Made by a program: the position numbers and the translations under genes
Part shown: piece by piece, positions 1 through 64,000 of the stretch
Layout of the letters: every line of letters begins with the position of its first letter
Numbering within the stretch: the stretch's first letter is position 1
Notes under the pieces: generated by a model
The model's input: only the letters and a program-made list of their open reading frames with translations
Databases searched by the model: none
What the model was told of the DNA's origin: nothing
Source of the DNA: an uncultured Clostridia bacterium
Lineage (GTDB): Bacteria > Bacillota > DTU025 > MWDF01
DNA: 64,000 nucleotides
NCBI GenBank assembly: GCA_964545975.1
Contig: CAZJHY010000001.1
Span: forward strand, 24,094 to 88,093
Direction of reading: 5' to 3'

Positions 1-328
1 AATCGTTTCCATATTGCGTGCGGCATTACTGATTAATATATTGCCTGCATGTATGGCATATCAATCTTCTTTGTGGCATATAGATGCGAAAATAGATAAT
101 GGAACAATGGGAACGGCTTGTGGTTACAGATTTGTAAAACTTTGTTGTATATCGCATCGCCACATGGCAAAGAACGAATAAAGTGCCATAGTATAAGCCG
201 ATTGCAGAACAATGGGGATTTTTGTGGAGAATGGAAGAGGATTTTCAATAACGATGGGGAATATCAATATTATATGAAATCCTTACCACATATGAGCGCA
301 GGTAAGTCTGTAGAAGGAAGGTGCGGCG

Positions 329-1339
329 ATGGCAACGATATACGAAATTGCCAAAGCGGCGAAGGTGTCACCCTCCACCGTGTCGCGGGCGCTTTCAGGA
401 AACGGTTACGTTAGCAGAGAGAAGAAGGAAAGAATAGAAGCAGTAGCTGCGACGCTATATTACAGGCCGAACGCGCTTGCAAGGGCCTTGGTTACGAAGA
501 GGAGCAATACGATTGCATTCGTTGTAGCTGATATCGGAAATCCTTTCTTCCCGGCGATTGCCCGCGGGGTGGAGGACGAGGCAAGCTCCAGCAACTACAA
601 CGTCATACTATGCAACACAGATTCGAACAGGATAAAAGCCGATGAATACATAAGGGCATTGAGCAGCAGGCAGACTGATGGGGTGATATTCTGCACAGCC
701 AGCGTAAATGACAGGCACGTGAAGGAAGTAATCTCCGGGGGCATCCCTGTAGTGCTCGGCTACCCTAGCAAGACTATCAAGTGCGACACTGTGTCCTGCG
801 ACAATCTGCACGGAGGGATGATCGCAACGGAACACCTCATAGGGTTGGGACATACGACTATCGGCATAATCAGCGCCCTTGTCAAAAGGGTTACAGGAGG
901 AGACAGGCTCAGAGGATATAAGAAGGCGCTTTCAAAACACGGACTGCCGCTTCGCAAGGAACTCATAGTTGAGGGCGATTACAGCATGGAAAGCGGCTAT
1001 GAGAAGGCCAGGCTTCTTCTCAGGCTTAAAGACCGGCCTACGGCGATTTTCGCTACGAACGACCTAATGGCGATAGGCGCCATGAATGCGATAGAGGAGA
1101 TCGGGCTAAGGGTGCCAGATGACATCGCGATTATCGGATACGACGACATACCGATGGCATCCATAGTGAAACCCAAGCTTACCACGGTCGCTCAGCCGAA
1201 ATATGAGATAGGGCAGCTTGCCTGCAAGGCGATCCTTGAAAGGATGGGCAACCCCAATAAACCATGGGAGAATACTGTCCTTAAGCCAAAGCTGATTGTT
1301 AGGAACTCAAGCGTGGTTATGGATACCGGCAGGTCCTAG
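329..1339 (+). CDS. LacI/GalR-family transcriptional regulator
   Basis: N-terminal HTH 'ATIYEIAKAAKVSPSTVSRALSG' followed by a periplasmic-binding-protein-like sugar-binding core; AT-rich promoter region upstream (1-328). Confidence 0.85.
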   Translation: MATIYEIAKAAKVSPSTVSRALSGNGYVSREKKERIEAVAATLYYRPNALARALVTKRSNTIAFVVADIGNPFFPAIARGVEDEASSSNYNVILCNTDSNRIKADEYIRALSSRQTDGVIFCTASVNDRHVKEVISGGIPVVLGYPSKTIKCDTVSCDNLHGGMIATEHLIGLGHTTIGIISALVKRVTGGDRLRGYKKALSKHGLPLRKELIVEGDYSMESGYEKARLLLRLKDRPTAIFATNDLMAIGAMNAIEEIGLRVPDDIAIIGYDDIPMASIVKPKLTTVAQPKYEIGQLACKAILERMGNPNKPWENTVLKPKLIVRNSSVVMDTGRS

Positions 1340-1379
1340 GAGCAGGATATGCATGGACACGAAGAATAACAGGAAAGGA

Positions 1380-2579
1380 ATGACCCAGATGTCTGTATTC
1401 GAGCTAAACCCAGCAGAAAGAATGAGGCAGGTTCCGTTCTCCGGGATCCGCCGGATGTTCGAGAAGGCCAAAGCCCTTGAAAGAGAGGGTAAAGACGTAA
1501 TCATGATGGAGACCGGGCGTCCAGACTTCGACACCCCGGCCCACATCAAGCTGGCTGCCATGAAGGCCCTCGAACTGGGTCATGTGCACTACACATCCAA
1601 TTTCGGAATACCGGAGCTAAGGTCCGCCATAGCAGACAAGCTTAGAACTGAAAACGGGCTAAACTATGATTACGAAACGGAAATCATCGTGACCGCCGGA
1701 GCCTCAGAGGCTGTACTTGATGCGTTCCTTGCATTCCTCAACCCGGGCGATGAGGTCCTCTTCCCCGAACCAAGCTGGTTGAACTACGCCGCCGCCGCAA
1801 GATTGACCGGAGCTGTTCCTGTTCCCATGCCTATGAGGGAGAAGGCGAATTTCCAGCTGGACCCCCAAGAGATTGAGAAGCTCATCACGCCAAAGACCAA
1901 GGCTATGGTGCTAGTATCCCCTCATAACCCTACAGGCACAGTCCAGCGTGGAGAAGTGGTGAAAGCGCTTGCTGAAATCGCCGTTAGGCACAACCTTCTT
2001 GTGATATCGGACGAGATATACGAGAGAATCATATTCGGGACAGCCAGACATGTAAGCATTGCATCCTTTCCCGGCTTGAAAGAGAGGACCATTGTCATCA
2101 ATGGTTTCTCCAAGGCCTACTCAATGACAGGCTGGAGGCTCGGATATCTGGCTGCCACGCCTCAACTCATACAGGCGATGAACAGAGTTCACCAGTACAA
2201 TACCGCGTGTGCGAACTCCTTTGCCCAGGAAGGCGCCGTGGCAGCGCTAAGAGGCCCGCAGGACTGCGTAAGGGACATGGTCGCTGAGTTTTCGAGAAGG
2301 CGCGACCTTGTTATAGGAGAGCTTCAGTCCATGAAGGGGATTACCTGCCCTACACCTGAGGGGGCTTTCTATGCGTTCATCAATGTCAGCGGCTTGAACC
2401 TTACCTCAGAGGAGTTCTGCGAAAAGCTTATAGAGGAAACGTACGTATCCTCTGTGCCAGGACCAGTATTCGGGGAGGCGGGGCGCGGCTTTGCCAGATT
2501 TTCCTATGCTACCTCCTACGAGAAGCTCCAGGAGGCAATGCGCAGGATCAGGAAATTCACCGAGAAATATGCCGAATAG
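1380..2579 (+). CDS. Class I/II (aspartate/aromatic-type) PLP-dependent aminotransferase
   Basis: 'VPFSGIRRMFEKAKALEREGKDVIMMETGRPDFDTP', 'NGFSKAYSMTGWRLGY' (PLP lysine region). Start moved to ATG 1380, which has an AGGAAAGGA RBS, instead of the track start at 1296. Confidence 0.8.
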   Translation: MTQMSVFELNPAERMRQVPFSGIRRMFEKAKALEREGKDVIMMETGRPDFDTPAHIKLAAMKALELGHVHYTSNFGIPELRSAIADKLRTENGLNYDYETEIIVTAGASEAVLDAFLAFLNPGDEVLFPEPSWLNYAAAARLTGAVPVPMPMREKANFQLDPQEIEKLITPKTKAMVLVSPHNPTGTVQRGEVVKALAEIAVRHNLLVISDEIYERIIFGTARHVSIASFPGLKERTIVINGFSKAYSMTGWRLGYLAATPQLIQAMNRVHQYNTACANSFAQEGAVAALRGPQDCVRDMVAEFSRRRDLVIGELQSMKGITCPTPEGAFYAFINVSGLNLTSEEFCEKLIEETYVSSVPGPVFGEAGRGFARFSYATSYEKLQEAMRRIRKFTEKYAE

Positions 2580-2605
2580 ATCGGAAGAGGCATCAATCAA
2601 GAACT

Positions 2606-4324
2606 ATGAGAAGCGAGGTGTATCGATTGGCATTTCTGCATTCTAAGGAGGAAAGCGTAGAAAGGTTGTCAGGGCTAAGCCTTAAAGGAACCATGCTCAC
2701 CACGACCCAGTATCACGACAGAAGGCATGTGCTGCCTTTTGTCCTTGAGAAGGGCGGCAAGAGCTATTTCCTGGTAAGGGAGATGGATAGCGGCAATGTA
2801 CAGGGGGCTGGATTCAATGCTCTTCCGCAGGTTCATTTCATGCCGTATTTCCTGCCTGGCGTGAAATCGGAGATTCCGGGCAATATGGCCAAGGTTGTCC
2901 TTTCCATGCTCGGGAAGGAACCTCTTGTTGTTGACGTCGAAATGCCCGTATCGGTATATAGGGAGCTCAAGGCATCAGCCGATGTCTCCATTGAGAAGCT
3001 TCCGACAAAACCGGTAGAGGCTTTCCGGATGACTGCCAAGCAAGTCCTATCAAAGTTCAACCATCACAGGGCGGACGTTGTAAGGGCTGCCAACGAGATT
3101 ACGGCGGGGCACCCGCAGTACAAGAGGCTTAATGCGCTATACAACCAGAAGGGAGATCCTTTCGGGATATTGGATGCCAAGGGCAAAGCAGCAGGGATAG
3201 GGGCTTTTCTTGGCACATGGGTTACTGACTTCCAGGAGCTCAGCGGACTTAAGGGCACCCTTTCAGAGTGCTGCGGTTATGCTGCGCTTTATCTTGCAGA
3301 GAAGGCCGAAACATGGATAATTGTCCCGGCTGGAGATGCCAAGGGGTATTCGAGCTCCTTCAGGTCGTTCGGAAGCTTCGCAGAGGCAGTGAGGGAACTT
3401 TCTGCAGGCGCAGTAGTCGGCATAGAGGAGGACACTCTGGGAGCGGAGCGCTTCGAGACCATGGCAAGACAGGGCGTGGCGATGAAGGACGCAGGGGCGA
3501 TGCTGAAAGAATGGCGCGACGAGAAAGTCAAATTCGACGTGCCATACTTCGTGCTTGCGGCGATGGCGACAAGATATGCAATGGAGGGAGCCTACGACTT
3601 CGCCGACCTTGCCATCAGGGCGAATGTGGCTGTGACTGAAAGGGAAGTGGACAGCGTATACCGCTCAAGGCTGGACGAATTTGCCAAGAAGTACAAGCTG
3701 CAGGTAGAGCTCAAGTTCTTCTTCGTGAACACACACGCAGGTTCACGGACCATCTTCCCTTCAAGGCCGACTGACTACGTAATCCATAAGGGAATCAACT
3801 CACTCAAGCTTGATTCGGGCATATTCGTGTTCGATGACGGCTTGTTCCATGCCTCGAGCGACATAGCTCGGACAGTCACGACAACGGAAGCTGCCGACGA
3901 AGTCGCGGACATCATGGAGAGGGTGCTCGTAGAGCAGACAATACCCGGTATCAAACCGGGAATGACAGGCGATGAGATACATCGTATGGGAGTAAACCAG
4001 ATGGCTGAGCAGGCAGAAGTGTTCCAGAGGAACGGATACATGCCTAGCTCATTCTCATGGAGGGATGGCTATCCCAGGGACATCGGACACTCCATGGATC
4101 GCCAGGAGACTACGCATTTCCATTTCAAACCAGGCGCTGCACTTAAAGTTCTCTCCGGAATGGTCGGTTGCATAGAGTACCATTGCGCTTACGACAATCA
4201 TGCGATAGCGGCAGAGGACACTTTCGTGCTGGATGATCAGGGCGCAATCATAATCAGCAGGGGTGCCGAGGAGTTCGGCCCCGACGGAAAAGTAACGAAG
4301 AGGCGCCGCTTGACTCGTATCTAG
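2606..4324 (+). CDS. M24-family (creatinase/prolidase/Xaa-Pro aminopeptidase-like) metallohydrolase with a long N-terminal domain
   Basis: C-terminal pita-bread motif 'DSGIFVFDDGLFHASSDIARTVT', with His/Glu metal-ligand candidates ('GHSMD', 'QETTH', 'CIEYH'). Alternative start at ATG 2693 (MLTTTQ) is possible. Confidence 0.55.
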   Translation: MRSEVYRLAFLHSKEESVERLSGLSLKGTMLTTTQYHDRRHVLPFVLEKGGKSYFLVREMDSGNVQGAGFNALPQVHFMPYFLPGVKSEIPGNMAKVVLSMLGKEPLVVDVEMPVSVYRELKASADVSIEKLPTKPVEAFRMTAKQVLSKFNHHRADVVRAANEITAGHPQYKRLNALYNQKGDPFGILDAKGKAAGIGAFLGTWVTDFQELSGLKGTLSECCGYAALYLAEKAETWIIVPAGDAKGYSSSFRSFGSFAEAVRELSAGAVVGIEEDTLGAERFETMARQGVAMKDAGAMLKEWRDEKVKFDVPYFVLAAMATRYAMEGAYDFADLAIRANVAVTEREVDSVYRSRLDEFAKKYKLQVELKFFFVNTHAGSRTIFPSRPTDYVIHKGINSLKLDSGIFVFDDGLFHASSDIARTVTTTEAADEVADIMERVLVEQTIPGIKPGMTGDEIHRMGVNQMAEQAEVFQRNGYMPSSFSWRDGYPRDIGHSMDRQETTHFHFKPGAALKVLSGMVGCIEYHCAYDNHAIAAEDTFVLDDQGAIIISRGAEEFGPDGKVTKRRRLTRI

Positions 4325-4355
4325 TGGACCAAGCCAAATTAAGGAGGACAGAACA

Positions 4356-5480
4356 ATGAAGCGTCTAATGGCAATGATGACACTAATGCTTGCGCTGCTC
4401 ATGGTTTCGGCGATGGTCGGGGCTGCCGCAGTGCCGTTCAAGGTCGGTTGCATAGTGCCCCTGACCGGCGGATCTGCAGCAAACGGCATGTACATCAAGA
4501 GGGGTTCTGAACTGGCGATTGCGGAAATCAACGCAAACGGTGGATTGGGCGGACGTCCCATAGAGCTCATAATGGCCGACGACGCAGGTGTACCGGCGAC
4601 TTCGGTCTCTGCCATGAACAAGCTCGTCTACCAGGACAAGGTCGACTTCCTCATCGGCGGCAACATCAGCTCGACAGTGCTTGCTCACATGCAAATCTCC
4701 GAGAAGGAAGGAATACCTTACATAGTGACCACAGCTTCCAATGCACAGATCACCACCAAAGCAAACAAATGGACAGTAAGGCTTCACCAGAATGACCTTA
4801 CTCAGGCAGTCCAACTTGCCGACTTCGTCGTGAACGTAATCAAGAAGACGAAGGTCGCTGTGATGTTTGACACAGGAGACTATGGCACCGGATGCAAGAA
4901 CGCCTTCAACGAGCAGCTCATTAAGCTGGGCTACCAGCCTCTTATCACAGTAGGCTTCAATACCGGCGACAAAGACTTCATGTCGCAGGTAATCCAGGTC
5001 AAGGGCAAGAACCCTGACGCGGTGATGGTGTTCGCAGTTCAGGCGGAGGCTGCCATAGTGACCAACCAGCTCAGGCAGATGGGCGTCAATGGAACCATCT
5101 GTGGCACCGGCGGCTACATTGTGCCTAAGTATATCGAGCTTGCTCCCGGATCCTCAGAAGGCGCGGTCGGAATGACAACCTACAGCCCGTTCGATCTGAC
5201 TCCCGAAATAAAGAAGTTCACTGATGCTTATCAGAAGACTTACGGCGAAGTTGCCACGCATCATGCCTGGAATACCTACGAGGCGTACATGTACCTGCTC
5301 AAGCCCATAACCGACAAGGTAGGGACTTCCGACAAGGCTGCTATTATGAACGCCTTGAAGTCATGGAAGTGGACAGTGGGAAGCAACTCCAAGTATTTCG
5401 ACGAGACTGGTCAGGTGATAATGCCCTCGATATTCATCTCGGTGCAGAATGGTCAGTGGAGACCCTTCAAGGCGCAGTAG
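4356..5480 (+). CDS. ABC transporter substrate-binding protein, branched-chain amino acid (LivJ/K) family
   Basis: Signal peptide, 'GCIVPLTGGSAANGMYIKRGSELAIAEINANGGLGGRPIEL'; strong AAGGAGG RBS. Confidence 0.85.
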   Translation: MKRLMAMMTLMLALLMVSAMVGAAAVPFKVGCIVPLTGGSAANGMYIKRGSELAIAEINANGGLGGRPIELIMADDAGVPATSVSAMNKLVYQDKVDFLIGGNISSTVLAHMQISEKEGIPYIVTTASNAQITTKANKWTVRLHQNDLTQAVQLADFVVNVIKKTKVAVMFDTGDYGTGCKNAFNEQLIKLGYQPLITVGFNTGDKDFMSQVIQVKGKNPDAVMVFAVQAEAAIVTNQLRQMGVNGTICGTGGYIVPKYIELAPGSSEGAVGMTTYSPFDLTPEIKKFTDAYQKTYGEVATHHAWNTYEAYMYLLKPITDKVGTSDKAAIMNALKSWKWTVGSNSKYFDETGQVIMPSIFISVQNGQWRPFKAQ

Positions 5481-5491
5481 AGATTTTCCAA

Positions 5492-5524
5492 GGGCCGGGC
5501 CGCAGAATACCCGCGGTTCGGCCC
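5492..5524 (+). promoter_or_regulatory. GC-rich intercistronic hairpin after the substrate-binding-protein gene (12-bp stem including two G-U pairs, 9-nt loop, no U-tract)
   Basis: GGGCCGGGCCGC-agaataccc-GCGGTTCGGCCC, lying between the binding-protein stop (5480) and the permease start (5549). Confidence 0.45.
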
Positions 5525-5548
5525 ATCTCATGAATCGGGGGGATACGC

Positions 5549-6466
5549 TTGAGTTTTCTTACTCTTATACAGTACATCATTAGCGGACTTGCGATAGGCA
5601 GCATATATGCGTTGATAGCCGTCGGTTATGCTATGATTTGGAAAGCCATGGGTGTCCTGAATTTCTCGCAGGGCCAGGTCTTCATGCTGGGCGGGTTCTT
5701 CGGCCTAACATCCCTCAGGCTTATGGGAACTCCTAGTGCAGGAACCCTTCCGGTAATAATCGGAGTCGCCGTTTTCGTGGGAGGGCTGGCAATCTTGCTT
5801 GCGCTCTTCACTCAGACATTCGTGTTCGCTCCGATACAGAGAAGAACCCCGCCCGAGAGGCTTAAGGTGAATATGCTGGTCTCAACAATGGCCGTGGGCA
5901 TAATACTGGAAAATGCCGCAAGGCTCATATGGGGTACGGAGCCGATATTCTTTCCCAGGATATTCGGTTCAAGGGTATTCATGTTCGCAGACATATTCAT
6001 ACCTGAGCACTATATAAGGATCATCGGGCTTGCCGTGGTGCTGGTCGTGTTTCTTCAGGTACTCCTTTACAAGACAAAAATGGGCCGCGCTATGAGGGCC
6101 ATCGCACAGGACAGAGATACGGCTGCATTAATGGGTGTGAACGTGAAACAGGGTATCTATATAACGCTGTGCGTGACTTATGTCCTAGGAGCCCTGGCAG
6201 GCATGCTGGTTGCACCCCTGCTATATGTATCGTTTGACTACGGTGGGCTATTCGGCCTTAAAGGCTTCACTGCCGCTGTCATCGGCGGCATAGGCACTGT
6301 ACCGGGGGCAATTATAGGAGGGCTTGTCTTGGGCGTTGTAGAGAATGTGGGAGCTGGTCTCATAGATGCCACATACAAAAGCGCAATCGCATTCCTAATC
6401 TTGATCCTTGTGCTGCTGATTAAGCCATCCGGCCTGCTCGGCAAGCGCACGGTTCAGAAAGTGTAG
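5549..6466 (+). CDS. Branched-chain amino acid ABC transporter permease (LivH family)
   Basis: Polytopic membrane protein with LivH-like sequence; TTG start with G-rich RBS. Confidence 0.8.
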   Translation: MSFLTLIQYIISGLAIGSIYALIAVGYAMIWKAMGVLNFSQGQVFMLGGFFGLTSLRLMGTPSAGTLPVIIGVAVFVGGLAILLALFTQTFVFAPIQRRTPPERLKVNMLVSTMAVGIILENAARLIWGTEPIFFPRIFGSRVFMFADIFIPEHYIRIIGLAVVLVVFLQVLLYKTKMGRAMRAIAQDRDTAALMGVNVKQGIYITLCVTYVLGALAGMLVAPLLYVSFDYGGLFGLKGFTAAVIGGIGTVPGAIIGGLVLGVVENVGAGLIDATYKSAIAFLILILVLLIKPSGLLGKRTVQKV

Positions 6467-6473
6467 GGCTGCG

Positions 6474-7451
6474 ATGAGGAAAAAACTGCCTAAGGTGACA
6501 ATCTGGATAGCGGTTGCACTTGCAGCACTCCTTCTGCCGACCGTATCACAGCAGTATACAGTCCATATAATGGTTCTAGCCGGGATATATCTTGTGATGG
6601 CCGTAGGCTTGAGCCTTGTAAGCGGGTTTGCCGGACAGCTGTCGCTGGGGCAGGCTGCCTTCTATGCGGTTGGGGCTTACATATCGGGCCTGCTTGCGGT
6701 CAATACAGGGCTCTCATTCTGGCTTGCGCTTATTGTCGGGACAGCCGCAGCCGGCCTTCTGGGGATAATACTCGGATTGCCGACGCTAAGGCTTTCGGGC
6801 GTCTATCTTACTGTGGCGACGGTAGGCTTCGGCGAGATAGTAAGGCTTGTCCTCCTTAACTGGACACCGGTCACCAGAGGGGCGATGGGAGTGCGCGGAG
6901 TGCCACCTCCATCACTTTTCGGGTTTCTGATAGACGATCCTTACAAATACTACTACCTCGTTCTTGCAGCAGTCGTCGTGAGCCTCTTCATTGCTTCGAG
7001 GATCGTCAACTCAAGGATAGGAAGGGCGTTCATCTCCGTTGCCGACAAAGAGGTGGCGGCAAAATCGGTAGGCATAAACCCTACTTACTATAAGACCTTA
7101 GCCTTTGTGATGGGAGCATGCTTCGCAGGAGCGGCGGGAAGCCTCTATGCGCACTATATTGGCTATATCCACCCTGATGCCTTCACTCAGGCTGAATCGA
7201 TAATGGTGGTCACGATAATGGCAGTGGGCGGTGTCAGGAGTTTTCTGGGTATAACGGTCTCAGCGCTGGTGCTTGTGACGGCCATGGAATACCTGAGGGC
7301 ATTCTCTGAGTTCAGGCTGATAATGTATGCTCTTATGCTGGTGCTTAGCCTGATATTCATGCCTAATGGGGTCGGTGGTTATGTTTCGGCGCTCATGTCC
7401 AAGTCGAGCAGGAAAAAAGCTAAAGCGACCGGAGAAGGGAGGGCATCCTGA
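6474..7451 (+). CDS. Branched-chain amino acid ABC transporter permease (LivM family)
   Basis: Hydrophobic, LivM-like 'LSLGQAAFYAVGAY'. Confidence 0.8.
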   Translation: MRKKLPKVTIWIAVALAALLLPTVSQQYTVHIMVLAGIYLVMAVGLSLVSGFAGQLSLGQAAFYAVGAYISGLLAVNTGLSFWLALIVGTAAAGLLGIILGLPTLRLSGVYLTVATVGFGEIVRLVLLNWTPVTRGAMGVRGVPPPSLFGFLIDDPYKYYYLVLAAVVVSLFIASRIVNSRIGRAFISVADKEVAAKSVGINPTYYKTLAFVMGACFAGAAGSLYAHYIGYIHPDAFTQAESIMVVTIMAVGGVRSFLGITVSALVLVTAMEYLRAFSEFRLIMYALMLVLSLIFMPNGVGGYVSALMSKSSRKKAKATGEGRAS

Positions 7452-8227
7452 TGGCTGACATGCTAAGAGTGGACAACCTCACAATGATGTTCGGCGGACT
7501 TGCTGCCCTTAAGGATGTGTCGCTGAATGTAGAGCAGGGAGAGCTCCTCTCAGTAATCGGGCCCAACGGTTCGGGAAAGACAACCCTGTTCAATGTGATT
7601 ACCGGAATCTATGTACCAACATCCGGGAAAGTAGGCTTTGACGGGCAGGACATCACGCGCTTGAGTGCATATGGTATATCAGCGCGGGGATTGGCGAGGA
7701 CCTTTCAGAACATCAACCTCTTTGATTCAATGACAGTCCTGGATAACGTTAAGGTGGGGCAGCACAGCTCTACCAAATCTGGTGTTGTCGATGCTGTACT
7801 GCGCAGCAGGCGCTACAAGCAGGAGGAGATGGAAACTGAAGCAAGGGCTAAGGAGCTCGTGGATTTCGTGGGCCTCTCGAAAGTATCCGGCGAGCTTGCC
7901 AAGAACCTTCCTTACGGAGAACAAAAAAGGCTGGAGATAGCAAGATCGCTTGCATCGAGCCCTAAGATGCTTCTTCTGGACGAACCTACCGCAGGTTTGA
8001 ACACGAGCGAGAAGGCAATGGTCGCGGACCTGATAAAAGCCGTACATGCTAAGGGGATAACCATAGTTCTCATAGAGCATGATATGCGCGTTGTTATGGG
8101 TATTTCCAGGAGGATCATAGTGCTTGACCATGGTGAGAAGATCGCTTCGGGCAACCCGATGGAGGTCAAGACCGACAAGAGGGTTATTGAGGCATACTTG
8201 GGAAAGCAGACAGCTGCAAATTGCTGA
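7451..8227 (+). CDS. ABC transporter ATP-binding protein (LivG family)
   Basis: Walker A 'GPNGSGKTT', signature 'LPYGEQKRLEIARSL', Walker B 'LLLDEP'; start overlaps the upstream stop. Confidence 0.85.
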   Translation: MADMLRVDNLTMMFGGLAALKDVSLNVEQGELLSVIGPNGSGKTTLFNVITGIYVPTSGKVGFDGQDITRLSAYGISARGLARTFQNINLFDSMTVLDNVKVGQHSSTKSGVVDAVLRSRRYKQEEMETEARAKELVDFVGLSKVSGELAKNLPYGEQKRLEIARSLASSPKMLLLDEPTAGLNTSEKAMVADLIKAVHAKGITIVLIEHDMRVVMGISRRIIVLDHGEKIASGNPMEVKTDKRVIEAYLGKQTAANC

Positions 8228-8952
8228 GTCTGGAGGGAACGCCGTTGCTTAGAATTAAGGGACTGAATGTATATTATGGTGCCATCCACGCCCTTAAGGG
8301 CATATCCCTTGAAGTCAACGAGGGCGAGATAGTAACCCTGATAGGATCGAACGGAGCAGGGAAAAGCACCACGATTAAAACCATAAGCGGGCTGATCGCT
8401 CCACACTCAGGAAGCGTGGAATTCCTTAACAAGCAGATAGGTGGCTTCCCTGCCCATCAGATCAATGCAATGGGTATCATCCAGATCCCCGAGGGAAGGA
8501 GGGTATTCCCTGAGATGACCGTCGGGGAGAACCTTCTGATAGGGGCATTCCTAAGAAAGGACACGAAAGGAATCAAGGATGATCTTGATAAGGTCTACGA
8601 CAGGTTTCCAAGGATGAAGGAAAGAGAAAGACAGGTAGCAGCAACTCTCAGCGGAGGAGAGCAGCAGATGCTGGCCGTCGGTAGGGCGCTAATGGCGCGC
8701 CCGAAGCTCCTGCTCCTAGATGAGCCGTCGATGGGCTTGGCTCCGATACTCGTAGACGAAGTGTTCGAGATAGTACAGGAGATCAACAGGCAGGGAACGA
8801 CGATACTTCTCGTCGAGCAGAACGCCAAGATGGCTTTAAGCGTTGCCAACAGGGGTTATGTGCTGCAGACGGGTGAGGTTGCGCTTTCGGGCACCGCCTG
8901 TGAACTGCTTCAGACTGAGGAGGTTAGAAAAGTATACCTAGGAGAGAGCTAG
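8221..8952 (+). CDS. ABC transporter ATP-binding protein (LivF family)
   Basis: Walker A 'GSNGAGKST', 'LSGGEQQMLAVGRAL', 'LLLDEPSMGLAP'. Confidence 0.85.
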   Translation: MLSLEGTPLLRIKGLNVYYGAIHALKGISLEVNEGEIVTLIGSNGAGKSTTIKTISGLIAPHSGSVEFLNKQIGGFPAHQINAMGIIQIPEGRRVFPEMTVGENLLIGAFLRKDTKGIKDDLDKVYDRFPRMKERERQVAATLSGGEQQMLAVGRALMARPKLLLLDEPSMGLAPILVDEVFEIVQEINRQGTTILLVEQNAKMALSVANRGYVLQTGEVALSGTACELLQTEEVRKVYLGES

Positions 8953-8980
8953 CGACATAACATTAACGGAGGTGCAACCA

Positions 8981-9868
8981 ATGTCTCTTAAGGTCAGAGG
9001 AATCATCCCTGCAATGGTCACGCCATTCGACAAAGACGGCAAGTTAAATCTGCCAGCGCTAAGGAAGCTTACGGATCACCTGATAGATGCAGGAGTCCAT
9101 GGGCTCTTCGCAGTAGGAGGCCAGGGCGAGTTCTGGGCTTTGGATGCTGAGGAGAAGAAGAAGGTAATTGAGACCGTCGTCGATGAGACCCGTGGCCGTG
9201 TGCCGGTATATGCAGGCACGGGAGCTGAGACCACCTGGGAAACCATCAAGCTGACCCAGATGGCCGAAGCGGCAGGCGCTGATGCCGTGTCGATAATAAC
9301 CCCTTACTATGTTGCCCCATCACAGGACGAGATGCTAGAGCACTACAAGATGGTGGCCAAGGCTACAAAGCTGCCAGTACTCATATATAACAATCCTCCA
9401 AGAACTGGGAATAACGTTTCGCCTGCCACCATGGAGAAGGCTTCCAAAGTGGAGAATATTGTTGGGGTGAAGGATTCGGGTGGCGACATGACGCAGGCTT
9501 GTGAATACATCAGGCGTACAAACAAGGATTTTGCAGTCCTGATGGGTCGCGATACGATGATTTTCGCCGGGCTATGTGTCGGCGCTAAGGGATCGATAAC
9601 CGCAACAGCAAACGTTGCTCCGAGGCTCGTCGTGGAGATTTTTGAAGCCTTCGTTGCCGGAGATATGGCAAGGGCGATTAAGGGCCAAGAGCAGCTAGCT
9701 CCTTTACGCTTAGCTTTTGAGCTAGGAACATTCCCTGTGGTAATCAAGGAAGGCCTTGAGCTGATAGGAATCGAGGCAGGGCCAACAAGAATGCCGGTGG
9801 GACCTATGAAGCCTGACAAGCGGGAAGAGCTGAAGAAGGTCCTCATAGATATGGGTCTTGTCAATTAA
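8981..9868 (+). CDS. DapA/NAL-family (dihydrodipicolinate synthase-like) class I aldolase/lyase
   Basis: 'GIIPAMVTPFDKDGKLN', 'GLFAVGGQGEF', 'LIYNNPPRTG'. ATG 8981 with GGAGGTG RBS is preferred over GTG 8972. Confidence 0.75.
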   Translation: MSLKVRGIIPAMVTPFDKDGKLNLPALRKLTDHLIDAGVHGLFAVGGQGEFWALDAEEKKKVIETVVDETRGRVPVYAGTGAETTWETIKLTQMAEAAGADAVSIITPYYVAPSQDEMLEHYKMVAKATKLPVLIYNNPPRTGNNVSPATMEKASKVENIVGVKDSGGDMTQACEYIRRTNKDFAVLMGRDTMIFAGLCVGAKGSITATANVAPRLVVEIFEAFVAGDMARAIKGQEQLAPLRLAFELGTFPVVIKEGLELIGIEAGPTRMPVGPMKPDKREELKKVLIDMGLVN

Positions 9869-9901
9869 CCGGGCAATAGAAACAGGCAGACAGTCAATAA
9901 T

Positions 9902-9940
9902 AGCCCCCTTGCCAGAGAGTTTATGGTAGGGGGCTTCTTG
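9902..9940. terminator. Putative bidirectional intrinsic terminator between convergent genes
   Basis: AGCCCCCT-18 nt loop-AGGGGGCT perfect 8-bp stem, with T-rich flanks on both strands. Confidence 0.4.
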
Positions 9941-9991
9941 ATATTATGAGTATGCTCTGTAGCATGGATATCGAGTTTCTGGCAAAGGTCA

Positions 9992-10414
9992 TTACATTCG
10001 CAATATCCTATAGGCACCTTTATAAAGTGCTGAGAACTCCTCTTCAGTCAAATTCAGGCACTCTGCCATCTTGTCGGGAATGCCCTTGGCCTTGGCCTTC
10101 AAATCCTTGCCTTCCTTCGTAAGGTTGATTATGACGCTTCTCTCATCCCTGGGATCTCTCGCCCTGGTTATAAGCCTCTGCCCTTCAAGCGATTTAAGAA
10201 GGGGAGTGAGAGTCCCCGAGTCGAGGAAGAGCCTCTCTCCGATGTCCTTGAGCCCTATCCCGTCCTCCTCCCACAGCACAAGCATCACGATGTATTTTGT
10301 ATAAGTGAGTTGTAAAGGCTCAAGGAAGGGCCTGTATCTTTTTATTATCTCCCTGGAGCAAGCATATAGAGGGAAACACAACTGAGCGTCCAGCTTCAAT
10401 AGGTCCTTTTCCAT
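9992..10414 (-). CDS. MarR-family regulator, OhrR-like (N-terminal redox-sensing Cys)
   Basis: 'LDAQLCFPLYACSREI...', winged HTH 'LTYTKYIVMLVLWEEDGIGLKDIGERLFLDSGTLTPLLKSLEGQRLITR'. Co-directional with and immediately downstream of the peroxidase gene. Confidence 0.75.
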   Translation of the reverse strand: MEKDLLKLDAQLCFPLYACSREIIKRYRPFLEPLQLTYTKYIVMLVLWEEDGIGLKDIGERLFLDSGTLTPLLKSLEGQRLITRARDPRDERSVIINLTKEGKDLKAKAKGIPDKMAECLNLTEEEFSALYKGAYRILRM

Positions 10415-10437
10415 ACGCAGCCCTCCCTGTATGCTGC

Positions 10438-10971
10438 CTATAGCAGCTCCGCTATCTTACCGTCAAGGTCTTCGGGCTTTACCGTGGGTGAGAACCTTCC
10501 AACGACCTTGCCGTTTCTATCCACGAGGAATTTCGTGAAGTTCCATCGGATGTCGTCTCCCAGCACTGTCTGCTTGAGCTCCTCTAGCCGTTTTTTGAAC
10601 CTAGGCATATCCTCGTTCTCAAGTTCCGCCCTCGCCTCTTTCTTGAGGAAGGTTATCAATGGTTCGGCATTTTGCCCGTTAACATCTATCTTGGAGAAAG
10701 TCCTGAACTTGGTGCCGAAATTGAGCTGGCAGAACTCAACTATCTCGTCATTTGTCCCCGGAGCCTGGTTCAGGAATTGGTTGCTGGGGAAGTCGAGCAC
10801 CTCAAAGCCCCTGTCGCGGTATTTCTCATACAGGGCTTCAAGCCCCTTATATTGAGGTGTGAAGCCGCATTTGGTTGCGGTGTTAACTATTAGAAGAACT
10901 TTTCCCTTGTAATCGGACATGGACAAATCGTTGTACTTTGCGTCCTTGACCTTGAAATCATATATCGTCAT
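10438..10971 (-). CDS. Glutathione peroxidase family (thiol peroxidase, BsaA/Gpx-like)
   Basis: 'GKVLLIVNTATKCGFTPQYKGLEALYEKY', 'FPSNQF' motifs. Confidence 0.85.
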   Translation of the reverse strand: MTIYDFKVKDAKYNDLSMSDYKGKVLLIVNTATKCGFTPQYKGLEALYEKYRDRGFEVLDFPSNQFLNQAPGTNDEIVEFCQLNFGTKFRTFSKIDVNGQNAEPLITFLKKEARAELENEDMPRFKKRLEELKQTVLGDDIRWNFTKFLVDRNGKVVGRFSPTVKPEDLDGKIAELL

Positions 10972-10985
10972 GGGATAACCTCCTC

Positions 10986-10999
10986 GATGTTAACATGTT
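10986..10999. promoter_or_regulatory. Overlapping perfect palindromes ATGTTAACAT and TAACATGTTA in the peroxidase/OhrR promoter region
   Basis: Seen directly in the sequence. Lies 15-28 bp upstream of the gpx start codon (minus strand). Confidence 0.35.
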
Positions 11000-11009
11000 A
11001 GACGATTAA

Positions 11010-11024
11010 ATTGTATCAAATACA
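11010..11024. promoter_or_regulatory. Inverted repeat TTGTAT-caa-ATACAA, a candidate MarR/OhrR operator
   Basis: Perfect 6-bp arms in an AT-rich region, with 'AAATTGTAT' context reminiscent of OhrR boxes. The similarity to OhrR boxes is by eye only. Confidence 0.35.
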
Positions 11025-11065
11025 AACGGCATGTCAACATCATCCAAGGGGCTCTCCTTGATTTT

Positions 11066-11713
11066 CTACTTGTTCTGCCCGTAAGTCCTGCCGAGGGTGG
11101 AGACCAATGCCTTCACCTGTTCGTCAGTTAGTGAGGATGCCCTGCCTATTTGCGAGGCGTGTATATAGCACGAGCACATCTTCTCCAGAAGCTCGCACCT
11201 TTCAAGGGCCTTCTCAGGCGTGTCAGCGACGCAGACTGACCCGTGATTGGACATTATTGCTGCATTCTTGCTTCCTAGCGCCTTCGCGACGTTCTTTGCT
11301 AGGTCGTCGCTTCCAGACATAGCATAATCCGCTACCTCTACAGCGCCTCCGAAGCTGAAAGCGCATATATCAGTTATGACCGGAAGAGGCATCCTTGCTA
11401 CGCCAAGGGCTATCGCCATGGGTGAATGAACATGAACGACGGCTTTAACCTCAGGCCTGGCAATGTAGATCTCCCTGTGCAGCATGCTTTCTACCGAGGG
11501 CTTAAGCTTTGATGAGGAATACAGTGTCGCCAGATCCAGCTCTACTATCTGCTCAGGGGAAAGCGCCTCATAAGGTATGCCGCTGGGGGTTATCAGCATC
11601 CCGGTTCCTGATTCATTCCTGCAGCTGACATTCCCTCCGGTGCCTATAGTAAGCCCCATTTCCATCATCTTGATGCCGGTCTGGATAATTCTTCTGTTAA
11701 GCTGCTCGTTCAT
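11066..11713 (-). CDS. Class II aldolase/adducin-family protein (FucA/AraD/OtnC-like)
   Basis: 'GLTIGTGGNVSCR', 'HVHSPMAIALG', 'SNHGSVCVADT'. Transcribed divergently from the RLP operon. Confidence 0.8.
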   Translation of the reverse strand: MNEQLNRRIIQTGIKMMEMGLTIGTGGNVSCRNESGTGMLITPSGIPYEALSPEQIVELDLATLYSSSKLKPSVESMLHREIYIARPEVKAVVHVHSPMAIALGVARMPLPVITDICAFSFGGAVEVADYAMSGSDDLAKNVAKALGSKNAAIMSNHGSVCVADTPEKALERCELLEKMCSCYIHASQIGRASSLTDEQVKALVSTLGRTYGQNK

Positions 11714-11893
11714 CTTTCTCCTCCATCTGTGGCTGTTGTATTGCCAGTACGAAATTATACAGTCAATTGCATATTAATATAGCACAATAACCTAACCAGG
11801 TGCGAAGGAGCACGCTGTTTTTAATGTGAGTCAAATACATTGCAAAAGCACAGCATAAAAGCGGTATTGCTTGCATCAGCAGGACACTGCTTC

Positions 11894-11910
11894 CTGAATA
11901 CTGGATTCAG
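11894..11910. promoter_or_regulatory. Palindrome CTGAAT-actgg-ATTCAG flanked by direct repeats GCTTCCTGA, a candidate operator in the divergent intergenic region
   Basis: Seen directly: GCTTCCTGAATACTGGATTCAGCTTCCTGA. Confidence 0.35.
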
Positions 11911-12151
11911 CTTCCTGACGCTTGTCTAGGCAGTTTGATGTATATTTTCCTCCACATAAATGATATTCTATATTAAAGCGTTTCCGGATAGTTGTATATT
12001 ATTGGTACAATCTCCATTAGTATACAATCCAGAAAGGGGTGTTCGGCAGGCAGCTAACCACGGTAGTACCAAAATTACTAGCGACCAATCGCAAGTGGGA
12101 CAAGAAATCAATCTCCAGCGAGAAGTATAAGCAATTAGGGGAGGGAATCTT

Positions 12152-13162
12152 GTGAAGAGAACATTGTTAATCGCGGTTGTACTAGTCATGGCACTAACCA
12201 TCGTAACCGGCACTTTCGCAGCGACTACGCCTCTGTTGGTATCGGGCGGCGGTCTTAAGACGACCACTACCGTCAAGGCCAACTCGAAGTATCTCATCGC
12301 TTGCATCGTTAAGAACTCCACCAATCCTTACATGATCAAGCAGCTTGACGGCTTCAAAGCCGCCGGCGCATTCATGGGCTTCGACGCCGTCGCACTGGCT
12401 CCCGCCAAGGCCGACAACATCGAAGAGCAGGTCAAGATAATCGAAGACCTCATCCAGAAGGGCGTCAAGGGCCTCGTCATCCATCCTTCCGACTCCAACG
12501 GCATAGTCCCGATAGTCGAGAAGGCCATGTCGCTCGGCATCCCCGTGGTCGTAATAGGTACCCCGGCGAATACCGACAAGATATTCTTCCGCACCGGCAT
12601 GGACTATACCGACTCTGGCCGCAAGATCACCGAAGCTGCCATCCAGAAGATGGGCGGCAAGGGCAACGTCATAATACTTGAGGGCCCGCCCCAGGCGATC
12701 AACGCCAAGGAAAGGCTCAACGGCATGCTCGAAACTATAGCCAAGTACCCCGGCGTAAAGGTGCTTGACTCCCAGACCGCAAACTTCAACAGGCTCAACG
12801 CCCTCCAGGTCATGGAGAACCTCCTTCAGAAGCACAAGGACGTGCAGGGAGTCTTCGCGGCCAACGACGAGATGGCCCTCGGCGCGATCCAGGCTCTTGA
12901 AGCCGCCGGCAGGAAGAACGTGGTAGTCTCCGGCGTCGACGGAAGCAAGGACGCCTCGCAGGCGGTCCTCGAAGGCAGGCTCACAGTGACCTCGAATGCA
13001 GACCCCTATTCCAGCTCCTGGTGCGCCGCAGCATACATCGTGAAGTACTTGAACGACGGCACCATGCCGCCCTCCAAGTTCATCCCGTATCCCGCTGAAG
13101 TCGCCATCATCGACAAGAGCAACGTTCAGAACTACATCAACAACGACGCGTGGTGGAAGTAG
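12152..13162 (+). CDS. Sugar ABC transporter substrate-binding protein (PBP type 1, RbsB-like)
   Basis: Signal peptide 'MKRTLLIAVVLVMALTIVTGTFA'; ribose-binding-protein-like core. Confidence 0.8.
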   Translation: MKRTLLIAVVLVMALTIVTGTFAATTPLLVSGGGLKTTTTVKANSKYLIACIVKNSTNPYMIKQLDGFKAAGAFMGFDAVALAPAKADNIEEQVKIIEDLIQKGVKGLVIHPSDSNGIVPIVEKAMSLGIPVVVIGTPANTDKIFFRTGMDYTDSGRKITEAAIQKMGGKGNVIILEGPPQAINAKERLNGMLETIAKYPGVKVLDSQTANFNRLNALQVMENLLQKHKDVQGVFAANDEMALGAIQALEAAGRKNVVVSGVDGSKDASQAVLEGRLTVTSNADPYSSSWCAAAYIVKYLNDGTMPPSKFIPYPAEVAIIDKSNVQNYINNDAWWK

Positions 13163-13180
13163 TCTCATAGAAGTCCTGCT

Positions 13181-13210
13181 ATGGAGCCCTGTCGCAAGAC
13201 GGGGCTCCAT
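13181..13210 (+). promoter_or_regulatory. GC-rich intercistronic hairpin after the substrate-binding-protein gene
   Basis: ATGGAGCCC-12 nt-GGGCTCCAT, a perfect 9-bp stem. The ORF-track start ATG 13181 lies inside this stem. Confidence 0.45.
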
Positions 13211-13231
13211 GCACCCAAGGGGGCGTTATTT

Positions 13232-14752
13232 TTGGAGATAGTACCTATCCTCGAAGCGAGGAACATCAGCAAGGAGTTCCCGGGCGTAAAGGCGTTGGAT
13301 GAAGTATCCATACAGGTAAGGCCCGGCGAGGTCCATGTACTGATAGGAGAGAACGGGGCCGGAAAGAGCACGCTGTCCAAGATACTCATGGGAGTGTATA
13401 CCAGCGACAAGGGCGAGATCCTGTTCGATGGTAAGCCCGCCCACATTAGGAACCCTCATGACGCAAGGGCATTAGGCATATGCGGTGTCCATCAGGAGTT
13501 CATGCTTGTACCCTGGATGAACGTCGCACAGAACATCTTCATCAACAGAGAGCCCAGGATTTGGCCGGGGCTTCCCTTCATAGACCACAAGAAGATGCAC
13601 GAGGACAGCAGGAAGCTGCTTTCCTCCTTCAACGTGAACATCAACACCAAGCAGCCGGTGAAATACCTGGACACCGCGCTCCAGCAGATGGTGGAGATAG
13701 TAAAGGCGCTATCTACGAACCCCAAGGTCCTGATACTTGACGAACCGACTGCAGTCCTCACGGACAGGGAGGTCAACAGCCTCTTCGCCCATATAGAGGA
13801 GCTGAGAAGCCGAGGGGTTGCGATCATATACATATCGCACAGGCTTCCTGAGATCAGAAGGATAGGCGACAGGGTCACGGTCCTAAGAGACGGGAAGTAT
13901 GTAGCAACGGTTGACATCAAGGACACCCCCGACGAGGAGCTCATCAAGATGATGGTGGGCAGGAGCGTTTCGCAGCTTTATACCAGAAACCGCCAGGTTC
14001 CCGGGAAAGAGGCCCTGAGGCTTGAGAATTTCAGCGTGAAGGGCGGACCGCAGAATGTCGACCTGGTGCTGCACTACGGAGAGATCATTGGGCTTGCGGG
14101 CCTGATTGGTTCAGGGCGCACCGAGCTTGTCAGGGGCATCATGGGAATTGACCAGCAGACAGGCGGTTCCCTTTACATCGATGGCAACAAAGTCACGGTC
14201 GGAAGCCCTGACAAGGCGATAGGACTGGGGCTGGGGCTTCTGCCTGAGGACCGCAAGAGGTATGGCCTCGCCCTTAAGACGAACATCGCCTGGAATACCA
14301 TAATGGCGAGCCTCAAGCGGGAGTTCCCCAAGGGAGTAGTAAGGGAGCGCAAGGTGCGCGACATCGCCCAGGGCTATGTTAAGCAGCTGAAAATCGCCAC
14401 AGACTCGGTATCTAAGGTGGTGGGCTTCCTAAGCGGAGGCAACCAGCAGAAGGTTGTCGTCGCCAAGTGGATCAACACCAAGGCCAAGATCCTCATCTTC
14501 GACGAACCTACAAGGGGCATCGACGTGGGGGCCAAGGCAGAGGTGCACGCCCTCATGGACAAACTGGTGGCCGAAGGAAACGCGATCATAATGATTTCCT
14601 CCGACCTGCCGGAAGTCCTCGGGATGAGCGACCGCGTCTACACGATATTCCAGTGCCGTTCCATGGGGGACTGCTGCTTCCAGGAGGCGAACCAGCAGAG
14701 AATCGGCTCCCTTATGCTGGGAGTGGGGGTGAAGACAGATGCAAACCAGTAA
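13232..14752 (+). CDS. Sugar ABC transporter ATP-binding protein with duplicated ATPase domains (RbsA/MglA/XylG family)
   Basis: 'LEARNISKEFPGVKALDEVS', Walker A 'GENGAGKST'; second cassette 'LSGGNQQKVVVAKW'. TTG 13232 with a GGGGG RBS is preferred over ATG 13181, which sits in the hairpin. Confidence 0.8.
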   Translation: MEIVPILEARNISKEFPGVKALDEVSIQVRPGEVHVLIGENGAGKSTLSKILMGVYTSDKGEILFDGKPAHIRNPHDARALGICGVHQEFMLVPWMNVAQNIFINREPRIWPGLPFIDHKKMHEDSRKLLSSFNVNINTKQPVKYLDTALQQMVEIVKALSTNPKVLILDEPTAVLTDREVNSLFAHIEELRSRGVAIIYISHRLPEIRRIGDRVTVLRDGKYVATVDIKDTPDEELIKMMVGRSVSQLYTRNRQVPGKEALRLENFSVKGGPQNVDLVLHYGEIIGLAGLIGSGRTELVRGIMGIDQQTGGSLYIDGNKVTVGSPDKAIGLGLGLLPEDRKRYGLALKTNIAWNTIMASLKREFPKGVVRERKVRDIAQGYVKQLKIATDSVSKVVGFLSGGNQQKVVVAKWINTKAKILIFDEPTRGIDVGAKAEVHALMDKLVAEGNAIIMISSDLPEVLGMSDRVYTIFQCRSMGDCCFQEANQQRIGSLMLGVGVKTDANQ

Positions 14753-15704
14753 GCTCATGGGCTTTTTGAGGAAGGTCCCGCCGGCGACATACATCATACT
14801 GCTCATGATAGCCATATACGGCATCGCCGCGCCCGGCTTCTTCACCCTTGGAAACCTCGAGAACGTCGGAAACCAGGCGGCCCCCCTTCTCATCGTCGCC
14901 ATAGGTGTGACCATGGTCATCATGACGGAGGGTACAGACCTTTCGATCGGTTATGTGATGGGCATGGTCGGAGTCGTTGTATCGATTATGCTTAGGGCGA
15001 AAATCTGGATAGGCTGGGCGTTCCTTGCCGGCATCGCGGTAGGGGTGTTCTGCGGCTTCATAAACGGCGTCGCAGTCGCAAAGCTCAAGCTTCCTCCGTT
15101 CATTGCTACGCTTGGTACCGGAAACGTCATATTCGGAATAGGCCTCGTCATAACCGAAGGATACTCCATACAGGCACTTGATCCTGCGCTGCTTTTTCTG
15201 GCAAGCGGCAAGGTGTTCGGAATAAGCATGCCGATACTGATTGCCACGGTGGTCTTCGGGTTATGCTGGGTACTCATGAACTACACGCCGTTCGGGCGCA
15301 ACATAGTCTCTCTCGGAGGCAACTCCGAGGCGCTTAGAGGCGTTGGCCTTAACGTCGGGAAAGCCTCCATATCGGTATACATGATGTGTGGCTTCCTTGC
15401 GGCAATAGGAGGCCTCATAGTGGCGTCAAGGACAGGCTCAGGCTATTCGGCGGCTGCCATGGGATGGGAGTTCGACGCCATCGGAGCCAGTATAATCGGC
15501 GGTACATCCTTCGAGGAGGGCAATGGATCCATAAGCAGGACCGTAATTGGTGTCGCGCTCATATCGATACTCAGAAACGGCCTTAATGTCGTGGGCGTGC
15601 CGAACATGTACCAGTACGCGCTCATCGGCGCCATAGTGCTGACGGCCATAATCCTGGACGTTCGCTTCAGGCAGGCCGCGAAGGGAGGCGTCAAGAGAGT
15701 ATGA
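14739..15704 (+). CDS. Sugar ABC transporter permease (RbsC/branched monosaccharide family)
   Basis: Polytopic; 'GGTSFEEGNGSISRTVIG' conserved permease region. Confidence 0.8.
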   Translation: MQTSKLMGFLRKVPPATYIILLMIAIYGIAAPGFFTLGNLENVGNQAAPLLIVAIGVTMVIMTEGTDLSIGYVMGMVGVVVSIMLRAKIWIGWAFLAGIAVGVFCGFINGVAVAKLKLPPFIATLGTGNVIFGIGLVITEGYSIQALDPALLFLASGKVFGISMPILIATVVFGLCWVLMNYTPFGRNIVSLGGNSEALRGVGLNVGKASISVYMMCGFLAAIGGLIVASRTGSGYSAAAMGWEFDAIGASIIGGTSFEEGNGSISRTVIGVALISILRNGLNVVGVPNMYQYALIGAIVLTAIILDVRFRQAAKGGVKRV

Positions 15705-16696
15705 ACGAAGGTTCAAGGATGAAGGACACCCCCAAGGCGGTCGCAATCGTAAACGACAGGCTCAAGGCAAGGGAGGCCATAGCTCCCCTCTTCAGGCTCA
15801 CGTTCCTGATAGTCCTCATGATCGCACTTTCCATACTCAGCGAGGACTTCTTCACATGGAGCAACCTAATTAACGTTCTCAGGCAGTCGACTTTCCTGAT
15901 AGTAATCGGCCTCGGGCTCACAGGGGTGCTGCTTACCGGAGGCATCGACCTGTCCGTAGGCGGTGTGCTCGCATTCGTGGGCTGCGCGACTGGACAGATG
16001 ATGAGATCCGGCGTTCCGCTTTATCTTGCAGTGCCAATCGGTCTTCTAATCGGAGCGGGAGTCGGATGCTTCAACGGTTTCATGGTGGGGTACATCAAGC
16101 TTCCTCCGTTTGTGGCCACTTACGGTTCCAAGTGGATATCCGAGGGCATGGCGCTGCTTCTTATGCAGGGGCAGGTCATCTACGGCTTCCCGAGGGTGTA
16201 CCGCTGGATCGGCATCGGCTACATAGGACCCATACCAGTGCCCATCATAATTGCTGCCATCCTTGCGGTAATAATGAACTTCCTGTTCGTGAAGACCGTA
16301 TTCGGCAGGCAGGTATATGCACTGGGCGCCAACAAGGAAGCAGCATTCTACTCGGGCATCAAAGTCAAGAAGAACATCATGGTGGTATACACCCTTGCTG
16401 GCCTCATGGCGGGCATTGCCGGCCTTCTGATGCTTGCAAGGCTTGACGCCGCCGAGGTGAACATGGGAGAGGCCCTGCAGCTGCAGTCCCTCGCCGCGGT
16501 CATCATCGGGGGTGCATCCCTTCGCGGAGGCGAGGGCAGCATATTCGGCACGATAATTGGCGCCATAACCCTTACGCTGGTCGTAAACGGGCTTAACCTG
16601 CTTGGCGTGCGCTCTTTGTGGCACTCAGTGGTGCTCGGCGGCGTCATCCTGGCATCCGTGATAATGGACCTGCGCATGAAGAAGCTGGCGCAATAA
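15701..16696 (+). CDS. Sugar ABC transporter permease, second subunit
   Basis: Paralogue of the previous permease ('GGASLRGGEGSIFGTIIG'); ATGA start/stop overlap. Confidence 0.8.
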   Translation: MNEGSRMKDTPKAVAIVNDRLKAREAIAPLFRLTFLIVLMIALSILSEDFFTWSNLINVLRQSTFLIVIGLGLTGVLLTGGIDLSVGGVLAFVGCATGQMMRSGVPLYLAVPIGLLIGAGVGCFNGFMVGYIKLPPFVATYGSKWISEGMALLLMQGQVIYGFPRVYRWIGIGYIGPIPVPIIIAAILAVIMNFLFVKTVFGRQVYALGANKEAAFYSGIKVKKNIMVVYTLAGLMAGIAGLLMLARLDAAEVNMGEALQLQSLAAVIIGGASLRGGEGSIFGTIIGAITLTLVVNGLNLLGVRSLWHSVVLGGVILASVIMDLRMKKLAQ

Positions 16697-16727
16697 GGAT
16701 TAGCAGAAAGAAAAAGGAGGAACACCA

Positions 16728-17537
16728 ATGGCCAACCTTACGATCAGACCCATAAACACCGGTTACGCGGAAACCTACAAGAAGCAGTACCAGTACCATC
16801 ATTCTACCCACAAGTACCACAACGTCGACGACGGAAAGCTTCTTCTGCCCTGCATGGCATTCCTTATCGAGGGCGGAGACAAGCTCGTGCTGGTAGACAC
16901 CGGCATGTCCAACACCGAGATAGCCAACAAGTATCATCATCCGGGTTCGTACCAGCCTGACGGCTTTGCGATACATGAGCAGCTGGCGAAGCTGGGCATC
17001 AAGTGCGAGGACATCGACATTGTCATCTTCACGCACATGCACTGGGACCACATGCACAACATGGAGAAGTTCGTAAACGCCAGGTTCATCGCCCACAAGA
17101 AGGAATGGGAGTTCTGCCAGAACCCCATCCCGCTGTACTACAAATCATACGAGCATCCCAAGCTCGGCATAAAGGCTCCCTTCACTGGCCTTAAGATCGA
17201 GACCGTAGAGGGCGAGCAGGAGATAGTCCCCGGCATAAGGGTGTTCGAGAGCTTCGGGCATTCGCCGGGCCACATGTCCGTGGAAGTCGACTGCGAGGAC
17301 GGATCCTACATCCTCTGCGGCGATGCGGTATTCATCTACGACAACCTTAAGCCCGTGCCGGACATGTTCTATGAGATTACTCCCCCGGCCAGGTATGCCA
17401 ACATCGTCGAGTGCTGGAACAGCATAGTCGAGATGAAGCATAGGGCCAAGGAGCAGCGCTTCATACTGCCCTCCCATGAGCCTGAGATAGAGGAGCTCGC
17501 GAAGAAGTACGGAACTTTCCCGATACCCAAGAAGTAA
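16728..17537 (+). CDS. MBL-fold metallohydrolase, lactonase-like
   Basis: 'IVIFTHMHWDHMHN' (HxHxDH) and 'FGHSPGH'. Strong AAGGAGG RBS. Confidence 0.75.
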   Translation: MANLTIRPINTGYAETYKKQYQYHHSTHKYHNVDDGKLLLPCMAFLIEGGDKLVLVDTGMSNTEIANKYHHPGSYQPDGFAIHEQLAKLGIKCEDIDIVIFTHMHWDHMHNMEKFVNARFIAHKKEWEFCQNPIPLYYKSYEHPKLGIKAPFTGLKIETVEGEQEIVPGIRVFESFGHSPGHMSVEVDCEDGSYILCGDAVFIYDNLKPVPDMFYEITPPARYANIVECWNSIVEMKHRAKEQRFILPSHEPEIEELAKKYGTFPIPKK

Positions 17538-17619
17538 CATCACACCGATTGGGGGTGCGGCCGGGAGGCAGGTCCAAGGGGGCGCGGGCCTCCGAAGACA
17601 GCCAACCCGGCCTTGTCAT

Positions 17620-18843
17620 ATGAAGACTATCGCAGTGATAACCTCGCTGGACACGAAGGGGAAAGAGACCCTCTATATAAAGGATGCGATCGAGAGGTTC
17701 GGCTCGAAGGCTCTCATCATAGACGTAGGGGTCAAGGAGCCGCCATATTTCACGCCTGATATCGCAAGGCACGAGGTGGCCGCCGCCGCCGGCATCGACT
17801 GGGATACGGTGAAGGACAAGGAGAAAAGGGTGAGGATAAGCACCATGACCTCAGGCCTTGAGGTGCTTATACCCAAGCTATATGCCGAGGGGAAGCTTTC
17901 GGCCGTGTTCTCGATGGGAGGCCTTCAGAACACAACGATGGGAACATCGGCGATGAAGACCCTGCCGCTCGGGGTGCCTAAGCTCATGCTTTCCACGATG
18001 GCGTCCAGCAACAGGCCTTTCGGTCCGTTCGTGGGAACCAAGGACATGACCCTCATGCACTCGGTGGGCGACATCCTAGGGGTAAACCCCGTCACCAAGG
18101 CCGTGATGGATAACGCCGTCGGAGCCATCGTGGGGATGGCGGAGCACGCCGGAAACAGGGTGCAGAAAACTGACAGGATCCTTGTGGGTGCCACTATGCT
18201 CGGCGTAACGAACGACGGAGTGAGCCGCGCGGTATCCTACCTCGAGGAGGCAGGCTACGACGTGGTCACCTTCCATGCGAACGGTGCGGGAGGACCGGCC
18301 ATGGAGGAGCTCATAGGACAGGACACGATAGACGCCGCGATGGATCTTACGCTGCATGAGATAGACGCTGAATTCTTCGGGGGGCACTGTTCGGGGGCGA
18401 CCAACAGGCTCCTTATGGCCGCCGAGAAGGGGATACCCCAGGTTGTTTCGCTTGGTGCCTCCGACGTCATAGACTATGAGGTCGTGGACCTCGACAAGGT
18501 AAGGGAGTATGGAAGGCGCAAGTTCGTCTATCAGCACCCCACCATCCAGCACATAAAGCTCATAGAGGAAGAGGCGCACAAGGTCGGGACGGTAATCGGG
18601 GAGAGGCTCTCAAAGGCCAAGGGTCCCCTAACCCTCGTCATACCTAGGGGAGGCTTCCACCAGAGCAGCTACAAAGGCGGTCCCATATGGGATCCTGCCA
18701 TCGACGAGATAATCATAGGACACATACTAAGCAGGATTGCGCCTTCCACAAGGGTGGTAGAGACCGCAGCCCATATCAACGAGCCCGCCTTCAGCAGGGT
18801 GGCGGCCGATGAGATGATTAAGCTTCTGAAGGCCATGCGCTAA
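17620..18843 (+). CDS. UPF0261 (Tm-1-like N-terminal domain) family protein of unknown function
   Basis: 'MKTIAVITSLDTKGKE', 'GGLQNTTMGTSAMKTLPLGVPKLMLSTMASSN', 'MTLMHSVGDILGVN', matching the UPF0261 pattern from memory. Confidence 0.65.
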   Translation: MKTIAVITSLDTKGKETLYIKDAIERFGSKALIIDVGVKEPPYFTPDIARHEVAAAAGIDWDTVKDKEKRVRISTMTSGLEVLIPKLYAEGKLSAVFSMGGLQNTTMGTSAMKTLPLGVPKLMLSTMASSNRPFGPFVGTKDMTLMHSVGDILGVNPVTKAVMDNAVGAIVGMAEHAGNRVQKTDRILVGATMLGVTNDGVSRAVSYLEEAGYDVVTFHANGAGGPAMEELIGQDTIDAAMDLTLHEIDAEFFGGHCSGATNRLLMAAEKGIPQVVSLGASDVIDYEVVDLDKVREYGRRKFVYQHPTIQHIKLIEEEAHKVGTVIGERLSKAKGPLTLVIPRGGFHQSSYKGGPIWDPAIDEIIIGHILSRIAPSTRVVETAAHINEPAFSRVAADEMIKLLKAMR

Positions 18844-18875
18844 GCAGGGCCAGAAGCCTCACAAGGAGGATTCCG

Positions 18876-20132
18876 ATGTTCTACGGACTGCCTTTCGACA
18901 ACCCCGAGTCCATTTATGGCAGGGATTACGTTCTGGGCACCTATTTCGTGACCGGCGTCACAGGAGACGATGCGCTTAATAAGCTGGGCATGTTTGCAGT
19001 CGGCCAGTCCACCGGCACGTGGATGCCGGTGCCCGGCATAACCAGGCAGATGGTGGAGGATCATCAGGGAAGAGTCGTCGGATGCTATCCGGTGCCCGCC
19101 CAGGAGCCCGGCGCCTACGTTCTTAGGGTGGCGTTTCCCTACAGCAACATAGGCGGGTCCATCTCGATGCTGCTTACCACGCTTGCGGGAAACGACGCTT
19201 CGACTGCGCTGTGCGCGAAGCTCATAGACGTGGAGCTTGTCGGCAAGGCGAAGTCGGCCTTCCACGGTCCGCACTTCGGAATAGACGGGGTGAGGAAGCT
19301 CACGGGAGTCTACGACAGGCCCATAGTCATGAATATGATCAAGCCTTGCACGGGCTTTCCGGCTACGGCAGGGGCGGAGTTCTTCTACGCGTCCGGATCA
19401 GGCGGCGTAGACATAATAAAAGATGACGAGCTTATGGGCAACACCAGCTTCAATTCCGTCGCCGACAGGGTGAGGGAGTATGGTAAGGCTCAAGCGAGAA
19501 TCGGAGGAGAGAGGGGCAAGGCCCCTATATACCTTCCCAATGTGACCGACAGGCACGATAAAATGCGCGACAACATCAAGGCGGCGATAGACGGCGGAGC
19601 GAAGGGCGTCATGGTCAACTTCGTCTTCACCGGACTCGACAGCCTTGCCGCGCTTACATCGGAGTTCGGCGACAAGGTGATGTTCCTCGCTCATGCGGCA
19701 GGAGTTGGCGTCATGACCGGTTATCCGCAGGGCTTAAGCACCTCGCTTCTTCTAGGAAGGCTCGGAAGGCTGGCAGGCGCGGACGCGGTGGTCACCCTTT
19801 ATCCTCTCGGCATGGGAGGAGACGGCTTCCAGGAGCTTCAGATGACGGTGCAGAAGCACAGGCTGCCTCTGGGAGATGTCAAGCAAGCCTTGACCGTGGT
19901 CGGAGGAGGCGTCACGCCGCTTACCGTACCGTTTGCGGTGAAGAGCTTCGGCAAGGACATAATCATCGCCGTTGGCGGTGGCATCCAGGGCCACCCGGAC
20001 GGGGCGACGGCAGGCGCAAAGGCCATGATGGCTGCGGTGGATGCGACCATGAAGGGCGTAAGCCTGGAAGACGCGGTTAAGGACAGCCCGGAGCTCGGAA
20101 GGGCGATAACCAGATGGGGCAAGAAGGCTTAA
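18876..20132 (+). CDS. RuBisCO large-subunit-like protein (form IV RLP)
   Basis: 'GQSTGTWMPV' (RuBisCO STGTWTTVWT-like), 'MIKPCTGF' (KPK region, K175 equivalent kept, K177 changed to Cys), 'GGVDIIKDDE' (carbamyl-Lys/KDDE motif), 'AVGGGIQGHPDG' (loop-6/GGG region). 418 aa, no small subunit. AAGGAGG RBS. Confidence 0.8.
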   Translation: MFYGLPFDNPESIYGRDYVLGTYFVTGVTGDDALNKLGMFAVGQSTGTWMPVPGITRQMVEDHQGRVVGCYPVPAQEPGAYVLRVAFPYSNIGGSISMLLTTLAGNDASTALCAKLIDVELVGKAKSAFHGPHFGIDGVRKLTGVYDRPIVMNMIKPCTGFPATAGAEFFYASGSGGVDIIKDDELMGNTSFNSVADRVREYGKAQARIGGERGKAPIYLPNVTDRHDKMRDNIKAAIDGGAKGVMVNFVFTGLDSLAALTSEFGDKVMFLAHAAGVGVMTGYPQGLSTSLLLGRLGRLAGADAVVTLYPLGMGGDGFQELQMTVQKHRLPLGDVKQALTVVGGGVTPLTVPFAVKSFGKDIIIAVGGGIQGHPDGATAGAKAMMAAVDATMKGVSLEDAVKDSPELGRAITRWGKKA

Positions 20133-20169
20133 GGGCCGCCCGAATGATGACCGTATGGAGGTAAAGCAG

Positions 20170-20793
20170 ATGGAAGATCTTATCATGAGCATAAAAAGGG
20201 ACGTGGAGCTCGCCTGCAGGAGGGCGTACACGAGGGGAATACAGACCGGAAGCGGCGGAAACGTCAGCGCAAGGATACCGGGCACGGACCATATGATAGT
20301 GAAGCCAAGCAAGGTGTCGCTCATCGAATGCGACCCCGAGACGCTTATCATAACCGACTTCGACGGAAACTTGGTGCAGGGCTCTCTTCCTCCTACGAGG
20401 GAGGCGGTGCTTCACGGCTGGCTGTATAAGAAGTTCGGCAAGATCGGAGCGGTGGTTCACACCCATTCGCCCTGGGCTATATCCTGGTCCTTCACCAGGA
20501 GGGACCTTCCCAATATTACCATGCATACTCAGCTTAAGCTGGGATGCCCCATCCCGGTCAGGTTCTTCTCCAGCCCCAAGGGGGTTCTGAAGGAGGAGAT
20601 GCCAGAAGTCTACGGCCTTTTCGAGAAGGAACCGAACCTCGCCGCCTTCATACTCGGTGCGCACGGTGTGGTCGCAGTCGGCGACAATATCATAGAGGCC
20701 GAGCACACGGCGGAGCTCATAGAGGAGACGGCACAGATAGCATACCTGCACGAGATGGGATTGAAGCTCGGGATGTTCCCCGAGGGCAGATAA
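20170..20793 (+). CDS. Class II aldolase/adducin-family protein
   Basis: 'GIQTGSGGNVSARIPG', 'AVVHTHSPWAISWS'. ATG 20170 with GGAGG RBS preferred over 20155. Confidence 0.8.
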   Translation: MEDLIMSIKRDVELACRRAYTRGIQTGSGGNVSARIPGTDHMIVKPSKVSLIECDPETLIITDFDGNLVQGSLPPTREAVLHGWLYKKFGKIGAVVHTHSPWAISWSFTRRDLPNITMHTQLKLGCPIPVRFFSSPKGVLKEEMPEVYGLFEKEPNLAAFILGAHGVVAVGDNIIEAEHTAELIEETAQIAYLHEMGLKLGMFPEGR

Positions 20794-20822
20794 GACGAAG
20801 ACAATCCGAACGGAGTGATCAT

Positions 20823-21284
20823 ATGTACAGGAAGATGGTAATAGGCTGCGACGAGGCGGCCTGTGAGCTGAAAAACGCCCTTATCGAGGTCCTTAAGAAG
20901 AAGGGAATTGAGTATGAGGACGTCGGAGTGCCGGATGCAAGCGACAAGACCTATTATCCCCTGGTGGCAGAGAAGGTGGCCGAGGCGATAATAGAAAGCG
21001 GCTATGAGAAGCACGGGATGCTCCTCTGCGGAACGGGCATCGGCATGGCCATATCCGCGAACAAGCACCCCGGGGTATTTGCCGCTGTATGCCACGACCA
21101 GTATTCTACCGAGAGGGCGAAGCTGAGCAACAACTGCAACGTCATCTGCATGGGGGCAAGGGTCATAGGGCCAGAGCTTGCCAAGAAGAACCTGGAGCAA
21201 TGGCTTGAGCTGACGTTCAAGGACGGCTCCTCGACCCCTAAGGTGGAGGCTGTGAAGGATATCGAGAAGAGGCATATGAAATGA
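20823..21284 (+). CDS. RpiB/LacAB-family sugar-phosphate isomerase
   Basis: 'MKIGCDEAA', 'LLCGTGIGMAISANKHPGVFAA', 'NCNVICMGARVIG'. The upstream part of track ORF 20544 is an artefactual N-terminal extension. Confidence 0.8.
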   Translation: MYRKMVIGCDEAACELKNALIEVLKKKGIEYEDVGVPDASDKTYYPLVAEKVAEAIIESGYEKHGMLLCGTGIGMAISANKHPGVFAAVCHDQYSTERAKLSNNCNVICMGARVIGPELAKKNLEQWLELTFKDGSSTPKVEAVKDIEKRHMK

Positions 21285-22075
21285 GGAGCCCGCTTCTTGT
21301 CGGCACGAACCTCAAGATGTACAAGGGCGTGAAGGAGACGCTGGAGTTCCTTTCGCGCCTTGCGGGAAACGTCAGCCACATAGGCAGCGAAGACATGACG
21401 CTCTTCGTCATACCCTCCTACCTTGCCCTTCATGCGGCATGCGGGTCTGATGCGCACAGCAGGATACTCCTTGGCGCGCAGAATCTGCACTGGGAGGACT
21501 CCGGGCAGTTCACCGGTGAGATATCCCCCATGATGCTCAAGGAGATAGGCATAGATATCGCTGAGATCGGCCACTCGGAACGAAGGCAGCTTTTCGGTGA
21601 GACGGACGTGACAGTGGGGCTTAAGGCCAAGGCAGCGCTCAGGCACGGCATGAGGGCCCTGGTATGCATAGGGGAGACCGCAGACGACAAGGCGTCGGGC
21701 ATTACCTATGAGAAGCTGAGGATGCAGGTGAAGGTGGCCTTAAAGGGGATTTCTGCGGATGAGCTCGAGGGGCTTTGGGTAGCATACGAGCCGGTATGGG
21801 CCATCGGGATCCACGGGGTCCCGGCTGAGCCCGGATACGCCGAGAAGAGCCACAGGATGATAAAAGACGTGCTGGAAGAGCTTTACCCTAATAAGGGCGC
21901 AGGCGTTCCCGTGCTGTACGGCGGAAGCGTCAACATGGAAAACGCCATGGAGCTCATCGTCCAGCCGAGCATAGACGGCTTGTTCATAGGAAGGACCGCT
22001 TGGGACGCGGACAGGTTCGCGTCGCTGATCAAGGATGTCCTCCCCTTGTGGAAGGCCAAGGCTGAGAGAGAATAG
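21281..22075 (+). CDS. Triose-phosphate-isomerase (TIM) family protein, divergent paralogue, possibly a tetrulose-phosphate isomerase
   Basis: 'LVGTNLKMYKG', 'AQNLHWEDSGQFTGEISPMMLKEIG', 'IGHSERRQ', 'YEPVWAIG', 'YGGSV'. ATGA overlap with the upstream gene. Confidence 0.7.
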   Translation: MRSPLLVGTNLKMYKGVKETLEFLSRLAGNVSHIGSEDMTLFVIPSYLALHAACGSDAHSRILLGAQNLHWEDSGQFTGEISPMMLKEIGIDIAEIGHSERRQLFGETDVTVGLKAKAALRHGMRALVCIGETADDKASGITYEKLRMQVKVALKGISADELEGLWVAYEPVWAIGIHGVPAEPGYAEKSHRMIKDVLEELYPNKGAGVPVLYGGSVNMENAMELIVQPSIDGLFIGRTAWDADRFASLIKDVLPLWKAKAERE

Positions 22076-22104
22076 GGCAAGGCTTACGAAGGCGGTGTGA
22101 TGCA

Positions 22105-22776
22105 ATGGCGGACATGGTCATGGAGGCGAAAAGGCAGTTAATAGAGATCGGAAGGCAGATAGCTGCCAAGGGACTTGTGATAGGACCCGGCGGAAATACC
22201 AGCTTAAGGGCAGGCGCCCTCATGGTGATATCCGCCAGCGGCTCTTCATTCGAGTGCTCCGACGAGAGCGACTACGTCGCGATAGACATAGAGACAGGAA
22301 AACAGGCCGACGGCGGCAAGAGGCCGTCTTCCGAAGTGCTGATGCACCTTGAGTGCTACAGGAGGCGCCCGGATGTAAACGCTGTAGTCCATACCCATCC
22401 GACGTGGTCGACATCTGTAGCAAGCTCGGGCACCAAGATGCCCCCGATGTTCCCGGATTACGTCGTGTTCGTGGGCAAGCCCGCGACCCTGGATTACGTG
22501 ATACCGACGACGAAGCTTCTGGCCGATGCCGTGGCCGAAGTCATAGGGGAGCATAATGTGGTGCTCATGAGCAATCACGGGGTGCTTGCCGTCGCAGGCG
22601 ACCTCAAGATGGCGCTATTAAGGGTGGAGCTGGCAGAGGAGAACGCAAGGATGCTCGTGATAGCAAACTCCCTCGGCAAGCCGCGATCCCTTACGGATGC
22701 CGAAGTCCAGGCGATATTTGACCTGGAGAGCGAGAAGTACAGGCAGAGGCTTCTGAAAAACGAGGGCGGGAAGTAG
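22105..22776 (+). CDS. Class II aldolase/adducin-family protein
   Basis: 'GLVIGPGGNTSLRAG', 'AVVHTHPTWSTS', 'SNHGVLAVAGD'. Confidence 0.8.
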   Translation: MADMVMEAKRQLIEIGRQIAAKGLVIGPGGNTSLRAGALMVISASGSSFECSDESDYVAIDIETGKQADGGKRPSSEVLMHLECYRRRPDVNAVVHTHPTWSTSVASSGTKMPPMFPDYVVFVGKPATLDYVIPTTKLLADAVAEVIGEHNVVLMSNHGVLAVAGDLKMALLRVELAEENARMLVIANSLGKPRSLTDAEVQAIFDLESEKYRQRLLKNEGGK

Positions 22777-22798
22777 TCCTAAAAAGGAGGACGCACCA

Positions 22799-24271
22799 TT
22801 GTCCGACAGGCTTTTCATGGGGATAGACGTGGGCACGGGCGGAGCCAGGGTCATAGTCTGCGACGAGTACGGGTTGCCCCTGGCGGAAAGCTCGAGGCCG
22901 TTTGCCGCAGGTGCCGGCGCATCTGACATGCCCCAGGGCTGGCATCAGCAGTCGCCCGCAGCCTGGTGGGACGCGACTTCCGCATGTATAAGGCAGGTCA
23001 TGGGCTCACCCGGACTCGGCGGAAATCCTGGCAGGGTGTTCTCTGTTTCCGTCACATCCACATCAGGTACTGTGATCCCGCTTAGGGAGGATTGCGAACC
23101 GCTCTGGGATGCGGTCATGTACAACGACAGCAGGTCGTCCGCGCAGGCGGAAAGGGCGAACGAGGCGCTTAAGGAATTATGCGGGAAGCTCGCCTACAGG
23201 TTCGACACATCCTTCGGGCTTCCGAAGATGCTATGGTTCATGGACAGCAAGCCTGAGCTGTTCAGAAGGACCAGATTCTTCGTCCACGCTGGCGATTATA
23301 TTATCGGGAAGCTCTGCGGCTGCTTCGGTTTCACCGACTATTCCAACTCGCTGAAGTCTGGATACGACATCGATGAGCTGATATGGCCGAAGGAGATAGA
23401 GGAGAAACTGGGCGTCCCGGCGTCCAAACTGCCGGAAGTGCTCGCCCCGGGCACGGTAGTCGGGAAGGTCTGCGCCGCCTGCTCCGCAGAGACGGGCCTT
23501 CCGGAAAGCACCAACGTCGCGCTGGGCATGACGGACGGCTGCGCCTCGCAGATTGCATCGGGTGCCGCGTCCTTAGGCGACTGGAACACCACGATCGGCA
23601 CAACGCTTGTAATCAAGGGGGTCACCGAGAGGCTCCTCTTCGACCCGAAGGGAAGGATATACAGCCACAGGCATCCCGACGGGCACTGGATGCCAGGCGG
23701 GGCCAGCAACGTCGGCGGCGACTGCATAAGAAGCAACTTCCGCGACGATGAGCTGGATACGCTGAACGCGTCCGTGCGCCCTGAGAAGCCGACAGGCATG
23801 CTGGTGTACCCTCTGGAGAAGAAGGGCGAGAGGTTCCCGAACAGAGATCCTTTGGCAGAGGGGTTCATAATGGGAAGCCCATCAGGAAGGCCCGAGCTCT
23901 ATCAGGCCTACCTTGAGGGTGTTGCGCTGGTGGAGAAGATGTCATACGAGATGCTTCAGAGCTTGGGGGCGGCAATCGGTGACACGATCTTTGCGGCGGG
24001 AGGCGCCACGAAAAGCGAGCCATGGCTCAAGGTAAGGTCGAATATGCTCGACCGGCGCATTGCAGTCCCGGAGATTGCAGGAGGATTCATGGGAGCCGCC
24101 ATACTAGCAGCTTCCCTCTCCCATTGGGGCTCGCTCGGTGAGGCTGCCAAAAACATGGTAAAAATTTCCAAGACGATATGCCCGGACCCTGCCGCTGTCG
24201 ATGCCTATAAGGATAAGTACGGGCAGTTCATAAGAGAGATGGGAAGCAGGGGATATACCCTGGAGGGATGA
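22799..24271 (+). CDS. FGGY-family carbohydrate kinase
   Basis: 'FMGIDVGTGGARVIV' N-terminal actin-like motif; about 490 aa; TTG start with AAGGAGG RBS. Confidence 0.8.
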   Translation: MSDRLFMGIDVGTGGARVIVCDEYGLPLAESSRPFAAGAGASDMPQGWHQQSPAAWWDATSACIRQVMGSPGLGGNPGRVFSVSVTSTSGTVIPLREDCEPLWDAVMYNDSRSSAQAERANEALKELCGKLAYRFDTSFGLPKMLWFMDSKPELFRRTRFFVHAGDYIIGKLCGCFGFTDYSNSLKSGYDIDELIWPKEIEEKLGVPASKLPEVLAPGTVVGKVCAACSAETGLPESTNVALGMTDGCASQIASGAASLGDWNTTIGTTLVIKGVTERLLFDPKGRIYSHRHPDGHWMPGGASNVGGDCIRSNFRDDELDTLNASVRPEKPTGMLVYPLEKKGERFPNRDPLAEGFIMGSPSGRPELYQAYLEGVALVEKMSYEMLQSLGAAIGDTIFAAGGATKSEPWLKVRSNMLDRRIAVPEIAGGFMGAAILAASLSHWGSLGEAAKNMVKISKTICPDPAAVDAYKDKYGQFIREMGSRGYTLEG

Positions 24272-24275
24272 TGAT

Positions 24276-25673
24276 ATGAGCATTTACAAGGCCTGCGACA
24301 TAAGGGGAGTCTACCCTTCGTCGCTCGACGAGAAGACGTCATACGATATAGGAGCGGCTTTGGGGGAGATGCTCGGCCCTGTAAGCATGCTCGTCGCAGG
24401 CGACGTGAGGGTCAGCACGCCGCCTTTGAAGCAAAGCCTTATAAACGGCCTTGTGGACGCCGGATGCGAAGTAGTGGACATCGGCATGGCCCCGACCCCG
24501 GCCTTCTACTACGCGCTTCATAAGCTGGGCACCGAGTCGGGCGTGACGGTGACGGCATCCCATAATCCGGCCAAGTACAACGGCTTCAAGATAGCGCCGC
24601 ACGGGCAGCCCATGACTGAAGACGTGATGGACGACCTGAGGAAGATGGTCGAAGCTGGAGGATTCAAGCCATATGGGCAAGGGAGCGTAAGGAAGGCTGA
24701 GGTCATCGAGGATTACAAGAGATTCGTGCTTGATAAGATAGGAGAGCTAACGGGAACGAAGTGCAGCGCTCATGGTTCGAGTAATGCCCTCAAAGCCGTG
24801 GTGGACTGCGGCAACGGCTGCTACAGCACGATAGCCCCTGAAGTTCTAAGGCAAGCTGGCATCGCGGTTGAGGAGCTCTATTGCTGGGAGGATGGAACTT
24901 TCCCTAACAGGGAGCCAAACCCAGCTGTAGCTGAGAATCTCGAGGCTTTATGCGGCAAGGTCAGAGATACGGGGGCAGACCTTGGCATTGCCTTCGACGG
25001 GGACGGTGACAGGGTGGTCTTCGTGGACGAGCTGGGCAAAGTGGTCCCTAGCGACAATGCGATAGCACTTTTCGCCGGCTTCCTCCTTAAGAATCACCCC
25101 GGCTCGAAGGTGGTTTTCGACATCAAGTGCTCAAGCCTTGTGTCGGATTCGATCAAGGCGGCGGGCGGCATTCCAGTGATGGAGAAGTCAGGCCACGCTT
25201 ACATCAAGAACAACCTGCTGAGAAACGGCGCGGTTTTCGCAGGCGAGATCAGCGGGCACTTCTTCTTCCAGGTGCTCAAGGGGGATGACGGGCTGTTCGC
25301 GGCTCTTCTGATGGCCGAGATCATGATGTCGGAGGGCAGAAGCCTGGGGAAGATGGTGGAGTCGCAGCCGAAGTACTTCACTACAAGAGACTTCAGGATA
25401 CCGTTCTCGGGGAGCACGGCCGAGCTGTTCGGAAGGCTCAAAGCGCGCCTTGAGGCAAGCGGAGGCGCAAACCTGTCGTACCTGGACGGCATAAGGGCGG
25501 AGTTTTCTGAAGGCTGGGGGCTTATAAGGGCATCAGTCACTGAGCCACTGGTTACGCTGAGGTTCGAGGGGAAGTCGTTGGAGAGCCTTGATAGGATAAG
25601 GGATAGCTTCCTTGCTGCAGATGAGGACTTGCTTGATGCCGTAAGGGAGGTTTGGGCAAACCATCTTCCTTAG
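24276..25673 (+). CDS. Phosphohexomutase-family phosphomutase (PGM/PMM-like)
   Basis: Active-site 'VTASHNPAKYNGFK', metal loop 'FDGDGDR'. Confidence 0.8.
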   Translation: MSIYKACDIRGVYPSSLDEKTSYDIGAALGEMLGPVSMLVAGDVRVSTPPLKQSLINGLVDAGCEVVDIGMAPTPAFYYALHKLGTESGVTVTASHNPAKYNGFKIAPHGQPMTEDVMDDLRKMVEAGGFKPYGQGSVRKAEVIEDYKRFVLDKIGELTGTKCSAHGSSNALKAVVDCGNGCYSTIAPEVLRQAGIAVEELYCWEDGTFPNREPNPAVAENLEALCGKVRDTGADLGIAFDGDGDRVVFVDELGKVVPSDNAIALFAGFLLKNHPGSKVVFDIKCSSLVSDSIKAAGGIPVMEKSGHAYIKNNLLRNGAVFAGEISGHFFFQVLKGDDGLFAALLMAEIMMSEGRSLGKMVESQPKYFTTRDFRIPFSGSTAELFGRLKARLEASGGANLSYLDGIRAEFSEGWGLIRASVTEPLVTLRFEGKSLESLDRIRDSFLAADEDLLDAVREVWANHLP

Positions 25674-25685
25674 CCGAATGGACGT

Positions 25686-26372
25686 CTACTTCTCGGTGAA
25701 CTCCCTCATATAGCACTCGTATTTGCTGCAGTTCACCTGTATTCTCCTGTTTACGCTCCGGATGAATCCTTCGTTGGCAAGCTCGTTCATTAGCTTGCTT
25801 ACGGTCACCCTTGCAGCTCCTACGATGACTCCCAGCTCATAGTGCGTGTATCTCACCTTGAGCTCATACCAGCCGGGGTCGGCCTCGGCTTCCCTGTCGA
25901 CAGAGGAGCAGAGAAGCCTTGCTATCCTGTCCTTGCATGAGTTGAAGGTCAGGTTTTCAATCTCGAACCTGGTAATCAGGAGCTTCGTCGCCAGGCAACG
26001 GATGAATGCGTCCCTGAAGACAGCGCTGCTGTCCAGAAGCTGCCTCACCTTGTCCGGCGGTATCTTGCAAAGGACGACATCGGTCTCGGCTTGGGAGTAA
26101 AGTCCGGTCTTCCTTCCCAGGTAGAAGCCCATCTCACCGAAGAGCCAGCCCGGAGTGAGAGCATAGAGGACCTTTTCAAGCCCGTCCTCGTTCGCCATGA
26201 AATGCTTGGTCCTGCCCGACTTGATGTACAAGACGCCGCCGAAATCGCTCCCGGGCACAGAGAAGAGCGTCTTGGCAGGATAGGTAACCCTAATCGAGTT
26301 CTGCTCGATTATCTTCTCCAGTGCCTCGTTGTATGCATCGGGCATTAAGAGCCCCGTCTCCTCAAGGCGCAA
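25686..26372 (-). CDS. Crp/Fnr-family transcriptional regulator
   Basis: cNMP-binding beta-roll ('GWLFGEMGFY') and C-terminal HTH ('ELGVIVGAARVTVSKLMNELANEGFI'). Confidence 0.8.
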   Translation of the reverse strand: MRLEETGLLMPDAYNEALEKIIEQNSIRVTYPAKTLFSVPGSDFGGVLYIKSGRTKHFMANEDGLEKVLYALTPGWLFGEMGFYLGRKTGLYSQAETDVVLCKIPPDKVRQLLDSSAVFRDAFIRCLATKLLITRFEIENLTFNSCKDRIARLLCSSVDREAEADPGWYELKVRYTHYELGVIVGAARVTVSKLMNELANEGFIRSVNRRIQVNCSKYECYMREFTEK

Positions 26373-26496
26373 AATGAACCACCTCCTGCAACTTTCATTC
26401 TACCATCACTGGAGATCCTTTTCCCTCTGCCTTGAGTTGAGGTGAAAAAGGTTTCATTAGCAGCAATGATGCAGAGCTGTTCCGTATTGCCGCAAT

Positions 26497-26512
26497 TGTA
26501 ACAAAGTATACA
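26497..26512. promoter_or_regulatory. Candidate Crp/Fnr-family site TGTAA-N6-ATACA in the divergent intergenic region
   Basis: Near-palindrome (4/5 matching arms) about 90 bp upstream of the DapA-family gene. Confidence 0.25.
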
Positions 26513-26598
26513 AATCCTATTCATATACTGAAATACTTTGAGCTTCGTCCTATATTTGAATCGGAGGCCATTAATCTTCCCGCATAAGGAGGGATATC

Positions 26599-27513
26599 TT
26601 GATAAAACCTACCGGCTCATGGGTGGCGATGCCGACCCCTTTCAATCAGGATGAAACCATCGACTTCGGTGGATTCAAGACGCTCATCGACAGGCAGATA
26701 GAGTACGGGACCTCTTTATTGTTCGTGCTCGGATCGTGCGGAGAGACCACGCTTCTTACGATTGATGAGAAGAAGCAGATAGTCAAGCAGGTCGTAGCGA
26801 TGACCAAGGGGCGCATTCCGGTGTTCTTCAACGCATCCGCCCCCACTACGGCCCAGAGCGTAGAGTTTGCCAAGTTCTGCGAGGCGGAGCACGCCGACGG
26901 TGTGATATTCACCGTGCCGCCATATGTGCTCATACCGCAGAATGCGGTATATGAGCACCTCAACACGTGCATGTCAGCGACCGGCCTTCCCTGCGGAATC
27001 TACAACAACCCTTCCAGGGTGGGCGTGCACATCGAACCTGAGACGATAGCGAAGCTTTCGGCCAACAATCCCAACTTCATAGTGGACAAGGAAGCCATGC
27101 CCAGCGTAAAGCAGCTTGTGGAAGTCAAGCGCAAGTGCGGCGACAACATCAACATACTCTGCTGCGACTTCCCTAACTACTCCATAGTGCTTCCAACACT
27201 AGCAATAGGTGGAAACGGAACCGCGAACATAGGAGGAAACGTCATACCTGAGGAGATGGCCGCAATCTCCAGGCCGTGGGACAGCATCGAGAAGATGTTT
27301 GAGGCGCGCGAGCTGTACTTCAAGTATTTCCCCGTCCTTCAGGGCCTGTATATGTTCTCGAACCCCATCGTGGTCAAGGCGGCCATGAAGATGCTCGGCC
27401 TTCCCGGCGGGCCGCTCAGGAAGCCCTACCTAGAGCTCTCAGGGCAGAAGTACGACGAGTTCGAGGCGCTCCTCAAGGAAATGGGCATAGTCGAGAAATA
27501 TGGCGTCAAGTAA
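26599..27513 (+). CDS. DapA/NAL-family class I aldolase/lyase (second copy)
   Basis: 'VAMPTPFNQDETID', 'FVLGSCGETTLL', 'GIYNNPSRVG'. TTG start with AAGGAGGG RBS. Confidence 0.75.
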   Translation: MIKPTGSWVAMPTPFNQDETIDFGGFKTLIDRQIEYGTSLLFVLGSCGETTLLTIDEKKQIVKQVVAMTKGRIPVFFNASAPTTAQSVEFAKFCEAEHADGVIFTVPPYVLIPQNAVYEHLNTCMSATGLPCGIYNNPSRVGVHIEPETIAKLSANNPNFIVDKEAMPSVKQLVEVKRKCGDNINILCCDFPNYSIVLPTLAIGGNGTANIGGNVIPEEMAAISRPWDSIEKMFEARELYFKYFPVLQGLYMFSNPIVVKAAMKMLGLPGGPLRKPYLELSGQKYDEFEALLKEMGIVEKYGVK

Positions 27514-27602
27514 GCTCGAAAGACCTGATCGAATAGAATTGGCAAGTTGCTTCGAAGCATAGTGGGAAGCAGATAAAAAGAAACGAAGGAGGAAGACCTG
27601 TC

Positions 27603-28577
27603 ATGAAGAAGACTTCCATGCGCCTGATGCTGGCAGCAGCCCTCGTGATCTCGATCATGTTCTCGTCCGTGGCAGCCGCACCTAAGTTCCTTACCATATC
27701 CACCGGCCCTGTGGGCGGGGAATGGTACATACTTGGCGGAATACTCTCCGAGCTCCTGAAACCGGTGCTTCCTGACACCAAGGTAACCGCAACAACCGGC
27801 GGCGGCGTCGCAAACCTCAGCACAGTGGCCTCCGGCAAGAGCGACATAGGCACCACGCAGGATCAGCTCCTGTATGATGCCCGCAATGGCACGACTGACT
27901 TCACCTCAGGAAAGCTCACCAACGTCGTCGCCATCGGATACCTGGCAGACATCTACATGAGCGTATTCCTCGTGCGCGAGGACTACAACATAACATCTCT
28001 TGATGACCTTGCAGCCAGGAAGATCGGCATGCGCATACTAACCGCCCCCACGGGCTCGACGCCTTCAAGGGCCGCGGTCAGGATGCTTGAGGAATACGGA
28101 GTGACCCCCGATCTCCTTAAGTCATGGGGGGGAAGCTTGAGCTACGTCGCCTATGCGGACGCAAGCTCGATGATCAGGGACGGCCATGCCGACGCCTATG
28201 TGGGCCCCATCATGCCCGCCATCATAGAGCTCACCGTCTCCCGCAAGATGAAGATGCTGCCGGTGAAAGAGACCGTCCTTAAGGCCATGACTGCCAAGTA
28301 CGCATATGGCAGGGCCACAATACCCGCTGGAGCATATGACTTCGTGAAGGCCAACACGCCCGTCATGACCGAGTCGCCCGTCCTCATCGTCAGGGATGAC
28401 GTCGACGAGCAGACCGTATACCTCATAACCAAGGCGATAGCCGAGAACCCTGCGAAGATCCAGGGCGCCGGCGCGACCTATGCAAAGTTCGACCCCAAGA
28501 TGATGCCCAACATATCGGGCGGTCCCATACATCCCGGAGCCCTCAGGTACTATAAGGAGAAGGGCTGGGTCAAGTAG
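27603..28577 (+). CDS. TAXI-family TRAP transporter solute-binding subunit
   Basis: Signal peptide, 'LTISTGPVGGEWYILGGILSELL', 'KVTATTGGGVANLSTVASGKSDIG'. Confidence 0.8.
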   Translation: MKKTSMRLMLAAALVISIMFSSVAAAPKFLTISTGPVGGEWYILGGILSELLKPVLPDTKVTATTGGGVANLSTVASGKSDIGTTQDQLLYDARNGTTDFTSGKLTNVVAIGYLADIYMSVFLVREDYNITSLDDLAARKIGMRILTAPTGSTPSRAAVRMLEEYGVTPDLLKSWGGSLSYVAYADASSMIRDGHADAYVGPIMPAIIELTVSRKMKMLPVKETVLKAMTAKYAYGRATIPAGAYDFVKANTPVMTESPVLIVRDDVDEQTVYLITKAIAENPAKIQGAGATYAKFDPKMMPNISGGPIHPGALRYYKEKGWVK

Positions 28578-28594
28578 GCTTCCTTAAAGCAGCA

Positions 28595-28617
28595 GAGGGG
28601 CCGGAAACCGGCCCCTC
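28595..28617 (+). promoter_or_regulatory. Perfect 10-bp GC hairpin between the TAXI binding-protein and permease genes (no U-tract)
   Basis: GAGGGGCCGG-aaa-CCGGCCCCTC. Confidence 0.5.
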
Positions 28618-28640
28618 CAAGACTTATGGGGGTATATGCC

Positions 28641-30506
28641 ATGAAGGACAACAAGATACTTAAGTCGGTCCTGGCGGTGCTTTCGCTCGCCTTTCTGTGC
28701 TTTCATCTCTATACAGCGGTCTACGGCACTTTCATCCCTCAGCTTCAGCGGCCGCTCCACCTGGCGTTCGCCGTCGTAATCGGCTTCCTGGCATATCCCA
28801 TGTTCCAGAAGAGGGACTACAAGTGGCTCGACATAATCCTTGCTCTGATATCGGCAGGGGCTTACGGGTACATTGCCGTGAAAGCCCAGGAGATATCGAT
28901 GAGGCAGACAATGGTGAGCCCCCTTTCGGCTCTTGACCTTATAGTAGGCGCAGTGATCATTGTGCTGCTTCTGGAGCTTACGAGAAGGGCCGTCGGCTGG
29001 ATAATGAGCTTCGTTGCCATAGTATTCCTCATCTATGCCGTGGCGGGCCCTTACTTGCCGGATCTTATCTCCCACAGGGGATTTCCCATCGCGGACCTCA
29101 TCGACTATCAGGTATTCGGCCTGGACGGCATCTATTCCATACCGCTTAGCATCTCTGCGACATACATCGTCCTGTTCATCATCCTGGGCACCTTGATGGA
29201 GTATACCGGGGCGGGCGATGTGATAATGGACATCGGCAAGGCAGTGGCGGGAGGATTCAGAGGCGGCCCCGCAAAGGTCGCGACTATATCCTCAGCCCTG
29301 TTCGGATCGATTTCAGGAAGCGCCGCTGCCAATGTATATGCAACAGGCACCTTCACCATCCCTATGATGAAGAAGATAGGATACAGCCCAGCGTTCTCTG
29401 GGGCCGTCGAGGCTGTCGCATCGACAGGAGGCCAAATAATGCCCCCCGTAATGGGCGCTGCGGCCTTCCTCATGGCTGAGCTTCTGGGAATGCCCTACAT
29501 CGAGATATGCAAAGTGGCCCTCATCCCGGCCATACTCTACTATGTATCCCTGTTCATAGTCCTGGATTTCGAGGCGGCAAGGATAGGAATCAAGGGGCTT
29601 GACAGGAAGGACCTGCCTAAGTGGAAGGACATCCTTCCCAGGCTCTACCTGATGCTTCCCCTGATAGTCCTGGTAGCGATACTTATGATGGGCTATACGC
29701 CGTTCCGCTCCGCTTATTATGCGATAGTGCTCACCTTCGCGCTCAGCTTCTTCAGCAAGAAGACGCGGTTTACAGTAGCGACCTTCATCGACGCAATGGT
29801 AGTGTCGGCGAAGCGCACAGTGATGATAGCGGCAGCCTGCGGGGCGGCGGGCATCGTAATAGGGGTGATAACGCTGACCGGAGTGGGGCTGTCCCTCTCC
29901 AGCGTGATAATCTCCCTGTCAGGCGGAGTGAAGATACTGGCGCTTATCATGGTGATGATATCTGCGATAATCATGGGGATGGGAACCCCCACAACAGTCG
30001 CCTACATCGTTGTATCGACCCTTGCTGTGCCTATCATGAAGGACCTGGGGTACGCAGCCCTTCCCTCGCACCTTTTCGTATTCTACTTTGCTGTGCTCTC
30101 AATGATAACCCCGCCTGTTGCGCTTGCTGCCTATGCGGCGGCTGACATCGCCAAGGAGAGCTCCATGAAAATCGGCTTCACCGCGATGAGGATAGGGGCA
30201 ATCGTGTTCACCATACCGTTCATCTTCCTTCTGGACCCGCCACTTCTCATGCAGGGTTCATGGGGGATGATAGCCTTCAGGTTCGTGATGACGGTGTTCT
30301 CGGCTGTGGCCTTCGCCGGAGCGGCGACAGGATGGTTCGGTAAGAGCATCAATATCATAGGAAGGCTGCTCATGCTAGCGATATTCGGACTGATAATCTC
30401 GCCTGAGACGGTGACTACATTCATCGGTCTGGGCCTTCTCTGTGGGATGTGGTTTCTTAAGGGTCTGTTTGAAGTAAAGCGCGTGGCTAATGCGGGACGC
30501 GCTTAA
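28641..30506 (+). CDS. TRAP transporter fused permease subunit (TAXI-associated, DctQ-DctM fusion)
   Basis: About 620 aa, highly hydrophobic; DctM-like motifs. ATG 28641 preferred over 28626. Confidence 0.8.
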   Translation: MKDNKILKSVLAVLSLAFLCFHLYTAVYGTFIPQLQRPLHLAFAVVIGFLAYPMFQKRDYKWLDIILALISAGAYGYIAVKAQEISMRQTMVSPLSALDLIVGAVIIVLLLELTRRAVGWIMSFVAIVFLIYAVAGPYLPDLISHRGFPIADLIDYQVFGLDGIYSIPLSISATYIVLFIILGTLMEYTGAGDVIMDIGKAVAGGFRGGPAKVATISSALFGSISGSAAANVYATGTFTIPMMKKIGYSPAFSGAVEAVASTGGQIMPPVMGAAAFLMAELLGMPYIEICKVALIPAILYYVSLFIVLDFEAARIGIKGLDRKDLPKWKDILPRLYLMLPLIVLVAILMMGYTPFRSAYYAIVLTFALSFFSKKTRFTVATFIDAMVVSAKRTVMIAAACGAAGIVIGVITLTGVGLSLSSVIISLSGGVKILALIMVMISAIIMGMGTPTTVAYIVVSTLAVPIMKDLGYAALPSHLFVFYFAVLSMITPPVALAAYAAADIAKESSMKIGFTAMRIGAIVFTIPFIFLLDPPLLMQGSWGMIAFRFVMTVFSAVAFAGAATGWFGKSINIIGRLLMLAIFGLIISPETVTTFIGLGLLCGMWFLKGLFEVKRVANAGRA

Positions 30507-30520
30507 GACGGAGGTTACAT

Positions 30521-30907
30521 ATGCCTGATCTTAGAATGCTTGACGGGGCCATTGCAGGTGTCCTTCATCTGGAGGAGCACTCGGACCTCTTCTCTGAGCT
30601 GAGGGAGTTCCTCACCGAAGGAGGATGGACCGAGGTGGTCATCACAGGATGCGCCGGTTCCCTTGAGAAAGCGGTGGCAAATTACCCCAGGGACATGACG
30701 CTTCCTCCCATAGTGGAGCATGTGGTCATGGAAGGGGCATACGAGGTGTGCACCCTGAACGGGAACGTAACCTGGTACGAGGGGAAACCCAAGGTGCACA
30801 TACACGGATCGTTTGCGGAGAAGGGCACCAAGGTCTACGGAGGGGCCATCGGGGACGGCACCAGGATATTCAAGTCTGCGGACCTGTTCGTCCTCTGCCA
30901 TAAGTAG
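30521..30907 (+). CDS. DUF296/PPC-domain-like small protein
   Basis: 'GKPKVHIHGSFAEKGTKVYGGAIGDGTRI' resembles the PPC-domain pattern by eye. GGAGG RBS. Confidence 0.4.
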   Translation: MPDLRMLDGAIAGVLHLEEHSDLFSELREFLTEGGWTEVVITGCAGSLEKAVANYPRDMTLPPIVEHVVMEGAYEVCTLNGNVTWYEGKPKVHIHGSFAEKGTKVYGGAIGDGTRIFKSADLFVLCHK

Positions 30908-30912
30908 TCGCA

Positions 30913-30941
30913 GCAGCCCGCCTCGACCAGAGGCGGGCTGC
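30913..30941 (+). terminator. Stem-loop at the end of the TRAP operon (11-bp perfect stem, weak U-tract)
   Basis: GCAGCCCGCCT-cgaccag-AGGCGGGCTGC. Confidence 0.35.
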
Positions 30942-30955
30942 CTCACTGGCAAAAC

Positions 30956-30984
30956 TTTACATAGTGCAATATATATGTTTTAAT
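30956..30984 (+). promoter_or_regulatory. Sigma-70-like promoter (-35 TTTACA, 17-bp spacer, -10 TTTAAT)
   Basis: Seen in sequence. Lies about 265 bp upstream of the small Cys-rich ORF. Confidence 0.3.
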
Positions 30985-31249
30985 ACTGTTGTCGGTCCGC
31001 CCTCAGGACCGAATTCCATCCTATTGTCATCGATTTGCCGCCAAGGCTTTGTTTACGTAGTTTGAGGGGTGTATACGAAATGACGATTATTACCTGTTGG
31101 CACAGATAACTGAATAGGGTTCATGAAGGCGGCGAGGCTCCTGTTCATTCATGTGGGCCTTTCGGTCCTTCGCTTTCCCGCGGAGGGGGCTTAACCTCCC
31201 CGCTTCAAGATAGAACCGGTGCTGTTTACTAAGAAAGGGGTGTCTACAA

Positions 31250-31618
31250 ATGGCTTCAGTAAGGGATCTGACTTCATTCATCAGAAGACCGGGCGCGTTC
31301 GAGAGCATAAGGTGTGGAGTATGCGGAAGCATATGTGATGTGGAGAGGGGCGCGATGGGGCCTACGTGCTTCGTGGAGGCCATGGCCGGCAGGTCAAGAG
31401 AACATGACAGGTTCGAGTGCCCTCACACAGGCGAGGCTTGGCACGACAGGTGCCTCATATTCCACTCTGCATGGAGGCACATCGACGACTGGGAGCTGAC
31501 AGAAGTCGCCCGCGAGGAGCTTCTGGCGGCAGTGAGGGAGAATGCCGGGGGCGACAATGCTGAATGGGTGGAATCCGCCTCCGAATGCGAAGGCGGCGCG
31601 GTCAGGTGGCGGGAATAA
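31250..31618 (+). CDS. Hypothetical small Cys-rich (zinc-ribbon-like) protein
   Basis: 'CGVCGSIC', 'CFVEAM', 'CPHTGEAWHDRC'. Followed immediately by a canonical terminator. Confidence 0.45.
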   Translation: MASVRDLTSFIRRPGAFESIRCGVCGSICDVERGAMGPTCFVEAMAGRSREHDRFECPHTGEAWHDRCLIFHSAWRHIDDWELTEVAREELLAAVRENAGGDNAEWVESASECEGGAVRWRE

Positions 31619-31638
31619 GGGTACTGCTTGAACAGTTA

Positions 31639-31665
31639 GGAGGGCGCAAGCCCTCCTTTATTCTT
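31639..31665 (+). terminator. Rho-independent terminator
   Basis: GGAGGGC-gcaa-GCCCTCC followed by TTTATTCTT. Confidence 0.7.
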
Positions 31666-31772
31666 ATGGTATATTCCTGCGCTTTTTGGTATTAATTATT
31701 TCATATGGATATCGGGAAAAGGTAGCGTCCTTCGGCAGGAACTAGCCTCGGTTATCTTCAGGGAGGGAACAT

Positions 31773-32711
31773 ATGCCGTTCAGCAGGAACGAAAAGATGG
31801 GATATGCAGCGTTTTTAGGAGCCTCGCTCATCTGGGGCTTCTCTTTCATGTTCACCAAGAGGGCGCTTGACCACTTGGACGGGAGGCTGTTCGACCTTCT
31901 GACATACAGGTTTGTAATCAGCTCCGCAGTCATGCTAATCCTGTGGGCGGCAAAGGCAATAAAGATAGACTTCAGGGGCAAGGACATGAAGGGCCTAATG
32001 GTGATGGCTATACTTCAACCCGGCGCCTACTTCATCTTCGAGACCATGGGCATCGACAGGGTGGCGACCTCTGAAGTGGGCCTCATCCTAGCGATGTTCC
32101 CCATAGTCACGACCGTCTTCGGCGTAGCCTTCCTGAAAGAGAAGGTCACGTCGAAGCACTGGGGATTCATCATCTTCTCCGTGATAGGCGTGGTAATAAT
32201 AAACGGGTTCGGATACAAACCGGGAAGCAGCACCAACCTGGGAAGGCTACTTCTGATGATGGCGGTGCTAATCGGCACTATTTACAACATGCTTTCAAGG
32301 AAGCTGTCCACTCAGTTCACAGCCGAGGAGAGGACGCTTGCGATGATGGTCCTCGGTGCGGTATTCTTCGGGGCCATCTCCCTGACAAACCACATCAAGG
32401 CGGGAACGCTTGGCATGCTAGTGACCAGCCTCATTGATCCAAGCTTCACTTTCTCTATCGCCTACCTATCTATAGGCTGCTCGCTGTTGGCCTTCTTCTT
32501 CGTCAGCTTTTCGGCAACGCACCTTGAGCTTTCCAGGGCTTCCGTGCTGGGTAACACCAACACGCTTGTGTCGGTTCTGGCCGGAGTTCTGATTCTGAAG
32601 GAGCCCTTCTATTGGTACCACGTCCTGGGGGGCCTGGTGATAGTATCAGGCGTCATAGGTGCGGCGCTTGCATCAAGGGCTATGGTGAGCGATACAAGGA
32701 AGCTGACCTAA
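31773..32711 (+). CDS. DMT-superfamily (EamA) transporter
   Basis: 10-TM profile, 'ASLIWGFSFMFTKRAL'. Confidence 0.75.
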   Translation: MPFSRNEKMGYAAFLGASLIWGFSFMFTKRALDHLDGRLFDLLTYRFVISSAVMLILWAAKAIKIDFRGKDMKGLMVMAILQPGAYFIFETMGIDRVATSEVGLILAMFPIVTTVFGVAFLKEKVTSKHWGFIIFSVIGVVIINGFGYKPGSSTNLGRLLLMMAVLIGTIYNMLSRKLSTQFTAEERTLAMMVLGAVFFGAISLTNHIKAGTLGMLVTSLIDPSFTFSIAYLSIGCSLLAFFFVSFSATHLELSRASVLGNTNTLVSVLAGVLILKEPFYWYHVLGGLVIVSGVIGAALASRAMVSDTRKLT

Positions 32712-32895
32712 GGTCGGTAAGGCTGACATTGCCGTCCGCCTGATGCATCATTTTGCCTGGGGAAACCTGCACCCCTGGCGTTCTATCTTTCTGCGCCAGA
32801 TTCATAATATTATAAGGTTATCAGGGGAAATGTAAACAAGTGCTTCAGTAGTAAGGTCCAGTTGCAAGCCTTGAAGAAGGAAAGCGGTGGAGACG

Positions 32896-34758
32896 ATGAG
32901 AGAAACCATTGTTATCGGTGCAGGGCTGTCGGGTCTGGCAGCAGCAAGCCTTTTAGCCAAAAGGGGACTTAAGGTTACCGTCGTGGAGCACGCATTCAAG
33001 CCGGGCGGCTCATGCGGCATCTTCAAAAGGGACGGAGCGATATTCGACCAAGGCGCCGCGATGATGTACGGTTTCGGCAAAAGGGGCTTCAACTCCCATC
33101 GCTTCATATTCAACTGCCTTGAAGAACCTATAGACGTGATTAGAAACGAAGCGCTCTACGACGTCCATTACCAAGGGCACAGGATCAGGTTCCATAGGGA
33201 CATCGACAGGTACATCGATGAGCTGACAAAGGTGTTTCCGAACGAGAAGGAGAACCTCAGGCGCTTCTACGCAGACATGAAGGTGCTCTACAATGACGTT
33301 ATAGCAAACGAACCCAACTTCACGACTCCGGACAGGACCGACCGTATAGGGGCTATAAAGCAGGTGCTTAAGCACCCGGTCTCCTTCATCAAGTTCCTTA
33401 CATACCTGAACAGGAGCACTGAGAGCGTCCTCAGGAGCTACTTCAAGGATGGGGCGATACTGGCCTACTTCAACAAGCTCACTTCGACATACTGCTATAC
33501 TGATGTATCCGAGACACCTGCTGTAATGGCCGCTGTGATGTTCGTTGACAACCATATGGGCGGAAGCTTCTACCCCAAAGGCTCCACCATATTCGTTCCA
33601 GGTAAGCTAGAGAAGTCGATAGAGGAGCATGGGGGCACCATGCTTTACGAGAAGACTGTAGAGAGGATATTGGTGGAGAACAACAGGGCTACGGGCGTCC
33701 TGCTTGATGACGGCACCCGGCTAATGGCCGACGCAGTCATTTACTCAGGCACTGTATGGAACCTCTATGGCAAGCTTCTTGAGGATGCGCCGGTACCTGA
33801 TACCAGGAGGAAGTGGGCGCAGGGCCTCAAAGCCTCTTATCCGAGCGTTCTTCTGTACACCATCGTGAAAAAGGATGCCATCCCGGAAGGCACCGGCCCC
33901 ATCACTCTTTTCTCGAACGACTCGGACCGCCTCGACGATAACGAGGTCACTACCTATATCTTCAGCATCGACGACCCTTCCATATGCCCTCCGGACTGCC
34001 ATGCGGTGACTGTCATAGGGCCTACCTACAAGAAGTGGCCCGAATTCACCGAGCGCTATCAGTCCTCAGAAGAGTACAGGAGGCTCAAGTCCGAGGAGGA
34101 AGAAAGGCTTCTTGCCCTTCTTGAAAGCAAGTTCCCCGGCTTCAGCTCGAAGGTGGTGCACAAGGAGGTGGCAACGCCCCTTAGCATAGAAAGGTATACC
34201 ATGAAGAACCGCGGAAGCGTGGCAGGCCCGCTGCAGTCCATGGGGCAGCACATGTTCAGGAGGCTTCATATCAATTCTGAGTTCACAGGGCTGTACTATT
34301 GCGGGGAATCGACGATCATGGGCACCGGGACTCCGACTGTCACAGTCTCTGGGATCAGCGCGGCGAACGCCCTTCTTAAGGAGCTTGGCATGGAGGAGTT
34401 CAAATATCGCGAGGGGATGAAGGATTACGTGCGCGAGCATGCTCCCGGAGCAGTCGTCGTACAGGACGAAGAGCCGAAGGGCGATATAACCGAGCTGGCT
34501 AGGCTTGCGTGGAGATGCGAATTCTGCGAGCATCCGGCCTGTATGGCTGGCATCGGGCTTGATATCCGCGGCATCAACAGGAGGCTTGCTGTAGGCAACG
34601 TCTGCGGAGCAAACAAGCTGGCAAAAGCCTCCCCGCAAGCAGATGACGCCCTTGAAGCTGCCGAGAGAAGGTGCGTGCTCGGCAGGAGGGGCGAGCCGGT
34701 CGCAATCAAGAGGATCATAGGCATGCTTACGAGAACAGAAGACCCGGATTGTATGTGA
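32896..34758 (+). CDS. FAD-dependent oxidoreductase of the phytoene-desaturase (CrtI/COG1233) family with a Cys-rich C-terminal extension
   Basis: Rossmann 'IVIGAGLSGLAAASLLAKRGLKVTVVE'. C-terminal ~110 aa has 'CEFCEHPAC...GNVCG'. ATG 32896 preferred over GTG 32887. Confidence 0.7.
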   Translation: MRETIVIGAGLSGLAAASLLAKRGLKVTVVEHAFKPGGSCGIFKRDGAIFDQGAAMMYGFGKRGFNSHRFIFNCLEEPIDVIRNEALYDVHYQGHRIRFHRDIDRYIDELTKVFPNEKENLRRFYADMKVLYNDVIANEPNFTTPDRTDRIGAIKQVLKHPVSFIKFLTYLNRSTESVLRSYFKDGAILAYFNKLTSTYCYTDVSETPAVMAAVMFVDNHMGGSFYPKGSTIFVPGKLEKSIEEHGGTMLYEKTVERILVENNRATGVLLDDGTRLMADAVIYSGTVWNLYGKLLEDAPVPDTRRKWAQGLKASYPSVLLYTIVKKDAIPEGTGPITLFSNDSDRLDDNEVTTYIFSIDDPSICPPDCHAVTVIGPTYKKWPEFTERYQSSEEYRRLKSEEEERLLALLESKFPGFSSKVVHKEVATPLSIERYTMKNRGSVAGPLQSMGQHMFRRLHINSEFTGLYYCGESTIMGTGTPTVTVSGISAANALLKELGMEEFKYREGMKDYVREHAPGAVVVQDEEPKGDITELARLAWRCEFCEHPACMAGIGLDIRGINRRLAVGNVCGANKLAKASPQADDALEAAERRCVLGRRGEPVAIKRIIGMLTRTEDPDCM

Positions 34759-35010
34759 AAATATTCACAGCTAAGCGAAGGAATCCGCCCAAGAGCCATA
34801 CAAGCAAATAAGAGTCACAATACTGCCTGAGGCCTTTCCTTAGCTCGAACAAGGACGGAACGGGCATACTACGCTCCGTATATGGCGATTTCACTGCTAC
34901 TGCAACTATCATTGCTAAGTAGACCTGGAAACAGCGGCAACCGGAGAGGCGACCAATCAGTAAGCCATGGCTTACCGGAACCGCCGGAGCCAACTGCCCC
35001 AATTTGAAAA

Positions 35011-35019
35011 TGGTATAAT
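35011..35019 (+). promoter_or_regulatory. Extended -10 promoter element TGgTATAAT
   Basis: Seen in sequence about 85 bp upstream of ATG 35102. The leader contains a CGGGCGC/GCGCCCG stem. Confidence 0.4.
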
Positions 35020-35101
35020 CCTCAGTAATGATGCGACCTGGCGGGATGCCGGGTCGTTCGGGCGCCGAGGGCAGAAAAGCTTCGCGCCCGGGAGGGATAC
35101 C

Positions 35102-35758
35102 ATGGCAGCGGACCCAAGGCAGGAGATAGTTTCGACAGGGCAGTACCTTCTTTCCCATCAGCTCGCATGGGGAAGCACCGGCAACATCAGCGCGCGCTTC
35201 GACGACAGCTCATTTTTCATAAGCGCATCAGGTGCGAGCCTCGGGACCCTTACGACCGAGAGCCTCTCTTTGTGCAAGGTCAACGGCGAGATGGTCACCC
35301 ACAACGTAACCCCGTCGAAAGAGCATAGGGTGCACGCCGCAGTCTATATAAACGATCCGAAGGCGCGGGCCGTGATACACACTTCGCCTCCTTATGTGTC
35401 GCTGATAGCGGCAGCCAGGAATTTCGGGGATTTCACCGTGGAGCATTTCATCGAAGCGGCTGTCATGCTGCAGAAGGTAGCATGGATAACGTTCATGCTG
35501 CCCGGAAGCGCTGAGATAATTGAGGCTGTTGGTAAAGCAGCAAAGGAATCCGATGTGCTCATGATGCAGAACCACGGCATCATGGTGACAGGCGAGAGCA
35601 TGAGGAAGGCGCTCAACAAGGTGGACACTATGGAGTTCCTTTGCCGCATGGTTATAACCGCCAGGTCCGCCGGGATAGACCTCAGGGCGCTTTCTAGGGA
35701 AGAGCTGGAGATGCTTCTAAGCGATTCGCGAGCAAGGAACCTAAACTACGGCTCCTGA
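35102..35758 (+). CDS. Class II aldolase/adducin-family protein (fourth paralogue)
   Basis: 'AWGSTGNISARF', 'AVIHTSPPYVS', 'QNHGIMVTGES'. ATG 35102 with GGGAGGGA RBS. The track ORF start at 34967 has no RBS. Confidence 0.75.
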   Translation: MAADPRQEIVSTGQYLLSHQLAWGSTGNISARFDDSSFFISASGASLGTLTTESLSLCKVNGEMVTHNVTPSKEHRVHAAVYINDPKARAVIHTSPPYVSLIAAARNFGDFTVEHFIEAAVMLQKVAWITFMLPGSAEIIEAVGKAAKESDVLMMQNHGIMVTGESMRKALNKVDTMEFLCRMVITARSAGIDLRALSREELEMLLSDSRARNLNYGS

Positions 35759-35886
35759 TTTGTTAGAATCCATAGCAGGGAAAGCCTGTTCCCGACCATC
35801 TAAAGTAGGGATTAACTATCATCACCACTGCACTGGTCTGCTAGAGAGATTCGGCAGTGGCGGATTTCTGCTCGGAGGATATGGCA

Positions 35887-37152
35887 ATGAACAAGATGAA
35901 ACAAGAGCATATTAGGGCTGGTAAAGGCGAAGTCCTTTTCTTCATTGTCCTCCTTGCCGCTTATTTTCTTACATACTTTTTCAGAGTGTCAGCCTCTGTG
36001 GTTATGCCCATGATTGCTTCTCAGTGGGGGCTTACTGCCACCATTACAGGGCTTCTTTCATCAATGTACTTCTATACATATGCCTTGATGCAACCGATAA
36101 GTGGCGTGCTTAACGACAGCTTCGGACCCTCCAGGGTAGTGTCGGCAGGACTGCTTGTCGCAGGATCGGGGGCTCTGCTGATGGCTTTCGCAAGAGGGGC
36201 TTTTATAATGGGACTGGGACGCCTTCTGACAGGGCTCGGTCTTGCGCCGATGCTGTCCGGAGCCCTTGTTTTCCAGGGCGCTGCCTTTAACCCGGAAAGG
36301 TATTCGACATATTCAGGACTAATTCTGTTCATCGGAAACTTGGGAGCGGTAAGCTCTGTGGTGCCTCTTCAGAAGGCGTTGGACGCATGGGGAAGAGAGA
36401 GCGTTTTCACTGGCATATTCCTTATCACGTTATTAATCGCAGCCTTGCTCATCATAGGAAGAGGGTTTGACAAGGTTGCAATTCGGAGCACAGGCAGAAA
36501 AACATCATTATTAGTTGCCATCAAAGGCCTTGGTCCAGCTTTTAAGGTAGTTTTCTCTTCGAGGCCACTAATTGCGATTACTTTCATATGGTGCGGTTCG
36601 ATGAGCGCGCTTATGTCCTTGCAAGGCTTATGGGCAGTGACATGGAGCAGGCAGATCTATGGATCGGGAGAAGGAGTTGCCGGTCTATGGGCAACCTTGA
36701 TAGGAGTAGGTGTAATGGCAGGAAGTCTTGCGGGTGCATCGGTTCTTATGAACAGGAAGCGACGCAGAATGGCTGTGGTGCAACTACAGGTTCTACTCCT
36801 GGCTTCATGGGCGGTTCTTCTTGCTGGCATGCACTATGTATTGCCATTCTGGTTCACTGCGGGAGTATGCTTTCTAATCGGAGCGATTGTTGGGTTCTTG
36901 CATACGCATCTTACCGCGGCAGTGAACGAGCTTGCTCCTGTAGGGCAGGGAGGTTCTGTGTTCGGGGCAGCTAACATGCTCATCTTCGGCTCTGTGATAA
37001 TCATGCAGTCATTAACCGGGGTAATCATAACGAGGATATCAGGAGGAAGCGGATACAGCTCTGAAGCATTCCTGGGAGCCTTTGGCATGGTAGGGTTAGT
37101 GTTGCTGCTAGGAATGCTTGCAGTACCAGCATTATTAAGTGAAGATAGATGA
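35887..37152 (+). CDS. MFS transporter
   Basis: 12-TM profile; ATG 35887 chosen by RBS spacing. Confidence 0.75.
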   Translation: MNKMKQEHIRAGKGEVLFFIVLLAAYFLTYFFRVSASVVMPMIASQWGLTATITGLLSSMYFYTYALMQPISGVLNDSFGPSRVVSAGLLVAGSGALLMAFARGAFIMGLGRLLTGLGLAPMLSGALVFQGAAFNPERYSTYSGLILFIGNLGAVSSVVPLQKALDAWGRESVFTGIFLITLLIAALLIIGRGFDKVAIRSTGRKTSLLVAIKGLGPAFKVVFSSRPLIAITFIWCGSMSALMSLQGLWAVTWSRQIYGSGEGVAGLWATLIGVGVMAGSLAGASVLMNRKRRRMAVVQLQVLLLASWAVLLAGMHYVLPFWFTAGVCFLIGAIVGFLHTHLTAAVNELAPVGQGGSVFGAANMLIFGSVIIMQSLTGVIITRISGGSGYSSEAFLGAFGMVGLVLLLGMLAVPALLSEDR

Positions 37153-37651
37153 ATCTGCACAAGCGCTCCGCGTAAAGCAGCAACCATGATGCTAGTCAAT
37201 AATAGTGGAGTAATCGGCGATAAAATGGCTATCTGAGGGAGCAGAGACATGAAGAGGAGCATGAACTTCCGTGCTCAAGAAGTTCAGCTGGGTTCACCAG
37301 TCGAGGAAATATTCTAAAAATGCTAACCAGAGAGCATTTCTTAGGCGGAGACTGTGTTCGTAGGGATTCCTCCGGAAGGCATTTGTCCTGAAGTAATATT
37401 AATCAGGAAAACTCTAAGTTCAGGGAGGCACTTGAGGAGCCAGGCATGGATAGGGTCATGTTGCAGGATTCGTAATCCTATCAGAAGAATTCTGTAACCT
37501 ACCCGCCACTGCAAGATAATCCGCATGTATCGCTCTAAGGCAATAGAAGCAAGTGCAGGCTTCCTAGGAAAAAAGGCTAGCAATCACATGCGCATTCGTG
37601 GCGCCATTTAAGAGAAGAGGTCTTTGTGTGGCAGGGGAGAAAGGGAAGATC

Positions 37652-38182
37652 ATGGACAAAAACATTGAAGCTAAGTTAATTAAAAGGGCATTTGAAACAG
37701 GGTTCAATTATGAGAAGACTTATCGCGGGTGCGCACAGTGCACATTGGCAACTTTCTTCGACATTTCCGGGCACACGGATCCTGCACTTTTCAAAGCTGC
37801 AAGCGGTTTATCGGCCGGAATCGGAATCAATGGAGACGGTTCCTGTGGCGGATACACAGGAGGGGTGCTCTTCATGAGTTCGCTCGTTGGGCGCAGGCTT
37901 GATCGCATACCTATCGATAGAGACAGGGCAGCCCAGCTGAAATCCTATGAGATGGCGCAAAAGCTCCATGACAAGTTCATTGAGACTTATGGCAGCGTCA
38001 CTTGTGCTGAGATTCATAAGAGCATCTTCGGTAAGTCCTATTGCTTAAGGGAACCTGGAGTACTGGAAGCATTCGAAGAGGCGGGCGCCCATGTTGATAA
38101 GTGCACAACCGTTGTAGGGAATGCATGTGCCTGGGTGGCGAAAATTCTAATAGACGAAGGATTGCTCAATATCGAAGAATGA
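37652..38182 (+). CDS. C_GCAxxG_C_C-family putative redox protein
   Basis: 'YRGCAQCTLATF', 'CGGYTGG', 'VTCAEI', 'CTTVVGNAC'. ATG 37652 with GGGGAGAAAGGG RBS. Confidence 0.7.
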   Translation: MDKNIEAKLIKRAFETGFNYEKTYRGCAQCTLATFFDISGHTDPALFKAASGLSAGIGINGDGSCGGYTGGVLFMSSLVGRRLDRIPIDRDRAAQLKSYEMAQKLHDKFIETYGSVTCAEIHKSIFGKSYCLREPGVLEAFEEAGAHVDKCTTVVGNACAWVAKILIDEGLLNIEE

Positions 38183-38567
38183 TGCCCTGGGTGTTCCAAT
38201 TTACCTCGAGCAATACTGGCTTCGTCATTCTGAATTGCCCTCATGCGAGAATTCCCATTTATGAGGTTTGAGGTGGATTTCCATTTGGTGAGGCTCGGGC
38301 ATATCTTCAGTGGCAGAGTGCAGAAGGCAAAGCGCCTTATTGTTGTTGTCCTGCTAGGCGCGGACGATGACCATCTTTCTGCTGATTGGCCAACTAAAGG
38401 TAAGGGGAACGCAGGTCATATTGTTGAATGCAGAAATGCACGGAAATCTCTGTGCCGTTTAGCTAACAATGGAAACCGGTTCATTAGCAATACCTGTATA
38501 AAGGGAATGGCTATGATGACGTAGAAGATACCCACATATGAAGGATGATAGCTAAGGAGATGTTTAT

Positions 38568-39245
38568 ATGAAGCTTTTGAGAGCGTCTAAGATCCTACTT
38601 GTGATGATAATACTAGTTATGCTTTCCGGGTGTTTAAATGCCAGCTACTATTTCAATTTTGCAGATGAGCAGTCTGTTTCGAATGCCGAGGGCGAATGGT
38701 TGCTGCAGGGGGAGGGCCTCACCGGGTTCAATGCTTTCGGGATTTATGTAAACGGAGTGTGTCTAACATCCCCTTTGAAATTCGCAGGAGACTTCTCGGT
38801 AACAGCCAACTTCTGGCTTGGAGTTACTGCCGAGTATCCGGGTTATGTTGGGGTCGTGCTCTCTGATTTGCCCTTCGAGGGATTACCCGGAAATTGGTTG
38901 GACATCGAATTCTTAGACTTAGCCACAGATAACGAGACGCTCAGGATAACAGACAGCGACGGTACTGAGTTATTCACCCATGCGGATGCATTAGGCGAGA
39001 TAAAGGCATTGAACAAAGGTCATTGGAACAAGCTGGAGGTCAGTAAGAAAGGCAATAGGATCACCCTGAGCGTGAACTCGAGAAGGCTTTCTGCGTTCGA
39101 CATTGTTTATTGCTCGGCTGACTACCTGTACTTAAATATCGTATCTGAGTCAAGTTCCGTAGAGGATCCAACCGACCCATCGCTTGGCTTCATACTAAAA
39201 GATGTGAAGGTCGATTACATGGAAGGACAGGCCGCAACTTTGTAA
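38568..39245 (+). CDS. Hypothetical lipoprotein
   Basis: Lipobox 'VMLSGC'; AT-richer than its neighbours; followed by a strong terminator. Confidence 0.6.
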   Translation: MKLLRASKILLVMIILVMLSGCLNASYYFNFADEQSVSNAEGEWLLQGEGLTGFNAFGIYVNGVCLTSPLKFAGDFSVTANFWLGVTAEYPGYVGVVLSDLPFEGLPGNWLDIEFLDLATDNETLRITDSDGTELFTHADALGEIKALNKGHWNKLEVSKKGNRITLSVNSRRLSAFDIVYCSADYLYLNIVSESSSVEDPTDPSLGFILKDVKVDYMEGQAATL

Positions 39246-39278
39246 GAGCCCCGTTCAAGATACTGAGAACGAAAGCTT

Positions 39279-39311
39279 ACCGGCCCTCCTAAGCAGGGCC
39301 GGTTTCTTGTT
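39279..39311 (+). terminator. Rho-independent terminator
   Basis: ACCGGCCCT-cctaagc-AGGGCCGGT followed by TTCTTGTT. Confidence 0.65.
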
Positions 39312-39590
39312 AAGATCGCACAAGATTTTCCCTTGGTAGGACCAAGGCGGGAAGCTTTCTGCGATCAAGCAGTCAAATGATTGTTGTAATCGCCAGCGCG
39401 CGGCCTTCAGGCTATTTAAGTGCAGATATATGAAGTTGACTGAAATGAGTCTGGAATAATTGTTTGCTGATATGAGTATGTGAAATAAATATTTATGTTT
39501 GAGAAGCGCGAAATATGGTGTAGGATTTAGTTGGTTGTCATACCATCATACAAAGCAAGCCTAAATGCTAATGAAGGTTATGGTGGAACG

Positions 39591-40286
39591 ATGAGGATAC
39601 AGCCAATAGAACGTAGTACCCTGCCGGATGCCATTATCGAGCGGATTAAAGGAATGATCATCGACGGGAATCTCAAACCCGGCGACAAGCTCCCTCCCGA
39701 AAGGGATCTGGCTGCCAGCATGCAAGTAGGGAGAGCCACTGTAAGGGAGGCTCTAAAGGCGTTATCTTCAATCGGTCTCCTGCAAAGAAGCACCGAAGGG
39801 ACATATATAAAAGAGAAGATCGAGTACTTCCAGCAACCTCTTACATACAGCCTAATAATGGACCACATAACGCTCAAGGAGCTAATCGAGGCTAGAAGGA
39901 TACTTGAAGTCAAGATTTCTGAATTGGCAGCATTAAGGGCTACTGACGAAGAAATCGCTGGCATAGAAGATGCTGTTATGATACAGAAGATGCACCCGAG
40001 AGATACAGATTACCTCTTCTATGAGGCCGACTTGAAGTTTCATCTGACATTAGCAGCTGCTGCAAAGAATAGGGTTCTCAGCGAGACCATTGTCTGTACA
40101 AGGCATTTGTTGTTTAAGGCGCAGCAGGCAGTGGGTAAACTCCCGGGAATGACAGATAAAGCCCTAGTTAGTCATTCAGCCCTCTTGGAAGCAATCAAGA
40201 GCAAAGATGCCGAGAAGGCCAGAAGCGTAATGGAAGATCATATAGATGACGTGGAAGAAGGCTTCAGGAAGCTCAACTTGATTTAG
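39591..40286 (+). CDS. GntR-family regulator (FadR/FCD C-terminal domain)
   Basis: 'LPPERDLAASMQVGRATVREALKAL'. ATG 39591. Confidence 0.8.
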   Translation: MRIQPIERSTLPDAIIERIKGMIIDGNLKPGDKLPPERDLAASMQVGRATVREALKALSSIGLLQRSTEGTYIKEKIEYFQQPLTYSLIMDHITLKELIEARRILEVKISELAALRATDEEIAGIEDAVMIQKMHPRDTDYLFYEADLKFHLTLAAAAKNRVLSETIVCTRHLLFKAQQAVGKLPGMTDKALVSHSALLEAIKSKDAEKARSVMEDHIDDVEEGFRKLNLI

Positions 40287-40482
40287 TTGGCGATTGGCCT
40301 TCTTTTCTATTTGGGTTCATCATTGGTAGGACAATGCGACCATTGGCAATCGCTACAAAAAAGCCATGACTGATGCTGAAGCATAATGAAAATGCTAAGA
40401 CTATTGCGAGTAGCGAGATACCATTAATAGCAATAGATAGGGGCAAGAACCGAACATTCCATCTTGTTAGGAGGAATATCAG

Positions 40483-41451
40483 ATGAGTGGGATCAAGAAA
40501 GTGCTCGTTACAGACTACGTATTCCCCAACTTAGATCCGGAGAAGGCGATCATTGGAGCTGCTGGCGGAGAAGTCATATTCGCCGGAAAAGACGCCGATG
40601 ATGCCAAGATCTTGGAGCTTGCCAAGGACGCGGATGCAATCCTCAACTGCTACAAGAAGATACCTGCCGAGCTTTACTCAACTGCAAGTAAGTGCAAGCT
40701 CATCGTAAGATACGGCATCGGCACAGACACCATAGACATCCCAGAGGCCACGAAGCACCATATTGCGGTGAGCAATATGCCCGACTATTGCATAGACGAG
40801 GTTTCAGACCACGCTTTGACACTCATACTAAGCAGCATAAGGAAGATCACCACTGCCAACAAGCTTATCAAGAGCGGAACTTGGAGCCTCGGTCCTTTGA
40901 AGCCGATAAGAAGACTTAAGACCCTCACGCTTGGTTTGCACGGCTTCGGCCGCATCCCGAGGATGGTAGCTGAGAAGGCGAAGTCATTCGGGTTTAAGAT
41001 CATCGCCTGCGATCCGTACATTAGCAAGGAGTTGGCCGATAAGATGGGAGTCCAGACGGTAAGCTTCGATGAGCTTTGCGCAATGTCGGACGTCATATCG
41101 ATACATGCCCCCCTTACGAAGGAGACCAGCGAGATATTCAACGGAGAAGCTTTTGCAAAGATGAAAGACGGTGTAGTGATAGTTAACACAGCAAGAGGCG
41201 GGCTTATAAAAGAAGCCGACCTGGTTGAGGCACTTAAGTCTGGCAAAGTCGGGGCTGCTGGCTTAGACGTAACCAATCCCGAGCCACCGGCAAAGAACAA
41301 TCCGCTATTCGACTTCGATAATGTGACCTTCACACCGCATGAGGCATGGTATAGCGAGGAAGCGTTGGTAGAGCTACAGAACAAGGCAGCTGGCGAAATT
41401 GCCCGCTCACTTAAGGGAGAACCTCTCAAGTACCAACTCAATAAGCTCTAG
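40483..41451 (+). CDS. D-isomer-specific 2-hydroxyacid dehydrogenase family (NAD-binding)
   Basis: 'GLHGFGRIPRMVAEKAKSFGFKI', 'VNTARGGLI', 'GLDVTNPEPP', 'TPHEAW'. Confidence 0.8.
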   Translation: MSGIKKVLVTDYVFPNLDPEKAIIGAAGGEVIFAGKDADDAKILELAKDADAILNCYKKIPAELYSTASKCKLIVRYGIGTDTIDIPEATKHHIAVSNMPDYCIDEVSDHALTLILSSIRKITTANKLIKSGTWSLGPLKPIRRLKTLTLGLHGFGRIPRMVAEKAKSFGFKIIACDPYISKELADKMGVQTVSFDELCAMSDVISIHAPLTKETSEIFNGEAFAKMKDGVVIVNTARGGLIKEADLVEALKSGKVGAAGLDVTNPEPPAKNNPLFDFDNVTFTPHEAWYSEEALVELQNKAAGEIARSLKGEPLKYQLNKL

Positions 41452-41462
41452 GAAGGGTGCAG

Positions 41463-42677
41463 ATGTATAAGACTGCCTGGAGAATTGCGCCTAGGGAGTA
41501 TCCCGGGGTGCCCAATATTAGAGAGGCCGTCAAAGAAGCTCTAAGGAAGCCTTTGGGGATTGGCCTTGCTGAACTGGTCAAGCCTGGCAACAAAGTAGCG
41601 ATTGCCGTGGATGATCTTACCAGGCCTACACCACAGGCGGAGCTTCTACCCGTCATCCTAGATGAGCTGGCAATGCTGGGCATCGACGAAAAGGACATAA
41701 CAATTATCATCGGGCTCGGTGCGCACAGGCGCATGAGCAAGGCAGAGATCGAGACCCGTTTCGGGGCTGCAGCGCAGAGGGTAGGCGCAATAATCAACCA
41801 CGATGTGGAAGACTGTATAGCGATAGGAAGGACCTCAACGGGTGGCGATATTGCCGTTAATAGGATTTTCTGTGAGGCTGATGCCAAAATTGCGGTTGGT
41901 TGCATTCTGCCCCACATATATGCGGGGTGGAGCGGCGGCGCAAAAATGATTCAACCTGGAATATCCAGCGTGAAGACCACAACGCACGTACACAGAATTG
42001 CCAATTTGCACCTTTACGAGATACTCGGCAATACCGAGAACCTCGTGAGAATTGAAATGGAACAGATAGCAGCACTTGCTGGTCTGAAATTCATTATCAA
42101 TGTCGTGCTCAATGACAAAAACGAAGTTATCGCCGTCGTCGCTGGGGACACAGTGGAGGCTCACAGGAAGGGCGTCGGCAAAGCCGAGAAGGTTTACGGT
42201 TGGAACGGCTTGAAACCCGTGGACGTAGCGGTAGCGTACGCACCTGGTGTAGCAACAGACCTCTGGCAAAGCGCAAAGAGCCTTACGGTCGGTGCGATGG
42301 CAATCAAGCAGGGTGGAACTGTGGTGCTAGTCGCAGCCTGCCCCGAGGGGATTGCGCCTGGGCACCCGATAATAAAGGAATTGGGAACAGCCTCTTTCGA
42401 AGAGGTGCTGTACAAGGTAGATAATGGGCTCTTGGAAGATACGGTAGGGGCGTTGGTCCATATGACCATAGCCAAATGCCGGGAAAAAGGCAGGGTGATA
42501 CTAGTGTCATCCGGCATATCAAAACAAGAGGCAACCTGTCTGGGAATGGAGTCAGCAGCCGATGTGGAAGAGGCATTGAGAATGGCCGTCAGCCGTTACA
42601 ATGTTGCGCCTGAGGTCGGCTTCATAGAGTGCGCTGGCGAGTTGTCTATTTCAATTAAGGAGGAATACTGCAAATGA
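41463..42677 (+). CDS. LarA-like (lactate racemase / DUF2088, nickel-pincer-nucleotide-dependent) racemase/epimerase family protein
   Basis: 'ITIIIGLGAHRRM', 'GCILPHIYAGWSGGAKM', 'DLTRPTP'. ATG 41463. Confidence 0.7.
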   Translation: MYKTAWRIAPREYPGVPNIREAVKEALRKPLGIGLAELVKPGNKVAIAVDDLTRPTPQAELLPVILDELAMLGIDEKDITIIIGLGAHRRMSKAEIETRFGAAAQRVGAIINHDVEDCIAIGRTSTGGDIAVNRIFCEADAKIAVGCILPHIYAGWSGGAKMIQPGISSVKTTTHVHRIANLHLYEILGNTENLVRIEMEQIAALAGLKFIINVVLNDKNEVIAVVAGDTVEAHRKGVGKAEKVYGWNGLKPVDVAVAYAPGVATDLWQSAKSLTVGAMAIKQGGTVVLVAACPEGIAPGHPIIKELGTASFEEVLYKVDNGLLEDTVGALVHMTIAKCREKGRVILVSSGISKQEATCLGMESAADVEEALRMAVSRYNVAPEVGFIECAGELSISIKEEYCK

Positions 42678-43924
42678 GCGAATGGAAAAAGGAAGAGCTA
42701 AACGGCAAACCTTGGTTCGACAATGAGAAATTCTGGGGATCCCCGCATAACTACTCGCCCAGTATCACGAAGCTTCTACCTAAGAGCGTCTATATCCATG
42801 ACGTGACTCTCCGGGACGGCGAGCAGACCCCGGGAGTGGCATTCAAAGCTGACGAAAGAATAGTTATCGCCGAAGCCCTTAACGAATTGGGAGTGGCGAG
42901 AATCGAAGCCGGGATGCCCATAGTCTCCAAGGATATCGCCAACGGCATAAAGAAGCTCGTCAATATGAACCTCAAGTCGCAGGTAGTCGCCTTCGCCAGA
43001 GCACATAAGGACGACATCAATGCCTCTCTCGACTGTGGTGTTAAGGCAATCGTAGTAGAGCATACAGTAAACCCGTACCTTTGCAGATGGGGCTATGACC
43101 TCACAGAGGACAAGGTAATCGAGAGGCTCATCACCAGCGTCAGGATGGCTAAGGACAATGGTCTGCATACAACGTTCATGGGTTGGGACTTCTTCAGAGC
43201 CCCGCTCGATTTCTCCAAGAAGATCTACACAGAAGTAGTCAAGAACGCACATCCCGACGCCCTTACATTAGTAGACACCCTCGGCGTTGCCACACCGGCA
43301 GCAGTCCAGGAGACCTTCGTCGAGTTCAGGAAGATGTTCCCCGATATGGTGCTTGAGTTCCACGTGCATAACGACTATGGTATGGCAGTAGGCGCAGTCC
43401 TCGCAGCAGTGATTGGCGGCGCAAACGGCATCCACACCGCAATGAACGGCATAGGCGAGAGGACCGGCAACGTTGCGACAGAGGAAGTCTGTATGGCCCT
43501 TGAAATGCTCTGGGGCATAAAGACCGGCGTAGACACCACCAAGTTCATGTATGTCAGCAAGATAGTGGAGGAGATCTCCAAGTTCAAGCTCGCCAAGAAC
43601 AAGCCCATAGTCGGCGAACACCTCTTCGATATCGAATCCGGCGTTGTTACCCATATCGTCAACGAGATGAATAAGCAGGGCTTCAAGCCTGTTATGACAC
43701 CGTTCACACCCGAAATGGTTAATCAGAAGCCCGTCCGTTTCGTCCTTGGCAAGGGATCAGGAAAGGTCACCATTCTACAGCATTTGGACAAGCTTGGTAT
43801 CAAGTGCACTGATGAGCAGGCAGACGAGATAACCGAAGAAGTCAAGGCCTACGGAAGAGTCATGAAGGCTCTACTCAGCGATGACGACCTCGTAAGAATA
43901 ACTAAGCGCATCCTGGCAAAGTAA
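42674..43924 (+). CDS. DRE-TIM metallolyase (pyruvate carboxyltransferase domain; HMGL/IPMS/4-hydroxy-2-oxoacid aldolase-like)
   Basis: 'IHDVTLRDGEQ', 'FHVHNDYGMAVGAVLAAV...GIGERTGN'. Confidence 0.75.
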   Translation: MSEWKKEELNGKPWFDNEKFWGSPHNYSPSITKLLPKSVYIHDVTLRDGEQTPGVAFKADERIVIAEALNELGVARIEAGMPIVSKDIANGIKKLVNMNLKSQVVAFARAHKDDINASLDCGVKAIVVEHTVNPYLCRWGYDLTEDKVIERLITSVRMAKDNGLHTTFMGWDFFRAPLDFSKKIYTEVVKNAHPDALTLVDTLGVATPAAVQETFVEFRKMFPDMVLEFHVHNDYGMAVGAVLAAVIGGANGIHTAMNGIGERTGNVATEEVCMALEMLWGIKTGVDTTKFMYVSKIVEEISKFKLAKNKPIVGEHLFDIESGVVTHIVNEMNKQGFKPVMTPFTPEMVNQKPVRFVLGKGSGKVTILQHLDKLGIKCTDEQADEITEEVKAYGRVMKALLSDDDLVRITKRILAK

Positions 43925-43959
43925 GGGTCCAGCTAAAAAAGAAAGGAGTCTAAAAAAGA

Positions 43960-45099
43960 ATGAAGCTGAACAGAATTCTAGTTGCATTCTCAATCCTGGC
44001 GCTAATGATGGTAGCGACAGTAGGAGCAGCAGCTCCGAAGACTTACAAAATCGCCCATCTATCGCCACTGACCGGCTCCGCATCATCCTACGGCTACTAC
44101 ATGGTAAACGCCGCCAAGATGGCCGTTGAGGAAATCAACGCCAAAGGTGGAGTCAACGGAGTAATGCTGGAGTACATGGAAATCGATGAGACTTCCAACT
44201 CGGCTCAAGCCATTGACGCAGCTTACAAGGCAGTCGCATGGGATCCGCTAGTAATACTAGGCCCCAACCGCTCCGGCGGTGTACTTGCCGCAGAGTTCGT
44301 ATGGAAAGAGGCCAAGATCCCCACAATAACCGACGGAACGAGCGCTGAGACAACTAGGAAGGGCAACCCCTATACTTTCAGGATGCAGATCTCCTCTGAG
44401 TATTGGATCCCGTTGCTCGTCCGTACGGCCGTTGAAGTATACAAGTCGAAGAAGATTGCCGTCATGTACGGCCTCAATGACTATTCCAAGGCCAACTGGG
44501 TTGCCACTGAACCCGCGATGAAGAAGTACGGCATCACCCCAGTAACGGTTCAGACGTTCAACGACGGCGACCAGGACTTCACAGCCCAGCTGCTGAAGGT
44601 AAAGGCCTCCGGCGCCGATGCTCTGTTCGTATACTCCTACACGCCTGAAATCGGCATGATCCTCAAGCAGAGGGCCGAGCTTGGTATGCCTAACCTGCTC
44701 GTATTCAGCGAGCGCGCGGCAAGCGTCCCCTCAGTTGAGGACCTCGCTGGCACCAAGAACTATGAGGGTCTCGTCTGCACAACCACCCTGTCCCCCGGAG
44801 ACCCAAGGCCAGGCGTGCAGAAGTTCATTAAGGACTACGAAGCCAAGTATAAGCACATCGTATCCTCGACGCATATCAATCACTACGACTCCGTATACAT
44901 CGTAGCTGACATTATCAAGAGGGTCGGTCCCGACCGTGAGAAGATCAGGCAGGAACTCGCCAAGCTGGATTACGTAGGCGTACTAGGCCACTATGTAGCC
45001 GATAAGGAAGGCAACTTCGTACACACCATGTACACCCAGGTCCGCGAGAACGGCAAGTGGAAGCTGCTCTTGACGGAGGAGTATCCGGTAGTAAGGTAG
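43960..45099 (+). CDS. ABC transporter substrate-binding protein (LivJ/K-type, second system)
   Basis: Signal peptide; 'IAHLSPLTGSASSYGYYMVNAAKMAVEEINAKGGVNG'. Confidence 0.8.
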   Translation: MKLNRILVAFSILALMMVATVGAAAPKTYKIAHLSPLTGSASSYGYYMVNAAKMAVEEINAKGGVNGVMLEYMEIDETSNSAQAIDAAYKAVAWDPLVILGPNRSGGVLAAEFVWKEAKIPTITDGTSAETTRKGNPYTFRMQISSEYWIPLLVRTAVEVYKSKKIAVMYGLNDYSKANWVATEPAMKKYGITPVTVQTFNDGDQDFTAQLLKVKASGADALFVYSYTPEIGMILKQRAELGMPNLLVFSERAASVPSVEDLAGTKNYEGLVCTTTLSPGDPRPGVQKFIKDYEAKYKHIVSSTHINHYDSVYIVADIIKRVGPDREKIRQELAKLDYVGVLGHYVADKEGNFVHTMYTQVRENGKWKLLLTEEYPVVR

Positions 45100-45113
45100 T
45101 CTAGTAACAGTCG

Positions 45114-45137
45114 CCCGGCGCGGGTAACCGCGCCGGG
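45114..45137 (+). promoter_or_regulatory. Perfect 10-bp GC hairpin between the binding-protein and permease genes
   Basis: CCCGGCGCGG-gtaa-CCGCGCCGGG. Confidence 0.5.
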
Positions 45138-45169
45138 TAACCTTGCTTATCGTAAGGAGGCTTAAGCCC

Positions 45170-46057
45170 TTGAACCTCACAACTTTGATTCAATTGGTTA
45201 TCAACGGACTGGCCATGGGCCTTCTCTATGCGCTTCCCGCGCTGGGCATCTCCCTTATCTGGAACGCCTCCGGGCTTTTCAACTTCGCTCAAGGGGACCT
45301 GCTTACATTTGGGGCATACATCATGCTATCGCTCTTCAGCAAAGTGGGCCTGCCTTACGTGCTGTCCTTCCTGCTCACATTTCTGCTTTTGGGTTCGATA
45401 GGCTACATACTCAGCTCAATCTACTTCTACCCGATGTTCCGGGCTAGGATAAACCCCCAGATCATACTAATAGGCACGGTCGCCCTTTCTGTATTCATAA
45501 GGAATGCGATCCTTCTAATCTGGGGCCCCCATGCTCAGTCCTACCAGAACCCGTTCGGCTCGTCCGCCATCCAGTTTGGCGAGGTATATGTCATGCCGCA
45601 CATTTTCGGCATATTCATAATAGTCACCCTGCTGTTGGGCGCTTTACAGCTGTTCCTCAGGGGCACGATCACAGGCATCGGCATGAGGGCGGTCGCCCAA
45701 AGGCCCGTAGCCTCGTCTCTGATGGGAATAAAGAACAACAGGATGGTGGCCCTCACATTCTTCATGTCGACAGGCATAGCTGCTGTGTCAGGCATATTGA
45801 TCGCCCCAATACTTCCTCTGACGCCTGAAACCGGCGGCATGATAGCCATCAAGGCCTTCGCTGCGGTACTTATCGGAGGCCTGGGAAGCTTCTCAGGAGC
45901 GCTCGTAGGAGGCATAGCCGTCGGCATAACCGAGATGGTTTTTGCCACCTTGCTGGCTCCGACCTACAAGGACGTCTTCATATTCATAGTCCTTGCGATA
46001 TTCCTGGTATTAAGGCCCGGCGGCATATTCAGGGCCCAGATATCAGAGAAAGTGTAG
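45170..46057 (+). CDS. ABC permease (LivH family)
   Basis: Hydrophobic LivH-like protein. TTG 45170, 9 nt after AAGGAGG, preferred over 45143. Confidence 0.75.
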   Translation: MNLTTLIQLVINGLAMGLLYALPALGISLIWNASGLFNFAQGDLLTFGAYIMLSLFSKVGLPYVLSFLLTFLLLGSIGYILSSIYFYPMFRARINPQIILIGTVALSVFIRNAILLIWGPHAQSYQNPFGSSAIQFGEVYVMPHIFGIFIIVTLLLGALQLFLRGTITGIGMRAVAQRPVASSLMGIKNNRMVALTFFMSTGIAAVSGILIAPILPLTPETGGMIAIKAFAAVLIGGLGSFSGALVGGIAVGITEMVFATLLAPTYKDVFIFIVLAIFLVLRPGGIFRAQISEKV

Positions 46058-46067
46058 GAGGGGTCAC

Positions 46068-47021
46068 ATGCGTGCAGTGTTAAAGTTTTTGAAGGACAAA
46101 GCATTCTTCGCCCTGGCGCTGTTCCTTGTGATCGCACCTTATGTGATGCAGCGCTACCAGTTCTACATCCTGCAGCGCGGGGTGCAGAACTCGATACATG
46201 TGCTGGGCTTGGTCATACTAGTAGGCTTCACGGGCCTTCTGTCATTGGGTCATGCGGGCTTCGTGGCGCTGGGGGCCTACGCCTACGGGATTGCAATGGT
46301 GAAGCTGGGGCTTCCTGTATGGGCGGCGCTCATTATAGCGCCCCTATTCTCTATGCTCATCAGCATGTTGCTGGCATATCCTTCCTTCAAGCTATCGGGC
46401 CCGTTCCTAGTGGTTATCACGATAGCCTTCGGCGAGATAGTGAGGATATTGATACTTAACCTGCAGGGCATCACAGGAGGTCCTTACGGACTGACGGGGT
46501 ACAAAGTGCTCTTCACAAACTCCAAGGTGCTCTACTACGTCATGCTCGGAACATTGTTCCTGCTTGCCCTGTTTGTTCGGAGGCTCGGCAACTCCAGAAT
46601 CGGACTTGCTTTCAAGGCAATCAAGGAGGACGAGGTCGCAGCAGACGTCATGGGCGTAAACGTCAGGAAGCACAAGCTCATGGCATTCATGCTAAGCTCG
46701 GCGCTGGCCGGCCTTTCAGGCGTGTTCCTTGCGAGCCTTACAAGGTACATCAACCCAGACTCGTTCACGTTCGCGGAGAGCTCGACCTACCTTCTGATGG
46801 TGGTCATGGGCGGTATGCAGAATGTGTTCGGCGCGATAACCTCGACCATAGTCATCACAGCGCTCCCTGAGGTGTTGAGGTTCCTTGCGCGCAGCAGGCT
46901 GCTTATATACTCACTAACGCTTCTGGTATATCTCAGGATGTACGGCAACAAGGGCGGCCTACTGCAGATGTTCGGCATTAAGCCCAAGAAGGCGAATATA
47001 AATACAGGTTCGAGGAGCTGA
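46068..47021 (+). CDS. ABC permease (LivM family)
   Basis: LivM-like 'LSLGHAGFVALGAYAYG'. Confidence 0.8.
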   Translation: MRAVLKFLKDKAFFALALFLVIAPYVMQRYQFYILQRGVQNSIHVLGLVILVGFTGLLSLGHAGFVALGAYAYGIAMVKLGLPVWAALIIAPLFSMLISMLLAYPSFKLSGPFLVVITIAFGEIVRILILNLQGITGGPYGLTGYKVLFTNSKVLYYVMLGTLFLLALFVRRLGNSRIGLAFKAIKEDEVAADVMGVNVRKHKLMAFMLSSALAGLSGVFLASLTRYINPDSFTFAESSTYLLMVVMGGMQNVFGAITSTIVITALPEVLRFLARSRLLIYSLTLLVYLRMYGNKGGLLQMFGIKPKKANINTGSRS

Positions 47022-47025
47022 GACT

Positions 47026-47808
47026 ATGGAACTACTAAGGACTGAGGGCATAGTCAGGAAGTTCGGCGGCCTTGTGGCTGTCAGCGAACTTTGCGTGAAC
47101 GTCAACGAGGGCGAGATAGTGGCACTTATCGGTCCCAACGGTTCAGGAAAGACCACAGCCCTGAACCTCATCACGGGCATCTACTCATGCGATGAGGGAA
47201 AGATACTGCTGAAGGGCCAGGAGATCCAGAGCGCGGCCCCCTTCTCGATAACGCAGAAGGGAATAGCCAGGACCTTCCAGAACATAAGGATACTCGAGTC
47301 CCTCTCCGTTTTCGACAACGCGAGGCTTGGAACCATATTCTCCACGAAGTCCAACCTGCTGGACATCGCCCTTGAGACGCCAAGGTTCAGAAGGGAGAAG
47401 AAGGCGGTGACAGAGGAGGTCAACAAGGTCCTGGATTTCGTGGGACTTCTGGACCAGGCGAATGAGATTGCCGCCAACTTGCCTTACGGCAAGAAGAGGG
47501 CGCTTGAGATCGCAAGGGCGCTTGTAACGAAGCCCAACCTGCTTCTTCTGGACGAGCCCGCGGCTGGTCTGAATACGCAGGAAGTCTACAACCTAATGGA
47601 GCTCATTAAGAAGATAAGAGGCCTTGGCATCACCATATTCCTGGTAGAGCATAGGATGGAGCTAGTCGGCGGCCTCGCTGACAGGGTCTACGTGCTCAAC
47701 TACGGCAAAAAGATCTGCGAGGGCCCGTTCTGCGACATCAAAGAGGACACCTCCGTCATCGAGGCGTATCTCGGCAAGAGGAGGCAGGTCGATGCTAAAG
47801 GTAGATAA
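47026..47808 (+). CDS. ABC ATP-binding protein (LivG family)
   Basis: Walker A 'GPNGSGKTT', 'LPYGKKRALEIARAL'. Confidence 0.85.
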   Translation: MELLRTEGIVRKFGGLVAVSELCVNVNEGEIVALIGPNGSGKTTALNLITGIYSCDEGKILLKGQEIQSAAPFSITQKGIARTFQNIRILESLSVFDNARLGTIFSTKSNLLDIALETPRFRREKKAVTEEVNKVLDFVGLLDQANEIAANLPYGKKRALEIARALVTKPNLLLLDEPAAGLNTQEVYNLMELIKKIRGLGITIFLVEHRMELVGGLADRVYVLNYGKKICEGPFCDIKEDTSVIEAYLGKRRQVDAKGR

Positions 47809-48517
47809 GGTCGTAGTCGCCTACGGCGTAGCCCCGGTAATCCATGAAGTCTCGCTTACCGTCCCCGACGGCAAGATCGTAACGCTCCTCGGTGCCAACG
47901 GCGCCGGCAAGTCTACGATACTGAAGACCATATCCGGCCTCTTGAAGCCCATAAGCGGAGAGGTAACATTCGACGGAGCGGTAATATCAAAGGAGCCGCC
48001 CGAAGCGATAGTAAAAAGAGGTATAGCTCACGTTCCGGAGGGAAGGCTCGTGTTCCCCGGGCTCACTGTGCTTGAGAACCTGAAGATGGGATCCTACGTG
48101 ATAAGGCACAAGCGGAAGAACCTCAAAGAGAACTTAGAAAAGGTGTATGAGCTGTTCCCCAGGCTACTTGAGAGGAAGAACCAGACCGCCGGTACGCTAT
48201 CAGGCGGAGAGCAGCAGATGCTCGCCATCGGCAGGGGCCTCATGAGCGAGCCTAAGCTTCTTATGCTTGACGAGCCGTCGCTGGGGCTTGCTCCCGTAAT
48301 CATCGACAGCATCATCGACAAGATAATCGAGATCAACAAGCAGGGGATGACCATCCTCCTGATAGAGCAGAACGCGCATCTGGCCCTTGAAGTCTGCGAC
48401 TATGGTTACTTGCTTTCTGTCGGCAACATAATGATGCACGGCGAGAAGCAGAAGCTGGTGAGCGAAGAGGGCATGATTAATGCCTATCTGGGCGGAGGCA
48501 AGCAGGAGGCCGTCTGA
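47792..48517 (+). CDS. ABC ATP-binding protein (LivF family)
   Basis: 'GANGAGKST', 'LSGGEQQMLAIGRGL'. Confidence 0.85.
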   Translation: MLKVDKVVVAYGVAPVIHEVSLTVPDGKIVTLLGANGAGKSTILKTISGLLKPISGEVTFDGAVISKEPPEAIVKRGIAHVPEGRLVFPGLTVLENLKMGSYVIRHKRKNLKENLEKVYELFPRLLERKNQTAGTLSGGEQQMLAIGRGLMSEPKLLMLDEPSLGLAPVIIDSIIDKIIEINKQGMTILLIEQNAHLALEVCDYGYLLSVGNIMMHGEKQKLVSEEGMINAYLGGGKQEAV

Positions 48518-49704
48518 TGAAGATCCTTATATGCAATGTGGGTAGCACTTCATTGAAGTACCGCCTGTTCGAGGACACTGCATGGGAATGCATATCAAAG
48601 GGCAAGGTGGAGAGGATCGGCAGCGATAGCTCCACCTTCCAGTTTTCATTGCTCAATGGGGCAGTCCAAAGCGGCACAGTCGCGATAACGGACTATGAGT
48701 CCGCGATATCCCTGATGCTAGAGCACCTGGTGGGGGCTGCAGCTCCGCTAAAAAGCCTGGAAGAGCTGTCTGCCGTAGGCTTCAAGGTAGTGCACGCTAA
48801 GGGCATAACTGGCGTGCAGCTGCTGGATGAGCGGGTCATAAAGGCCATGGAGGACTACAACTCCATAGCGCCTGCGCATAATCCCCCCTATATAAAGGCC
48901 ATTAAGATATTCTCCAAACTTCTTCCCGGAGTGCCGATGGTGGGAAGCTTCGAGACCGGCTTTCATTCCAGGATGCCGAGATGCGCATATCTCTACGGCA
49001 TACCCTATGAGTGGTATGAGAAGTACGGTATAAGAAGGTACGGATTTCACGGGGCATCGCACCAGTACGTATCGGAGAGGATCACGGCGCTTCTCGGTCA
49101 CAGGCCAAAGAGGCTTATTACATGCCACCTTGGCGGAAGCTCATCGCTTTGCGCCATCAAGGACGGCGTATCTATAGATACTAGCCTTGGCTTCTCTCTT
49201 CAAAGCGGCGTCGAGCACCAATACAGGTGCGGGGACATCGATTCATTTATCATGCCGTTTCTTATGAAAAGCGCAGGTATGAGCGAGGAAGATATCGAGA
49301 TTGGCATGACGAAGAAGGGCGGCTTAGCCGGAATCTCCGGGCTGTCGGGAGACATAAGGGACCTTGAGGAGGCTTCGGGGGCCGGCAACGACCGCGCCCT
49401 TGCGGCGCTCGAAGTGTTCGCCTATGAGGTGAAGAAATACATAGGGGCATATGCCGCGGCTTTAGGAGGCGCCGATGCCATCTGCTTTGCAGGCGGAATC
49501 GGTGAAAACGGTTCAAAGATGCGCGCAAGGATTCTGAAAGGTATGGAATACCTGGGTATCGAGATAGACGAAACAAAAAATTACGAGCTCAAGGGCGAAG
49601 GGGAGATTTCTGCGCCTGAATCCAAAGTGAAGGTCTTCATAATCCCGACCGATGAAGAGCAGATAGTAGCTAAGCTAACAATAAACCTTGTAAAAGGGGC
49701 ATAG
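48517..49704 (+). CDS. Acetate/propionate/butyrate-kinase family (ASKHA) carboxylate kinase
   Basis: 'MKILICNVGSTSLKYRLF', 'YGFHGASHQY'. TGATG overlap with the upstream gene. Confidence 0.75.
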   Translation: MKILICNVGSTSLKYRLFEDTAWECISKGKVERIGSDSSTFQFSLLNGAVQSGTVAITDYESAISLMLEHLVGAAAPLKSLEELSAVGFKVVHAKGITGVQLLDERVIKAMEDYNSIAPAHNPPYIKAIKIFSKLLPGVPMVGSFETGFHSRMPRCAYLYGIPYEWYEKYGIRRYGFHGASHQYVSERITALLGHRPKRLITCHLGGSSSLCAIKDGVSIDTSLGFSLQSGVEHQYRCGDIDSFIMPFLMKSAGMSEEDIEIGMTKKGGLAGISGLSGDIRDLEEASGAGNDRALAALEVFAYEVKKYIGAYAAALGGADAICFAGGIGENGSKMRARILKGMEYLGIEIDETKNYELKGEGEISAPESKVKVFIIPTDEEQIVAKLTINLVKGA

Positions 49705-49732
49705 TTGCCGGTTGTCCGGTAGAGGAGCAAAA

Positions 49733-50020
49733 ATGGACAAGCGTACATTGATGATTAATGAGGAAGACAACGTTGCGACTGCTATGCAAAAGATCATGCC
49801 AGGAGACAAGCTGGACGGTTACGTCGCCCTTCAGGTGATACCGTTCGGGCACAAGGTTTCGGTAGTCCCGATTATGAAGGGAGAGCACATTATCAAATAT
49901 GGCGAAGTGATAGGGGTCGCCAGCGTCGATATAAGAGCTGGTGAACACGTGCATATTCACAACATGGATGGGATCAGGGGAAGAGGGGATGTTTACTCAG
50001 AACCGGGTCATAAGGAGTAG
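49733..50020 (+). CDS. UxaA-family dehydratase small subunit (SAF domain)
   Basis: 'NVATAMQKIMPGDKL', 'GHKVSVVPIMKGEHIIKYGEVIG'. ATG 49733 with GGAGG RBS. Confidence 0.7.
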   Translation: MDKRTLMINEEDNVATAMQKIMPGDKLDGYVALQVIPFGHKVSVVPIMKGEHIIKYGEVIGVASVDIRAGEHVHIHNMDGIRGRGDVYSEPGHKE

Positions 50021-50023
50021 ACA

Positions 50024-51196
50024 ATGAATCAAAATACAAACCAGTTCATGGGGTACCTCAGGGAGAACGGCACAGTCGGCGTTAGGAACTACGTTTTAAT
50101 CCTACCTACCGTAGTTTGCGCCAATGCCACTGCAAGATCGATTGCTTCCATGGTGCCGGGCAGCACCGTTGTAACTCACCAGCACGGTTGTGCCCAGCTA
50201 GGAGCGGATTTTGCGCAGACACAAAGGACGCTTATTGGCTTAGGAAAGAACCCTAATGTCAGATCTGTACTTGTTGTGGGGCTCGGCTGCGAGAACATGG
50301 AAGGTGAGGTTGTCGCGGTTTCAATTGCAACAACTGGCAAGAAAGTAGAGCTCATCACCATACAGAAGCTTGGCGGCACATTGAAGGCAACCGAGCTGGG
50401 AGTTCGCATCGCATCTGAGATGATGCGATCAAAGTCAACCGACTTAAGGGTCCCAGTAGGAATAGAGAAGCTTACGCTCGCACTCGAGTGCGGGGCCTCT
50501 GATTCGACTTCGGGAATAACAGCTAACCCCGCAACCGGGATTGCTGTGGATATGCTTGTCGAAAAGGGAGGCTCAGCCATACTCTCAGAGACTCCGGAAA
50601 TGATAGGAGCGGAACACATTCTGGCCAAGAGATGCTTCTCGATAGTAGTTAAAGACGCCTTGTACGGTATTATCGGAGATGCTGAGAGGGGCATAAGTGG
50701 CATGGGCGTAGACGTTAGAGGCTCGAATCCGACACCTGGGAATATTGCAGGTGGCTTAAGCAGCATAGAGGAGAAGTCCCTTGGTTGCATCTACAAGGCT
50801 GGGTCTGGCAAGATAATGCAGGTAGTCAGATATGCCGAGACACCCACCGAGAAGGGTCTTGTTATAATGGACACACCAGGTCATGATGTAGAATCGATGA
50901 CAGGGATGGCTGCAGGTGGTGCTCAGGTTTGCGTTTTCACGACCGGCCTTGGCGCAGTAACAGGATTTCCTATAATGCCTGTCATCAAGGTATGCGGCAA
51001 TCCTAGGACAAGCGCCTTCATAAGCGATAACATTGATATCGACGCGGGCCAAGTGCTAGATGGCAAGGCTAGCCTCCAGCAGGTGGCGGAGCAGATTTTA
51101 TGCGAGGTCATGGAAGTCTCGTCGGGCAAAGCCACCAAGGCTGAGAGCCTCGGATATGCAGACATCGCGATTAACAGAATCGGCCCTACTACATGA
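50024..51196 (+). CDS. UxaA-family (altronate/galactarate dehydratase-like) large subunit
   Basis: 'GTVGVRNYVLILPTVVCAN', 'VVTHQHGCAQLG', 'LVVGLGCEN'. Confidence 0.75.
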   Translation: MNQNTNQFMGYLRENGTVGVRNYVLILPTVVCANATARSIASMVPGSTVVTHQHGCAQLGADFAQTQRTLIGLGKNPNVRSVLVVGLGCENMEGEVVAVSIATTGKKVELITIQKLGGTLKATELGVRIASEMMRSKSTDLRVPVGIEKLTLALECGASDSTSGITANPATGIAVDMLVEKGGSAILSETPEMIGAEHILAKRCFSIVVKDALYGIIGDAERGISGMGVDVRGSNPTPGNIAGGLSSIEEKSLGCIYKAGSGKIMQVVRYAETPTEKGLVIMDTPGHDVESMTGMAAGGAQVCVFTTGLGAVTGFPIMPVIKVCGNPRTSAFISDNIDIDAGQVLDGKASLQQVAEQILCEVMEVSSGKATKAESLGYADIAINRIGPTT

Positions 51197-52215
51197 TTGT
51201 AGATAAGGAAATGAGGGATTCTTCGGAAAGGTACAGAATGCAGAAGTTCAAGAAATGGGTCGAAGAGAACGGCTTGAGGTTCGCTTTCTTCAGAAGCTGC
51301 GATATCGACATGGCGGTGTCTAGGGTACGCAACCTTGCTCCTGCCATAGACCAGGTGATCTTCAATAGGTATTTCGAAAGCTTCAAGACGTCTGGCGAGC
51401 TTGGGCTTTCAGCGGAAGAGCTGGCTCTCATTATCTACATCCCCAAGGAAGTCCGCACTGTTCAGTTCGAACTCTGCGATAAACGATATGAGGCGAGCAT
51501 CCCACCGCCCATATACTGCGATGAACCTTCCGATATCGATGAGTTCGACAAGGCGGTGAACGATAGGCTCGACGGTAAAGCAAGACCAGTAAGATTGCCC
51601 ATGAAATCATTGAGCGTGCTGCTTGGCATCTCACGCTATGGCAGGAACAACATCACCTATATCGATGGATTAGGAAGCCTTTTCATCATGCGATCTTATG
51701 CGGTGAAGGGGCTTGATGAGAACGATATCGAAATCAGCAAGCCGCTGGGTGGGTTCATCGATGAGGACTTGCAATGCCCGGAGTGCGATGGCTGTTTCGC
51801 ATGTATTGCCTCATGCCCTACAGGCGCTATCTCAAACGATCGTTTCCTATTGCATGCTGAGAGGTGTATGACCTACCATAACAAGAATGACAAGGAATTT
51901 CCAGCATGGATTGACGGAAGCTCTCACAATTGCATCTTCGGATGCCTTCAATGCCAAGTCTGCTGCCCGATGGATTTTGGCAAGCTAATCAAGAAGCCAT
52001 CGGGAGTAGTTTTCGATGAAGATGAGACCAGGTACCTTGTAGGAATCCACGAGACTTCTGAAGTCAAGGCCATCGAGGCAGGAATTGAAAGTAAGCTCGC
52101 AAAACTGGGCATAGCATATCTGAGAGAGTTGATGCCAAGAAACCTAAGAGCCCTCTTCGCAAGCGGGAATCTTATAAACACGGAGCCAAAGTTGGAGGAA
52201 ACTGATGCCAAGTAA
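51193..52215 (+). CDS. 4Fe-4S cluster-binding protein (QueG-like / double-cluster ferredoxin domain), function unknown
   Basis: 'CPECDGCFACIASCP' (CxxCxxCxxxCP) and 'CIFGCLQCQVCCP'. ATGA overlap with the upstream gene. Confidence 0.5.
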   Translation: MIVDKEMRDSSERYRMQKFKKWVEENGLRFAFFRSCDIDMAVSRVRNLAPAIDQVIFNRYFESFKTSGELGLSAEELALIIYIPKEVRTVQFELCDKRYEASIPPPIYCDEPSDIDEFDKAVNDRLDGKARPVRLPMKSLSVLLGISRYGRNNITYIDGLGSLFIMRSYAVKGLDENDIEISKPLGGFIDEDLQCPECDGCFACIASCPTGAISNDRFLLHAERCMTYHNKNDKEFPAWIDGSSHNCIFGCLQCQVCCPMDFGKLIKKPSGVVFDEDETRYLVGIHETSEVKAIEAGIESKLAKLGIAYLRELMPRNLRALFASGNLINTEPKLEETDAK

Positions 52216-53095
52216 AAGAAGTCAACAACTTCTAGGCTACCTTTTCATAATGTTCACTGGGGTGATGTTCGGCTCGTTGGAAGTCGCTTCCAAGCTTGTG
52301 CCCCATATAAACCCATTCCAGATGAACTTCGTTCGTTTTTTGATCGGAGGGCTAGTCATCATACCGTTCGCATTGTACGAAGTTAGATCCAGGAAGCTCA
52401 AAGTAAGCTTCGGAGATATCGTCTATTCAGGGTTCCTGGGGTTGATCTTGGTCGGTTTCTCCATGACGCTCATGCAGGTAGGAATATCGAAAGTGCCTGC
52501 ACCTCAGGTAGCTTTTATATTCGCCTCTAACCCGATAATCATCGCTGTGCTCGCGGCCTTCATATTAAAGGAGAAGCCGGGGTTGTTCACCTTCATATTC
52601 ATAGCACTGGGCATGACAGGCATAGTGTTCATTGTCGACCCCTTCCAGAAATCATTCAACCTGGACGTGTTATACCCTATAGCGGCTGTGACCCTTATGG
52701 GGACCTATATAGTGCTTGCTAGGAAGCTGTCCATGAGGCTTGGAAGCCTATATGTAACTGGTACGGCGATAATCCTGGGAACAATAGGATTAGGCATATT
52801 CAACCTGATTATCGGAAAGGGGTTATTCTCTGACATAAGGCCTGCGGATGTTCCTATCGTTTTCTTCATGGGGGCGTTCATCTCAGGGCTTGCGTACGTT
52901 ACCTATTTCAAGGGTATGGAGTTCATTAACACGAGCACGGGCAGCATTACATTCTTTTTAAAGGCCATAACTGCGACTGTACTATCCATATTGGTACTGA
53001 AGGATACCCCTGCGTTGTCCACGTACATAGGTGCAGCTTTCATCTTGGCCGGTACCGTGGTCCTAATAATCTCAAACAACCGTGCAGTTCGGTAA
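52205..53095 (+). CDS. DMT-superfamily (EamA) transporter
   Basis: 10-TM profile. Confidence 0.75.
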   Translation: MPSKRSQQLLGYLFIMFTGVMFGSLEVASKLVPHINPFQMNFVRFLIGGLVIIPFALYEVRSRKLKVSFGDIVYSGFLGLILVGFSMTLMQVGISKVPAPQVAFIFASNPIIIAVLAAFILKEKPGLFTFIFIALGMTGIVFIVDPFQKSFNLDVLYPIAAVTLMGTYIVLARKLSMRLGSLYVTGTAIILGTIGLGIFNLIIGKGLFSDIRPADVPIVFFMGAFISGLAYVTYFKGMEFINTSTGSITFFLKAITATVLSILVLKDTPALSTYIGAAFILAGTVVLIISNNRAVR

Positions 53096-53145
53096 AGAAG
53101 TAGCGTAAAGACGTCACTACAATACTAAGAATGGAGGTAATCTGA

Positions 53146-53331
53146 ATGCCAATCATCGAGGTTAAGGTGCTTGAAGGTAAGTCCATCGAGCAGAAGCGCA
53201 AGGTGGCGGAAGGAATTACTCAGGTGTGCATAAACGAGTTCGGTGTAGCTCCAGATGCGGTAAGGGTAATCTTCACGATTATGAGGAAGGAAGACTTTGC
53301 GGTCGCTGGAAAGCTTAGAAGCGACAGCTAG
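53146..53331 (+). CDS. 4-oxalocrotonate-tautomerase family protein (Pro1 tautomerase)
   Basis: 'MPIIEVKVLEGKSIEQKRKVAEGIT...VRVIF'; GGAGG RBS. Confidence 0.8.
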   Translation: MPIIEVKVLEGKSIEQKRKVAEGITQVCINEFGVAPDAVRVIFTIMRKEDFAVAGKLRSDS

Positions 53332-53608
53332 TAGCATCAAATAGCTGGGAGCAAGAGAAGGTGCGACCCCAAAGCCCTCTTTTTCATACTATATGCTTCA
53401 CATCTTGAGAGGCAGTCGGAGAGAGGGTTGCTTATGGTGGTTCTTGGACCTTAGAACGTACGAGGGAGAATTCTCCATAATGGTGACCTGCCCCCGAAGC
53501 TAGTGGCATCCAAGGGGGAAGGTCACTTCGCTTATGCAGACGCTGCCTCCTTTGCATATTCTGAGTGCGCCTCTATGTCCACTTAGGGGGGATCATATCA
53601 ACCCGCCC

Positions 53609-54487
53609 CTACCTTTCCTGTTTTACTTGTTCATAACGCACTTCCACCTGATAATAGGACCTTATGTGCCGAAAGCCGCAGGCGATTGCGGTCCTGAAAG
53701 AAGGGGTGTTATCGGAGTAGCAGTTCCAGCCAACTTTCTGCATGCCATGGTCGCTGCACTCCACGAGGAACCTGTCTGTAAGGGCTTTGGCTATGCCGCG
53801 CCCTCTGTGATCTTCCAGGACTTCTATCCCTATCTCGCATCCGACCGAACACATATACTCGCTCAGGCACCATCCGGCCAGAGCGTTTCCGTGAATCGCA
53901 GCAACTCCCAGGAAACCGTCGGATTTCTTTGTCATGCTGTCGAAGCGGTAAGCGCATTCAGATCTGAGAAGGTCAATATCCGATATCGTGTCGTCTCTCA
54001 ATAGGTCATTTTCGACATCTGCGAAGCGGTAGCCCTCGATTAGAGGGTGAGGCATCGATTCGAAAGGCAGGGAAGCCTCAAGATACTCCCTGCCCCGTGC
54101 AGTATGCGCAATTCCCTTCAGCATCCCCGACAGGGCGTCACCGATGGTTCGGTCGAATGCCCGCACGATCGCCCTGTCATGGGCGTGCCCCTCGAGCTTT
54201 CGCAAGGACACCTCTTTTCTGACGAACTTTCCGAGGAAATCTGCGTCCTGCTGTGTGTTTATTGATCCGGCCAGGTAGAGCTTGTTCTCAAACCTTATCG
54301 CCCCGAAACGAGGGTTCTCTTCGTCGTCCACCCAGGCATCGCAATCTTTTATCCCCTCAAGCACCGCAACAAGGCGGACTATCCGGGAGCTGTCCCCGAG
54401 CAGTTCGATTACCTGCCTTATAGTTTTCCTTCGGAAATGCATCTTCTGCCTCCGCGCCTGAAAAGGGCTTTGGCAACCACGCCCCAT
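53609..54487 (-). CDS. GNAT-family N-acetyltransferase with an N-terminal domain of unknown function
   Basis: C-terminal 'IEVLEDHRGRGIAKALTDRFL...GWNCYSDNTPSFRTAIACGF'. True start may be the internal Met at 54442. Confidence 0.55.
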   Translation of the reverse strand: MGRGCQSPFQARRQKMHFRRKTIRQVIELLGDSSRIVRLVAVLEGIKDCDAWVDDEENPRFGAIRFENKLYLAGSINTQQDADFLGKFVRKEVSLRKLEGHAHDRAIVRAFDRTIGDALSGMLKGIAHTARGREYLEASLPFESMPHPLIEGYRFADVENDLLRDDTISDIDLLRSECAYRFDSMTKKSDGFLGVAAIHGNALAGWCLSEYMCSVGCEIGIEVLEDHRGRGIAKALTDRFLVECSDHGMQKVGWNCYSDNTPSFRTAIACGFRHIRSYYQVEVRYEQVKQER

Positions 54488-54590
54488 AGGCGCTTTTTGC
54501 CATTATGAACCGGACTGGGGCTTTTTTCAACTGCCAGACAGGGCGACGGGCTGCGTTAATTGCAGCCCGTCACTGCATTTACCCTTCTTG

Positions 54591-55016
54591 CTACTTGGCA
54601 GGCATATCGGGCCTCTCAAGCTCACCATAGGCCTTAAGAAGGATGCCTATCTGACCTGAGAGCCTCTCCATGCGCCTCATCCAGGAAGCTAGCTGGACCA
54701 TGCCCTCTTCGCTAAGCATGTAGACCCGCCTTGCCGGACCTGTGCCGCTTGTGTCCCACTCGGAGTAGGTGAAACCCATCATGTCCATCCTTCTGAGGGT
54801 GCGATAGACAGCTGCCTGATCCATCTCAGTGTCTGCAACAGATAGCCTGGATGCCTCCTGGGCTATCTGGTACCCGTGCGCCTTTCCCAGCTTTGCAAGG
54901 GCTATGGCGACTACAGGCACCATGAACCTGAACATCTTGCCGAGCCCGTGTCCCTCCATGCCCCCCTCAATGCCGCGCATCCTGCCCAACCCGAAACCGC
55001 CTCTTGCTCCGTGCAT
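54591..55016 (-). CDS. PadR-family regulator with a Gly-rich N-terminal extension
   Basis: 'GYQIAQEASRLS...AVYRTLRRMDMMG...RRVYMLSEEG'. ATG 55016 has an AAAGGAG RBS, so the G-rich extension is probably translated. Confidence 0.7.
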   Translation of the reverse strand: MHGARGGFGLGRMRGIEGGMEGHGLGKMFRFMVPVVAIALAKLGKAHGYQIAQEASRLSVADTEMDQAAVYRTLRRMDMMGFTYSEWDTSGTGPARRVYMLSEEGMVQLASWMRRMERLSGQIGILLKAYGELERPDMPAK

Positions 55017-55143
55017 GATATCACTCCTTTAAGTGTCATTAACATCTATATACATTAAGCATAATGATGTGTCAATAGAGAAAGTAAAGCGATGGCGTTG
55101 ACACGGAAGCTTTGCTGTGCGATTTTCATATTGAGGTGATCGA

Positions 55144-55362
55144 ATGATTGAGATAAGGGGCAGGGTTCCCCTCGAGAAGTACTCCGGTTTCTTACCAGTC
55201 TCTTCTGACACAAAGGTAAGGCAGCTCTTCGACATCCTCGGCATCCCCGAGGATCTCAGAGGTTACATACTTGCCATAAGAAACGGCAAGATAATCCAGC
55301 ACAGCGACATTGTTGCGGACGGAAGCGCAATCGATCTGATTATTATCCCCGAGGGCGGTTGA
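55144..55362 (+). CDS. ThiS/MoaD-like ubiquitin-fold small protein ending in Gly-Gly
   Basis: 72 aa ending '...IDLIIIPEGG' with the stop codon straight after GG; GAGGTGA RBS. Confidence 0.55.
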   Translation: MIEIRGRVPLEKYSGFLPVSSDTKVRQLFDILGIPEDLRGYILAIRNGKIIQHSDIVADGSAIDLIIIPEGG

Positions 55363-55496
55363 TCCTCGAAGGCATCCGAAAAACATGTGAAATGTGCCGC
55401 TGAAAAGGCGGCACATCTCTTATACCTGAAGGAATATGTCAACAGATGAAGAAACATACTCCGACGGGCCGACAGCCCGTAAAAGGAGTGAGGCAT

Positions 55497-57107
55497 ATGG
55501 CAATGAGGATGATCAAATTCCTCGCGGCGGCTATCCTTCTATCAATGCTAACCGGCGCAGCCGCCGGAGCGCCTGTTCCTGTGACGCCCCTGATAAACCT
55601 TCCGCCTTCTGTCCTTACTACGAAGATAACCAGCCTTGCCCTCTCAAACCTCATAACCATGGGCGATGTCGAGGGGACCACCTTCGGGGCATCAAGAAAC
55701 CAGATGGTGGCTCTTGACGCTGAGGGCAAGGTGACAAGGACCATAGCGATACCGATAGAGCAGCCCGCAGGCATATCGGCATATACGGCGGGCAAGGCGA
55801 TAGTGGGCGACGCTGGGACCGGCTCGGTTTTCTCGGTGGACGTCAGGTCAGGCCAGGCGATTAAGCTGCTGGACTTAAGGTCCACCCAAGCCGGAAGCCT
55901 GATTGCAGGCGATATCCTGAAAAGCGGCAGGCTTTCGAGCGTGGCATTCGACGGCAAATATGTATACGTGGCGATATCGGCAGGATACTCAAGCTCCATT
56001 TTCGCGGTCGACCCTGCGACCAACAGGGCGCTCATGCAGGCATGGTCGCCTGGAGACGAACCGACCGCCATGCAGTTCACGGCAGGAAACCTCTATGTGC
56101 TGGACGGGGCGAACGGACAGCTGAGGCTCTATGATTCCGCGTTCAAGCTAAGCATGCAGTCCATCGACCTTGCAGTACCCGATGCGAAAGGCATAGTCAT
56201 AAGGGGCAACGAAGTAAGGGTGCTCTCGCCTACGGAAAGGAGCATCACCCTTCTTAAGCCGGACCTGAACCTTCTCAAGATACAGCTGATAGAACCGGTC
56301 TGGCGGCCGATAGATGTGGTGATCGGCCCCATACTCACACTTGCGAGGCACTATGCCCTCCTTATCTGCGGCGATGTCGCCGAGAGCGGGTACGATGAGT
56401 TCTGGAACGACACCGTATGGATGTACAAGACGCTTCTTGACGCAGGGTACAAGGAGGACAATATTTATGTCCTCTATGGCTGGGGAAACGATTACATCTC
56501 AGCCAATCCAAACTACAAGCACGCCAGCAAGGTCACCGACTTCCCGGCTACAGTCGCATGGGTGAACAAAGTCCTGAACGGCTTGAAGAACGGAGACTCC
56601 TCCATAGGGGTCAACAAGCTGACGGCGAATGACAGCCTGTTCATTTGGGTGTTCGACCATGGAGGAGGGGGAAACCCCGCATACTTCTGCCTTAGAGACG
56701 GAGTGTATTACGATTCGGATTTCGCCAACAGCCTGAACCCCCTTCCTTACAGCAAGAGGGCGATTTTCATGCAGCAGTGCAGAAGCGGAGGCTTCCTGGA
56801 CAACATGCAGAATGACAGGAGCTTCGTGTCTACAGCCTGCCTTTGGAGCGAGAATGCGCACAGGTCAGATTCGGAGAATGAAACCTACGGAGGGAAAATA
56901 TACCATCACGGCGAGTACAATTACTATGTAATAAGCGCTTTGGCAGGCAAGACCGCGACTGGCGCCTCCGTGAACGCGGACAGCAACGGAGACGGCAAGA
57001 TAAGCGCCAGGGAGATGCACCAGTTCATGAGCGCCAGGGAGAATCAGCCCGAGACCCCGCAGATATGGGACAGCTTCGGAATAGGTAGCAGCTTCGCGGT
57101 GAAGTAA
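55497..57107 (+). CDS. Secreted protein: N-terminal beta-propeller-like repeats fused to a C13 (legumain/caspase-like) cysteine-peptidase domain
   Basis: Signal peptide 'MAMRMIKFLAAAILLSMLTGAAAGAP'. Catalytic His region 'IWVFDHGGGGNP', catalytic Cys region 'IFMQQCRSGGF'. ATG 55497 with AAAGGAG RBS. Confidence 0.6.
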   Translation: MAMRMIKFLAAAILLSMLTGAAAGAPVPVTPLINLPPSVLTTKITSLALSNLITMGDVEGTTFGASRNQMVALDAEGKVTRTIAIPIEQPAGISAYTAGKAIVGDAGTGSVFSVDVRSGQAIKLLDLRSTQAGSLIAGDILKSGRLSSVAFDGKYVYVAISAGYSSSIFAVDPATNRALMQAWSPGDEPTAMQFTAGNLYVLDGANGQLRLYDSAFKLSMQSIDLAVPDAKGIVIRGNEVRVLSPTERSITLLKPDLNLLKIQLIEPVWRPIDVVIGPILTLARHYALLICGDVAESGYDEFWNDTVWMYKTLLDAGYKEDNIYVLYGWGNDYISANPNYKHASKVTDFPATVAWVNKVLNGLKNGDSSIGVNKLTANDSLFIWVFDHGGGGNPAYFCLRDGVYYDSDFANSLNPLPYSKRAIFMQQCRSGGFLDNMQNDRSFVSTACLWSENAHRSDSENETYGGKIYHHGEYNYYVISALAGKTATGASVNADSNGDGKISAREMHQFMSARENQPETPQIWDSFGIGSSFAVK

Positions 57108-57150
57108 TGCAACAGAAAACCGAGCCACAGGAACCCGGCTGAGCATCAGG

Positions 57151-57190
57151 AAGCGGCAGGTCAGGACCTGCCGCTTTCCTTCTTGTTCTT
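57151..57190. terminator. Bidirectional intrinsic terminator between convergent genes
   Basis: AAGCGGCAGGT-cagg-ACCTGCCGCTT followed by TCCTTCTTGTTCTT. The stem overlaps the GGDEF gene's stop codon. Confidence 0.6.
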
Positions 57191-58297
57191 GTACATAAGC
57201 TCGTCAATCCTTCTTAGGAACTGCTCCGCCGTCATCTTCGACTCCGGCATGTATATCGACCAGCCGTAGCTAAGGACCAGAGGGAAAGGAAACCTTTCAA
57301 GCCTGTTGAAGTCGTTGAAGCTCTCCCTTATCCTTTCAACGGTCCTTGTCAGGGCCTCATCCGAGCTCATCTTGGGAGCTATGACCAGGAATTCATCGCC
57401 GCCGTACCTGGCGATGAAGTCGTCTGACCTGAGGCTTCTTTTCAGTATGTCCGCGGTGACTCTAAGCGCCTCATCGCCGGTGCTGTGGCCGTACTTGTCA
57501 TTTATCTCCTTGAAACCGTCTATATCCATGAATATTCCGCTGAAGCCTCCATCCTTGGAGGCGGATCTGATCTGGGAGTTGAGGAAGGAATCTATGTCCC
57601 GCCTGTTAGACACCCCCGTCAGATAATCGGAACCCAGCTCAGTCTCCTGAAGGTTCATATAGGTGAATAGGAGCATAAGCGTCACTCCTGCCCACATCGA
57701 CGGCATGCCGTAAAGGAAAGCCTGCAGTATGCCGCCTGCAGTTGGAGGAACATTGAAAAGCAGGAGGGTATAAAAAGCCCTTTTAGAAAATCTCCGCCTG
57801 TTCAGATAGGTTATGCAAAGTGAGTAGAAGATATAAAGGGTATACATGGCGGCAATCAGCGCGAAACCAGGCCCTCTTTCATATACATTTGCGCTGTCTA
57901 CGCTGAACATGAAACCCGTGTAAGCCGTAGCGAGAGTCGGGATCACCTGCACAAGCCCCGGGATGATGAGGATTGCATTGAGAGTTCTGTTCCATACCGT
58001 GTCCCCGAATATCTTGGAATGCAGGTAGACTATCCATAGATAGAAGGCCAGAGCCCCCGATGTATAATAAGCGATGTTGAAAGCGTAGTTCAGAAGGATG
58101 CAATAAGGATGTGGCCTCTTGTCTACCGCCCAGGCAAGGGCTTCGAAGGCGATGACAAGGATGGTGGCATAGATAAGCCGTATAAATGGCCTCTGCTTAT
58201 GCGACCTCAGCTCGTTCTGATTCCTTATGCCGGTGAGTATAGCCCCCAGAATCATCATTGAGAAGAGGCTCATGCTCACCTGAAGAATCGTATACAT
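57161..58297 (-). CDS. Membrane-anchored GGDEF-domain diguanylate cyclase
   Basis: N-terminal multi-TM sensor region. 'RYGGDEFLVI', 'FMDIDGFKEINDKYGH'. Confidence 0.8.
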   Translation of the reverse strand: MYTILQVSMSLFSMMILGAILTGIRNQNELRSHKQRPFIRLIYATILVIAFEALAWAVDKRPHPYCILLNYAFNIAYYTSGALAFYLWIVYLHSKIFGDTVWNRTLNAILIIPGLVQVIPTLATAYTGFMFSVDSANVYERGPGFALIAAMYTLYIFYSLCITYLNRRRFSKRAFYTLLLFNVPPTAGGILQAFLYGMPSMWAGVTLMLLFTYMNLQETELGSDYLTGVSNRRDIDSFLNSQIRSASKDGGFSGIFMDIDGFKEINDKYGHSTGDEALRVTADILKRSLRSDDFIARYGGDEFLVIAPKMSSDEALTRTVERIRESFNDFNRLERFPFPLVLSYGWSIYMPESKMTAEQFLRRIDELMYKNKKESGRS

Positions 58298-58421
58298 GGG
58301 ATCCTCCGGTGATACGATTGTTTGACTTTACAAATACTTTACTACATCCTGCGTTTGAATACCTGCACATACTGATGCTGCCCATGGATTATAATACGAG
58401 TATCGTCAGTGAGGTGATCTG

Positions 58422-60044
58422 ATGGAAAACCCGGCGAGGGATGCTTCGAAGGCGAAGCTATTCAAAGGAGCTGCCATACTTGCGGCTGCCAGCCTGTTTG
58501 CAAGGGTCCTGGGGGCAGTGTACCGCATACCTCTGGCCAACATGCTTGGAGACGAGGGCATGGGTCTGTTCGAGATGGCAAACCCCATATACTTCTTCCT
58601 GCTTTCGATATCCGTATCGGGCATACCACTTGCCATATCGAAGCTCATAGCTGAGAAGAAGGCAAAAGAGGACGGCCTGGGGGCAAGCAGGGTAGTGAAG
58701 GTCGCAGTGGCAATGATGGCAGCGGCAGGGCTTGCCGCGAGCCTCTCGCTTTTCATCCTTGCTCCCTATATTGCAGAGAGGGTCTTCCACGATCCAAGGT
58801 CGGTTCTTCCCCTGCGGGCGATTTCACCTGCGCTTGCGTTCATGACGGTCATGTCTGCGATGAGGGGCTACTTCCAGGGGATGCAAAGAATGGGTCCATC
58901 GGCTGTCTCCCAGATGATCGAGCAGGTGGCTAGGGTGGCCTTCATGCTGCTTATGGCGATGCTGCTTCTCCCGAAGGGCATCGAATACGGCGCGGCTGGC
59001 GCTGCAAGCGGTGCTGCAGTTGGCGCCTTCATGGGGATGGGCTTCCTGCTTATGGCCTACTACCTTCTCAGGAAAAGGACTGACTACCACATACCACGCG
59101 GGAATGCCGCTCAAGAATCCGGCAAGGGCATAGCCTACAGGATACTGAGGCTTGCCGTGCCGGTGTCGATAACAGGATCCCTGGCATCGATAAAAAGCGT
59201 CATAGATGCGGCTATCGTGCCTGGAAGGCTCGCTCGCGCCGGGTTTGCCCAAAGCGAGGCCACCGCGCTCTACGGCCAGTTCAACGGCATGGCCTATCCT
59301 ATAGTGTACTTCCCCACTTCAATAACAGCCGGCATAGCATCTGCCGCCGTGCCTTCAATTGCGGAATGCCACGCCAGGGGGGATGCAGCAGGAATCCGCG
59401 AAAGGTCGATATATGTCCTGAAGCTGACCAGCATAATCGCCATACCGGCAACAGCGGGGCTGCTGGTCCTGGCCTCCCCTATTACCTCCCTGCTGTACGG
59501 AAGGCCGGATGTAGGCCCGATTCTCGCAACGCTTTCGGCGGCGAGCGCCCTTCTGTGCCTGCAGCAGACCAGCGCGTCCATATTAAGCGGAATGGGGTTC
59601 GTTGCAGACCCTCTAATAAGCGCGCTCATAGGGGTGCTGGCGAAAATCGCCCTTGAGTTCTGGCTGACGTCCATGCCCGGGCTCAATGTGAAGGGGGCTG
59701 CCATCAGCACGGTGGTCGGATCGCTTATTACAGTTGTGATTAACCTCATGAGGGTTGAGAAGAGGCTTGGCATAAAGGTGGGCTATGCCAAAGCATTCTC
59801 GGGTCCGATGGTAGCCTCACTGATCATGGGTGCCGCAGTATTCGCGTTCAGGGCGCTTGCTTTGCGGCTCTTGCCCGAAGGCAGGCTCATAACAGTTGCA
59901 GCGGTGGGAGTAGGAGGCGCGGTCTATGCCGCAGCAGTGCTTCTCATGGGCATAATGACTGCAGAGGAGCTGGAGGCTATACCGCTTATGGGAAGGCATG
60001 CGGCAAGGCTTTCGTCCAAATTGGGGGCAAGGAGGGGCAGATGA
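58422..60044 (+). CDS. MOP-superfamily flippase (MurJ/SpoVB-like polysaccharide biosynthesis protein)
   Basis: 14-TM profile. N-terminal 'GAAILAAASLFARVLGAVYRIPLANMLGDEGMGLF'. Confidence 0.7.
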   Translation: MENPARDASKAKLFKGAAILAAASLFARVLGAVYRIPLANMLGDEGMGLFEMANPIYFFLLSISVSGIPLAISKLIAEKKAKEDGLGASRVVKVAVAMMAAAGLAASLSLFILAPYIAERVFHDPRSVLPLRAISPALAFMTVMSAMRGYFQGMQRMGPSAVSQMIEQVARVAFMLLMAMLLLPKGIEYGAAGAASGAAVGAFMGMGFLLMAYYLLRKRTDYHIPRGNAAQESGKGIAYRILRLAVPVSITGSLASIKSVIDAAIVPGRLARAGFAQSEATALYGQFNGMAYPIVYFPTSITAGIASAAVPSIAECHARGDAAGIRERSIYVLKLTSIIAIPATAGLLVLASPITSLLYGRPDVGPILATLSAASALLCLQQTSASILSGMGFVADPLISALIGVLAKIALEFWLTSMPGLNVKGAAISTVVGSLITVVINLMRVEKRLGIKVGYAKAFSGPMVASLIMGAAVFAFRALALRLLPEGRLITVAAVGVGGAVYAAAVLLMGIMTAEELEAIPLMGRHAARLSSKLGARRGR

Positions 60045-60367
60045 TGCTAAACGAGCTGGCAGCAAGGCTCAATGACACCGCCGTAAGGCACGGATGGTGG
60101 GATGAGGACAAGCCTTTTCCGGAGGTGATAGCCCTTTGCCATAGCGAGCTGTCTGAAGCCCTGGAGGAGTACCGGGCGCACAGAAGGCTGGATGAGGTCT
60201 ATTTGAACGGCGGCAAACCGGAGGGGATACCGGTAGAGCTGGCTGACTGCATGATAAGGATACTTGATTTCTGCGGAAGGCATGGCATCGACATAGATGC
60301 AGCCCTGGAGGCTAAGGCTGCCTATAACGAATCAAGGCCATTCAGGCACGGCGGAAAGAGGATCTGA
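60041..60367 (+). CDS. MazG-like nucleotide pyrophosphohydrolase-fold small protein
   Basis: 'EVIALCHSELSEALEEYR', 'ELADCMIRILDF'. Confidence 0.45.
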   Translation: MMLNELAARLNDTAVRHGWWDEDKPFPEVIALCHSELSEALEEYRAHRRLDEVYLNGGKPEGIPVELADCMIRILDFCGRHGIDIDAALEAKAAYNESRPFRHGGKRI

Positions 60368-60434
60368 TAGGCAAGGCATAATGGCGAAGGACTCATTAAG
60401 GCGCTGCGGCGTAGGATGGGTTGCCTGCGGCGCC

Positions 60435-61646
60435 TTAAAGCTGCTTGAAACCCCTGACCTTAAGAAGAAACAGCGAGGCTGACATTATTAGAAGCCCTGT
60501 CACGGCGGGGAAGTAGAACACGAGGTCCATATTCGCACGCGCCACAAGGCTGAAAAGTGCAAGGCTTATTGGAGACAGAAGCGATGTAATGAAATGTGTG
60601 AAAGCGGTCATCTTTCCCCTCATGTTGTCAGGGGTATGCGAAAGCAGGAGCACACCGGCGTTTATCGTTATGATGACCATCATGAAGCCAGAGACCACGC
60701 TAATAGCGTAGAACCACCAAAGTGTGGGGATCATTATCCAGGAGATAAGCGCTAATCCTATGCCTATGCCCGCAAGGACTATCATGGGCGAGCGCCTTCT
60801 GGGGTTCTTCATCGTACCCATCATCACAGACCCGGTAATGCTCCCGATGCTAAGAAACGTCATCACGAGCCCAAGCTCGGTAGCCGTCTTTCCCAGCCTG
60901 TCCTTAATGATGTACGGGACGGTCACGCTTGAAAGCGGCGCGAGGGCGAAGTTCATCAGGCCGAACACGAGCAGAATCCCGATTATGGTGGGAGTGCCGA
61001 AAGTGAAGTCCACGGCTTTCTTGAGGGCCTTCCAGCCATCTGCCTCGTTGTCTAAGGGCATGTATCCGCACCTTATGAACACCTCGGAGATTCCTGACAG
61101 CATCAGGGCGATAGCGTTCACCAGGAAAGCCGTCGCATAACCGAAGCTTGATACAAGCAGGCCACCGATGACAGGACCGAAGATGCCGACCATGCCGCCG
61201 AAGGCCTGCGTAACGCTTTGGGCTCTTTGCAGGTTCTCCACCCCGACGAGCTGGGGTATCAAGGCCGAGCATGCGGGGCTGAAGAAAGAGGAGATTATCC
61301 CGATCAGCACGCTTGACAGGACGACGTGCCAAATCCGAAGCCTGCCGTAAAAGGCGAGAAGGGCTATGGCTCCTATCACCGCCGCCCGGCAGAAGTCCAT
61401 GCTGTATACTATCCTCCTCCTGTCCAGCCTGTCGGCAAGCACTCCAAGGTAAGGGCCGAGCACGAGGGCGGGTATCATCGCCGCCATTGTCAGCAGCCCT
61501 GTGGTTCCGGGGGAGCCCGTTACGTTATAAAGCCACCAGATGAGGGCAACCTGGTGTATGCTGTCTCCGCAAAGCGAAGTGAAGTAACCTATGGCTAGCA
61601 GAGCGAAGTTCCTGTTGATAAGCGGATTGAAGCGCAAAGCATCCAC
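60435..61646 (-). CDS. MFS transporter
   Basis: 12-TM profile. Close paralogue of the next gene, with matching N-terminal sequence. Confidence 0.75.
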   Translation of the reverse strand: MDALRFNPLINRNFALLAIGYFTSLCGDSIHQVALIWWLYNVTGSPGTTGLLTMAAMIPALVLGPYLGVLADRLDRRRIVYSMDFCRAAVIGAIALLAFYGRLRIWHVVLSSVLIGIISSFFSPACSALIPQLVGVENLQRAQSVTQAFGGMVGIFGPVIGGLLVSSFGYATAFLVNAIALMLSGISEVFIRCGYMPLDNEADGWKALKKAVDFTFGTPTIIGILLVFGLMNFALAPLSSVTVPYIIKDRLGKTATELGLVMTFLSIGSITGSVMMGTMKNPRRRSPMIVLAGIGIGLALISWIMIPTLWWFYAISVVSGFMMVIITINAGVLLLSHTPDNMRGKMTAFTHFITSLLSPISLALFSLVARANMDLVFYFPAVTGLLIMSASLFLLKVRGFKQL

Positions 61647-61726
61647 TCCTTAATAAAGACTGACAGGCCGGCGCCTCCATAAGCTTGCCAGTTATGGCCT
61701 CGATTATTCCTTACTGCATAATTCTA

Positions 61727-62929
61727 TCAAAGCTCCCTGTATCCCTTTATGGCGAGCATGCCCAATGTTATCGATAATATGAGAATCCCGCTTACGACCG
61801 GGTAGTAGAAGATCAGCCCTTCATTGGACTTGGCCGCAAGGCTGAAGAGCGACAGGCCTATTGGTGCCATGAACTGGGTTAACGAGTTCATGAAGGCGCT
61901 AAGTTTTCCCATCATCCGGTCCGGTGTGACCTGCACGAAGATTACTCCGGCGTTGATGTTTATGAGAGATGCGGCGAAACCCACAGCCGCGTTGATTACA
62001 TACAGCCACATGAGCTGCGGAAGAATCACCCATGAGGCTAAGAATCCGCCCATTACGACAGCGCCGGCTGTAATCAGGTTTGAGCGCCTCTTCGGGTTCT
62101 TGAGCACCCCCATAAGAAGCGAGCCTGCGATACCACCGACGCTTATCGCCGTCATTGAGAAGCCCAGCTCCGCTGATCCTGCTGCAAGTCTTGCCTTGAT
62201 GAGATATGGGAGAGTGAGCGAGCCGAGGTGCGAGACAGAGAAGTTCATCATTGCGAAAACGAGGAGGATTCCCATTATAGTGGGCATTCCAAGTGCGAAG
62301 CGCATCGCCTCGGCCATCTCTGCGAAATGGCCCCGCTTGGAAGCATGCACAGCCTGCTTATACTTTATGAACATCTCCGATACGGCAGACAGGACGAAGG
62401 AGATTGCGTTCATAAGGAACACCGCCGAATAGCCTATGGCCGCAACAAGCGCGCCGCCCAGAGCCGGGCCGATTATCCCGACCATACCCATCATCATCTG
62501 AAGCATGCCCTGCGCCTTCTGCAGCTTGTCCATGCCTACCAGGCCCGGGATCATAGCACTCACGGCGGGATTGAACAATGAGGAGCATGCGCTCACAAGC
62601 ACGCTTGATGCCACGAGGTGCCAAGTCCTCAGGCTCCCTGTGAAGGACAGGACCGCTACTGCCGCGATGACAGCCCCTCTTGCATAGTCCATCATGTACA
62701 CTATCTTGCGCCTGTCCCACCTGTCGGCAAGCACCCCCATGTAAGGGGAGAGAAGTATCGATGGTATCATGGATGCAAGGGACAGGAGTCCGGTGGTGGA
62801 GGGCGAACCGGTCACATTGTAGATCCACCAGATAAGGGCCACCCTATGGATGCCGTCGCCGATTGCGGAGACGAACTGCCCTATGGAAAGCAGGGCGAAA
62901 TCCCTATTGATTAGAGGGTTGACCGCCAT
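61727..62929 (-). CDS. MFS transporter (tandem paralogue)
   Basis: 'NPLINRDFALLSIGQFVSAIGDGIHRVALIWWIYNVTGSP' aligns with 'NPLINRNFALLAIGYFTSLCGDSIHQVALIWWLYNVTGSP' in the neighbour. Confidence 0.75.
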   Translation of the reverse strand: MAVNPLINRDFALLSIGQFVSAIGDGIHRVALIWWIYNVTGSPSTTGLLSLASMIPSILLSPYMGVLADRWDRRKIVYMMDYARGAVIAAVAVLSFTGSLRTWHLVASSVLVSACSSLFNPAVSAMIPGLVGMDKLQKAQGMLQMMMGMVGIIGPALGGALVAAIGYSAVFLMNAISFVLSAVSEMFIKYKQAVHASKRGHFAEMAEAMRFALGMPTIMGILLVFAMMNFSVSHLGSLTLPYLIKARLAAGSAELGFSMTAISVGGIAGSLLMGVLKNPKRRSNLITAGAVVMGGFLASWVILPQLMWLYVINAAVGFAASLININAGVIFVQVTPDRMMGKLSAFMNSLTQFMAPIGLSLFSLAAKSNEGLIFYYPVVSGILILSITLGMLAIKGYREL

Positions 62930-62953
62930 GGTTATCCTCCTTTGCAGGTATCT

Positions 62954-63754
62954 CTACAGTTTTATTAAGCTTCGTTTCCTTTCGCTGAACGTAGCCGCAC
63001 AGGTGAAACCGGCCGACTTCGCATATTCGGCCAGATCTCCGAAACCATAGGCTACATGCTCCGGGTAGTGCGCATCTGAGGCGAGGCTTATATGGCATCC
63101 GGCTTTGAAGGCGGCTTTCAGGAGCATCCTGCCGGGATAGTATTCGCCCACCGGCTTTCTCAACCCTGCCGAGGAGACCTCAAGGCAGGTATCCGATCCC
63201 GCAGCAGCTTCAGCAAGCGCCCTGTGCCATCCAGCAAGCTCCTCATCGAAGCCTGGTCCGGGCCTAATGCCGAAGACCTTGATAACGTCCGGGTGGGCGA
63301 AGATGTCGAACATCCCGGAAGAGACCGCCTTCACCGCCGTCTTGAAATATGACCTCCAGACATCCTCGACGGACATGCCCTCCCATGCCTCCGATTTCCA
63401 ATCGAAGACCCAGCCTTCCAGCCAGTGCACAGAACCAATGCAGTAGTCGAACGGGTTAGACTCAAGATATGCCCTCAGCTCGTTTTCGGTCTCGGGTATG
63501 TAGTCGGCTTCGATTCCAACCTTTGCGCCGGATGCCTTCACGGCATCTATGTAGGAGGAGGTGGACCAGCCGAGAAGAGGGATTCCTTCCGGCAGAGGCC
63601 TACCTAAAAGCGCGGGCCCCATGTCAAGGTTGTGAAGATGCTCTGATATGCCGTAGTCGCTCAAACCGGCCTTCCTTGCCGCCTCCGCATAAAGCCTAAG
63701 GTATCCGGGTTCTGGAGAACCGTTCTCAATGTGCATGTGATAGTCCGCTGCCAA
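62954..63754 (-). CDS. PHP-domain phosphoesterase (histidinol-phosphatase HisJ/HisK family-like)
   Basis: 'DYHMHIENG', 'SVHWLEGW', 'DAHYPEHV'. Confidence 0.6.
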   Translation of the reverse strand: MAADYHMHIENGSPEPGYLRLYAEAARKAGLSDYGISEHLHNLDMGPALLGRPLPEGIPLLGWSTSSYIDAVKASGAKVGIEADYIPETENELRAYLESNPFDYCIGSVHWLEGWVFDWKSEAWEGMSVEDVWRSYFKTAVKAVSSGMFDIFAHPDVIKVFGIRPGPGFDEELAGWHRALAEAAAGSDTCLEVSSAGLRKPVGEYYPGRMLLKAAFKAGCHISLASDAHYPEHVAYGFGDLAEYAKSAGFTCAATFSERKRSLIKL

Positions 63755-64000
63755 AACAATGCCCCCTATCGGAGTAGAATCGCCGTCATGCTTCGTTTCA
63801 TATTATGATTAAGATATCATAGCTTGGAGGAGCGCGCCTCCCCGGCACCTTGTTATTTCCCACGGGAGGCGCTTCGCTGGTGATTATTGATTGGCCGAGC
63901 CTCTTAAGGGATTATCCTGTCACCTGCATCTGGCCTTGGGAAACCAAAGGGTCGGGAGAAGGCGGTATGGCAGGAAGGAAGGCGCCGGTAAGCGCAATGG

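Follow-up and report, generated by a model that had tools for sequence, protein, structure and literature searches.

Genes and organisation of the locus

The window, meaning the whole 64,000-nucleotide stretch of an uncultured Clostridia contig that we analysed, contains a form IV RuBisCO-like protein (RLP) gene within a run of 13 plus-strand genes. A preliminary description had reported these genes and a further class II aldolase gene transcribed divergently from them; all were found at the coordinates it gave, with one exception noted below, and Pfam agreed on every domain. The divergent gene encodes a FucA-like class II aldolase-family protein (11066..11713, minus strand; Aldolase_II, 163 bits) and is followed by a 438-bp leader and divergent promoter region (11714..12151, plus strand, as are all features below). 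The run begins with an ABC importer comprising an RbsB-like substrate-binding protein (12152..13162; Peripla_BP_4, 200 bits), a dual-domain ATPase (13181..14752; two ABC_tran matches) and two BPD_transp_2 permeases (14739..15704, overlapping the ATPase gene by 14 bp, and 15701..16696, overlapping the first permease gene by 4 bp). Next come a lactonase-type metallo-beta-lactamase-fold (MBL) hydrolase (16728..17537; Lactamase_B), a UPF0261 (Tm-1-like) protein that we predict to be the ATP-dependent kinase of the pathway (17620..18843; UPF0261 and UPF0261_C), the RLP (18876..20132; RuBisCO_large), a class II aldolase-family protein (AldII_a, 20155..20793; Aldolase_II), an RpiB/LacA/LacB-family sugar-phosphate isomerase (20823..21284, corrected start; LacAB_rpiB) and a LerI-type TIM paralogue (21281..22075; TIM). 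The last three genes encode a second FucA-like class II aldolase-family protein (22105..22776; Aldolase_II), an FGGY carbohydrate kinase (22799..24271; FGGY_N and FGGY_C) and a phosphohexo/pentomutase-family mutase (24276..25673; PGM_PMM domains I-IV).

The one coordinate that required revision was the start of the RpiB gene. The mechanical open reading frame (20544-21284) overlaps the preceding gene, and its Pfam match begins only at residue 99. The start is likely the ATG at about 20823, which has a GGAG 8 nt upstream. Spacing between genes ranges from -14 to +82 bp and no convincing plus-strand terminator was found inside the run, which constitutes one predicted catabolic operon. As described previously, the leader is AT-rich, with a GC content of 0.44 (500-bp composition window 11500-11999) compared with 0.55-0.61 in the operon. 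It had no matches to Rfam families. An inverted repeat at 11992-12027 (TTGTATATTATTGG / CCATTAGTATACAA), partly kept in the leaders of two related loci (L001 and L009), may serve as an operator. Domain and homologue searches also bore out the reported lack of oxidoreductase, DUF1537 and Mtn genes between 11066 and 25673.

A conserved cassette and an accessory module

The operon had been presented as a single 13-gene pathway unit, and this did not hold when related loci were compared. A ten-gene cassette encoding the ribose-type ABC importer (with its dual-domain ATPase), the lactonase-type MBL, UPF0261, RLP, AldII_a, RpiB and TIM was found again across Bacillota, Acidobacteriota, Chloroflexota and Spirochaetota and is widespread in uncultured anaerobes. 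Because the gene order is identical in independent contigs from several phyla, the arrangement is not due to chance. Among 31 loci with adequate flanks and an RLP at least 47% identical to that of the window, UPF0261 was present in 31, AldII in 30, the ABC importer in 28, MBL in 25 and TIM with RpiB in 24, while any listed oxidoreductase occurred in just seven.

An accessory module, shared only by the nearest relatives, consists of the two FucA-like aldolases, the FGGY kinase and the mutase. Close homologues of the second operon aldolase (56-79% identical) and of the FGGY kinase (58-60% identical) occurred only in L001, L002/L007 and L009; only L001 and L009 carried the divergent aldolase gene at the equivalent place and orientation, and the mutase gene was limited to the closest relatives. 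Distant FGGY genes were present in a few further loci. We read the operon as a conserved cassette with a lineage-added kinase, mutase and aldolase set.

Variation among other related loci gave some indication of the substrate class. GntR/FCD regulators (32 loci) and Amidohydro_2 genes adjoining the RLP in loci that lack this MBL type both hint at an acid sugar, as does the MBL itself, a lactonase-type protein whose metal site is intact. One sub-lineage (L014, L017, L018, L022 and L023) kept UPF0261, RLP and AldII, with an aldehyde:ferredoxin oxidoreductase (AFOR) and a URO-D-like protein replacing MBL, TIM and RpiB. Neither the window nor any of 85 related loci yielded homologues of MtnA, MtnK, MtnX, MtnD, DUF1537, ApnO or ApsD.

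Predicted functions of the encoded proteins

A neighbor-joining tree placed the RLP in a separate clade, sister to MtnW and not to OiaX. It scored 266 and 220 against the NCBIfam MtnW models (cutoffs 409 and 514) and 128 against OiaX (cutoff 700). Alignment showed the catalytic Lys/Asp/Glu (K182/D184/E185) to be present, together with N106 (RuBisCO N123), K156-P-C158, H273 and G367/G368, so that in RuBisCO numbering the K175, K201, D203, E204, H294 and N123 core and the P1-site glycines are kept. K177, R295, H327, K334 and S379 are lost. R295 and H298, which we take to form the second-phosphate site of RuBisCO, are both replaced, as expected for a monophosphate substrate. OiaX carries G, A and R at RuBisCO positions 123, 177 and 295, where the window protein has N, C and A, and the MtnW catalytic lysine (K98 in Geobacillus, at the position of RuBisCO N123) is Asn throughout the RLP clade.

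The UPF0261 gene adjoins the RLP gene in all 31 close loci. No PTS was found in 45 UPF0261-positive loci, whereas 10 of 15 UPF0261-negative loci had either an FGGY kinase or a PTS of the Ula/Gat type; because one of these usually stands in where UPF0261 is missing, UPF0261 is probably the pathway kinase. To our knowledge, no carbohydrate substrate has been described for any UPF0261 protein. The family had been treated as having no known role, but it is a kinase family: the Novosphingobium multiple aromatic kinase MarK is an ATP-dependent UPF0261 protein that acts on phenolic ketones in lignin-monomer catabolism (PMC12624787). No other gene of the cassette is linked as closely to the RLP. Among PDB entries the window protein matches MarK best (9MPY, 153 bits), and in the alignment its K13 is the counterpart of Lys16, the activating residue in the MarK E16K variant (PMC12624787). 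The two share a fold family and the ATP-contacting Lys, although the window protein is encoded in a carbohydrate operon beside an RLP.

The TIM paralogue had its top PDB match to 11EF, annotated 'L-erythrulose-1-phosphate isomerase' (202.5 bits; true TPIs reached at most 179 bits), and shares with it a loop-6 insertion, G-x-x-G-(I/V)-P-A. At the loop-8 signature, likewise shared, it has FIGR(S/T)AW where Thermotoga TPI (1B9B) has a GGAS motif. Its identity to the TIM adjoining oiaX in Rhizobium is 49%. The RpiB protein passed only subfamily models and scored 152 against DerI (cutoff 240). LerI and DerI together convert L-erythrulose-1-phosphate to erythrose-4-phosphate (PMC10733421), and the earlier suggestion that the TIM and RpiB pair points to tetrulose phosphates is strengthened by the nearest solved relative of the TIM.

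The substrate-binding protein matched the ribose-binding protein 2IOY best (168 bits), with the apiose-binding proteins 5IBQ and 4RY0 at about 117. Where E. coli RbsB (our own numbering) has D89/R90 and F15/F16, the window protein has G/T and Y/M; with these ribose-ligand residues replaced, the ligand is probably something other than ribose. The MBL hydrolase has a complete HxHxDH metal motif (HMHWDH), and in both NCBIfam and the PDB it comes closest to 4-pyridoxolactonase and AiiA-type lactonases, every score being below cutoff. AldII_a keeps the His ligands (HTH...H) and a FucA-type Glu (PPTRE). Its top PDB match, at 62 bits, was 6BTD, which we take to be the Bacillus 5-deoxyribulose-1-phosphate aldolase; its top NCBIfam model was an L-ribulose-5-phosphate 4-epimerase subfamily, and it reached no NCBIfam cutoff. 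Among the accessory proteins, the divergent aldolase reached 143 bits with L-ribulose-5-phosphate 4-epimerase and 141 bits with FucA-type models, its highest scores but still short of the cutoffs, the second operon aldolase scored 130 against the FucA model PRK06833 (cutoff 264), and the mutase scored 354 against Arch_GlmM (cutoff 439). The FGGY kinase best matched the putative sugar kinases 5HTR and 5HTN (187 bits), presumably AtXK-1/SePSK kinases.

Candidate routes and related systems

We tentatively favor, at a little under an even chance, a redox-neutral acid-sugar or lactone route that runs through a tetrulose phosphate to erythrose-4-phosphate. The ABC system would import a furanose-like sugar lactone or acid sugar already bearing a carbonyl, the MBL hydrolase would open the ring, and UPF0261 would phosphorylate the product with ATP, as suggested by its distribution and the family's one demonstrated activity. 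The RLP, which keeps the Mg2+/carbamate site and one phosphate site, could use these to form a ketose 1-phosphate 2,3-enediolate, most likely by decarboxylating a beta-keto-acid phosphate, as apiose RLPs do, or alternatively by 3-epimerising or isomerising a tetrulose phosphate. Its product would be L-erythrulose 1-phosphate, which the TIM paralogue would convert to D-erythrulose 4-phosphate and RpiB to D-erythrose 4-phosphate, with no redox step. AldII_a may act within this route on a DHAP-type ketose phosphate, and the FGGY kinase, mutase and FucA-like aldolases probably channel a related free sugar into the trunk. The route previously proposed had no source for its 3-oxo group; because the cassette contains no enzyme that would form the keto group of an OiaC-type substrate, which itself counts against the tetrulose-phosphate route, the imported compound must already carry it. 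Also counting against this route are the replacement of MBL, TIM and RpiB in the AFOR-containing sub-lineage, the active-site differences from OiaX, the placement of the RLP clade beside MtnW instead of OiaX, the sub-cutoff DerI score and the fact that it gives the near-universal AldII no specific step.

A route resembling a DHAP shunt is an alternative that we consider unlikely. Once UPF0261 had phosphorylated the imported sugar, the RLP would isomerise it through migration of the carbonyl, the reaction of the Rhodospirillum rubrum RLP on methylthioribulose-1-phosphate, and AldII_a would cleave the resulting ketose-1-phosphate to DHAP and an aldehyde, with TIM acting on DHAP and AFOR removing the aldehyde in some lineages. 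This accords with the invariant trio of UPF0261, RLP and AldII (31, 31 and 30 of 31 loci) and the absence of MBL, TIM and RpiB from some loci, with the FucA-type ligands of AldII_a and its nearest solved relative, with AFOR genes inside several related operons and with the sister relationship to MtnW; being redox-neutral, it would also explain the missing dehydrogenase. However, the TIM is LerI-type rather than a standard TPI and is paired with RpiB in 24 of the 31 loci, the MBL and FCD regulators would be left without a role, and AldII_a, with just 62 bits to 6BTD, stays below the cutoff of every curated aldolase model. MtnW kinship also invites a methionine-salvage reading, with the RLP as the MtnW enolase and a class II aldolase-family protein as MtnB, the closest solved and curated RLP relatives being MtnW-type. 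This identity is refuted at the sequence level, and we regard it as extremely improbable: the catalytic Lys is lost throughout the clade, both MtnW models and the MtnB model score below cutoff, and no mtn partner genes accompany the RLP in the window or the 85 loci.

Two further readings retain a decarboxylating RLP. A Gram-positive or anaerobe version of the oxidative D-apiose pathway, acting on apionolactone or apionate, would make the MBL an apionolactonase, put UPF0261 in place of OiaK and give the RLP the OiaC/OiaX function. The oiaX-like architecture, the relationship of the substrate-binding protein to 5IBQ and 4RY0 and the hosts, gut and soil degraders of plant polymers, agree with this, but the oxidoisomerase ApnO and dehydrogenase ApsD are absent from the window and the 85 loci, the OiaX score and active site do not fit, and the binding protein is nearer to ribose binders; we think it improbable. 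We also assign a low probability to a Ula-like route of the ascorbate type, whose substrate would be an enediol lactone such as L-ascorbate, erythorbate, erythroascorbate or dehydroascorbate. In it the MBL would open the lactone like UlaG, a kinase would act on the opened product, and the RLP would stand in for UlaD as 3-keto-acid-phosphate decarboxylase and AldII_a for UlaF. Enediol lactones hydrolyse straight to keto acids, which would account for the missing dehydrogenase. Related RLPs of Erysipelotrichaceae and Chloroflexota adjoin EIIA_2/PTS_IIB/EIIC-GAT transporters, presumably the Pfam families of UlaABC, although these match galactitol systems equally well. The top NCBIfam model of AldII_a suits an epimerase, but its aldolase-type Glu occupies a position where, as we understand it, AraD has Asp. 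Hexose-derived substrates would moreover yield pentulose phosphates, leaving the LerI-type TIM without a role, and a UlaE-like epimerase is absent.

The nearest characterised RLP clade is MtnW (YkrW), the 2,3-diketo-5-methylthiopentyl-1-phosphate enolase of Bacillus-type methionine salvage. The window RLP is 32-33% identical to it (top PDB matches 4NAS and 2OEK). Common to the two are a single phosphate site, conservation of the K175/K201/D203/E204/H294 core and a partner from the class II aldolase family; the window RLP differs in its Asn at position 123, its lack of mtnA/K/X/D and its setting amid a sugar importer and isomerases. Erythritol/tetritol catabolism in Brucella and Mycobacterium smegmatis (EryC, EryH/LerI, EryI/DerI) has the same pairing of a LerI-type TIM with an RpiB-family protein. 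The operon lacks a polyol kinase, dehydrogenase or EryC homologue and its RpiB falls below the DerI cutoff, but the RLP could take the EryC-type 3-epimerase role since the same enediolate would be made. The tetronate (L-threonate/D-erythronate) pathway (LtnD, OtnI, OtnK, OtnC) follows a comparable acid-sugar logic, with an unusual kinase and then an Aldolase_II-family decarboxylase yielding DHAP (PMC12540250). In contrast, the locus has no LtnD, OtnI or DUF1537, and its three class II aldolase-family proteins score 85-102 against OtnC (cutoff 250).

The preliminary description found no match to a described RLP pathway. We likewise found no curated NCBIfam family (June 2026) or paper covering this gene set in the literature searched, but the oxidative D-apiose cluster is a clear architectural analogue. 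That pathway, reportedly described by Carter et al. in 2018, is said to comprise ApsD, ApnL, ApnO, OiaK, the RLP OiaC/OiaX, LerI and DerI. By NCBI annotation, the Rhizobium reference cluster has oiaX, a DUF1537 kinase, TIM and RpiB (a DerI equivalog, 255.7 vs cutoff 240) beside a ribose-type ABC importer and a GntR-type regulator. The window locus differs in using UPF0261 rather than DUF1537, in lacking apiose dehydrogenase and apionate oxidoisomerase, in its additional MBL hydrolase and class II aldolase-family protein, and in having an RLP of another clade and active-site make-up, just 27-29% identical to OiaX. The two systems share an RLP directly adjoining an unusual acid-sugar kinase, the TIM and RpiB pair, the ribose-type ABC importer, a GntR-type regulator (in related loci but not in the window) and, as the likely end product, erythrose-4-phosphate.

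Gene organization and the conserved unit

An ORF map combined with Pfam scans reproduced exactly the gene list of the preliminary description. The plus-strand operon (12152-25673) begins with genes encoding a Peripla_BP_4 binding protein, a double-domain ABC ATPase, two BPD_transp_2 permeases and a Lactamase_B hydrolase (MBL; 16728-17537). These are followed by genes for a two-domain UPF0261 protein (17620-18843), the RuBisCO_large protein (RLP, a form IV RuBisCO-like protein; 18876-20132), an Aldolase_II protein (AldII_a; 20155-20793), a LacAB_rpiB isomerase (RpiB; 20823-21284) and a TIM paralogue (21281-22075), and the operon ends with a second Aldolase_II gene (AldII_b; 22105-22776), an FGGY kinase gene and a gene for a four-domain PGM/PMM mutase. 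Pfam also identified an Aldolase_II gene divergent from the operon at 11066-11713. Of the coordinates assigned previously, only the RpiB start had to be changed: the probable start codon is an ATG at 20823, which a GGAG precedes by 8 nt.

Intergenic gaps in the operon range from -14 to +82 bp. A scan of the operon found no convincing or strong plus-strand terminator, and counts from the promoter and terminator scans were not above those of shuffled sequence. The 438-bp leader is lower in GC content, as had been noted, and contains a 14-nt inverted repeat (TTGTATATTATTGG / CCATTAGTATACAA; 11992-12027) that is partly kept in two related contigs and looks like a candidate GntR-type operator. A GntR gene is absent beside the operon in this contig; a GntR/FCD regulator is usual in related cassettes (found in 32 loci). 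Comparison of the leader with Rfam retrieved no riboswitch or other known RNA above noise.

Related loci comprised the contexts of five RLP homologues and 80 genome loci (85 in all), which were searched with the window proteins and whose ORFs were also clustered de novo. Cassette genes were counted in the 31 loci with sufficient flank and an RLP at least 47% identical. All 31 encode a UPF0261 protein; a class II aldolase-family gene is present in 30, an ABC system in 28, an MBL hydrolase in 25 and the TIM and RpiB pair in 24, with FGGY kinase and mutase genes in 4 and 3, respectively. These counts indicate that the conserved unit is ABC-MBL-UPF0261-RLP-AldII-RpiB-TIM, usually accompanied by a GntR/FCD regulator. 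Hosts of the cassette include Clostridia, Christensenellaceae, Oscillospiraceae, Acidobacteriota, Anaerolineae and spirochaetes. Related cassettes also occur in cultured bacteria, namely Clostridium magnum DSM 2767, Petroclostridium sp. X23 and Lactonifactor longoviformis DSM 17459. The 13 genes originally treated as one unit are instead a composite, as close homologues of the FGGY kinase, mutase, AldII_b and divergent aldolase were confined to the window and its nearest relatives (loci L001, L002/L007 and L009). Gene calling in L001, a relative with 80% identity, split three genes into two fragments each, namely those for the divergent aldolase, a permease and the mutase (2071-2717, 5797-6761 and 15487-16893), which may represent frameshifts from assembly error or decay of accessory genes.

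The preliminary description had remarked on a missing dehydrogenase, and none was found at the locus. Any listed oxidoreductase was present in only 7 of the 31 close loci, and a search across the loci for one that is consistently linked did not find it (eight loci have an aldehyde:ferredoxin oxidoreductase (AFOR), five a 2-hydroxyacid dehydrogenase and five a Zn-ADH). The cassette stably lacks a dehydrogenase, which is no mere accident of this contig.

In the downstream region (25686-30506), a Crp/Fnr-family regulator is convergent on the operon, its stop lying 12 bp from that of the mutase. Beyond it come a DHDPS-family gene, scoring just under the dapA cutoff (200.5 against 206), and a transporter of the TAXI-type TRAP family. 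In L009, but not in L001, the regulator and DHDPS gene likewise adjoin the operon. A fourth class II aldolase-family gene (34967-35758, plus strand), for which the best curated match is OtnC (116 bits; cutoff 250), is flanked by genes for a flavin amine-oxidase-like protein and an MFS transporter (32887-34758 and 35857-37152), and this region may be a separate small acid-sugar module. An unusual combination of a D-2-hydroxyacid dehydrogenase, a LarA-like protein (lactate racemase family) and an HMGL-like lyase/synthase is encoded in a row, ahead of a branched-chain-type ABC binding protein, on the plus strand at 40483-45099.

The RuBisCO-like protein

The RLP belongs to form IV (RuBisCO_large PF00016, 135.8 bits). 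To our knowledge, functions are known for only a handful of RLPs, each with unexpected chemistry on the RuBisCO scaffold. We aligned the RLP and its clade with a form I large subunit, Priestia MtnW (the methionine-salvage enolase), two annotated OiaX proteins of the D-apiose oxidative pathway and another DUF1537-linked RLP. K156, K182, D184, E185 and H273 are invariant across the clade, and the catalytic Lys/Asp/Glu on which the initial reading of this protein depended is retained as the metal-ligand residues K182 (the carbamylatable Lys), D184 and E185. In RuBisCO numbering, the clade keeps K175, K201, D203, E204, H294, N123, T65/W66 and G403/G404, the last pair presumably being the P1 phosphate site. 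It is without K177 (the invariant Cys158 instead), R295, H327, K334 and S379; in the form I alignment these changes read K177 to C, R295 to A and S379 to G, with a shortened loop 6 that lacks H327 and K334. The loss of these five residues and a form III model score of 207 against a cutoff of 497 led us to reject a carboxylating RuBisCO (forms I-III).

The RLP passed no curated equivalog, scoring 265.8 against 409 for MtnW (NF007095), 220 against 513.6 for a second MtnW model (TIGR03332) and 128 against 700 for OiaX (NF042437). It is 27-29% identical to the two annotated OiaX proteins, and its best solved relatives are MtnW-type structures, only slightly ahead of a form III enzyme. In a neighbour-joining tree, all 80 locus RLPs grouped with the window RLP in a single clade. 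MtnW was its sister, and the RLPs of the OiaX/DUF1537-linked kind fell in a clade of their own. The catalytic Lys of MtnW, reportedly described by Imker et al. in 2007, lies in the N-terminal domain and is K98 in Geobacillus, at RuBisCO position N123. At this position the window RLP carries N106, within 'LAGNDAS'; the corresponding segment of Priestia MtnW is 'VFGK-LS', with a K. The Asn is invariant in 27 clade members. OiaX has Gly at position 123 and keeps R295, whereas the window clade has Asn and has lost R295. On these comparisons, the window RLP is truly of form IV, has one predicted phosphate site, and lies outside both the MtnW and OiaX families.

Using Priestia queries, tblastn retrieved no match to MtnA, MtnK, MtnX or MtnD in the 64-kb window or the 85 loci, in line with the lack of methionine-salvage homologues remarked on earlier; MtnB gave weak matches only, to generic Aldolase_II genes, in the same sequences. 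With the catalytic Lys of MtnW replaced by Asn, model scores under cutoff and the partner genes missing, we rejected methionine salvage, to the extent that sequence can decide the matter.

Some relatives of the RLP occur in other settings. Two Chloroflexota loci contain two RLP genes each (L056, 2325-3647 on the minus strand and 9956-11263 on the plus strand; L065, 2305-3636 on the minus strand and 9980-11266 on the plus strand), and the pairs flank genes for a Ula/Gat-type PTS, a PRD-EIIA regulator and a class I/II aminotransferase. Judging by this arrangement, the substrate of that sub-clade may contain nitrogen or differ in some other way. In a PTS-linked Erysipelotrichaceae variant, a conserved 209-aa protein is encoded between the RLP and the aldolase-family gene (L075, 11254-11883; same position in L062), and it had no Pfam or NCBIfam match.

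Predicted kinase, isomerases and other proteins

The UPF0261 protein contains PF06792 (184 bits) and PF23189 (208 bits) domains and scores 397 with NF002674 (cutoff 335). MarK, which carries out ATP-dependent phosphorylation (PMC12624787), provides the sole catalytic activity demonstrated in this family. MarK (9MPY) is also the best solved relative of the window protein, in which K13 lines up with the ATP-contacting Lys of 9MPY (K16). That residue is responsible for activation in MarK E16K and is equivalent to Tm-1 Lys20. No PTS was found in any of 45 UPF0261-positive loci; in the 15 loci where UPF0261 is missing, an EIIA_2/PTS_IIB/EIIC-GAT transporter occurs five times and an FGGY kinase five times. 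The replacement of UPF0261 by a PTS or FGGY kinase points to a phosphorylating role, and argues for UPF0261 as the putative kinase of the cassette pathway. That pattern also led us away from UPF0261 as a non-catalytic accessory factor for the RLP.

UPF0261 genes also occur in other arrangements. Repeated pairs of UPF0261 and URO-D-like genes lie directly upstream of the RLP in two loci (L058, 1468-8718; L063, 3474-9989), and a URO-D-like gene follows the RLP in an AFOR-bearing Bacillota variant (L014, L022). In Petroclostridium and Clostridium magnum (L057, 11175-15896; L069, 11274-15821), the RLP is followed by Amidohydro_2, PEP_hydrolase-like, UPF0261, DUF1097 and Lactamase_B_2 genes. Plant Tm-1-like proteins consist of two halves, UPF0261 and PEP_hydrolase.

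The best PDB match of the TIM paralogue is 11EF, deposited as an L-erythrulose-1-phosphate isomerase (202.5 bits, with every TPI at 179 bits or below). A one-residue insertion in loop 6 (G-x-x-G-I/V-P-A) is common to the window TIM, 11EF, the Rhizobium oiaX-adjacent TIM and all cassette TIMs examined, and the same four groups have FIGR(S/T)AW where Thermotoga TPI has the loop-8 GGAS. By the PDB match and these motifs, the window TIM is assigned to the LerI type. It scores 295.8 with the NCBIfam 'triose-phosphate isomerase' equivalog NF000722 (cutoff 293), and the oiaX-cluster TIM of Rhizobium sp. N621 (L090, 8170-8973) scores 425 bits. As this model matches LerI-type proteins, automatic annotation calls them TPI, and the window TIM would likewise be mislabelled. 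RpiB matched subfamily models only (DerI NF051858, 152 against a cutoff of 240), and the oiaX-adjacent RpiB of Rhizobium sp. N621 passes the DerI equivalog (255.7). Together, LerI and DerI convert L-erythrulose-1-phosphate to erythrose-4-phosphate (PMC10733421).

The HxHxDH site of the MBL hydrolase is complete, and lactonases come closest to this protein, at low scores. AldII_a keeps the FucA-type Glu and His ligands and matched no curated function; AldII_a (85), AldII_b (98) and the divergent aldolase (102) all fall short of the OtnC equivalog NF043034 (cutoff 250). The binding protein is RbsB-like without the ribose-contacting Asp-Arg pair, which tells us only that contacts specific to ribose have not been kept. 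For the FGGY kinase, the nearest matches are the putative sugar kinases 5HTR and 5HTN, and for the mutase they are archaeal-type PMM/PGM enzymes. No curated model gives a function to the RLP, AldII_a or UPF0261 protein, and their source annotations are generic or automatic.

A possible pathway and its relation to known systems

The reading that we favour for the cassette is, by analogy, a redox-neutral counterpart of the apiose RLP route. From the observed domain content, conservation, residue patterns and family relationships, we infer the enzyme activities, substrate and step order as follows. A furanose-like lactone or acid sugar already bearing a carbonyl would be imported, the MBL hydrolase would open the ring, and UPF0261 would phosphorylate the product. 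The RLP would then either decarboxylate its substrate (OiaC-like) or abstract a proton from it (EryC-like epimerisation), in both cases forming a ketose 1-phosphate enediolate, and the LerI-type and RpiB-type isomerases would take its product to erythrose-4-phosphate.

Several points sit poorly with this redox-neutral route. It leaves the origin of the keto group unexplained and gives no step to the near-universal class II aldolase-family protein, and in one sub-lineage UPF0261-RLP-AldII occurs with AFOR and a URO-D-like protein replacing MBL, TIM and RpiB. These weak points motivate the main rival, a DHAP-shunt-like route in which the kinase, the RLP as an isomerase and the aldolase would yield DHAP and an aldehyde. 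Two further alternatives are weaker, an ascorbate-type route and a true apiose route. For the latter, tblastn retrieved no homologue of OiaK, ApnO or ApsD in the window or the 85 loci (one locus had a weak Gfo/Idh/MocA match), which, with the RLP falling outside OiaX, makes a straight D-apiose oxidative pathway unlikely. The D-hamamelose pathway of Ochrobactrum anthropi, reportedly described by Kim et al. in 2018, is said to use an RLP oxygenase with a bisphosphate substrate and to have two dehydrogenases in its cluster. Indirectly, this reading is made less likely by the single predicted phosphate site of the window RLP, in which R295/H298 (which we take to form the second phosphate site) are missing, and by the lack of a dehydrogenase at the locus.

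The chance is substantial that the reaction of the RLP and the substrate of UPF0261 have no precedent. A broader proposal, to which we give somewhat less than even chances, is that the RLP has a reaction or substrate unrecorded in the RuBisCO superfamily, that UPF0261 is a carbohydrate kinase, and that the cassette is a widespread dehydrogenase-free route for a plant lactone or acid. Acting on the product of UPF0261, the RLP might decarboxylate a new carboxy- or keto-sugar-acid phosphate, or it might epimerise a ketose 1-phosphate at C3; the xylulose-bisphosphate 'misfire' of RuBisCO is side chemistry of the 3-epimerisation type, which would here be put to use. The plant compound could, for example, be a product of ascorbate breakdown or a branched acid sugar from rhamnogalacturonan-II. 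If true, carbohydrate phosphorylation would be the first sugar-related function for the UPF0261 family, and anaerobes and soil bacteria would consume a plant-derived sugar lactone or acid that has no known catabolic pathway. This would identify a nutrient for anaerobes of gut and soil that are abundant yet little understood, among them Christensenellaceae, Oscillospiraceae, Acidobacteriota and Anaerolineae. Because the RLP-UPF0261 linkage is complete across several phyla and the cassette is small enough to reconstitute, the function of the RLP clade and that of UPF0261 proteins in carbohydrate metabolism are directly testable. The LerI/DerI-type tail is also of practical interest for synthetic erythrulose-phosphate cycles.

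The preliminary description could match the gene set to no described RLP pathway. A full-text literature search of partial coverage, which makes an earlier description possible, likewise found no account of the RLP-UPF0261 cassette, but its logic (RLP, unusual kinase, LerI/DerI and ribose-type ABC) is of a known kind. The Rhizobium sp. N621 cluster has the order oiaX, DUF1537 kinase, TIM, RpiB, 6PGDH_C-domain protein, ribose-type ABC and Gfo/Idh/MocA. Annotated proteobacterial RLP genes are directly followed by a DUF1537 'four-carbon acid sugar kinase', whereas the window cassette has the UPF0261 kinase family instead, and an RLP with an adjacent unusual kinase is a theme common to both.

Follow-up and report, generated by a model that had tools for sequence, protein, structure and literature searches.

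UPF0261 proteins form a very large family (more than 2,000 homologues were scored in this analysis), of which the sole member with a measured activity is MarK (Saro_1862) of Novosphingobium aromaticivorans, an acetovanillone kinase that converts ATP to ADP (JBC 2025; PDB 9MPY; PMC12624787). The known substrates of MarK are lignin-derived aromatic phenols and include no sugars, an E16K change is needed for its activity, and the enzyme works as a homodimer without a partner (PMC12624787). Its ATP site lies ≈25 Å from the substrate site. A first-pass annotation of the locus described here had called the family functionally unassigned, which has been outdated since the 2025 description of MarK as a kinase (PMC12624787). 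Tomato Tm-1, by comparison, acts through ATP-bridged binding and not through catalysis. The same annotation described UPF0261 proteins as paired with, or fused to, a PEP-hydrolase-like TIM barrel, which is indeed the usual partner of the family: co-evolution with this partner, TBST, has been described (PMC5028733), and the TBST gene is the ORF directly downstream of UPF0261 in 39 of 75 genome loci.

RuBisCO-like proteins (RLPs) are known with kinases of another kind. The DUF1537 four-carbon acid-sugar kinases, among them OtnK and the OiaX-adjacent enzymes, have RLPs or class II aldolase-type decarboxylases as partners, and the chemistry of DUF1537/RLP pathways has reportedly been described in studies from 2016 and 2018. 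In all five proteobacterial RLP loci that we inspected, one of them with an RLP annotated as OiaX, a DUF1537 kinase gene lies directly downstream of the RLP. A further point of comparison is the UlaG ascorbate pathway, in which an MBL-fold lactonase is followed by a decarboxylase and then by a class II aldolase-family epimerase.

The locus examined here lies in a window of 64 kb, the whole stretch of DNA that was analyzed, and places a UPF0261 gene immediately upstream of an RLP gene within the following arrangement.

11066..11713, minus strand: third of the class II aldolase-family genes, oriented divergently to the operon (Pfam Aldolase_II, E 6e-48)
12152..13162, plus strand: CUT2-type ABC periplasmic sugar-binding protein, first gene of the operon (Pfam Peripla_BP_4, E 5e-59)
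13181..16696, plus strand: ABC ATPase (13181-14752) and permeases (14739-15704 and 15701-16696) (Pfam ABC_tran, BPD_transp_2)
16728..17537, plus strand: MBL-fold hydrolase, lactonase-like (Pfam Lactamase_B, E 3e-24)
17620..18843, plus strand: UPF0261 (Tm-1-like, MarK-like) two-domain protein (Pfam PF06792 and PF23189, NCBIfam NF002674)
18876..20132, plus strand: form-IV RLP (Pfam RuBisCO_large, E 2.5e-39)
20170..20793, plus strand: class II aldolase/adducin-family protein, AldII_a, core cluster member (Pfam Aldolase_II, E 9e-37)
20823..21284, plus strand: RpiB/LacAB-family sugar-phosphate isomerase (NCBIfam RpiB subfamily, 162 bits versus a cutoff of 135)
21281..22075, plus strand: triosephosphate-isomerase-family enzyme (Pfam TIM, E 1.5e-72)
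22105..22776, plus strand: second class II aldolase-family enzyme, AldII_b (Pfam Aldolase_II, E 2e-42)
22799..24271, plus strand: FGGY-family kinase (Pfam FGGY_N/C; NCBIfam XylB-like, under cutoff)
24276..25673, plus strand: PGM/PMM-family phosphomutase (Pfam PGM_PMM_I-IV; NCBIfam GlmM/PgmG-like, under cutoff)

The RLP gene starts 32 nt after the end of the UPF0261 gene and is preceded by an AAGGAGG Shine-Dalgarno sequence. Several of the encoded proteins find their top NCBIfam matches under cutoff: RbsB-like for the binding protein, pentose/hexose ABC-like for the other transporter genes, 4-pyridoxolactonase and AHL lactonases for the MBL-fold hydrolase, and the L-ribulose-5-phosphate 4-epimerase subfamily, OtnC, and MtnB for AldII_a. 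The hydrolase keeps an intact HMHWDH metal motif (residues 103-108) and is a candidate lactonase, a label drawn from those sub-threshold matches. The RpiB-like protein scores 154 bits against the D-erythrulose-4-phosphate isomerase model (cutoff 240), and the TIM-like protein 295.8 against NF000722 (cutoff 293). The divergent aldolase-family gene resembles FucA and L-ribulose-5-phosphate 4-epimerase, again under the cutoffs, and its membership in the pathway is uncertain. The operon contains no oxidoreductase gene. An ORF at 12194-13210 on the minus strand overlaps the binding-protein gene, has no family match, and was discarded as spurious. A promoter and terminator scan from 11 to 27 kb gave counts at shuffle level, and an Rfam scan of the window gave no match.

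That the gene at 17620..18843 encodes a UPF0261 protein, as first annotated, is confirmed by matches to both halves of the family. The ORF is full-length (407 residues, ATG start), and its MKTIAV start aligns with the N termini of 30 homologues. PF06792 covers residues 2-176 (E 4e-54, 183.6 bits) and PF23189 residues 187-402 (E 2e-61, 207.5 bits), where both models have a cutoff of 27, and the curated NF002674 cutoff of 335 bits is passed with 397; the DUF1537 families PF07005 and PF17042 gave no Pfam match in this protein. Among solved structures, MarK (9mpy) matches it best, with an E value of 1e-43 across residues 4-395, and its nearest named homologues, among the matches listed, come from Bacillota MAGs. 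The AlphaFold2 model (pLDDT 91.3) has the two alpha/beta/alpha sandwich domains of the MarK/Tm-1 type, and the only Foldseek matches that span both domains are 9mpy, 3wrw, 3wrx, and 3wry (E ≈ 1e-35, TM 0.64-0.85; E 3e-35 for MarK), with TM values of up to 0.85 for Tm-1 and 0.64 for MarK. The protein shares the UPF0261 domain pair and ATP-binding fold with Tm-1 and with bacterial UPF0261+TBST pairs, but those have TBST fused or adjacent and the window protein has neither.

The residues that serve catalysis in MarK are kept. K13, within the D11-T12-K13 motif, aligns with MarK K16 and Tm-1 K20, the contact to the ATP alpha-phosphate; it is invariant in 31 homologues and is kept in every UPF0261 clade. 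G195 and H219 align one-to-one with Gly195, whose backbone nitrogen binds the acceptor oxygen in MarK, and with the likewise acceptor-binding His219, and both are invariant across the family. Like the window protein, MarK stands alone without TBST and is encoded in a catabolic operon. The two nonetheless share only ≈27% identity, and the aromatic pocket of MarK (T196, F283, I285, H304, and H348) is replaced at the aligned positions by V196, V283, D285, Q305, and S349, so that the alignment indicates a substrate pocket that is remodeled and more polar than that of MarK. The window's clade, which is separate in an NJ tree, has (nearly) invariant residues of its own (H246, D285, H311, K313, and R/H347). 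The genomic settings differ as well: MarK neighbors the acvCDEF carboxylase and phosphatase genes, in contrast to the ABC transporter, lactonase-like, RLP, and sugar-phosphate enzyme genes of the window. By both pocket and operon, the window protein does not appear to be a MarK orthologue, that is, an aromatic ketone kinase.

The neighboring gene is, judging from its aligned residues, a form-IV RLP. Besides the RuBisCO_large catalytic domain, it gives a weak match to RuBisCO_large_N. In form I RuBisCO numbering, alignments show that it retains equivalents of T65, W66, N123 (N106), K175 (K156), K201 (K182), D203 (D184), E204 (E185), and H294 (H273), among which K182-D184-E185 form the Mg2+/carbamate triad. 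It has C158 at the position of K177 and lacks the carboxylase residues R295, H298, H327, and K334; in alignments to solved RuBisCO-family structures, complemented by a comparison of motifs in the form I numbering, the equivalents of K334, H327, R295, and E60 are M, V, A, and G. The RLP also keeps the glycine-rich motifs that correspond in the alignment to the phosphate-binding loops of RuBisCO.

The RLP stays under the curated NCBIfam cutoffs for MtnW (266 versus 409 bits), OiaX (128 versus 700), and type III RuBisCO. MtnW, a 2,3-diketo-5-methylthiopentyl-1-phosphate enolase, is its top NCBIfam and PDB match of named activity and its closest characterized relative, being likewise of form IV, similar in length, and equipped with the K-D-E triad. 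However, the catalytic Lys98 of MtnW (G. kaustophilus numbering) corresponds to Asn106 here, which is invariant in 31 clade members, and on this residue we rejected the MtnW label that homologues carry at JGI; the score falls short as well, and methionine-salvage genes are absent from the surroundings. An OiaX identity was rejected on its score and on ≈28% identity to annotated OiaX. The RLP belongs to an uncharacterized form-IV clade, whose signature is Asn at the N123 position together with K-P-C in place of K175-P-K177.

To compare the locus with its relatives, we took the loci of the window's UPF0261 clade that were found through UPF0261 alone as independently ascertained (n = 12; 13 with the window). 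The cluster of this clade consists of the MBL lactonase-like, UPF0261, RLP, AldII, TIM-like, and RpiB-like genes. An RLP is present in the cluster in 10 of the 12 independent loci (11 of 13 with the window) compared with 1 of 77 other UPF0261 loci (11/13 versus 1/77, Fisher p = 2e-11), which rules out chance adjacency. The clade loci come from assemblies labeled Bacillota, Acidobacteriota, and Proteobacteria and from unlabeled metagenome contigs, and the association of UPF0261 with the RLP, suggested earlier from the window's letters, is thus conserved across phyla; we found no paper linking the two families in the literature searched. Viewed from the RLP side, UPF0261 lies directly upstream of 12 of the 14 RLPs with at least 46% identity that have upstream DNA. 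The two genes are directly adjacent (gap ≤100 nt) in half of the independent loci (6/12), and in many loci the spacing is 7 to 44 nt. Even so, the most constant neighbor of UPF0261 is the MBL-fold lactonase-like gene rather than the RLP, with an orthologue directly upstream in 10 of the 12.

Other components of the cluster are conserved to differing degrees. AldII_a orthologues occur in nearly all clade loci at 48-67% identity (83% in L083); the AldII_a start given for the window (20170) was set according to the gene call in locus L081. The RpiB-like gene adjoins the TIM-like gene almost always, and mirror-tree correlation for this pair is 0.96. AldII_b is an accessory restricted to the window's subgroup and is joined to an AldII_a-type domain in 412-428-residue proteins of L084 and L085. 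Orthologues of the binding protein belong to the same cluster in L001, L084, L088, L169, and others, though transporters differ from cluster to cluster: that of L168 is served by permeases of the GntP type, a family of acid-sugar transporters, and so, by resemblance only, is that of L087. Gene order among the MBL, RLP, AldII, TIM, and RpiB genes varies across the 26 loci assigned to the clade. None of these 26 has a TBST gene, and tblastn with a PF09370 (TBST) protein query found no homologue in the 64-kb window or any locus of the clade.

With moderate confidence, and on sequence comparison, we propose that the stand-alone UPF0261 protein probably serves a conserved carbohydrate-catabolic cluster as its ATP-dependent small-molecule kinase, acting before the RLP and aldolase steps. 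Among the roles that the first-pass annotation had offered, that of a kinase acting ahead of the RLP seems the best supported, given the homology to MarK, the conserved ATP- and acceptor-site residues, and the co-occurrence. Several clusters with an RLP (L086, L168, L169, and L170) contain no kinase-like gene besides UPF0261 even though RLP, AldII, TIM, and RpiB are sugar-phosphate enzymes, which suggests that it is the missing kinase. In the pathway we envisage, a sugar-derived lactone or the matching acid sugar would be imported, and the lactone would be opened by the MBL-fold hydrolase encoded directly upstream of UPF0261. UPF0261 would then phosphorylate the hydrolase product in MarK-like fashion, converting ATP to ADP and acting, presumably, on a polar compound derived from a sugar. 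The phospho-intermediate would pass to the RLP, for an enolization-type isomerization or a decarboxylation at the carbamylated-Lys/Mg2+ site, and to the class II aldolase-family enzyme, and the TIM-like and RpiB-like isomerases would turn the products into triose, tetrose, or pentose phosphates of central metabolism. Kinase activity on this class of substrate, the order of the steps, and the RLP chemistry are what we infer. Since the operon has no oxidoreductase, the carbonyl used by known RLP reactions is without an evident source.

Under this scheme, UPF0261 would fill the role that DUF1537 acid-sugar kinases have beside proteobacterial RLPs. The window resembles the DUF1537 loci in combining a transporter, an enzyme that makes an acid sugar (here the putative lactonase), a kinase-like gene beside an RLP (across a 32-nt spacer), and a class II aldolase-family enzyme. 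DUF1537 is unrelated to UPF0261 in sequence, so the likeness is one of analogy only, and tblastn with four DUF1537-family queries, of which one was a truncated OtnK and the others DUF1537 kinases, found no homologue in the window or in loci L001 to L171. In combining an MBL lactonase-like gene with a class II aldolase-family gene while lacking an oxidoreductase, the window is reminiscent of the UlaG pathway, which we treat as a lead only; it differs from that pathway in having no PTS, UlaD-like, or UlaE-like genes.

A different account, which we regard as unlikely but deserving of weight, is that two modules with related substrates have merged in one operon: a lactonase-UPF0261-aldolase module, with UPF0261 as its kinase, and a separate RLP-RpiB-TIM module, with or without FGGY and PGM, whose RLP receives its substrate from the FGGY kinase or already phosphorylated. 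Each module can be seen without the other, since RLP, TIM, and RpiB are all absent from L085 and L087, which have MBL, UPF0261, and AldII, and L100 has a close RLP with RpiB, TIM, FGGY, and PGM but no UPF0261 or AldII. From L085 and L087 it follows that UPF0261 may feed the aldolase-family enzyme and not the RLP. In mirror-tree comparison, UPF0261 correlates most strongly with MBL (0.83, versus 0.77 with the RLP), and ≈22 more distant RLPs adjoin a distant FGGY kinase; the FGGY kinase of the window operon could be an alternative supplier of the RLP substrate. However, the FGGY and PGM accessories are limited to the window, L083, L084, and L100, and in most RLP-containing clusters no kinase-like gene other than UPF0261 is present. 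The close spacing in half of the independent loci also speaks for a direct link between UPF0261 and the RLP, as do L002, L004, and L098, which keep a UPF0261-RLP unit, preceded by a regulator or an AFOR gene, without MBL.

Our preferred reading, a pathway kinase, treats UPF0261 and the RLP as members of one pathway. The first-pass annotation had also suggested a physical pairing, noting that the catalytic domain of the RLP is itself a TIM barrel. In one such arrangement, the RLP would have replaced TBST as the dock for UPF0261, and a phosphoryl group or labile phospho-intermediate would be delivered to the barrel active site. TBST is lost in the window's clade despite its frequency and co-evolution elsewhere (PMC5028733), the spacing to the RLP is tight, each of two UPF0261 genes in L124 is followed by a gene of another TIM-barrel family (URO-D-like), and the distance between the MarK sites makes large motions or a partner conceivable. 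Yet the RLP lies one to several genes away or upstream in L086, L116, L129, L168, L170, and L171, is missing from L085 and L087, and in L100 occurs without UPF0261; in an L110-type UPF0261 clade an RLP occurs together with a TBST gene and is therefore no substitute there; and MarK needs no partner for activity (PMC12624787). The fusion of UPF0261 with an RLP that the annotation had proposed to look for did not turn up in the lists of the 120 best homologues of each protein, where every entry is ≈400-440 residues long. Mirror-tree correlations were positive for all operon genes (r 0.5-0.96), and the value for UPF0261 and the RLP is no outlier, so this measure does not discriminate as a test of physical interaction. 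We therefore consider a physical partnership quite improbable, and an obligate complex is not supported; what stands of the proposed pairing is a recurrent association within the cluster, in which the lactonase-like gene is the tighter neighbor. We give equally little credence to a broader version, in which UPF0261 is a general phosphoryl-donor module with a known or candidate TIM-barrel partner (TBST in most bacteria, URO-D-like barrels in L124-type loci, the RLP in this clade) and the complex here phosphorylates an enol or acid-sugar intermediate that is handed directly to the RLP; were it true, the RLP would carry out a new reaction, and a new route of lactone catabolism would be common among uncultured anaerobes.

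A non-kinase role, as a Tm-1-like ATP-binding regulator or scaffold or as an ATP-dependent ligase or carboxylase helper, strikes us as very unlikely: it can draw on the binding mode of Tm-1 and on a single measured activity in the family that needs the E16K change (PMC12624787), but the Lys that activates MarK is native in the window protein, as are G195 and H219, the gene is internal to a catabolic operon of a kind otherwise often without a kinase, and GntR/FCD or other regulators have genes of their own in the clade clusters.

The operon and its relatives place the family in a second metabolic context, one that is well defined and unrelated to the lignin-derived aromatics of MarK; it leads to the prediction that UPF0261 phosphorylates what the neighboring lactonase-like enzyme produces, and it gives entry to an uncharacterized RLP clade. 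Confirmation of the kinase role would mean that RLP-paired kinases belong to no fewer than two unrelated families (UPF0261 and DUF1537), possibly with FGGY as a third, and that assemblies labeled Bacillota, Acidobacteriota, and other phyla encode a new carbohydrate-catabolic route.

As candidate substrates, we considered ascorbate-like enediol lactones, apionate-like branched acids, AI-2/DPD, and 5-deoxyribose-type salvage compounds. NCBIfam matches of the FGGY, RpiB, TIM, and aldolase II genes are sub-threshold or generic. The aldehyde:ferredoxin oxidoreductase gene of L002, which we weighed as a sign of an aldonate substrate, is ambiguous, as the enzyme could equally consume a product aldehyde. 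Two further UPF0261 clades are also clustered with RLPs and lactonase-like hydrolases.

The UPF0261 gene at 17620-18843 (+) opens with ATG and encodes a 407-residue protein whose two halves are matched in Pfam by PF06792 (N-terminal, residues 2-176, E = 4e-54) and PF23189 (C-terminal, residues 187-402, E = 2e-61). The protein also scores 397 bits against NCBIfam NF002674, above the curated cutoff of 335, bearing out the identity and coordinates proposed in the first-pass annotation. A gap of 32 nt, with an AAGGAGG ribosome-binding site, separates the gene from that of the form-IV RuBisCO-like protein (RLP), and both lie within a single co-directional string of genes spanning 12152-25673:

12152-13162 (+), sugar-binding protein
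13181-14752 (+), ABC ATPase
14739-16696 (+), two permeases
16728-17537 (+), MBL-fold hydrolase
17620-18843 (+), UPF0261 protein
18876-20132 (+), RLP
20170-20793 (+), class II aldolase-family enzyme, AldII_a
20823-21284 (+), RpiB-like isomerase
21281-22075 (+), TIM-like isomerase
22105-22776 (+), second class II aldolase-family enzyme, AldII_b
22799-24271 (+), FGGY kinase
24276-25673 (+), PGM/PMM mutase

The operon in the window contains no oxidoreductase, and known RLP reactions use a carbonyl. Unlike the RLP with its strong Shine-Dalgarno sequence, the UPF0261 gene has no clear one near its ATG; the sole GGGAGG in the preceding 82-nt spacer (17538-17619) lies ~50 nt upstream.

The family had been described as having no assigned function, a statement outdated since 2025, when Saro_1862/MarK was reported as an ATP-dependent, ADP-producing kinase acting on acetovanillone and related aromatics, called the first catalytic activity for UPF0261, and its structure (9MPY) was solved (Hall et al. 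JBC 2025, PMC12624787). MarK is the best solved-structure match of the window protein (E = 1e-43, residues 4-395), followed by tomato Tm-1. An AlphaFold2 model that drew on 31 homologues (mean pLDDT 91.3) recovered only these two as full-length Foldseek matches (E ~1e-35), with TM-scores of 0.85 for Tm-1 in its ATPγS-bound form and 0.64 for MarK, indicating that domain orientation differs between Tm-1 and MarK. That the model fits Tm-1 far better, though MarK is closer in sequence, accords with large movements between the domains of this family.

In the ATP site, window K13 aligns with MarK K16 and with Tm-1 K20, the residue in contact with the α-phosphate of ATP; an E16K change in MarK raises activity about 1600-fold (PMC12624787). 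On the acceptor side, G195 and H219 are the aligned counterparts of the MarK residues hydrogen-bonded to the oxygen being phosphorylated (roles from PMC12624787). D11, K13, G195, and H219 are invariant in the 31 homologues and kept in every clade examined. The aromatic pocket of MarK (T196, F283, I285, H304, H348), however, is replaced by V196, V283, D285, Q305, and S349, and the window clade has polar residues of its own that vary little or not at all (H246, D285, H311, K313, R/H347, Q103) where the majority clade has T, N, L, R, S, and G. Taken together, these residues indicate that the window protein retains the kinase catalytic apparatus around a rebuilt, more polar substrate pocket.

A UPF0261 profile run against GTDB, with each species represented by a single genome, returned 80 loci. 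A PEP_hydrolase-like TIM barrel (PF09370, TBST) is the downstream ORF in 39 of the 75 loci with a called downstream ORF, in agreement with the reported UPF0261-TBST co-evolution (PMC5028733) and with the usual partner named in the first-pass annotation; by tblastn, a TBST gene lies within 6 kb of UPF0261 in most loci. An RLP is directly downstream only in the closest scan relatives (L001, L002, and L004; 39-47% identity), all of which lack TBST. With nine closer or similar homologues whose contexts came from the protein database (L083-L087, L168-L171), the window clade comprises 12 independently ascertained members, the window excluded. The RLP is directly downstream of UPF0261 (gap ≤100 nt) in six, elsewhere in the cluster in four (in L171 from Pfam annotation), and absent from two, L085 and L087; the MBL-fold hydrolase is directly upstream in 10 of 12, missing in L002 and L004. 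Only 1 of 77 other UPF0261 loci has an RLP in its cluster, against 11 of 13 in this clade once the window is counted (Fisher p = 2e-11). Of the two checks proposed in the first-pass annotation, co-occurrence across genomes is borne out in this clade; a gene fusion of UPF0261 with an RLP was not seen among the best 120 homologues listed for either protein.

Approaching from the RLP side, a metagenome scan also returned 80 loci, 22 of which contain a UPF0261 gene. Among the 14 RLPs with ≥46% identity and upstream DNA, 12 have UPF0261 directly upstream, the exceptions being L100 and L119. In a neighbor-joining tree of 116 UPF0261 sequences, calculated without support values and hence indicative only, all proteins linked to window-type clusters form one clade apart from the large TBST-linked clade. 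Two further clades are RLP-linked as well: the L110 type from human gut metagenome (RLP, Amidohydro_2, PEP_hydrolase, UPF0261, and an MBL-fold protein) and the L124 type (4259-11260: MBL, UPF0261, URO-D-like, UPF0261, URO-D-like, RLP). At least three configurations of the UPF0261-RLP association have therefore evolved or persisted. In L110 (9971-15232), where TBST and RLP coexist and a DeoR regulator adjoins, UPF0261 is 28% identical to the window protein; this type of trio recurs in L137, L139, L140, L144, and L161. In L124, a URO-D-family TIM barrel follows each of the two UPF0261 paralogues. L108 combines an MBL gene and an RLP with two UPF0261 genes in tandem, and L024 has an MBL gene and two UPF0261 genes, with no RLP detected at the locus.

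Pfam identifies a RuBisCO large-subunit catalytic domain in the window RLP, which falls below the curated NCBIfam cutoffs for MtnW (266 versus 409), OiaX (128 versus 700), and type III RuBisCO. Residues read from alignment to solved structures and from conservation in 31 clade members include equivalents of T65, W66, N123 (N106), K175 (K156), and H294 (H273), as well as of carbamylated K201 (K182), D203 (D184), and E204 (E185), and an invariant Cys at the K177 position; equivalents of R295, H298, H327, and K334 are lacking in this alignment. By these features the protein is a genuine form-IV member. We rejected an MtnW identity, and the JGI homologue label "DK-MTP-1-P enolase," since the catalytic Lys98 of MtnW is Asn here.

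Across the clade, gene content is conserved, whereas gene order and transporters vary (CUT2 ABC, CUT1 ABC, GntP-type permease, or TRAP). The core comprises the MBL-fold hydrolase, UPF0261, RLP, one class II aldolase-family enzyme, and TIM-like and RpiB-like isomerases, in most cases with a GntR/FCD regulator and occasionally with transketolase, transaldolase, Fe-alcohol dehydrogenase, or glycerol-3-P dehydrogenase. The HxHxDH motif of the MBL-fold protein is intact, and the protein's best matches, all sub-threshold, are lactonases. RLP, class II aldolase, TIM, and RpiB enzymes act on phosphorylated sugars, and the RLP retains glycine-rich motifs aligning with the RuBisCO phosphate-binding loops. 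UPF0261 is the only kinase-like gene in L086, L168, L169, and L170; FGGY and PGM are confined to the window, L083, L084, and L100. AldII_a and AldII_b are fused in L084 (12230-13516) and L085 (11221-12459) as proteins of 412-428 residues, which suggests that they act together. Just downstream of its main cluster, L169 carries a second, divergent aldolase II and UPF0261 pair (14723-18477, -) with another MBL-fold gene nearby; glycerol-3-P dehydrogenase, transketolase, and transaldolase are encoded at this locus as well. In L002, an aldehyde:ferredoxin oxidoreductase (8016-9980) directly upstream of UPF0261-RLP takes the usual place of the MBL hydrolase and could serve either to form the acid substrate or to use up an aldehyde product.

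In all five proteobacterial plasmid RLP loci inspected (L172-L176; one RLP annotated OiaX, four unnamed), the RLP is immediately followed by a gene of the DUF1537 "four-carbon acid sugar kinase family" that overlaps the RLP stop codon by 4 nt; in the Cupriavidus locus, a dehydrogenase and an α/β-hydrolase precede it. DUF1537 homologues are missing from the window and from all 171 collected loci, which supports UPF0261 in the kinase role; on the simplest reading of this analogy, UPF0261 would be a non-homologous replacement beside this RLP lineage. For RLPs sharing 41-42% identity with that of the window, a distant kinase of the FGGY family (22-27% identical to the FGGY of the window) is usually encoded no more than some 6 kb away, and UPF0261 is lacking (L126, L130-L134, L136, L138, L142, L145, L146, L150, L152, L153, L157-L160, L164, L166), making FGGY a third kinase family in RLP neighborhoods.

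We consider the most likely pathway, which we favor by a little, to be one in which the MBL-fold hydrolase would open an imported lactone, UPF0261 would phosphorylate the ring-opened product, the RLP and an aldolase-family enzyme would transform the phospho-intermediate, and the TIM-like and RpiB-like isomerases would deliver central sugar phosphates. Homology to a kinase, retained key residues, and conserved co-occurrence are its observed basis, from which we infer the substrate class, step order, and RLP chemistry. It is improbable, though L085 and L087 lack the RLP and L100 has RLP and FGGY but not UPF0261, that the operon instead holds two modules with UPF0261 feeding the aldolase-family enzyme and not the RLP. 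Several results, namely the variable gene order, these same three exceptions, the joint presence of TBST and RLP in the L110 type, the lack of fusions, and a UPF0261-RLP mirror-tree correlation (0.77) that does not exceed those of other operon genes (UPF0261-MBL, 0.83; TIM-RpiB, 0.96), weigh against the physical UPF0261-RLP partnership first suggested, which we consider unlikely. Kinase-RLP acid-sugar clusters are already known, as are UPF0261 kinases since 2025; we found no description in the searchable literature of a UPF0261 clade that lacks TBST and sits in a carbohydrate pathway together with an RLP lineage that is itself uncharacterised. A concrete and cheap biochemical test could assign functions to both of these little-characterised protein groups at once.

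Elsewhere in the window, acid-sugar-type genes include a DHDPS-family lyase, an NMT1_3 binding protein, and a DctM-type permease (26599-30506), as well as a galactarate/altronate dehydratase-family gene (50024-51196). A D-2-hydroxyacid dehydrogenase, a LarA-like protein (41457-42677; Lar_N/LarA_C, nickel-pincer racemase family), and an HMGL-like enzyme are consecutive at 40483-43924 and may form a small 2-hydroxyacid racemisation or condensation unit.

Follow-up and report, generated by a model that had tools for sequence, protein, structure and literature searches.

A RuBisCO-like protein of a distinct form IV clade in a sugar-catabolic operon, and its candidacy as an analogue of the epimerase EryC

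RuBisCO-like proteins (RLPs) have few known functions, and these comprise an enolase, a 1,3-isomerase, a decarboxylase/transcarboxylase and an oxygenase (PMC10176493). Each has shaped ideas on the evolution of RuBisCO chemistry. The window considered here, a 64,000-nucleotide stretch of DNA from an uncultured Clostridia bacterium (contig CAZJHY010000001.1), encodes a form IV RLP among genes of sugar transport and metabolism. Which reaction does this protein catalyze, and on which compound?

The RLP operon

The RLP gene is preceded by a ribosome-binding site (AAGGAGG) located 7 nt 5′ of its start codon. It and its neighbors are as follows.

12152-13162, + strand: periplasmic CUT2-type ABC sugar-binding protein, RbsB-like (NCBIfam RbsB, 153 bits, under cut-off)
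13181-14752, + strand: ABC transporter ATPase with two ABC domains, start codon uncertain (from the translation)
14739-15704 and 15701-16696, + strand: two BPD_transp_2-type permeases (L001 and L002 homologues have PF02653)
16728-17537, + strand: lactonase-like hydrolase of the metallo-beta-lactamase fold (MBL) with an HWDH motif (from PDB matches)
17620-18843, + strand: UPF0261 (Tm-1-like ATP-binding) protein, putative kinase (Pfam UPF0261 4e-54, UPF0261_C 2e-61)
18876-20132, + strand: form IV RLP, ATG start, 418 aa
20155-20793, + strand: class II aldolase/adducin-family protein, AldA (Pfam Aldolase_II 9e-37)
20823-21284, + strand: RpiB/LacAB-family sugar-phosphate isomerase (RpiB), DerI/EryI-like (from NCBIfam; start codon checked)
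21281-22075, + strand: triose-phosphate-isomerase (TIM) paralogue, LerI/EryH type (NF000722 295.8 bits, cut-off 293)
22105-22776, + strand: second class II aldolase-family protein, AldB, accessory (NCBIfam FucA-like, 130 bits, under cut-off)
22799-24271, + strand: FGGY-family carbohydrate kinase, accessory (XylB model 194 bits, cut-off 380)
24276-25673, + strand: phosphohexomutase-family (PGM/PMM/GlmM-like) protein, accessory (Arch_GlmM 354 bits, cut-off 439)
25686-26372, − strand: Crp/Fnr-family regulator, convergent with the operon end

Related loci were compared by synteny counts that cover 83 non-duplicate loci. Homologues of the binding protein (47-88% identity) come first in the cassette in 38 of these, and the ABC ATPase is kept in 42, with PF00005 occurring twice in its L001 and L002 homologues. 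The MBL, found in 41 loci and mostly directly after the permeases, has as its top PDB matches the AiiA-type N-acyl-homoserine lactonases (1e-17) and 4-pyridoxolactonase, and it scores under the cut-offs of the NCBIfam lactonase models. A UPF0261 gene is present in 56 loci, mostly immediately 5′ of the RLP gene; the sole catalytic activity reported for this family is that of the ATP-dependent kinase MarK (PMC12624787). AldA occurs in 46 loci, almost always alongside UPF0261. Its top PDB match is 6BTD, and its scores fall below all NCBIfam equivalog cut-offs (epimerase subfamily, 117 bits against 251; OtnC, 85 against 250; MtnB, 71 against 137). AldA may be an aldolase, a decarboxylase or an epimerase.

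RpiB passes the NCBIfam RpiB subfamily model (162 bits) and scores 154 bits with the D-erythrulose-4-phosphate isomerase model, for which the cut-off is 240. The model that identifies the TIM paralogue, NF000722, also detects, at 420 bits, the TIM encoded in the oiaX (apiose) clusters of Rhizobium, and the top plasmid matches of the window protein are TIM paralogues within apiose or tetrose clusters. Its loop-8 motif is GR(S/T)AW, as opposed to GGASL in TpiA (E. coli reference). A housekeeping TpiA identity was rejected on the paralogue-type best matches and loop-8 motif. AldB is restricted to the closest relatives of the window locus, L001 and L010, in which the FGGY kinase and phosphohexomutase genes also hold the same places. 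Most related loci possess a GntR/FCD regulator instead of the Crp/Fnr type, with homologues in ~36 loci.

An earlier, sequence-only reading of this DNA had described a sugar-catabolic context devoid of carbon-fixation partners. Both points are borne out: every gene for ~7 kb on either side of the RLP is assigned to sugar transport or metabolism, and neither the assigned neighbors nor the window's larger ORFs include a PRK, small-subunit or carboxysome gene. Neither R15P isomerase nor AMP phosphorylase was seen in the same set. Beyond 10-26 kb the larger ORFs were inspected by eye, and they are unrelated. UPF0261, the TIM paralogue and RpiB, which carry most of the functional information, were missing from the earlier reading.

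Fold, active site and clade

Homology of the RLP to the RuBisCO large subunit is far above chance. The protein matches RuBisCO_large (PF00016) with E = 2.5e-39 and RuBisCO_large_N weakly, and its top match among PDB chains is 4NAS (2e-60). An AlphaFold2 model, which had been proposed as a check, shows the RuBisCO fold with a pLDDT of 93 and a TM-score of ~0.88 against form III RuBisCO, the C. tepidum RLP and MtnW.

All four motifs quoted previously occur in the translation: GQSTGTWMPV (aa 43-52), MIKPCTGF (aa 154-161), GGVDIIKDDE (aa 176-185) and AVGGGIQGHPDG (aa 365-376). The last had been labeled as the loop-6/GGG region, which is incorrect, as it represents the G403/G404 loop of the P1 phosphate site. 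In the alignment, the actual loop-6 region reads PLGMGGDG and the Lys at K334 is missing.

Active-site residues were scored at 22 RuBisCO positions, with 117 close homologues aligned. Numbering follows spinach RbcL and was checked at 21 positions, and the MtnW and 4NAS sequences used for residue comparison were rebuilt from PDB-search alignments. Thirteen of the 22 positions are conserved in the RLP and nine are changed. The Mg/carbamate triad of K201, D203 and E204 is intact (K182, D184 and E185 of the RLP), in agreement with the claim of a carbamylated Lys within the KDDE motif. Also kept are K175 (K156), H294 (H273), N123 (N106), T65 and W66, together with the P1 phosphate site (G381, G403 and G404). 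The substitutions are E60G, K177C, R295A, H298V, H327V, K334M and S379G, such that the whole P2 phosphate site (R295/H298/H327) is changed, and position 407 is Gln. N106 lies beside D107 in an N-domain loop; Asn occupies the 123 position in 116 of the 117 homologues, and Asp107 is clade-specific.

The earlier reading had singled out the substitution at the K177 equivalent. The Cys (C158) is real and occurs in all 117 close homologues, but it is not the informative change, being widespread among RLPs: position 177 is Cys in 4NAS, a sister clade and other RLP clades, and Met or Val in MtnW. The informative features are the loss of E60, K334, R295, H298 and H327, the retained Asn at 123 and the clade-specific Asp107. 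With P1 kept and the CO2-addition and P2 sites lost, the residue pattern fits a monophosphate substrate and simple enolization. The form IV assignment holds, given that the fold and catalytic domain are present, carboxylation residues are substituted and the metal/carbamate site is kept. Likewise, the proposal that a phosphorylated keto compound undergoes chemistry of the enolase, isomerase or decarboxylase type, in place of CO2 fixation, agrees with nine changed positions, an intact Mg site and sugar-catabolic neighbors.

Judged by its sequence, the RLP is a member of a distinct, previously uncharacterised form IV clade with the signature GND-ST ... MxKPC. At least 316 species-level genomes hold a relative in this clade; they span at least five phyla, including Bacillota, Acidobacteriota, Chloroflexota, Actinomycetota and Spirochaetota, and the carrier lineages inhabit gut, rumen, digester, peat and soil. 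Cultured carriers are Lactonifactor longoviformis DSM 17459, Clostridium magnum DSM 2767, Petroclostridium sp. X23 and Pseudonocardia charpentierae DSM 45834. The clade stands apart from MtnW in neighbor-joining trees, which carry no support values, and placement relative to the named clades (IV-Photo, IV-NonPhoto, IV-DeepYkr and others) is approximate, being based on active-site signatures and PDB ranks. Databases currently name its members “DK-MTP-1-P enolase” or give generic names only, and JGI automatic annotation labels many homologues MtnW. In the open-access literature, no paper was found that pairs RuBisCO-like proteins with UPF0261 or Tm-1-like proteins, and none for PF06792; papers joining a RuBisCO-like protein with erythritol or erythrulose concerned only MEP or unrelated topics.

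Conserved partners and the predicted reaction

The TIM paralogue accompanies the RLP in 54 of the 83 loci and RpiB in 54, with both present in 49. The front end of the loci is variable and includes UPF0261 (56 loci), FGGY kinase (19), GlpD-like dehydrogenase (9), Dak kinase (6) and PTS genes (6), or else a 2-hydroxyacid dehydrogenase or Zn-ADH. A constant TIM/RpiB back end joined to a variable front end points to a common intermediate. The C. magnum locus additionally holds a transketolase, Erysipelotrichaceae loci use a SgaT/UlaA-family PTS, and L090-type loci consist of a kinase, the RLP, an aldolase and an aldehyde:ferredoxin oxidoreductase, without TIM and RpiB. The Chloroflexota loci have yet another gene context.

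One group of loci (L087 and its relatives L050, L068 and L080) encodes SorC, DUF2291, ABC, FGGY, a GlpD-like dehydrogenase, TIM, RpiB and the RLP. This is the same gene content as the Brucella erythritol set of EryD, EryA, EryB, EryH and EryI (PMC11508834). A PF01261 EryC-type gene was not found in the L087-type loci, and a proxy for it, a single PF01261 protein of Pasteurella encoded in a Dak/RpiB/TIM cluster, matched only one of the 83 loci. Neither this proxy nor the L087 GlpD-like protein led to annotated ery loci when used to search plasmids. Actinobacterial members of the clade occupy the place expected for the EryC racemase in Brucella-type erythritol loci. In the neighbor-joining tree, the two major subgroups of the clade each include window-type contexts, intermingled with erythritol-type ones, a distribution that favors a single conserved reaction. 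The fold, residue pattern, clade membership and conserved synteny are established, as is the exclusion of the protein from the MtnW, Oia and carboxylase families.

The substrate, the reaction, the order of steps and the imported compound are inferred. By analogy, the RLP may be a counterpart of EryC that epimerizes erythrulose 1-phosphate (Eu1P) via enolization, upstream of the TIM and RpiB steps; this is held tentatively, as a serious candidate still short of probable. The Mg2+-dependent enzyme, with its carbamylated Lys, would bind a ketose monophosphate through the kept P1 phosphate loops, abstract the proton alpha to the Mg-bound carbonyl to yield a 2,3-enediolate, as RuBisCO does at C3 of RuBP, and reprotonate it from the opposite face. 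With Eu1P as the likeliest substrate, D-Eu1P and L-Eu1P would be interconverted. The TIM paralogue would then convert L-Eu1P to D-erythrulose-4-P, and the DerI/EryI-type RpiB would convert this to D-erythrose-4-P. In the window, three enzymes might generate this substrate from an acid sugar or lactone imported by the ABC transporter: the MBL, the UPF0261 kinase and, as a decarboxylase or aldolase, the class II aldolase-fold protein. Members of the clade are always found in sugar-catabolic operons, which appear to end at erythrose 4-phosphate. Substrate ideas considered were L-ascorbate, dehydroascorbate, 2,3-diketogulonate, D-erythroascorbate, 3-oxo-isoapionate, aceric acid, 3-oxo-tetronate and AI-2-like diketones. 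Non-oxidative apiose routes were rejected, since formaldehyde would be released.

The tetrulose-phosphate type of the TIM and RpiB counts in favor of an EryC analogue, as do the Brucella-like gene content of the L087 group, the likeness of the window's AldA-RLP-RpiB-TIM block to a synthetic module described below, and the C3 epimerization of the enediolate (XuBP formation), a known side reaction of RuBisCO. Counted against it are the lactonase-like gene and the usual GntR/FCD regulator of window-type loci, which suggest an acid substrate that loses CO2 somewhere; the tight adjacency of kinase and RLP, which mirrors OiaK-OiaC/X, in which the RLP is a decarboxylase; and the L090-type loci that lack TIM and RpiB, along with the divergent Chloroflexota loci.

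It is possible, if somewhat unlikely, that the enolization chemistry is of another kind and acts on some other phosphorylated ketose or keto acid. The enzyme could be an isomerase that performs 1,3-proton transfer, as the R. rubrum RLP does, an isomerase of a 2-oxo- or 3-oxo-acid phosphate, or a pentulose- or hexulose-1-P 3-epimerase that feeds a class II aldolase, and its substrate might derive from ascorbate/dehydroascorbate, a branched acidic sugar or a rare ketose. The residue pattern demands just a monophosphate and a Mg-bound carbonyl, the L090-type gene set suggests cleavage to DHAP and an aldehyde, and the SgaT/UlaA-family PTS of the Erysipelotrichaceae and the extra FGGY kinase, mutase and second aldolase of the window also speak for it. 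Such a reaction leaves the LerI-type TIM and DerI-like RpiB, as the most constant partners, unexplained, and no particular alternative substrate is favored.

The main rival to the EryC analogue is an OiaC-like decarboxylase, which is considered unlikely. Here, the lactonase would release a beta-keto acid sugar for UPF0261 to phosphorylate, and the RLP would decarboxylate the product via a Mg-stabilized enediolate, generating Eu1P for TIM and RpiB. The same operon logic has a precedent in the Rhizobium oiaX clusters, with their RLP, kinase, TIM, RpiB and CUT2 ABC transporter. The lactonase-like MBL of the window, the GntR/FCD regulators of its relatives and the kinase gene directly 5′ of the RLP are in keeping with this role, and an operon without a dehydrogenase needs an already-oxidised acid substrate. 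However, the RLP is only 28% identical to the Oia-type RLP, which belongs to another clade and, unlike the window protein, keeps R295 and K334, and the RLP scores 128 bits with the OiaX model (NF042437), whose cut-off is 700. Erythritol-, PTS- and dehydrogenase-type loci, all with RLPs of the window protein's own clade, have no acid or lactone step, and the co-conserved class II aldolase-fold protein is an alternative candidate for the decarboxylase, by analogy with OtnC (85 bits).

It is highly improbable that the RLP is MtnW, the 2,3-diketo-5-methylthiopentyl-1-phosphate enolase of methionine salvage, even though MtnW/YkrW-type proteins are its closest characterized and solved relatives (31-33% identity), MtnW models are its best NCBIfam matches and AldA is weakly MtnB-like. 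The scores are 266 bits for NF007095 (cut-off 409) and 220 for TIGR03332 (cut-off 513.6); the clade is separate; and the surrounding ABC sugar operon has no mtnK, mtnA, mtnX or mtnD. MtnW is excluded by the N123 position, where the RLP and nearly all homologues aligned have Asn in place of the catalytic Lys (K98 in G. kaustophilus). That the RLP is a true carboxylase of form I, II or III is scarcely conceivable: the fold and KDDE metal site are intact and form III enzymes are among the top Foldseek matches, but the seven substitutions listed above, scores far below model cut-offs (form III, 207 against 497; PRK04208, 195 against 438; form II, 100 against 489) and the lack of PRK, small-subunit and R15P-isomerase genes nearby stand against it.

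Should the EryC analogy be correct, which is plausible without yet being the safer bet, the clade would represent a fifth kind of RLP chemistry, that of a ketose-1-phosphate 3-epimerase (erythrulose-1-phosphate racemase), serving in at least five phyla as a non-homologous replacement of EryC in the catabolism of tetritols, tetruloses and acid sugars, with UPF0261 as a sugar or acid-sugar kinase. The kinase role would be the second known activity of the UPF0261 family, a misprotonation side reaction of RuBisCO would have become a main reaction, and natural parts would be available for an erythrulose-monophosphate route to erythrose-4-P. More generally, a defined function for the clade would mend the “DK-MTP-1-P enolase” annotation, reveal a catabolic route of anaerobes that ends at erythrose-4-P, place UPF0261 in carbohydrate metabolism and offer engineered formaldehyde-assimilation and tetrose pathways another choice of epimerase. 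Since cultured carriers exist, the hypothesis is directly testable.

Comparison with known systems

The MtnW/YkrW RLPs (2OEK, 2ZVI and 4NAS) resemble the window protein in fold, in the carbamate-Lys/Asp/Glu site, in K175, H294 and the P1 loops, and in loss of the P2 site and the loop-6 Lys. They differ at the 123 position, which is Lys in all three structures and in all YkrW-clade representatives, and Asn in the RLP; further differences are the clade-specific Asp107 of the RLP, its Gly at S379 and its Gln at 407. The R. rubrum RLP (3QFW), a 5-methylthio-D-ribulose-1-P 1,3-isomerase of the IV-DeepYkr type, resembles the window protein in the chemistry predicted for the latter, an enolization-driven proton transfer on a ketose 1-phosphate without carboxylation. 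Its match to the window protein is partial, however (9.4e-33, residues 72-379), and ranks under many others, and its context of MTA/SAM recycling is absent from the window.

The OiaC/OiaX RLPs reportedly belong to the oxidative D-apiose pathway, in work attributed to Carter and colleagues in 2018; the account of this pathway given here draws in part on the NCBI annotation of Rhizobium oiaX loci. Those loci (L088 and L091) share with the window a CUT2 ABC transporter, a lactone/acid front end, a kinase beside the RLP, a LerI-type TIM and a DerI-type RpiB, and the window TIM is 49% identical to that of the Rhizobium oiaX cluster. In contrast, the Rhizobium oiaX product bears the signature DTFGIKAKDEHRWQKY, is 28% identical to the window RLP and keeps R295 and K334. 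The Oia kinase is of the DUF1537 type, whereas that of the window is UPF0261, and the window lacks the ApsD- and ApnO-type dehydrogenases of Oia loci but has a class II aldolase-fold gene. The shared LerI-type TIM and DerI-type RpiB support a role in a similar pathway, and not membership of the Oia family.

EryC of Brucella and Rhizobium, the tetrulose-4-P racemase or D-erythrulose-1-P 3-epimerase, catalyzes the same reaction as is predicted for the RLP, directly upstream of homologues of EryH/LerI and EryI/DerI. It is a xylose-isomerase-like TIM barrel (PF01261). This fold is unrelated to the RuBisCO fold of the RLP, and the latter would be a non-homologous replacement, related by functional analogy only. 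The reaction is also used in a synthetic EuMP module composed of FucA, EryC, LerI and DerI, which leads from DHAP plus formaldehyde (or from Eu1P) to erythrose-4-P; class II aldolases give D-Eu1P, and EryC is required (PMC10733421). The contiguous AldA-RLP-RpiB-TIM block of the window fits the four slots of this module, with the RLP in the slot of EryC. Unlike the synthetic module, the window operon is natural, includes transporter, lactonase and kinase genes as well, and is probably catabolic.

The RuBisCO-like gene and its operon

The RuBisCO-like protein (RLP) is encoded at 18876-20132 on the forward strand by an ORF that starts with ATG, specifies 418 amino acids and has a ribosome-binding site (AAGGAGG) 7 nt upstream of the start. 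Since it lies 32 nt from the preceding gene and 22 nt from the next, the gene is placed inside an operon.

Genes of the operon in the window
12152-13162, +, CUT2 sugar-binding protein
13181-14752, +, ABC ATPase
14739-16696, +, two permeases
16728-17537, +, lactonase-like metallo-beta-lactamase-fold (MBL) hydrolase
17620-18843, +, UPF0261 (Tm-1-like) protein
18876-20132, +, RLP
20155-20793, +, class II aldolase-family protein (first)
20823-21284, +, RpiB-family isomerase
21281-22075, +, triose-phosphate isomerase (TIM) paralogue
22105-22776, +, second class II aldolase
22799-24271, +, FGGY kinase
24276-25673, +, phosphohexomutase-like protein

No dehydrogenase was found among the genes of this operon (12152-25673). 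For the UPF0261 family, no catalytic function was known before 2025; the ATP-dependent kinase activity then demonstrated for the aromatic kinase MarK is the sole one published (PMC12624787). Class II aldolase/adducin-family genes number four in the 64-kb window, at 11066-11713 (-), 20155-20793 (+), 22105-22776 (+) and 34967-35758 (+); those scanned fall under every NCBIfam equivalog cut-off, and the last was recognised by eye alone from a GSTGNISAR-type motif. A putative second acid-catabolic cluster at 39531-43924 (+), read by eye from translations, comprises a GntR-type regulator, a D-2-hydroxyacid dehydrogenase, a LarA-like protein and an HMGL/isopropylmalate-synthase-like protein, after which come (also by eye) a Liv-type ABC transporter and an acetate/butyrate-kinase-like gene.

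The RLP is unquestionably homologous to the RuBisCO large subunit. The sequence-only reading had reported a RuBisCO-like ORF and quoted four motifs; the ORF is confirmed, all four motifs are found (residues 43-52, 154-161, 176-185 and 365-376), and Pfam, PDB matches and model superposition agree. Pfam RuBisCO_large matches at 2.5e-39, the N-terminal domain match being weak, and among solved structures the Alicyclobacillus RLP 4NAS matches best (2e-60), followed by those of the DK-MTP-1-P enolase MtnW (~1e-55). An AlphaFold2 model built with 84 homologues has pLDDT 93; its superposition gives TM ~0.88 with form III RuBisCO, the C. tepidum RLP and MtnW alike, and identity to none of them exceeds 32%.

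Active site and clade placement

The active site was scored by aligning the RLP with spinach RbcL, MtnW, 4NAS and 117 full-length homologues. The spinach reference agreed with canonical numbering at 21 positions; the MtnW and 4NAS sequences were reconstructed from PDB-search alignments. In spinach numbering, T65, W66, N123, K175, D198, K201, D203, E204, H294, G380, G381, G403 and G404 are retained, and the substitutions are E60G, T173M, K177C, R295A, H298V, H327V, K334M, L335G and S379G. The Mg/carbamate site and P1 phosphate loops are therefore intact, and the CO2-handling residues E60 and K334 and the second-phosphate residues R295, H298 and H327 are gone. Such a residue pattern defines a form IV RLP, one predicted to bind a monophosphate, in support of the earlier form IV assignment.

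That interpretation holds overall, with two refinements. The Cys at the K177-equivalent position, which the sequence-only reading had pointed out, is real and present in 117/117 close homologues, but it is not distinctive, being shared with 4NAS, the sister clade and other RLP clades (MtnW has Met or Val). The segment AVGGGIQGHPDG, previously labelled loop 6/GGG, is the G403/G404 phosphate loop, and loop 6 itself carries no Lys. For the epimerisation proposed below, K156, C158 (invariant) and the clade-specific D107 would be candidate proton donors.

A neighbour-joining tree of 50%-identity representatives places the RLP in a clade of its own, with the signature G60 T W N M K C K D E H ... G379 G G G. 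It stands apart from the YkrW/MtnW clade, and its neighbour is an unlabelled clade still bearing E60 and K334. The clade-specific Asp107 directly follows the N123 equivalent, where all other clades are hydrophobic or gapped; Ser109, Thr110, Asn153, Tyr202, Gly343 and Gln371 are also clade-specific. Every NCBIfam equivalog was missed by a wide margin, with scores against cut-offs of 266/409 and 220/514 (MtnW), 207/497 (form III RuBisCO), 128/700 (OiaX) and 100/489 (form II RuBisCO). An Oia-type identity was likewise rejected, as the Rhizobium oiaX product is 28% identical to the RLP and its differing signature retains R295 and K334.

Relatives are encoded by at least 316 genomes in a scan of species-representative genomes, spanning Bacillota, Acidobacteriota, Chloroflexota, Actinomycetota and Spirochaetota, and homologues of 43-97% identity come mostly from metagenome-assembled genomes. 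Bacillota carriers include Christensenellaceae, Oscillospiraceae, Erysipelotrichaceae, Lactonifactor longoviformis, Clostridium magnum and Petroclostridium. L007, a contig from an uncultured Clostridia bacterium, matches the window at ~96% identity. JGI automatically gives many clade members (among homologues P0009-P0119) the name "2,3-diketo-5-methylthiopentyl-1-phosphate enolase", and one NCBI entry reads "transcriptional regulator". Since the catalytic Lys is missing and the gene context conflicts, these names are probably propagated misannotations. In three Leptolinea/Chloroflexia loci (L053, L057, L066), a second RLP paralogue, divergent from the query (~37% identity), lies on the opposite strand ~6.4 kb upstream of the clade member.

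Conserved gene context

Proteins of the window and of variant loci were compared by tblastn with 83 non-duplicate loci carrying clade members, among which several without partners are truncated contigs.

Partner genes among the 83 loci
UPF0261, 56
TIM paralogue, 54
RpiB, 54 (TIM and RpiB together, 49)
First class II aldolase, 46
MBL, 41
FGGY kinase, 19
GlpD-like dehydrogenase, 9
Dak kinase, 6
SgaT-family PTS, 6

The commonest neighbour is thus the UPF0261 gene, whose surroundings suggest a kinase acting on a sugar or acid sugar. A PEP-hydrolase-like (PF09370) gene accompanies it in C. magnum (L070) and in the related loci L058, L034 and L083. The ABC-MBL-UPF0261-RLP-RpiB-TIM-aldolase cassette recurs in Bacillota, Acidobacteriota, Chloroflexota and Spirochaetota, usually with a GntR/FCD regulator (~36 loci). 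In variant loci the RLP, TIM and RpiB are constant and the front end differs.

Front ends of variant loci
Christensenellaceae: GH38, Zn-ADH, UPF0261, cupin
Lactonifactor: FGGY kinase, 2-hydroxyacid dehydrogenase
C. magnum: Amidohydro_2, PEP-hydrolase-like protein, UPF0261, MBL, transketolase
Erysipelotrichaceae: SgaT-family PTS, class II aldolase, HAD phosphatase
Actinomycetota: SorC regulator, DUF2291/ABC, Dak kinase, FGGY kinase, GlpD-like dehydrogenase

Because the window-type cassette occurs in both major subgroups of the RLP tree, interleaved with other context types, the simplest reading is that the clade catalyzes one conserved reaction.

Some loci hold just the aldolase, UPF0261 and RLP plus an aldehyde:ferredoxin oxidoreductase. 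Tungsten-type genes for this enzyme (AFOR_N/AFOR_C) lie in or beside ~8 cassettes (L090, at 6666-8597; L002, L014, L015, L018, L019, L024, L049). Together with the absence of TIM and RpiB from L090-type loci, they hint at an aldehyde as a pathway product in some anaerobes; the class II aldolase might release it as formaldehyde or glycolaldehyde. A Chloroflexota variant (L006, L046, L059, L064), also without TIM or RpiB, is ordered MBL, UPF0261, URO-D-like, DeoC, UPF0261, URO-D-like, RLP; in L090, too, the RLP is followed by URO-D-like genes, which also occur in several other loci.

Tetrose phosphate and the candidate reaction

The window TIM scores 295.8 bits on NCBIfam NF000722 (cut-off 293), on which the Rhizobium oiaX-cluster TIM scores 420 bits. 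Among 72,556 plasmid records, the window TIM most closely matches TIM paralogues of two kinds of cluster: Rhizobium oiaX clusters (oiaX, four-carbon-acid-sugar kinase, TIM, RpiB, PGDH_C, ABC transporter, Gfo/Idh/MocA oxidoreductase) and a Pasteurella cluster (Dak kinase, PF01261 protein, SorC regulator, RpiB, TRAP transporter, cyclase, TIM, transaldolase, transketolase). The latter lies on the P. multocida "plasmid" NZ_CP113523.1 (L089), where rpoD, dnaG, tal and tkt stand beside the Dak/PF01261/RpiB/TRAP/cyclase/TIM-IIB-fusion genes; the record is probably a chromosomal fragment. Its cluster resembles an EryC-type version of the window operon, in which a TRAP transporter and a cyclase-family hydrolase replace the ABC transporter and MBL.

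TIM paralogues of tetrose/apiose clusters (the window, L087, L088 and L089) share the loop-8 motif GR(S/T)AW, versus GGASL in E. coli TpiA, and one extra residue after WAIG, which together could serve as a simple marker of LerI/EryH-type isomerases. On the D-erythrulose-4-phosphate isomerase model, the window RpiB stays under the cut-off of 240 with 154 bits; the Rhizobium RpiB passes with 254 bits. In published pathways, LerI/EryH converts L-erythrulose-1-phosphate to D-erythrulose-4-phosphate, and DerI/EryI converts this to D-erythrose-4-phosphate (PMC10733421; PMC11508834). Because its partners resemble these enzymes, the RLP most likely makes or handles erythrulose 1-phosphate (Eu1P).

Two routes to L-Eu1P have precedents: decarboxylation of 3-oxo-isoapionate-4-phosphate by the RLPs OiaC/X, and racemisation of D-Eu1P by EryC. 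An EryC-like epimerase is tentatively favoured; the RLP would epimerise D-Eu1P as EryC does, giving L-Eu1P. C3 epimerisation of the enediolate is a side reaction of RuBisCO, which argues in the same direction. Some front ends (PTS; kinase plus dehydrogenase) supply a ketose phosphate rather than a beta-keto acid, and the co-conserved class II aldolase-fold protein offers an alternative decarboxylase (OtnC precedent) or an aldolase. Further support comes from actinobacterial loci, which reproduce the Brucella erythritol set with equivalents of EryA, EryB, EryD, EryH and EryI (PMC11508834), together with an RLP and in which a PF01261 gene was not found; a single-sequence PF01261 proxy matched 1/83 RLP loci.

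Against epimerisation count the loci reduced to aldolase, UPF0261, RLP and aldehyde:ferredoxin oxidoreductase, and the Chloroflexota RLP with two UPF0261, two URO-D-like genes and DeoC. Another kind of enolisation, on a different keto-phosphate, comes next as a somewhat doubtful candidate. An OiaC-like decarboxylase, close behind, is likewise somewhat doubtful: the loop-6 Lys and R295 kept in the Oia type are gone from the clade, a loss that also favours the EryC-like reaction. On its side, and against the epimerase, the window-type cassette appears made for an acid or lactone (lactonase-like MBL, GntR/FCD regulators, no dehydrogenase), so decarboxylation must happen at some step, and the kinase adjoining the RLP mirrors OiaK-OiaX. 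Imported compounds considered are ascorbate-derived compounds, erythroascorbate, 3-oxo-isoapionate and branched acidic sugars. An MtnW function is very improbable, as the general base K98 (G. kaustophilus; N123 position) is Asn in the query and 116/117 homologues, and carboxylation is next to negligible.

The RLP is read as a new functional variant in a known superfamily. Its clade is distinct, widespread and misannotated, and the conserved operon links the RLP to tetrose-phosphate metabolism as well as to the UPF0261 kinase family, itself barely characterised. For RLPs, a 2023 review lists no functions other than enolase, isomerase, decarboxylase and oxygenase (PMC10176493), and an open-access literature search found no paper tying RLPs to erythritol/erythrulose catabolism or to UPF0261. 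The EryC-like hypothesis is specific and testable, and based wholly on inference. FucA and RhaD are reported to yield D-Eu1P, for which EryC is then needed, and the aldolase-RLP-RpiB-TIM block of the window matches the four-enzyme logic of this EryC-requiring aldolase route (PMC10733421).
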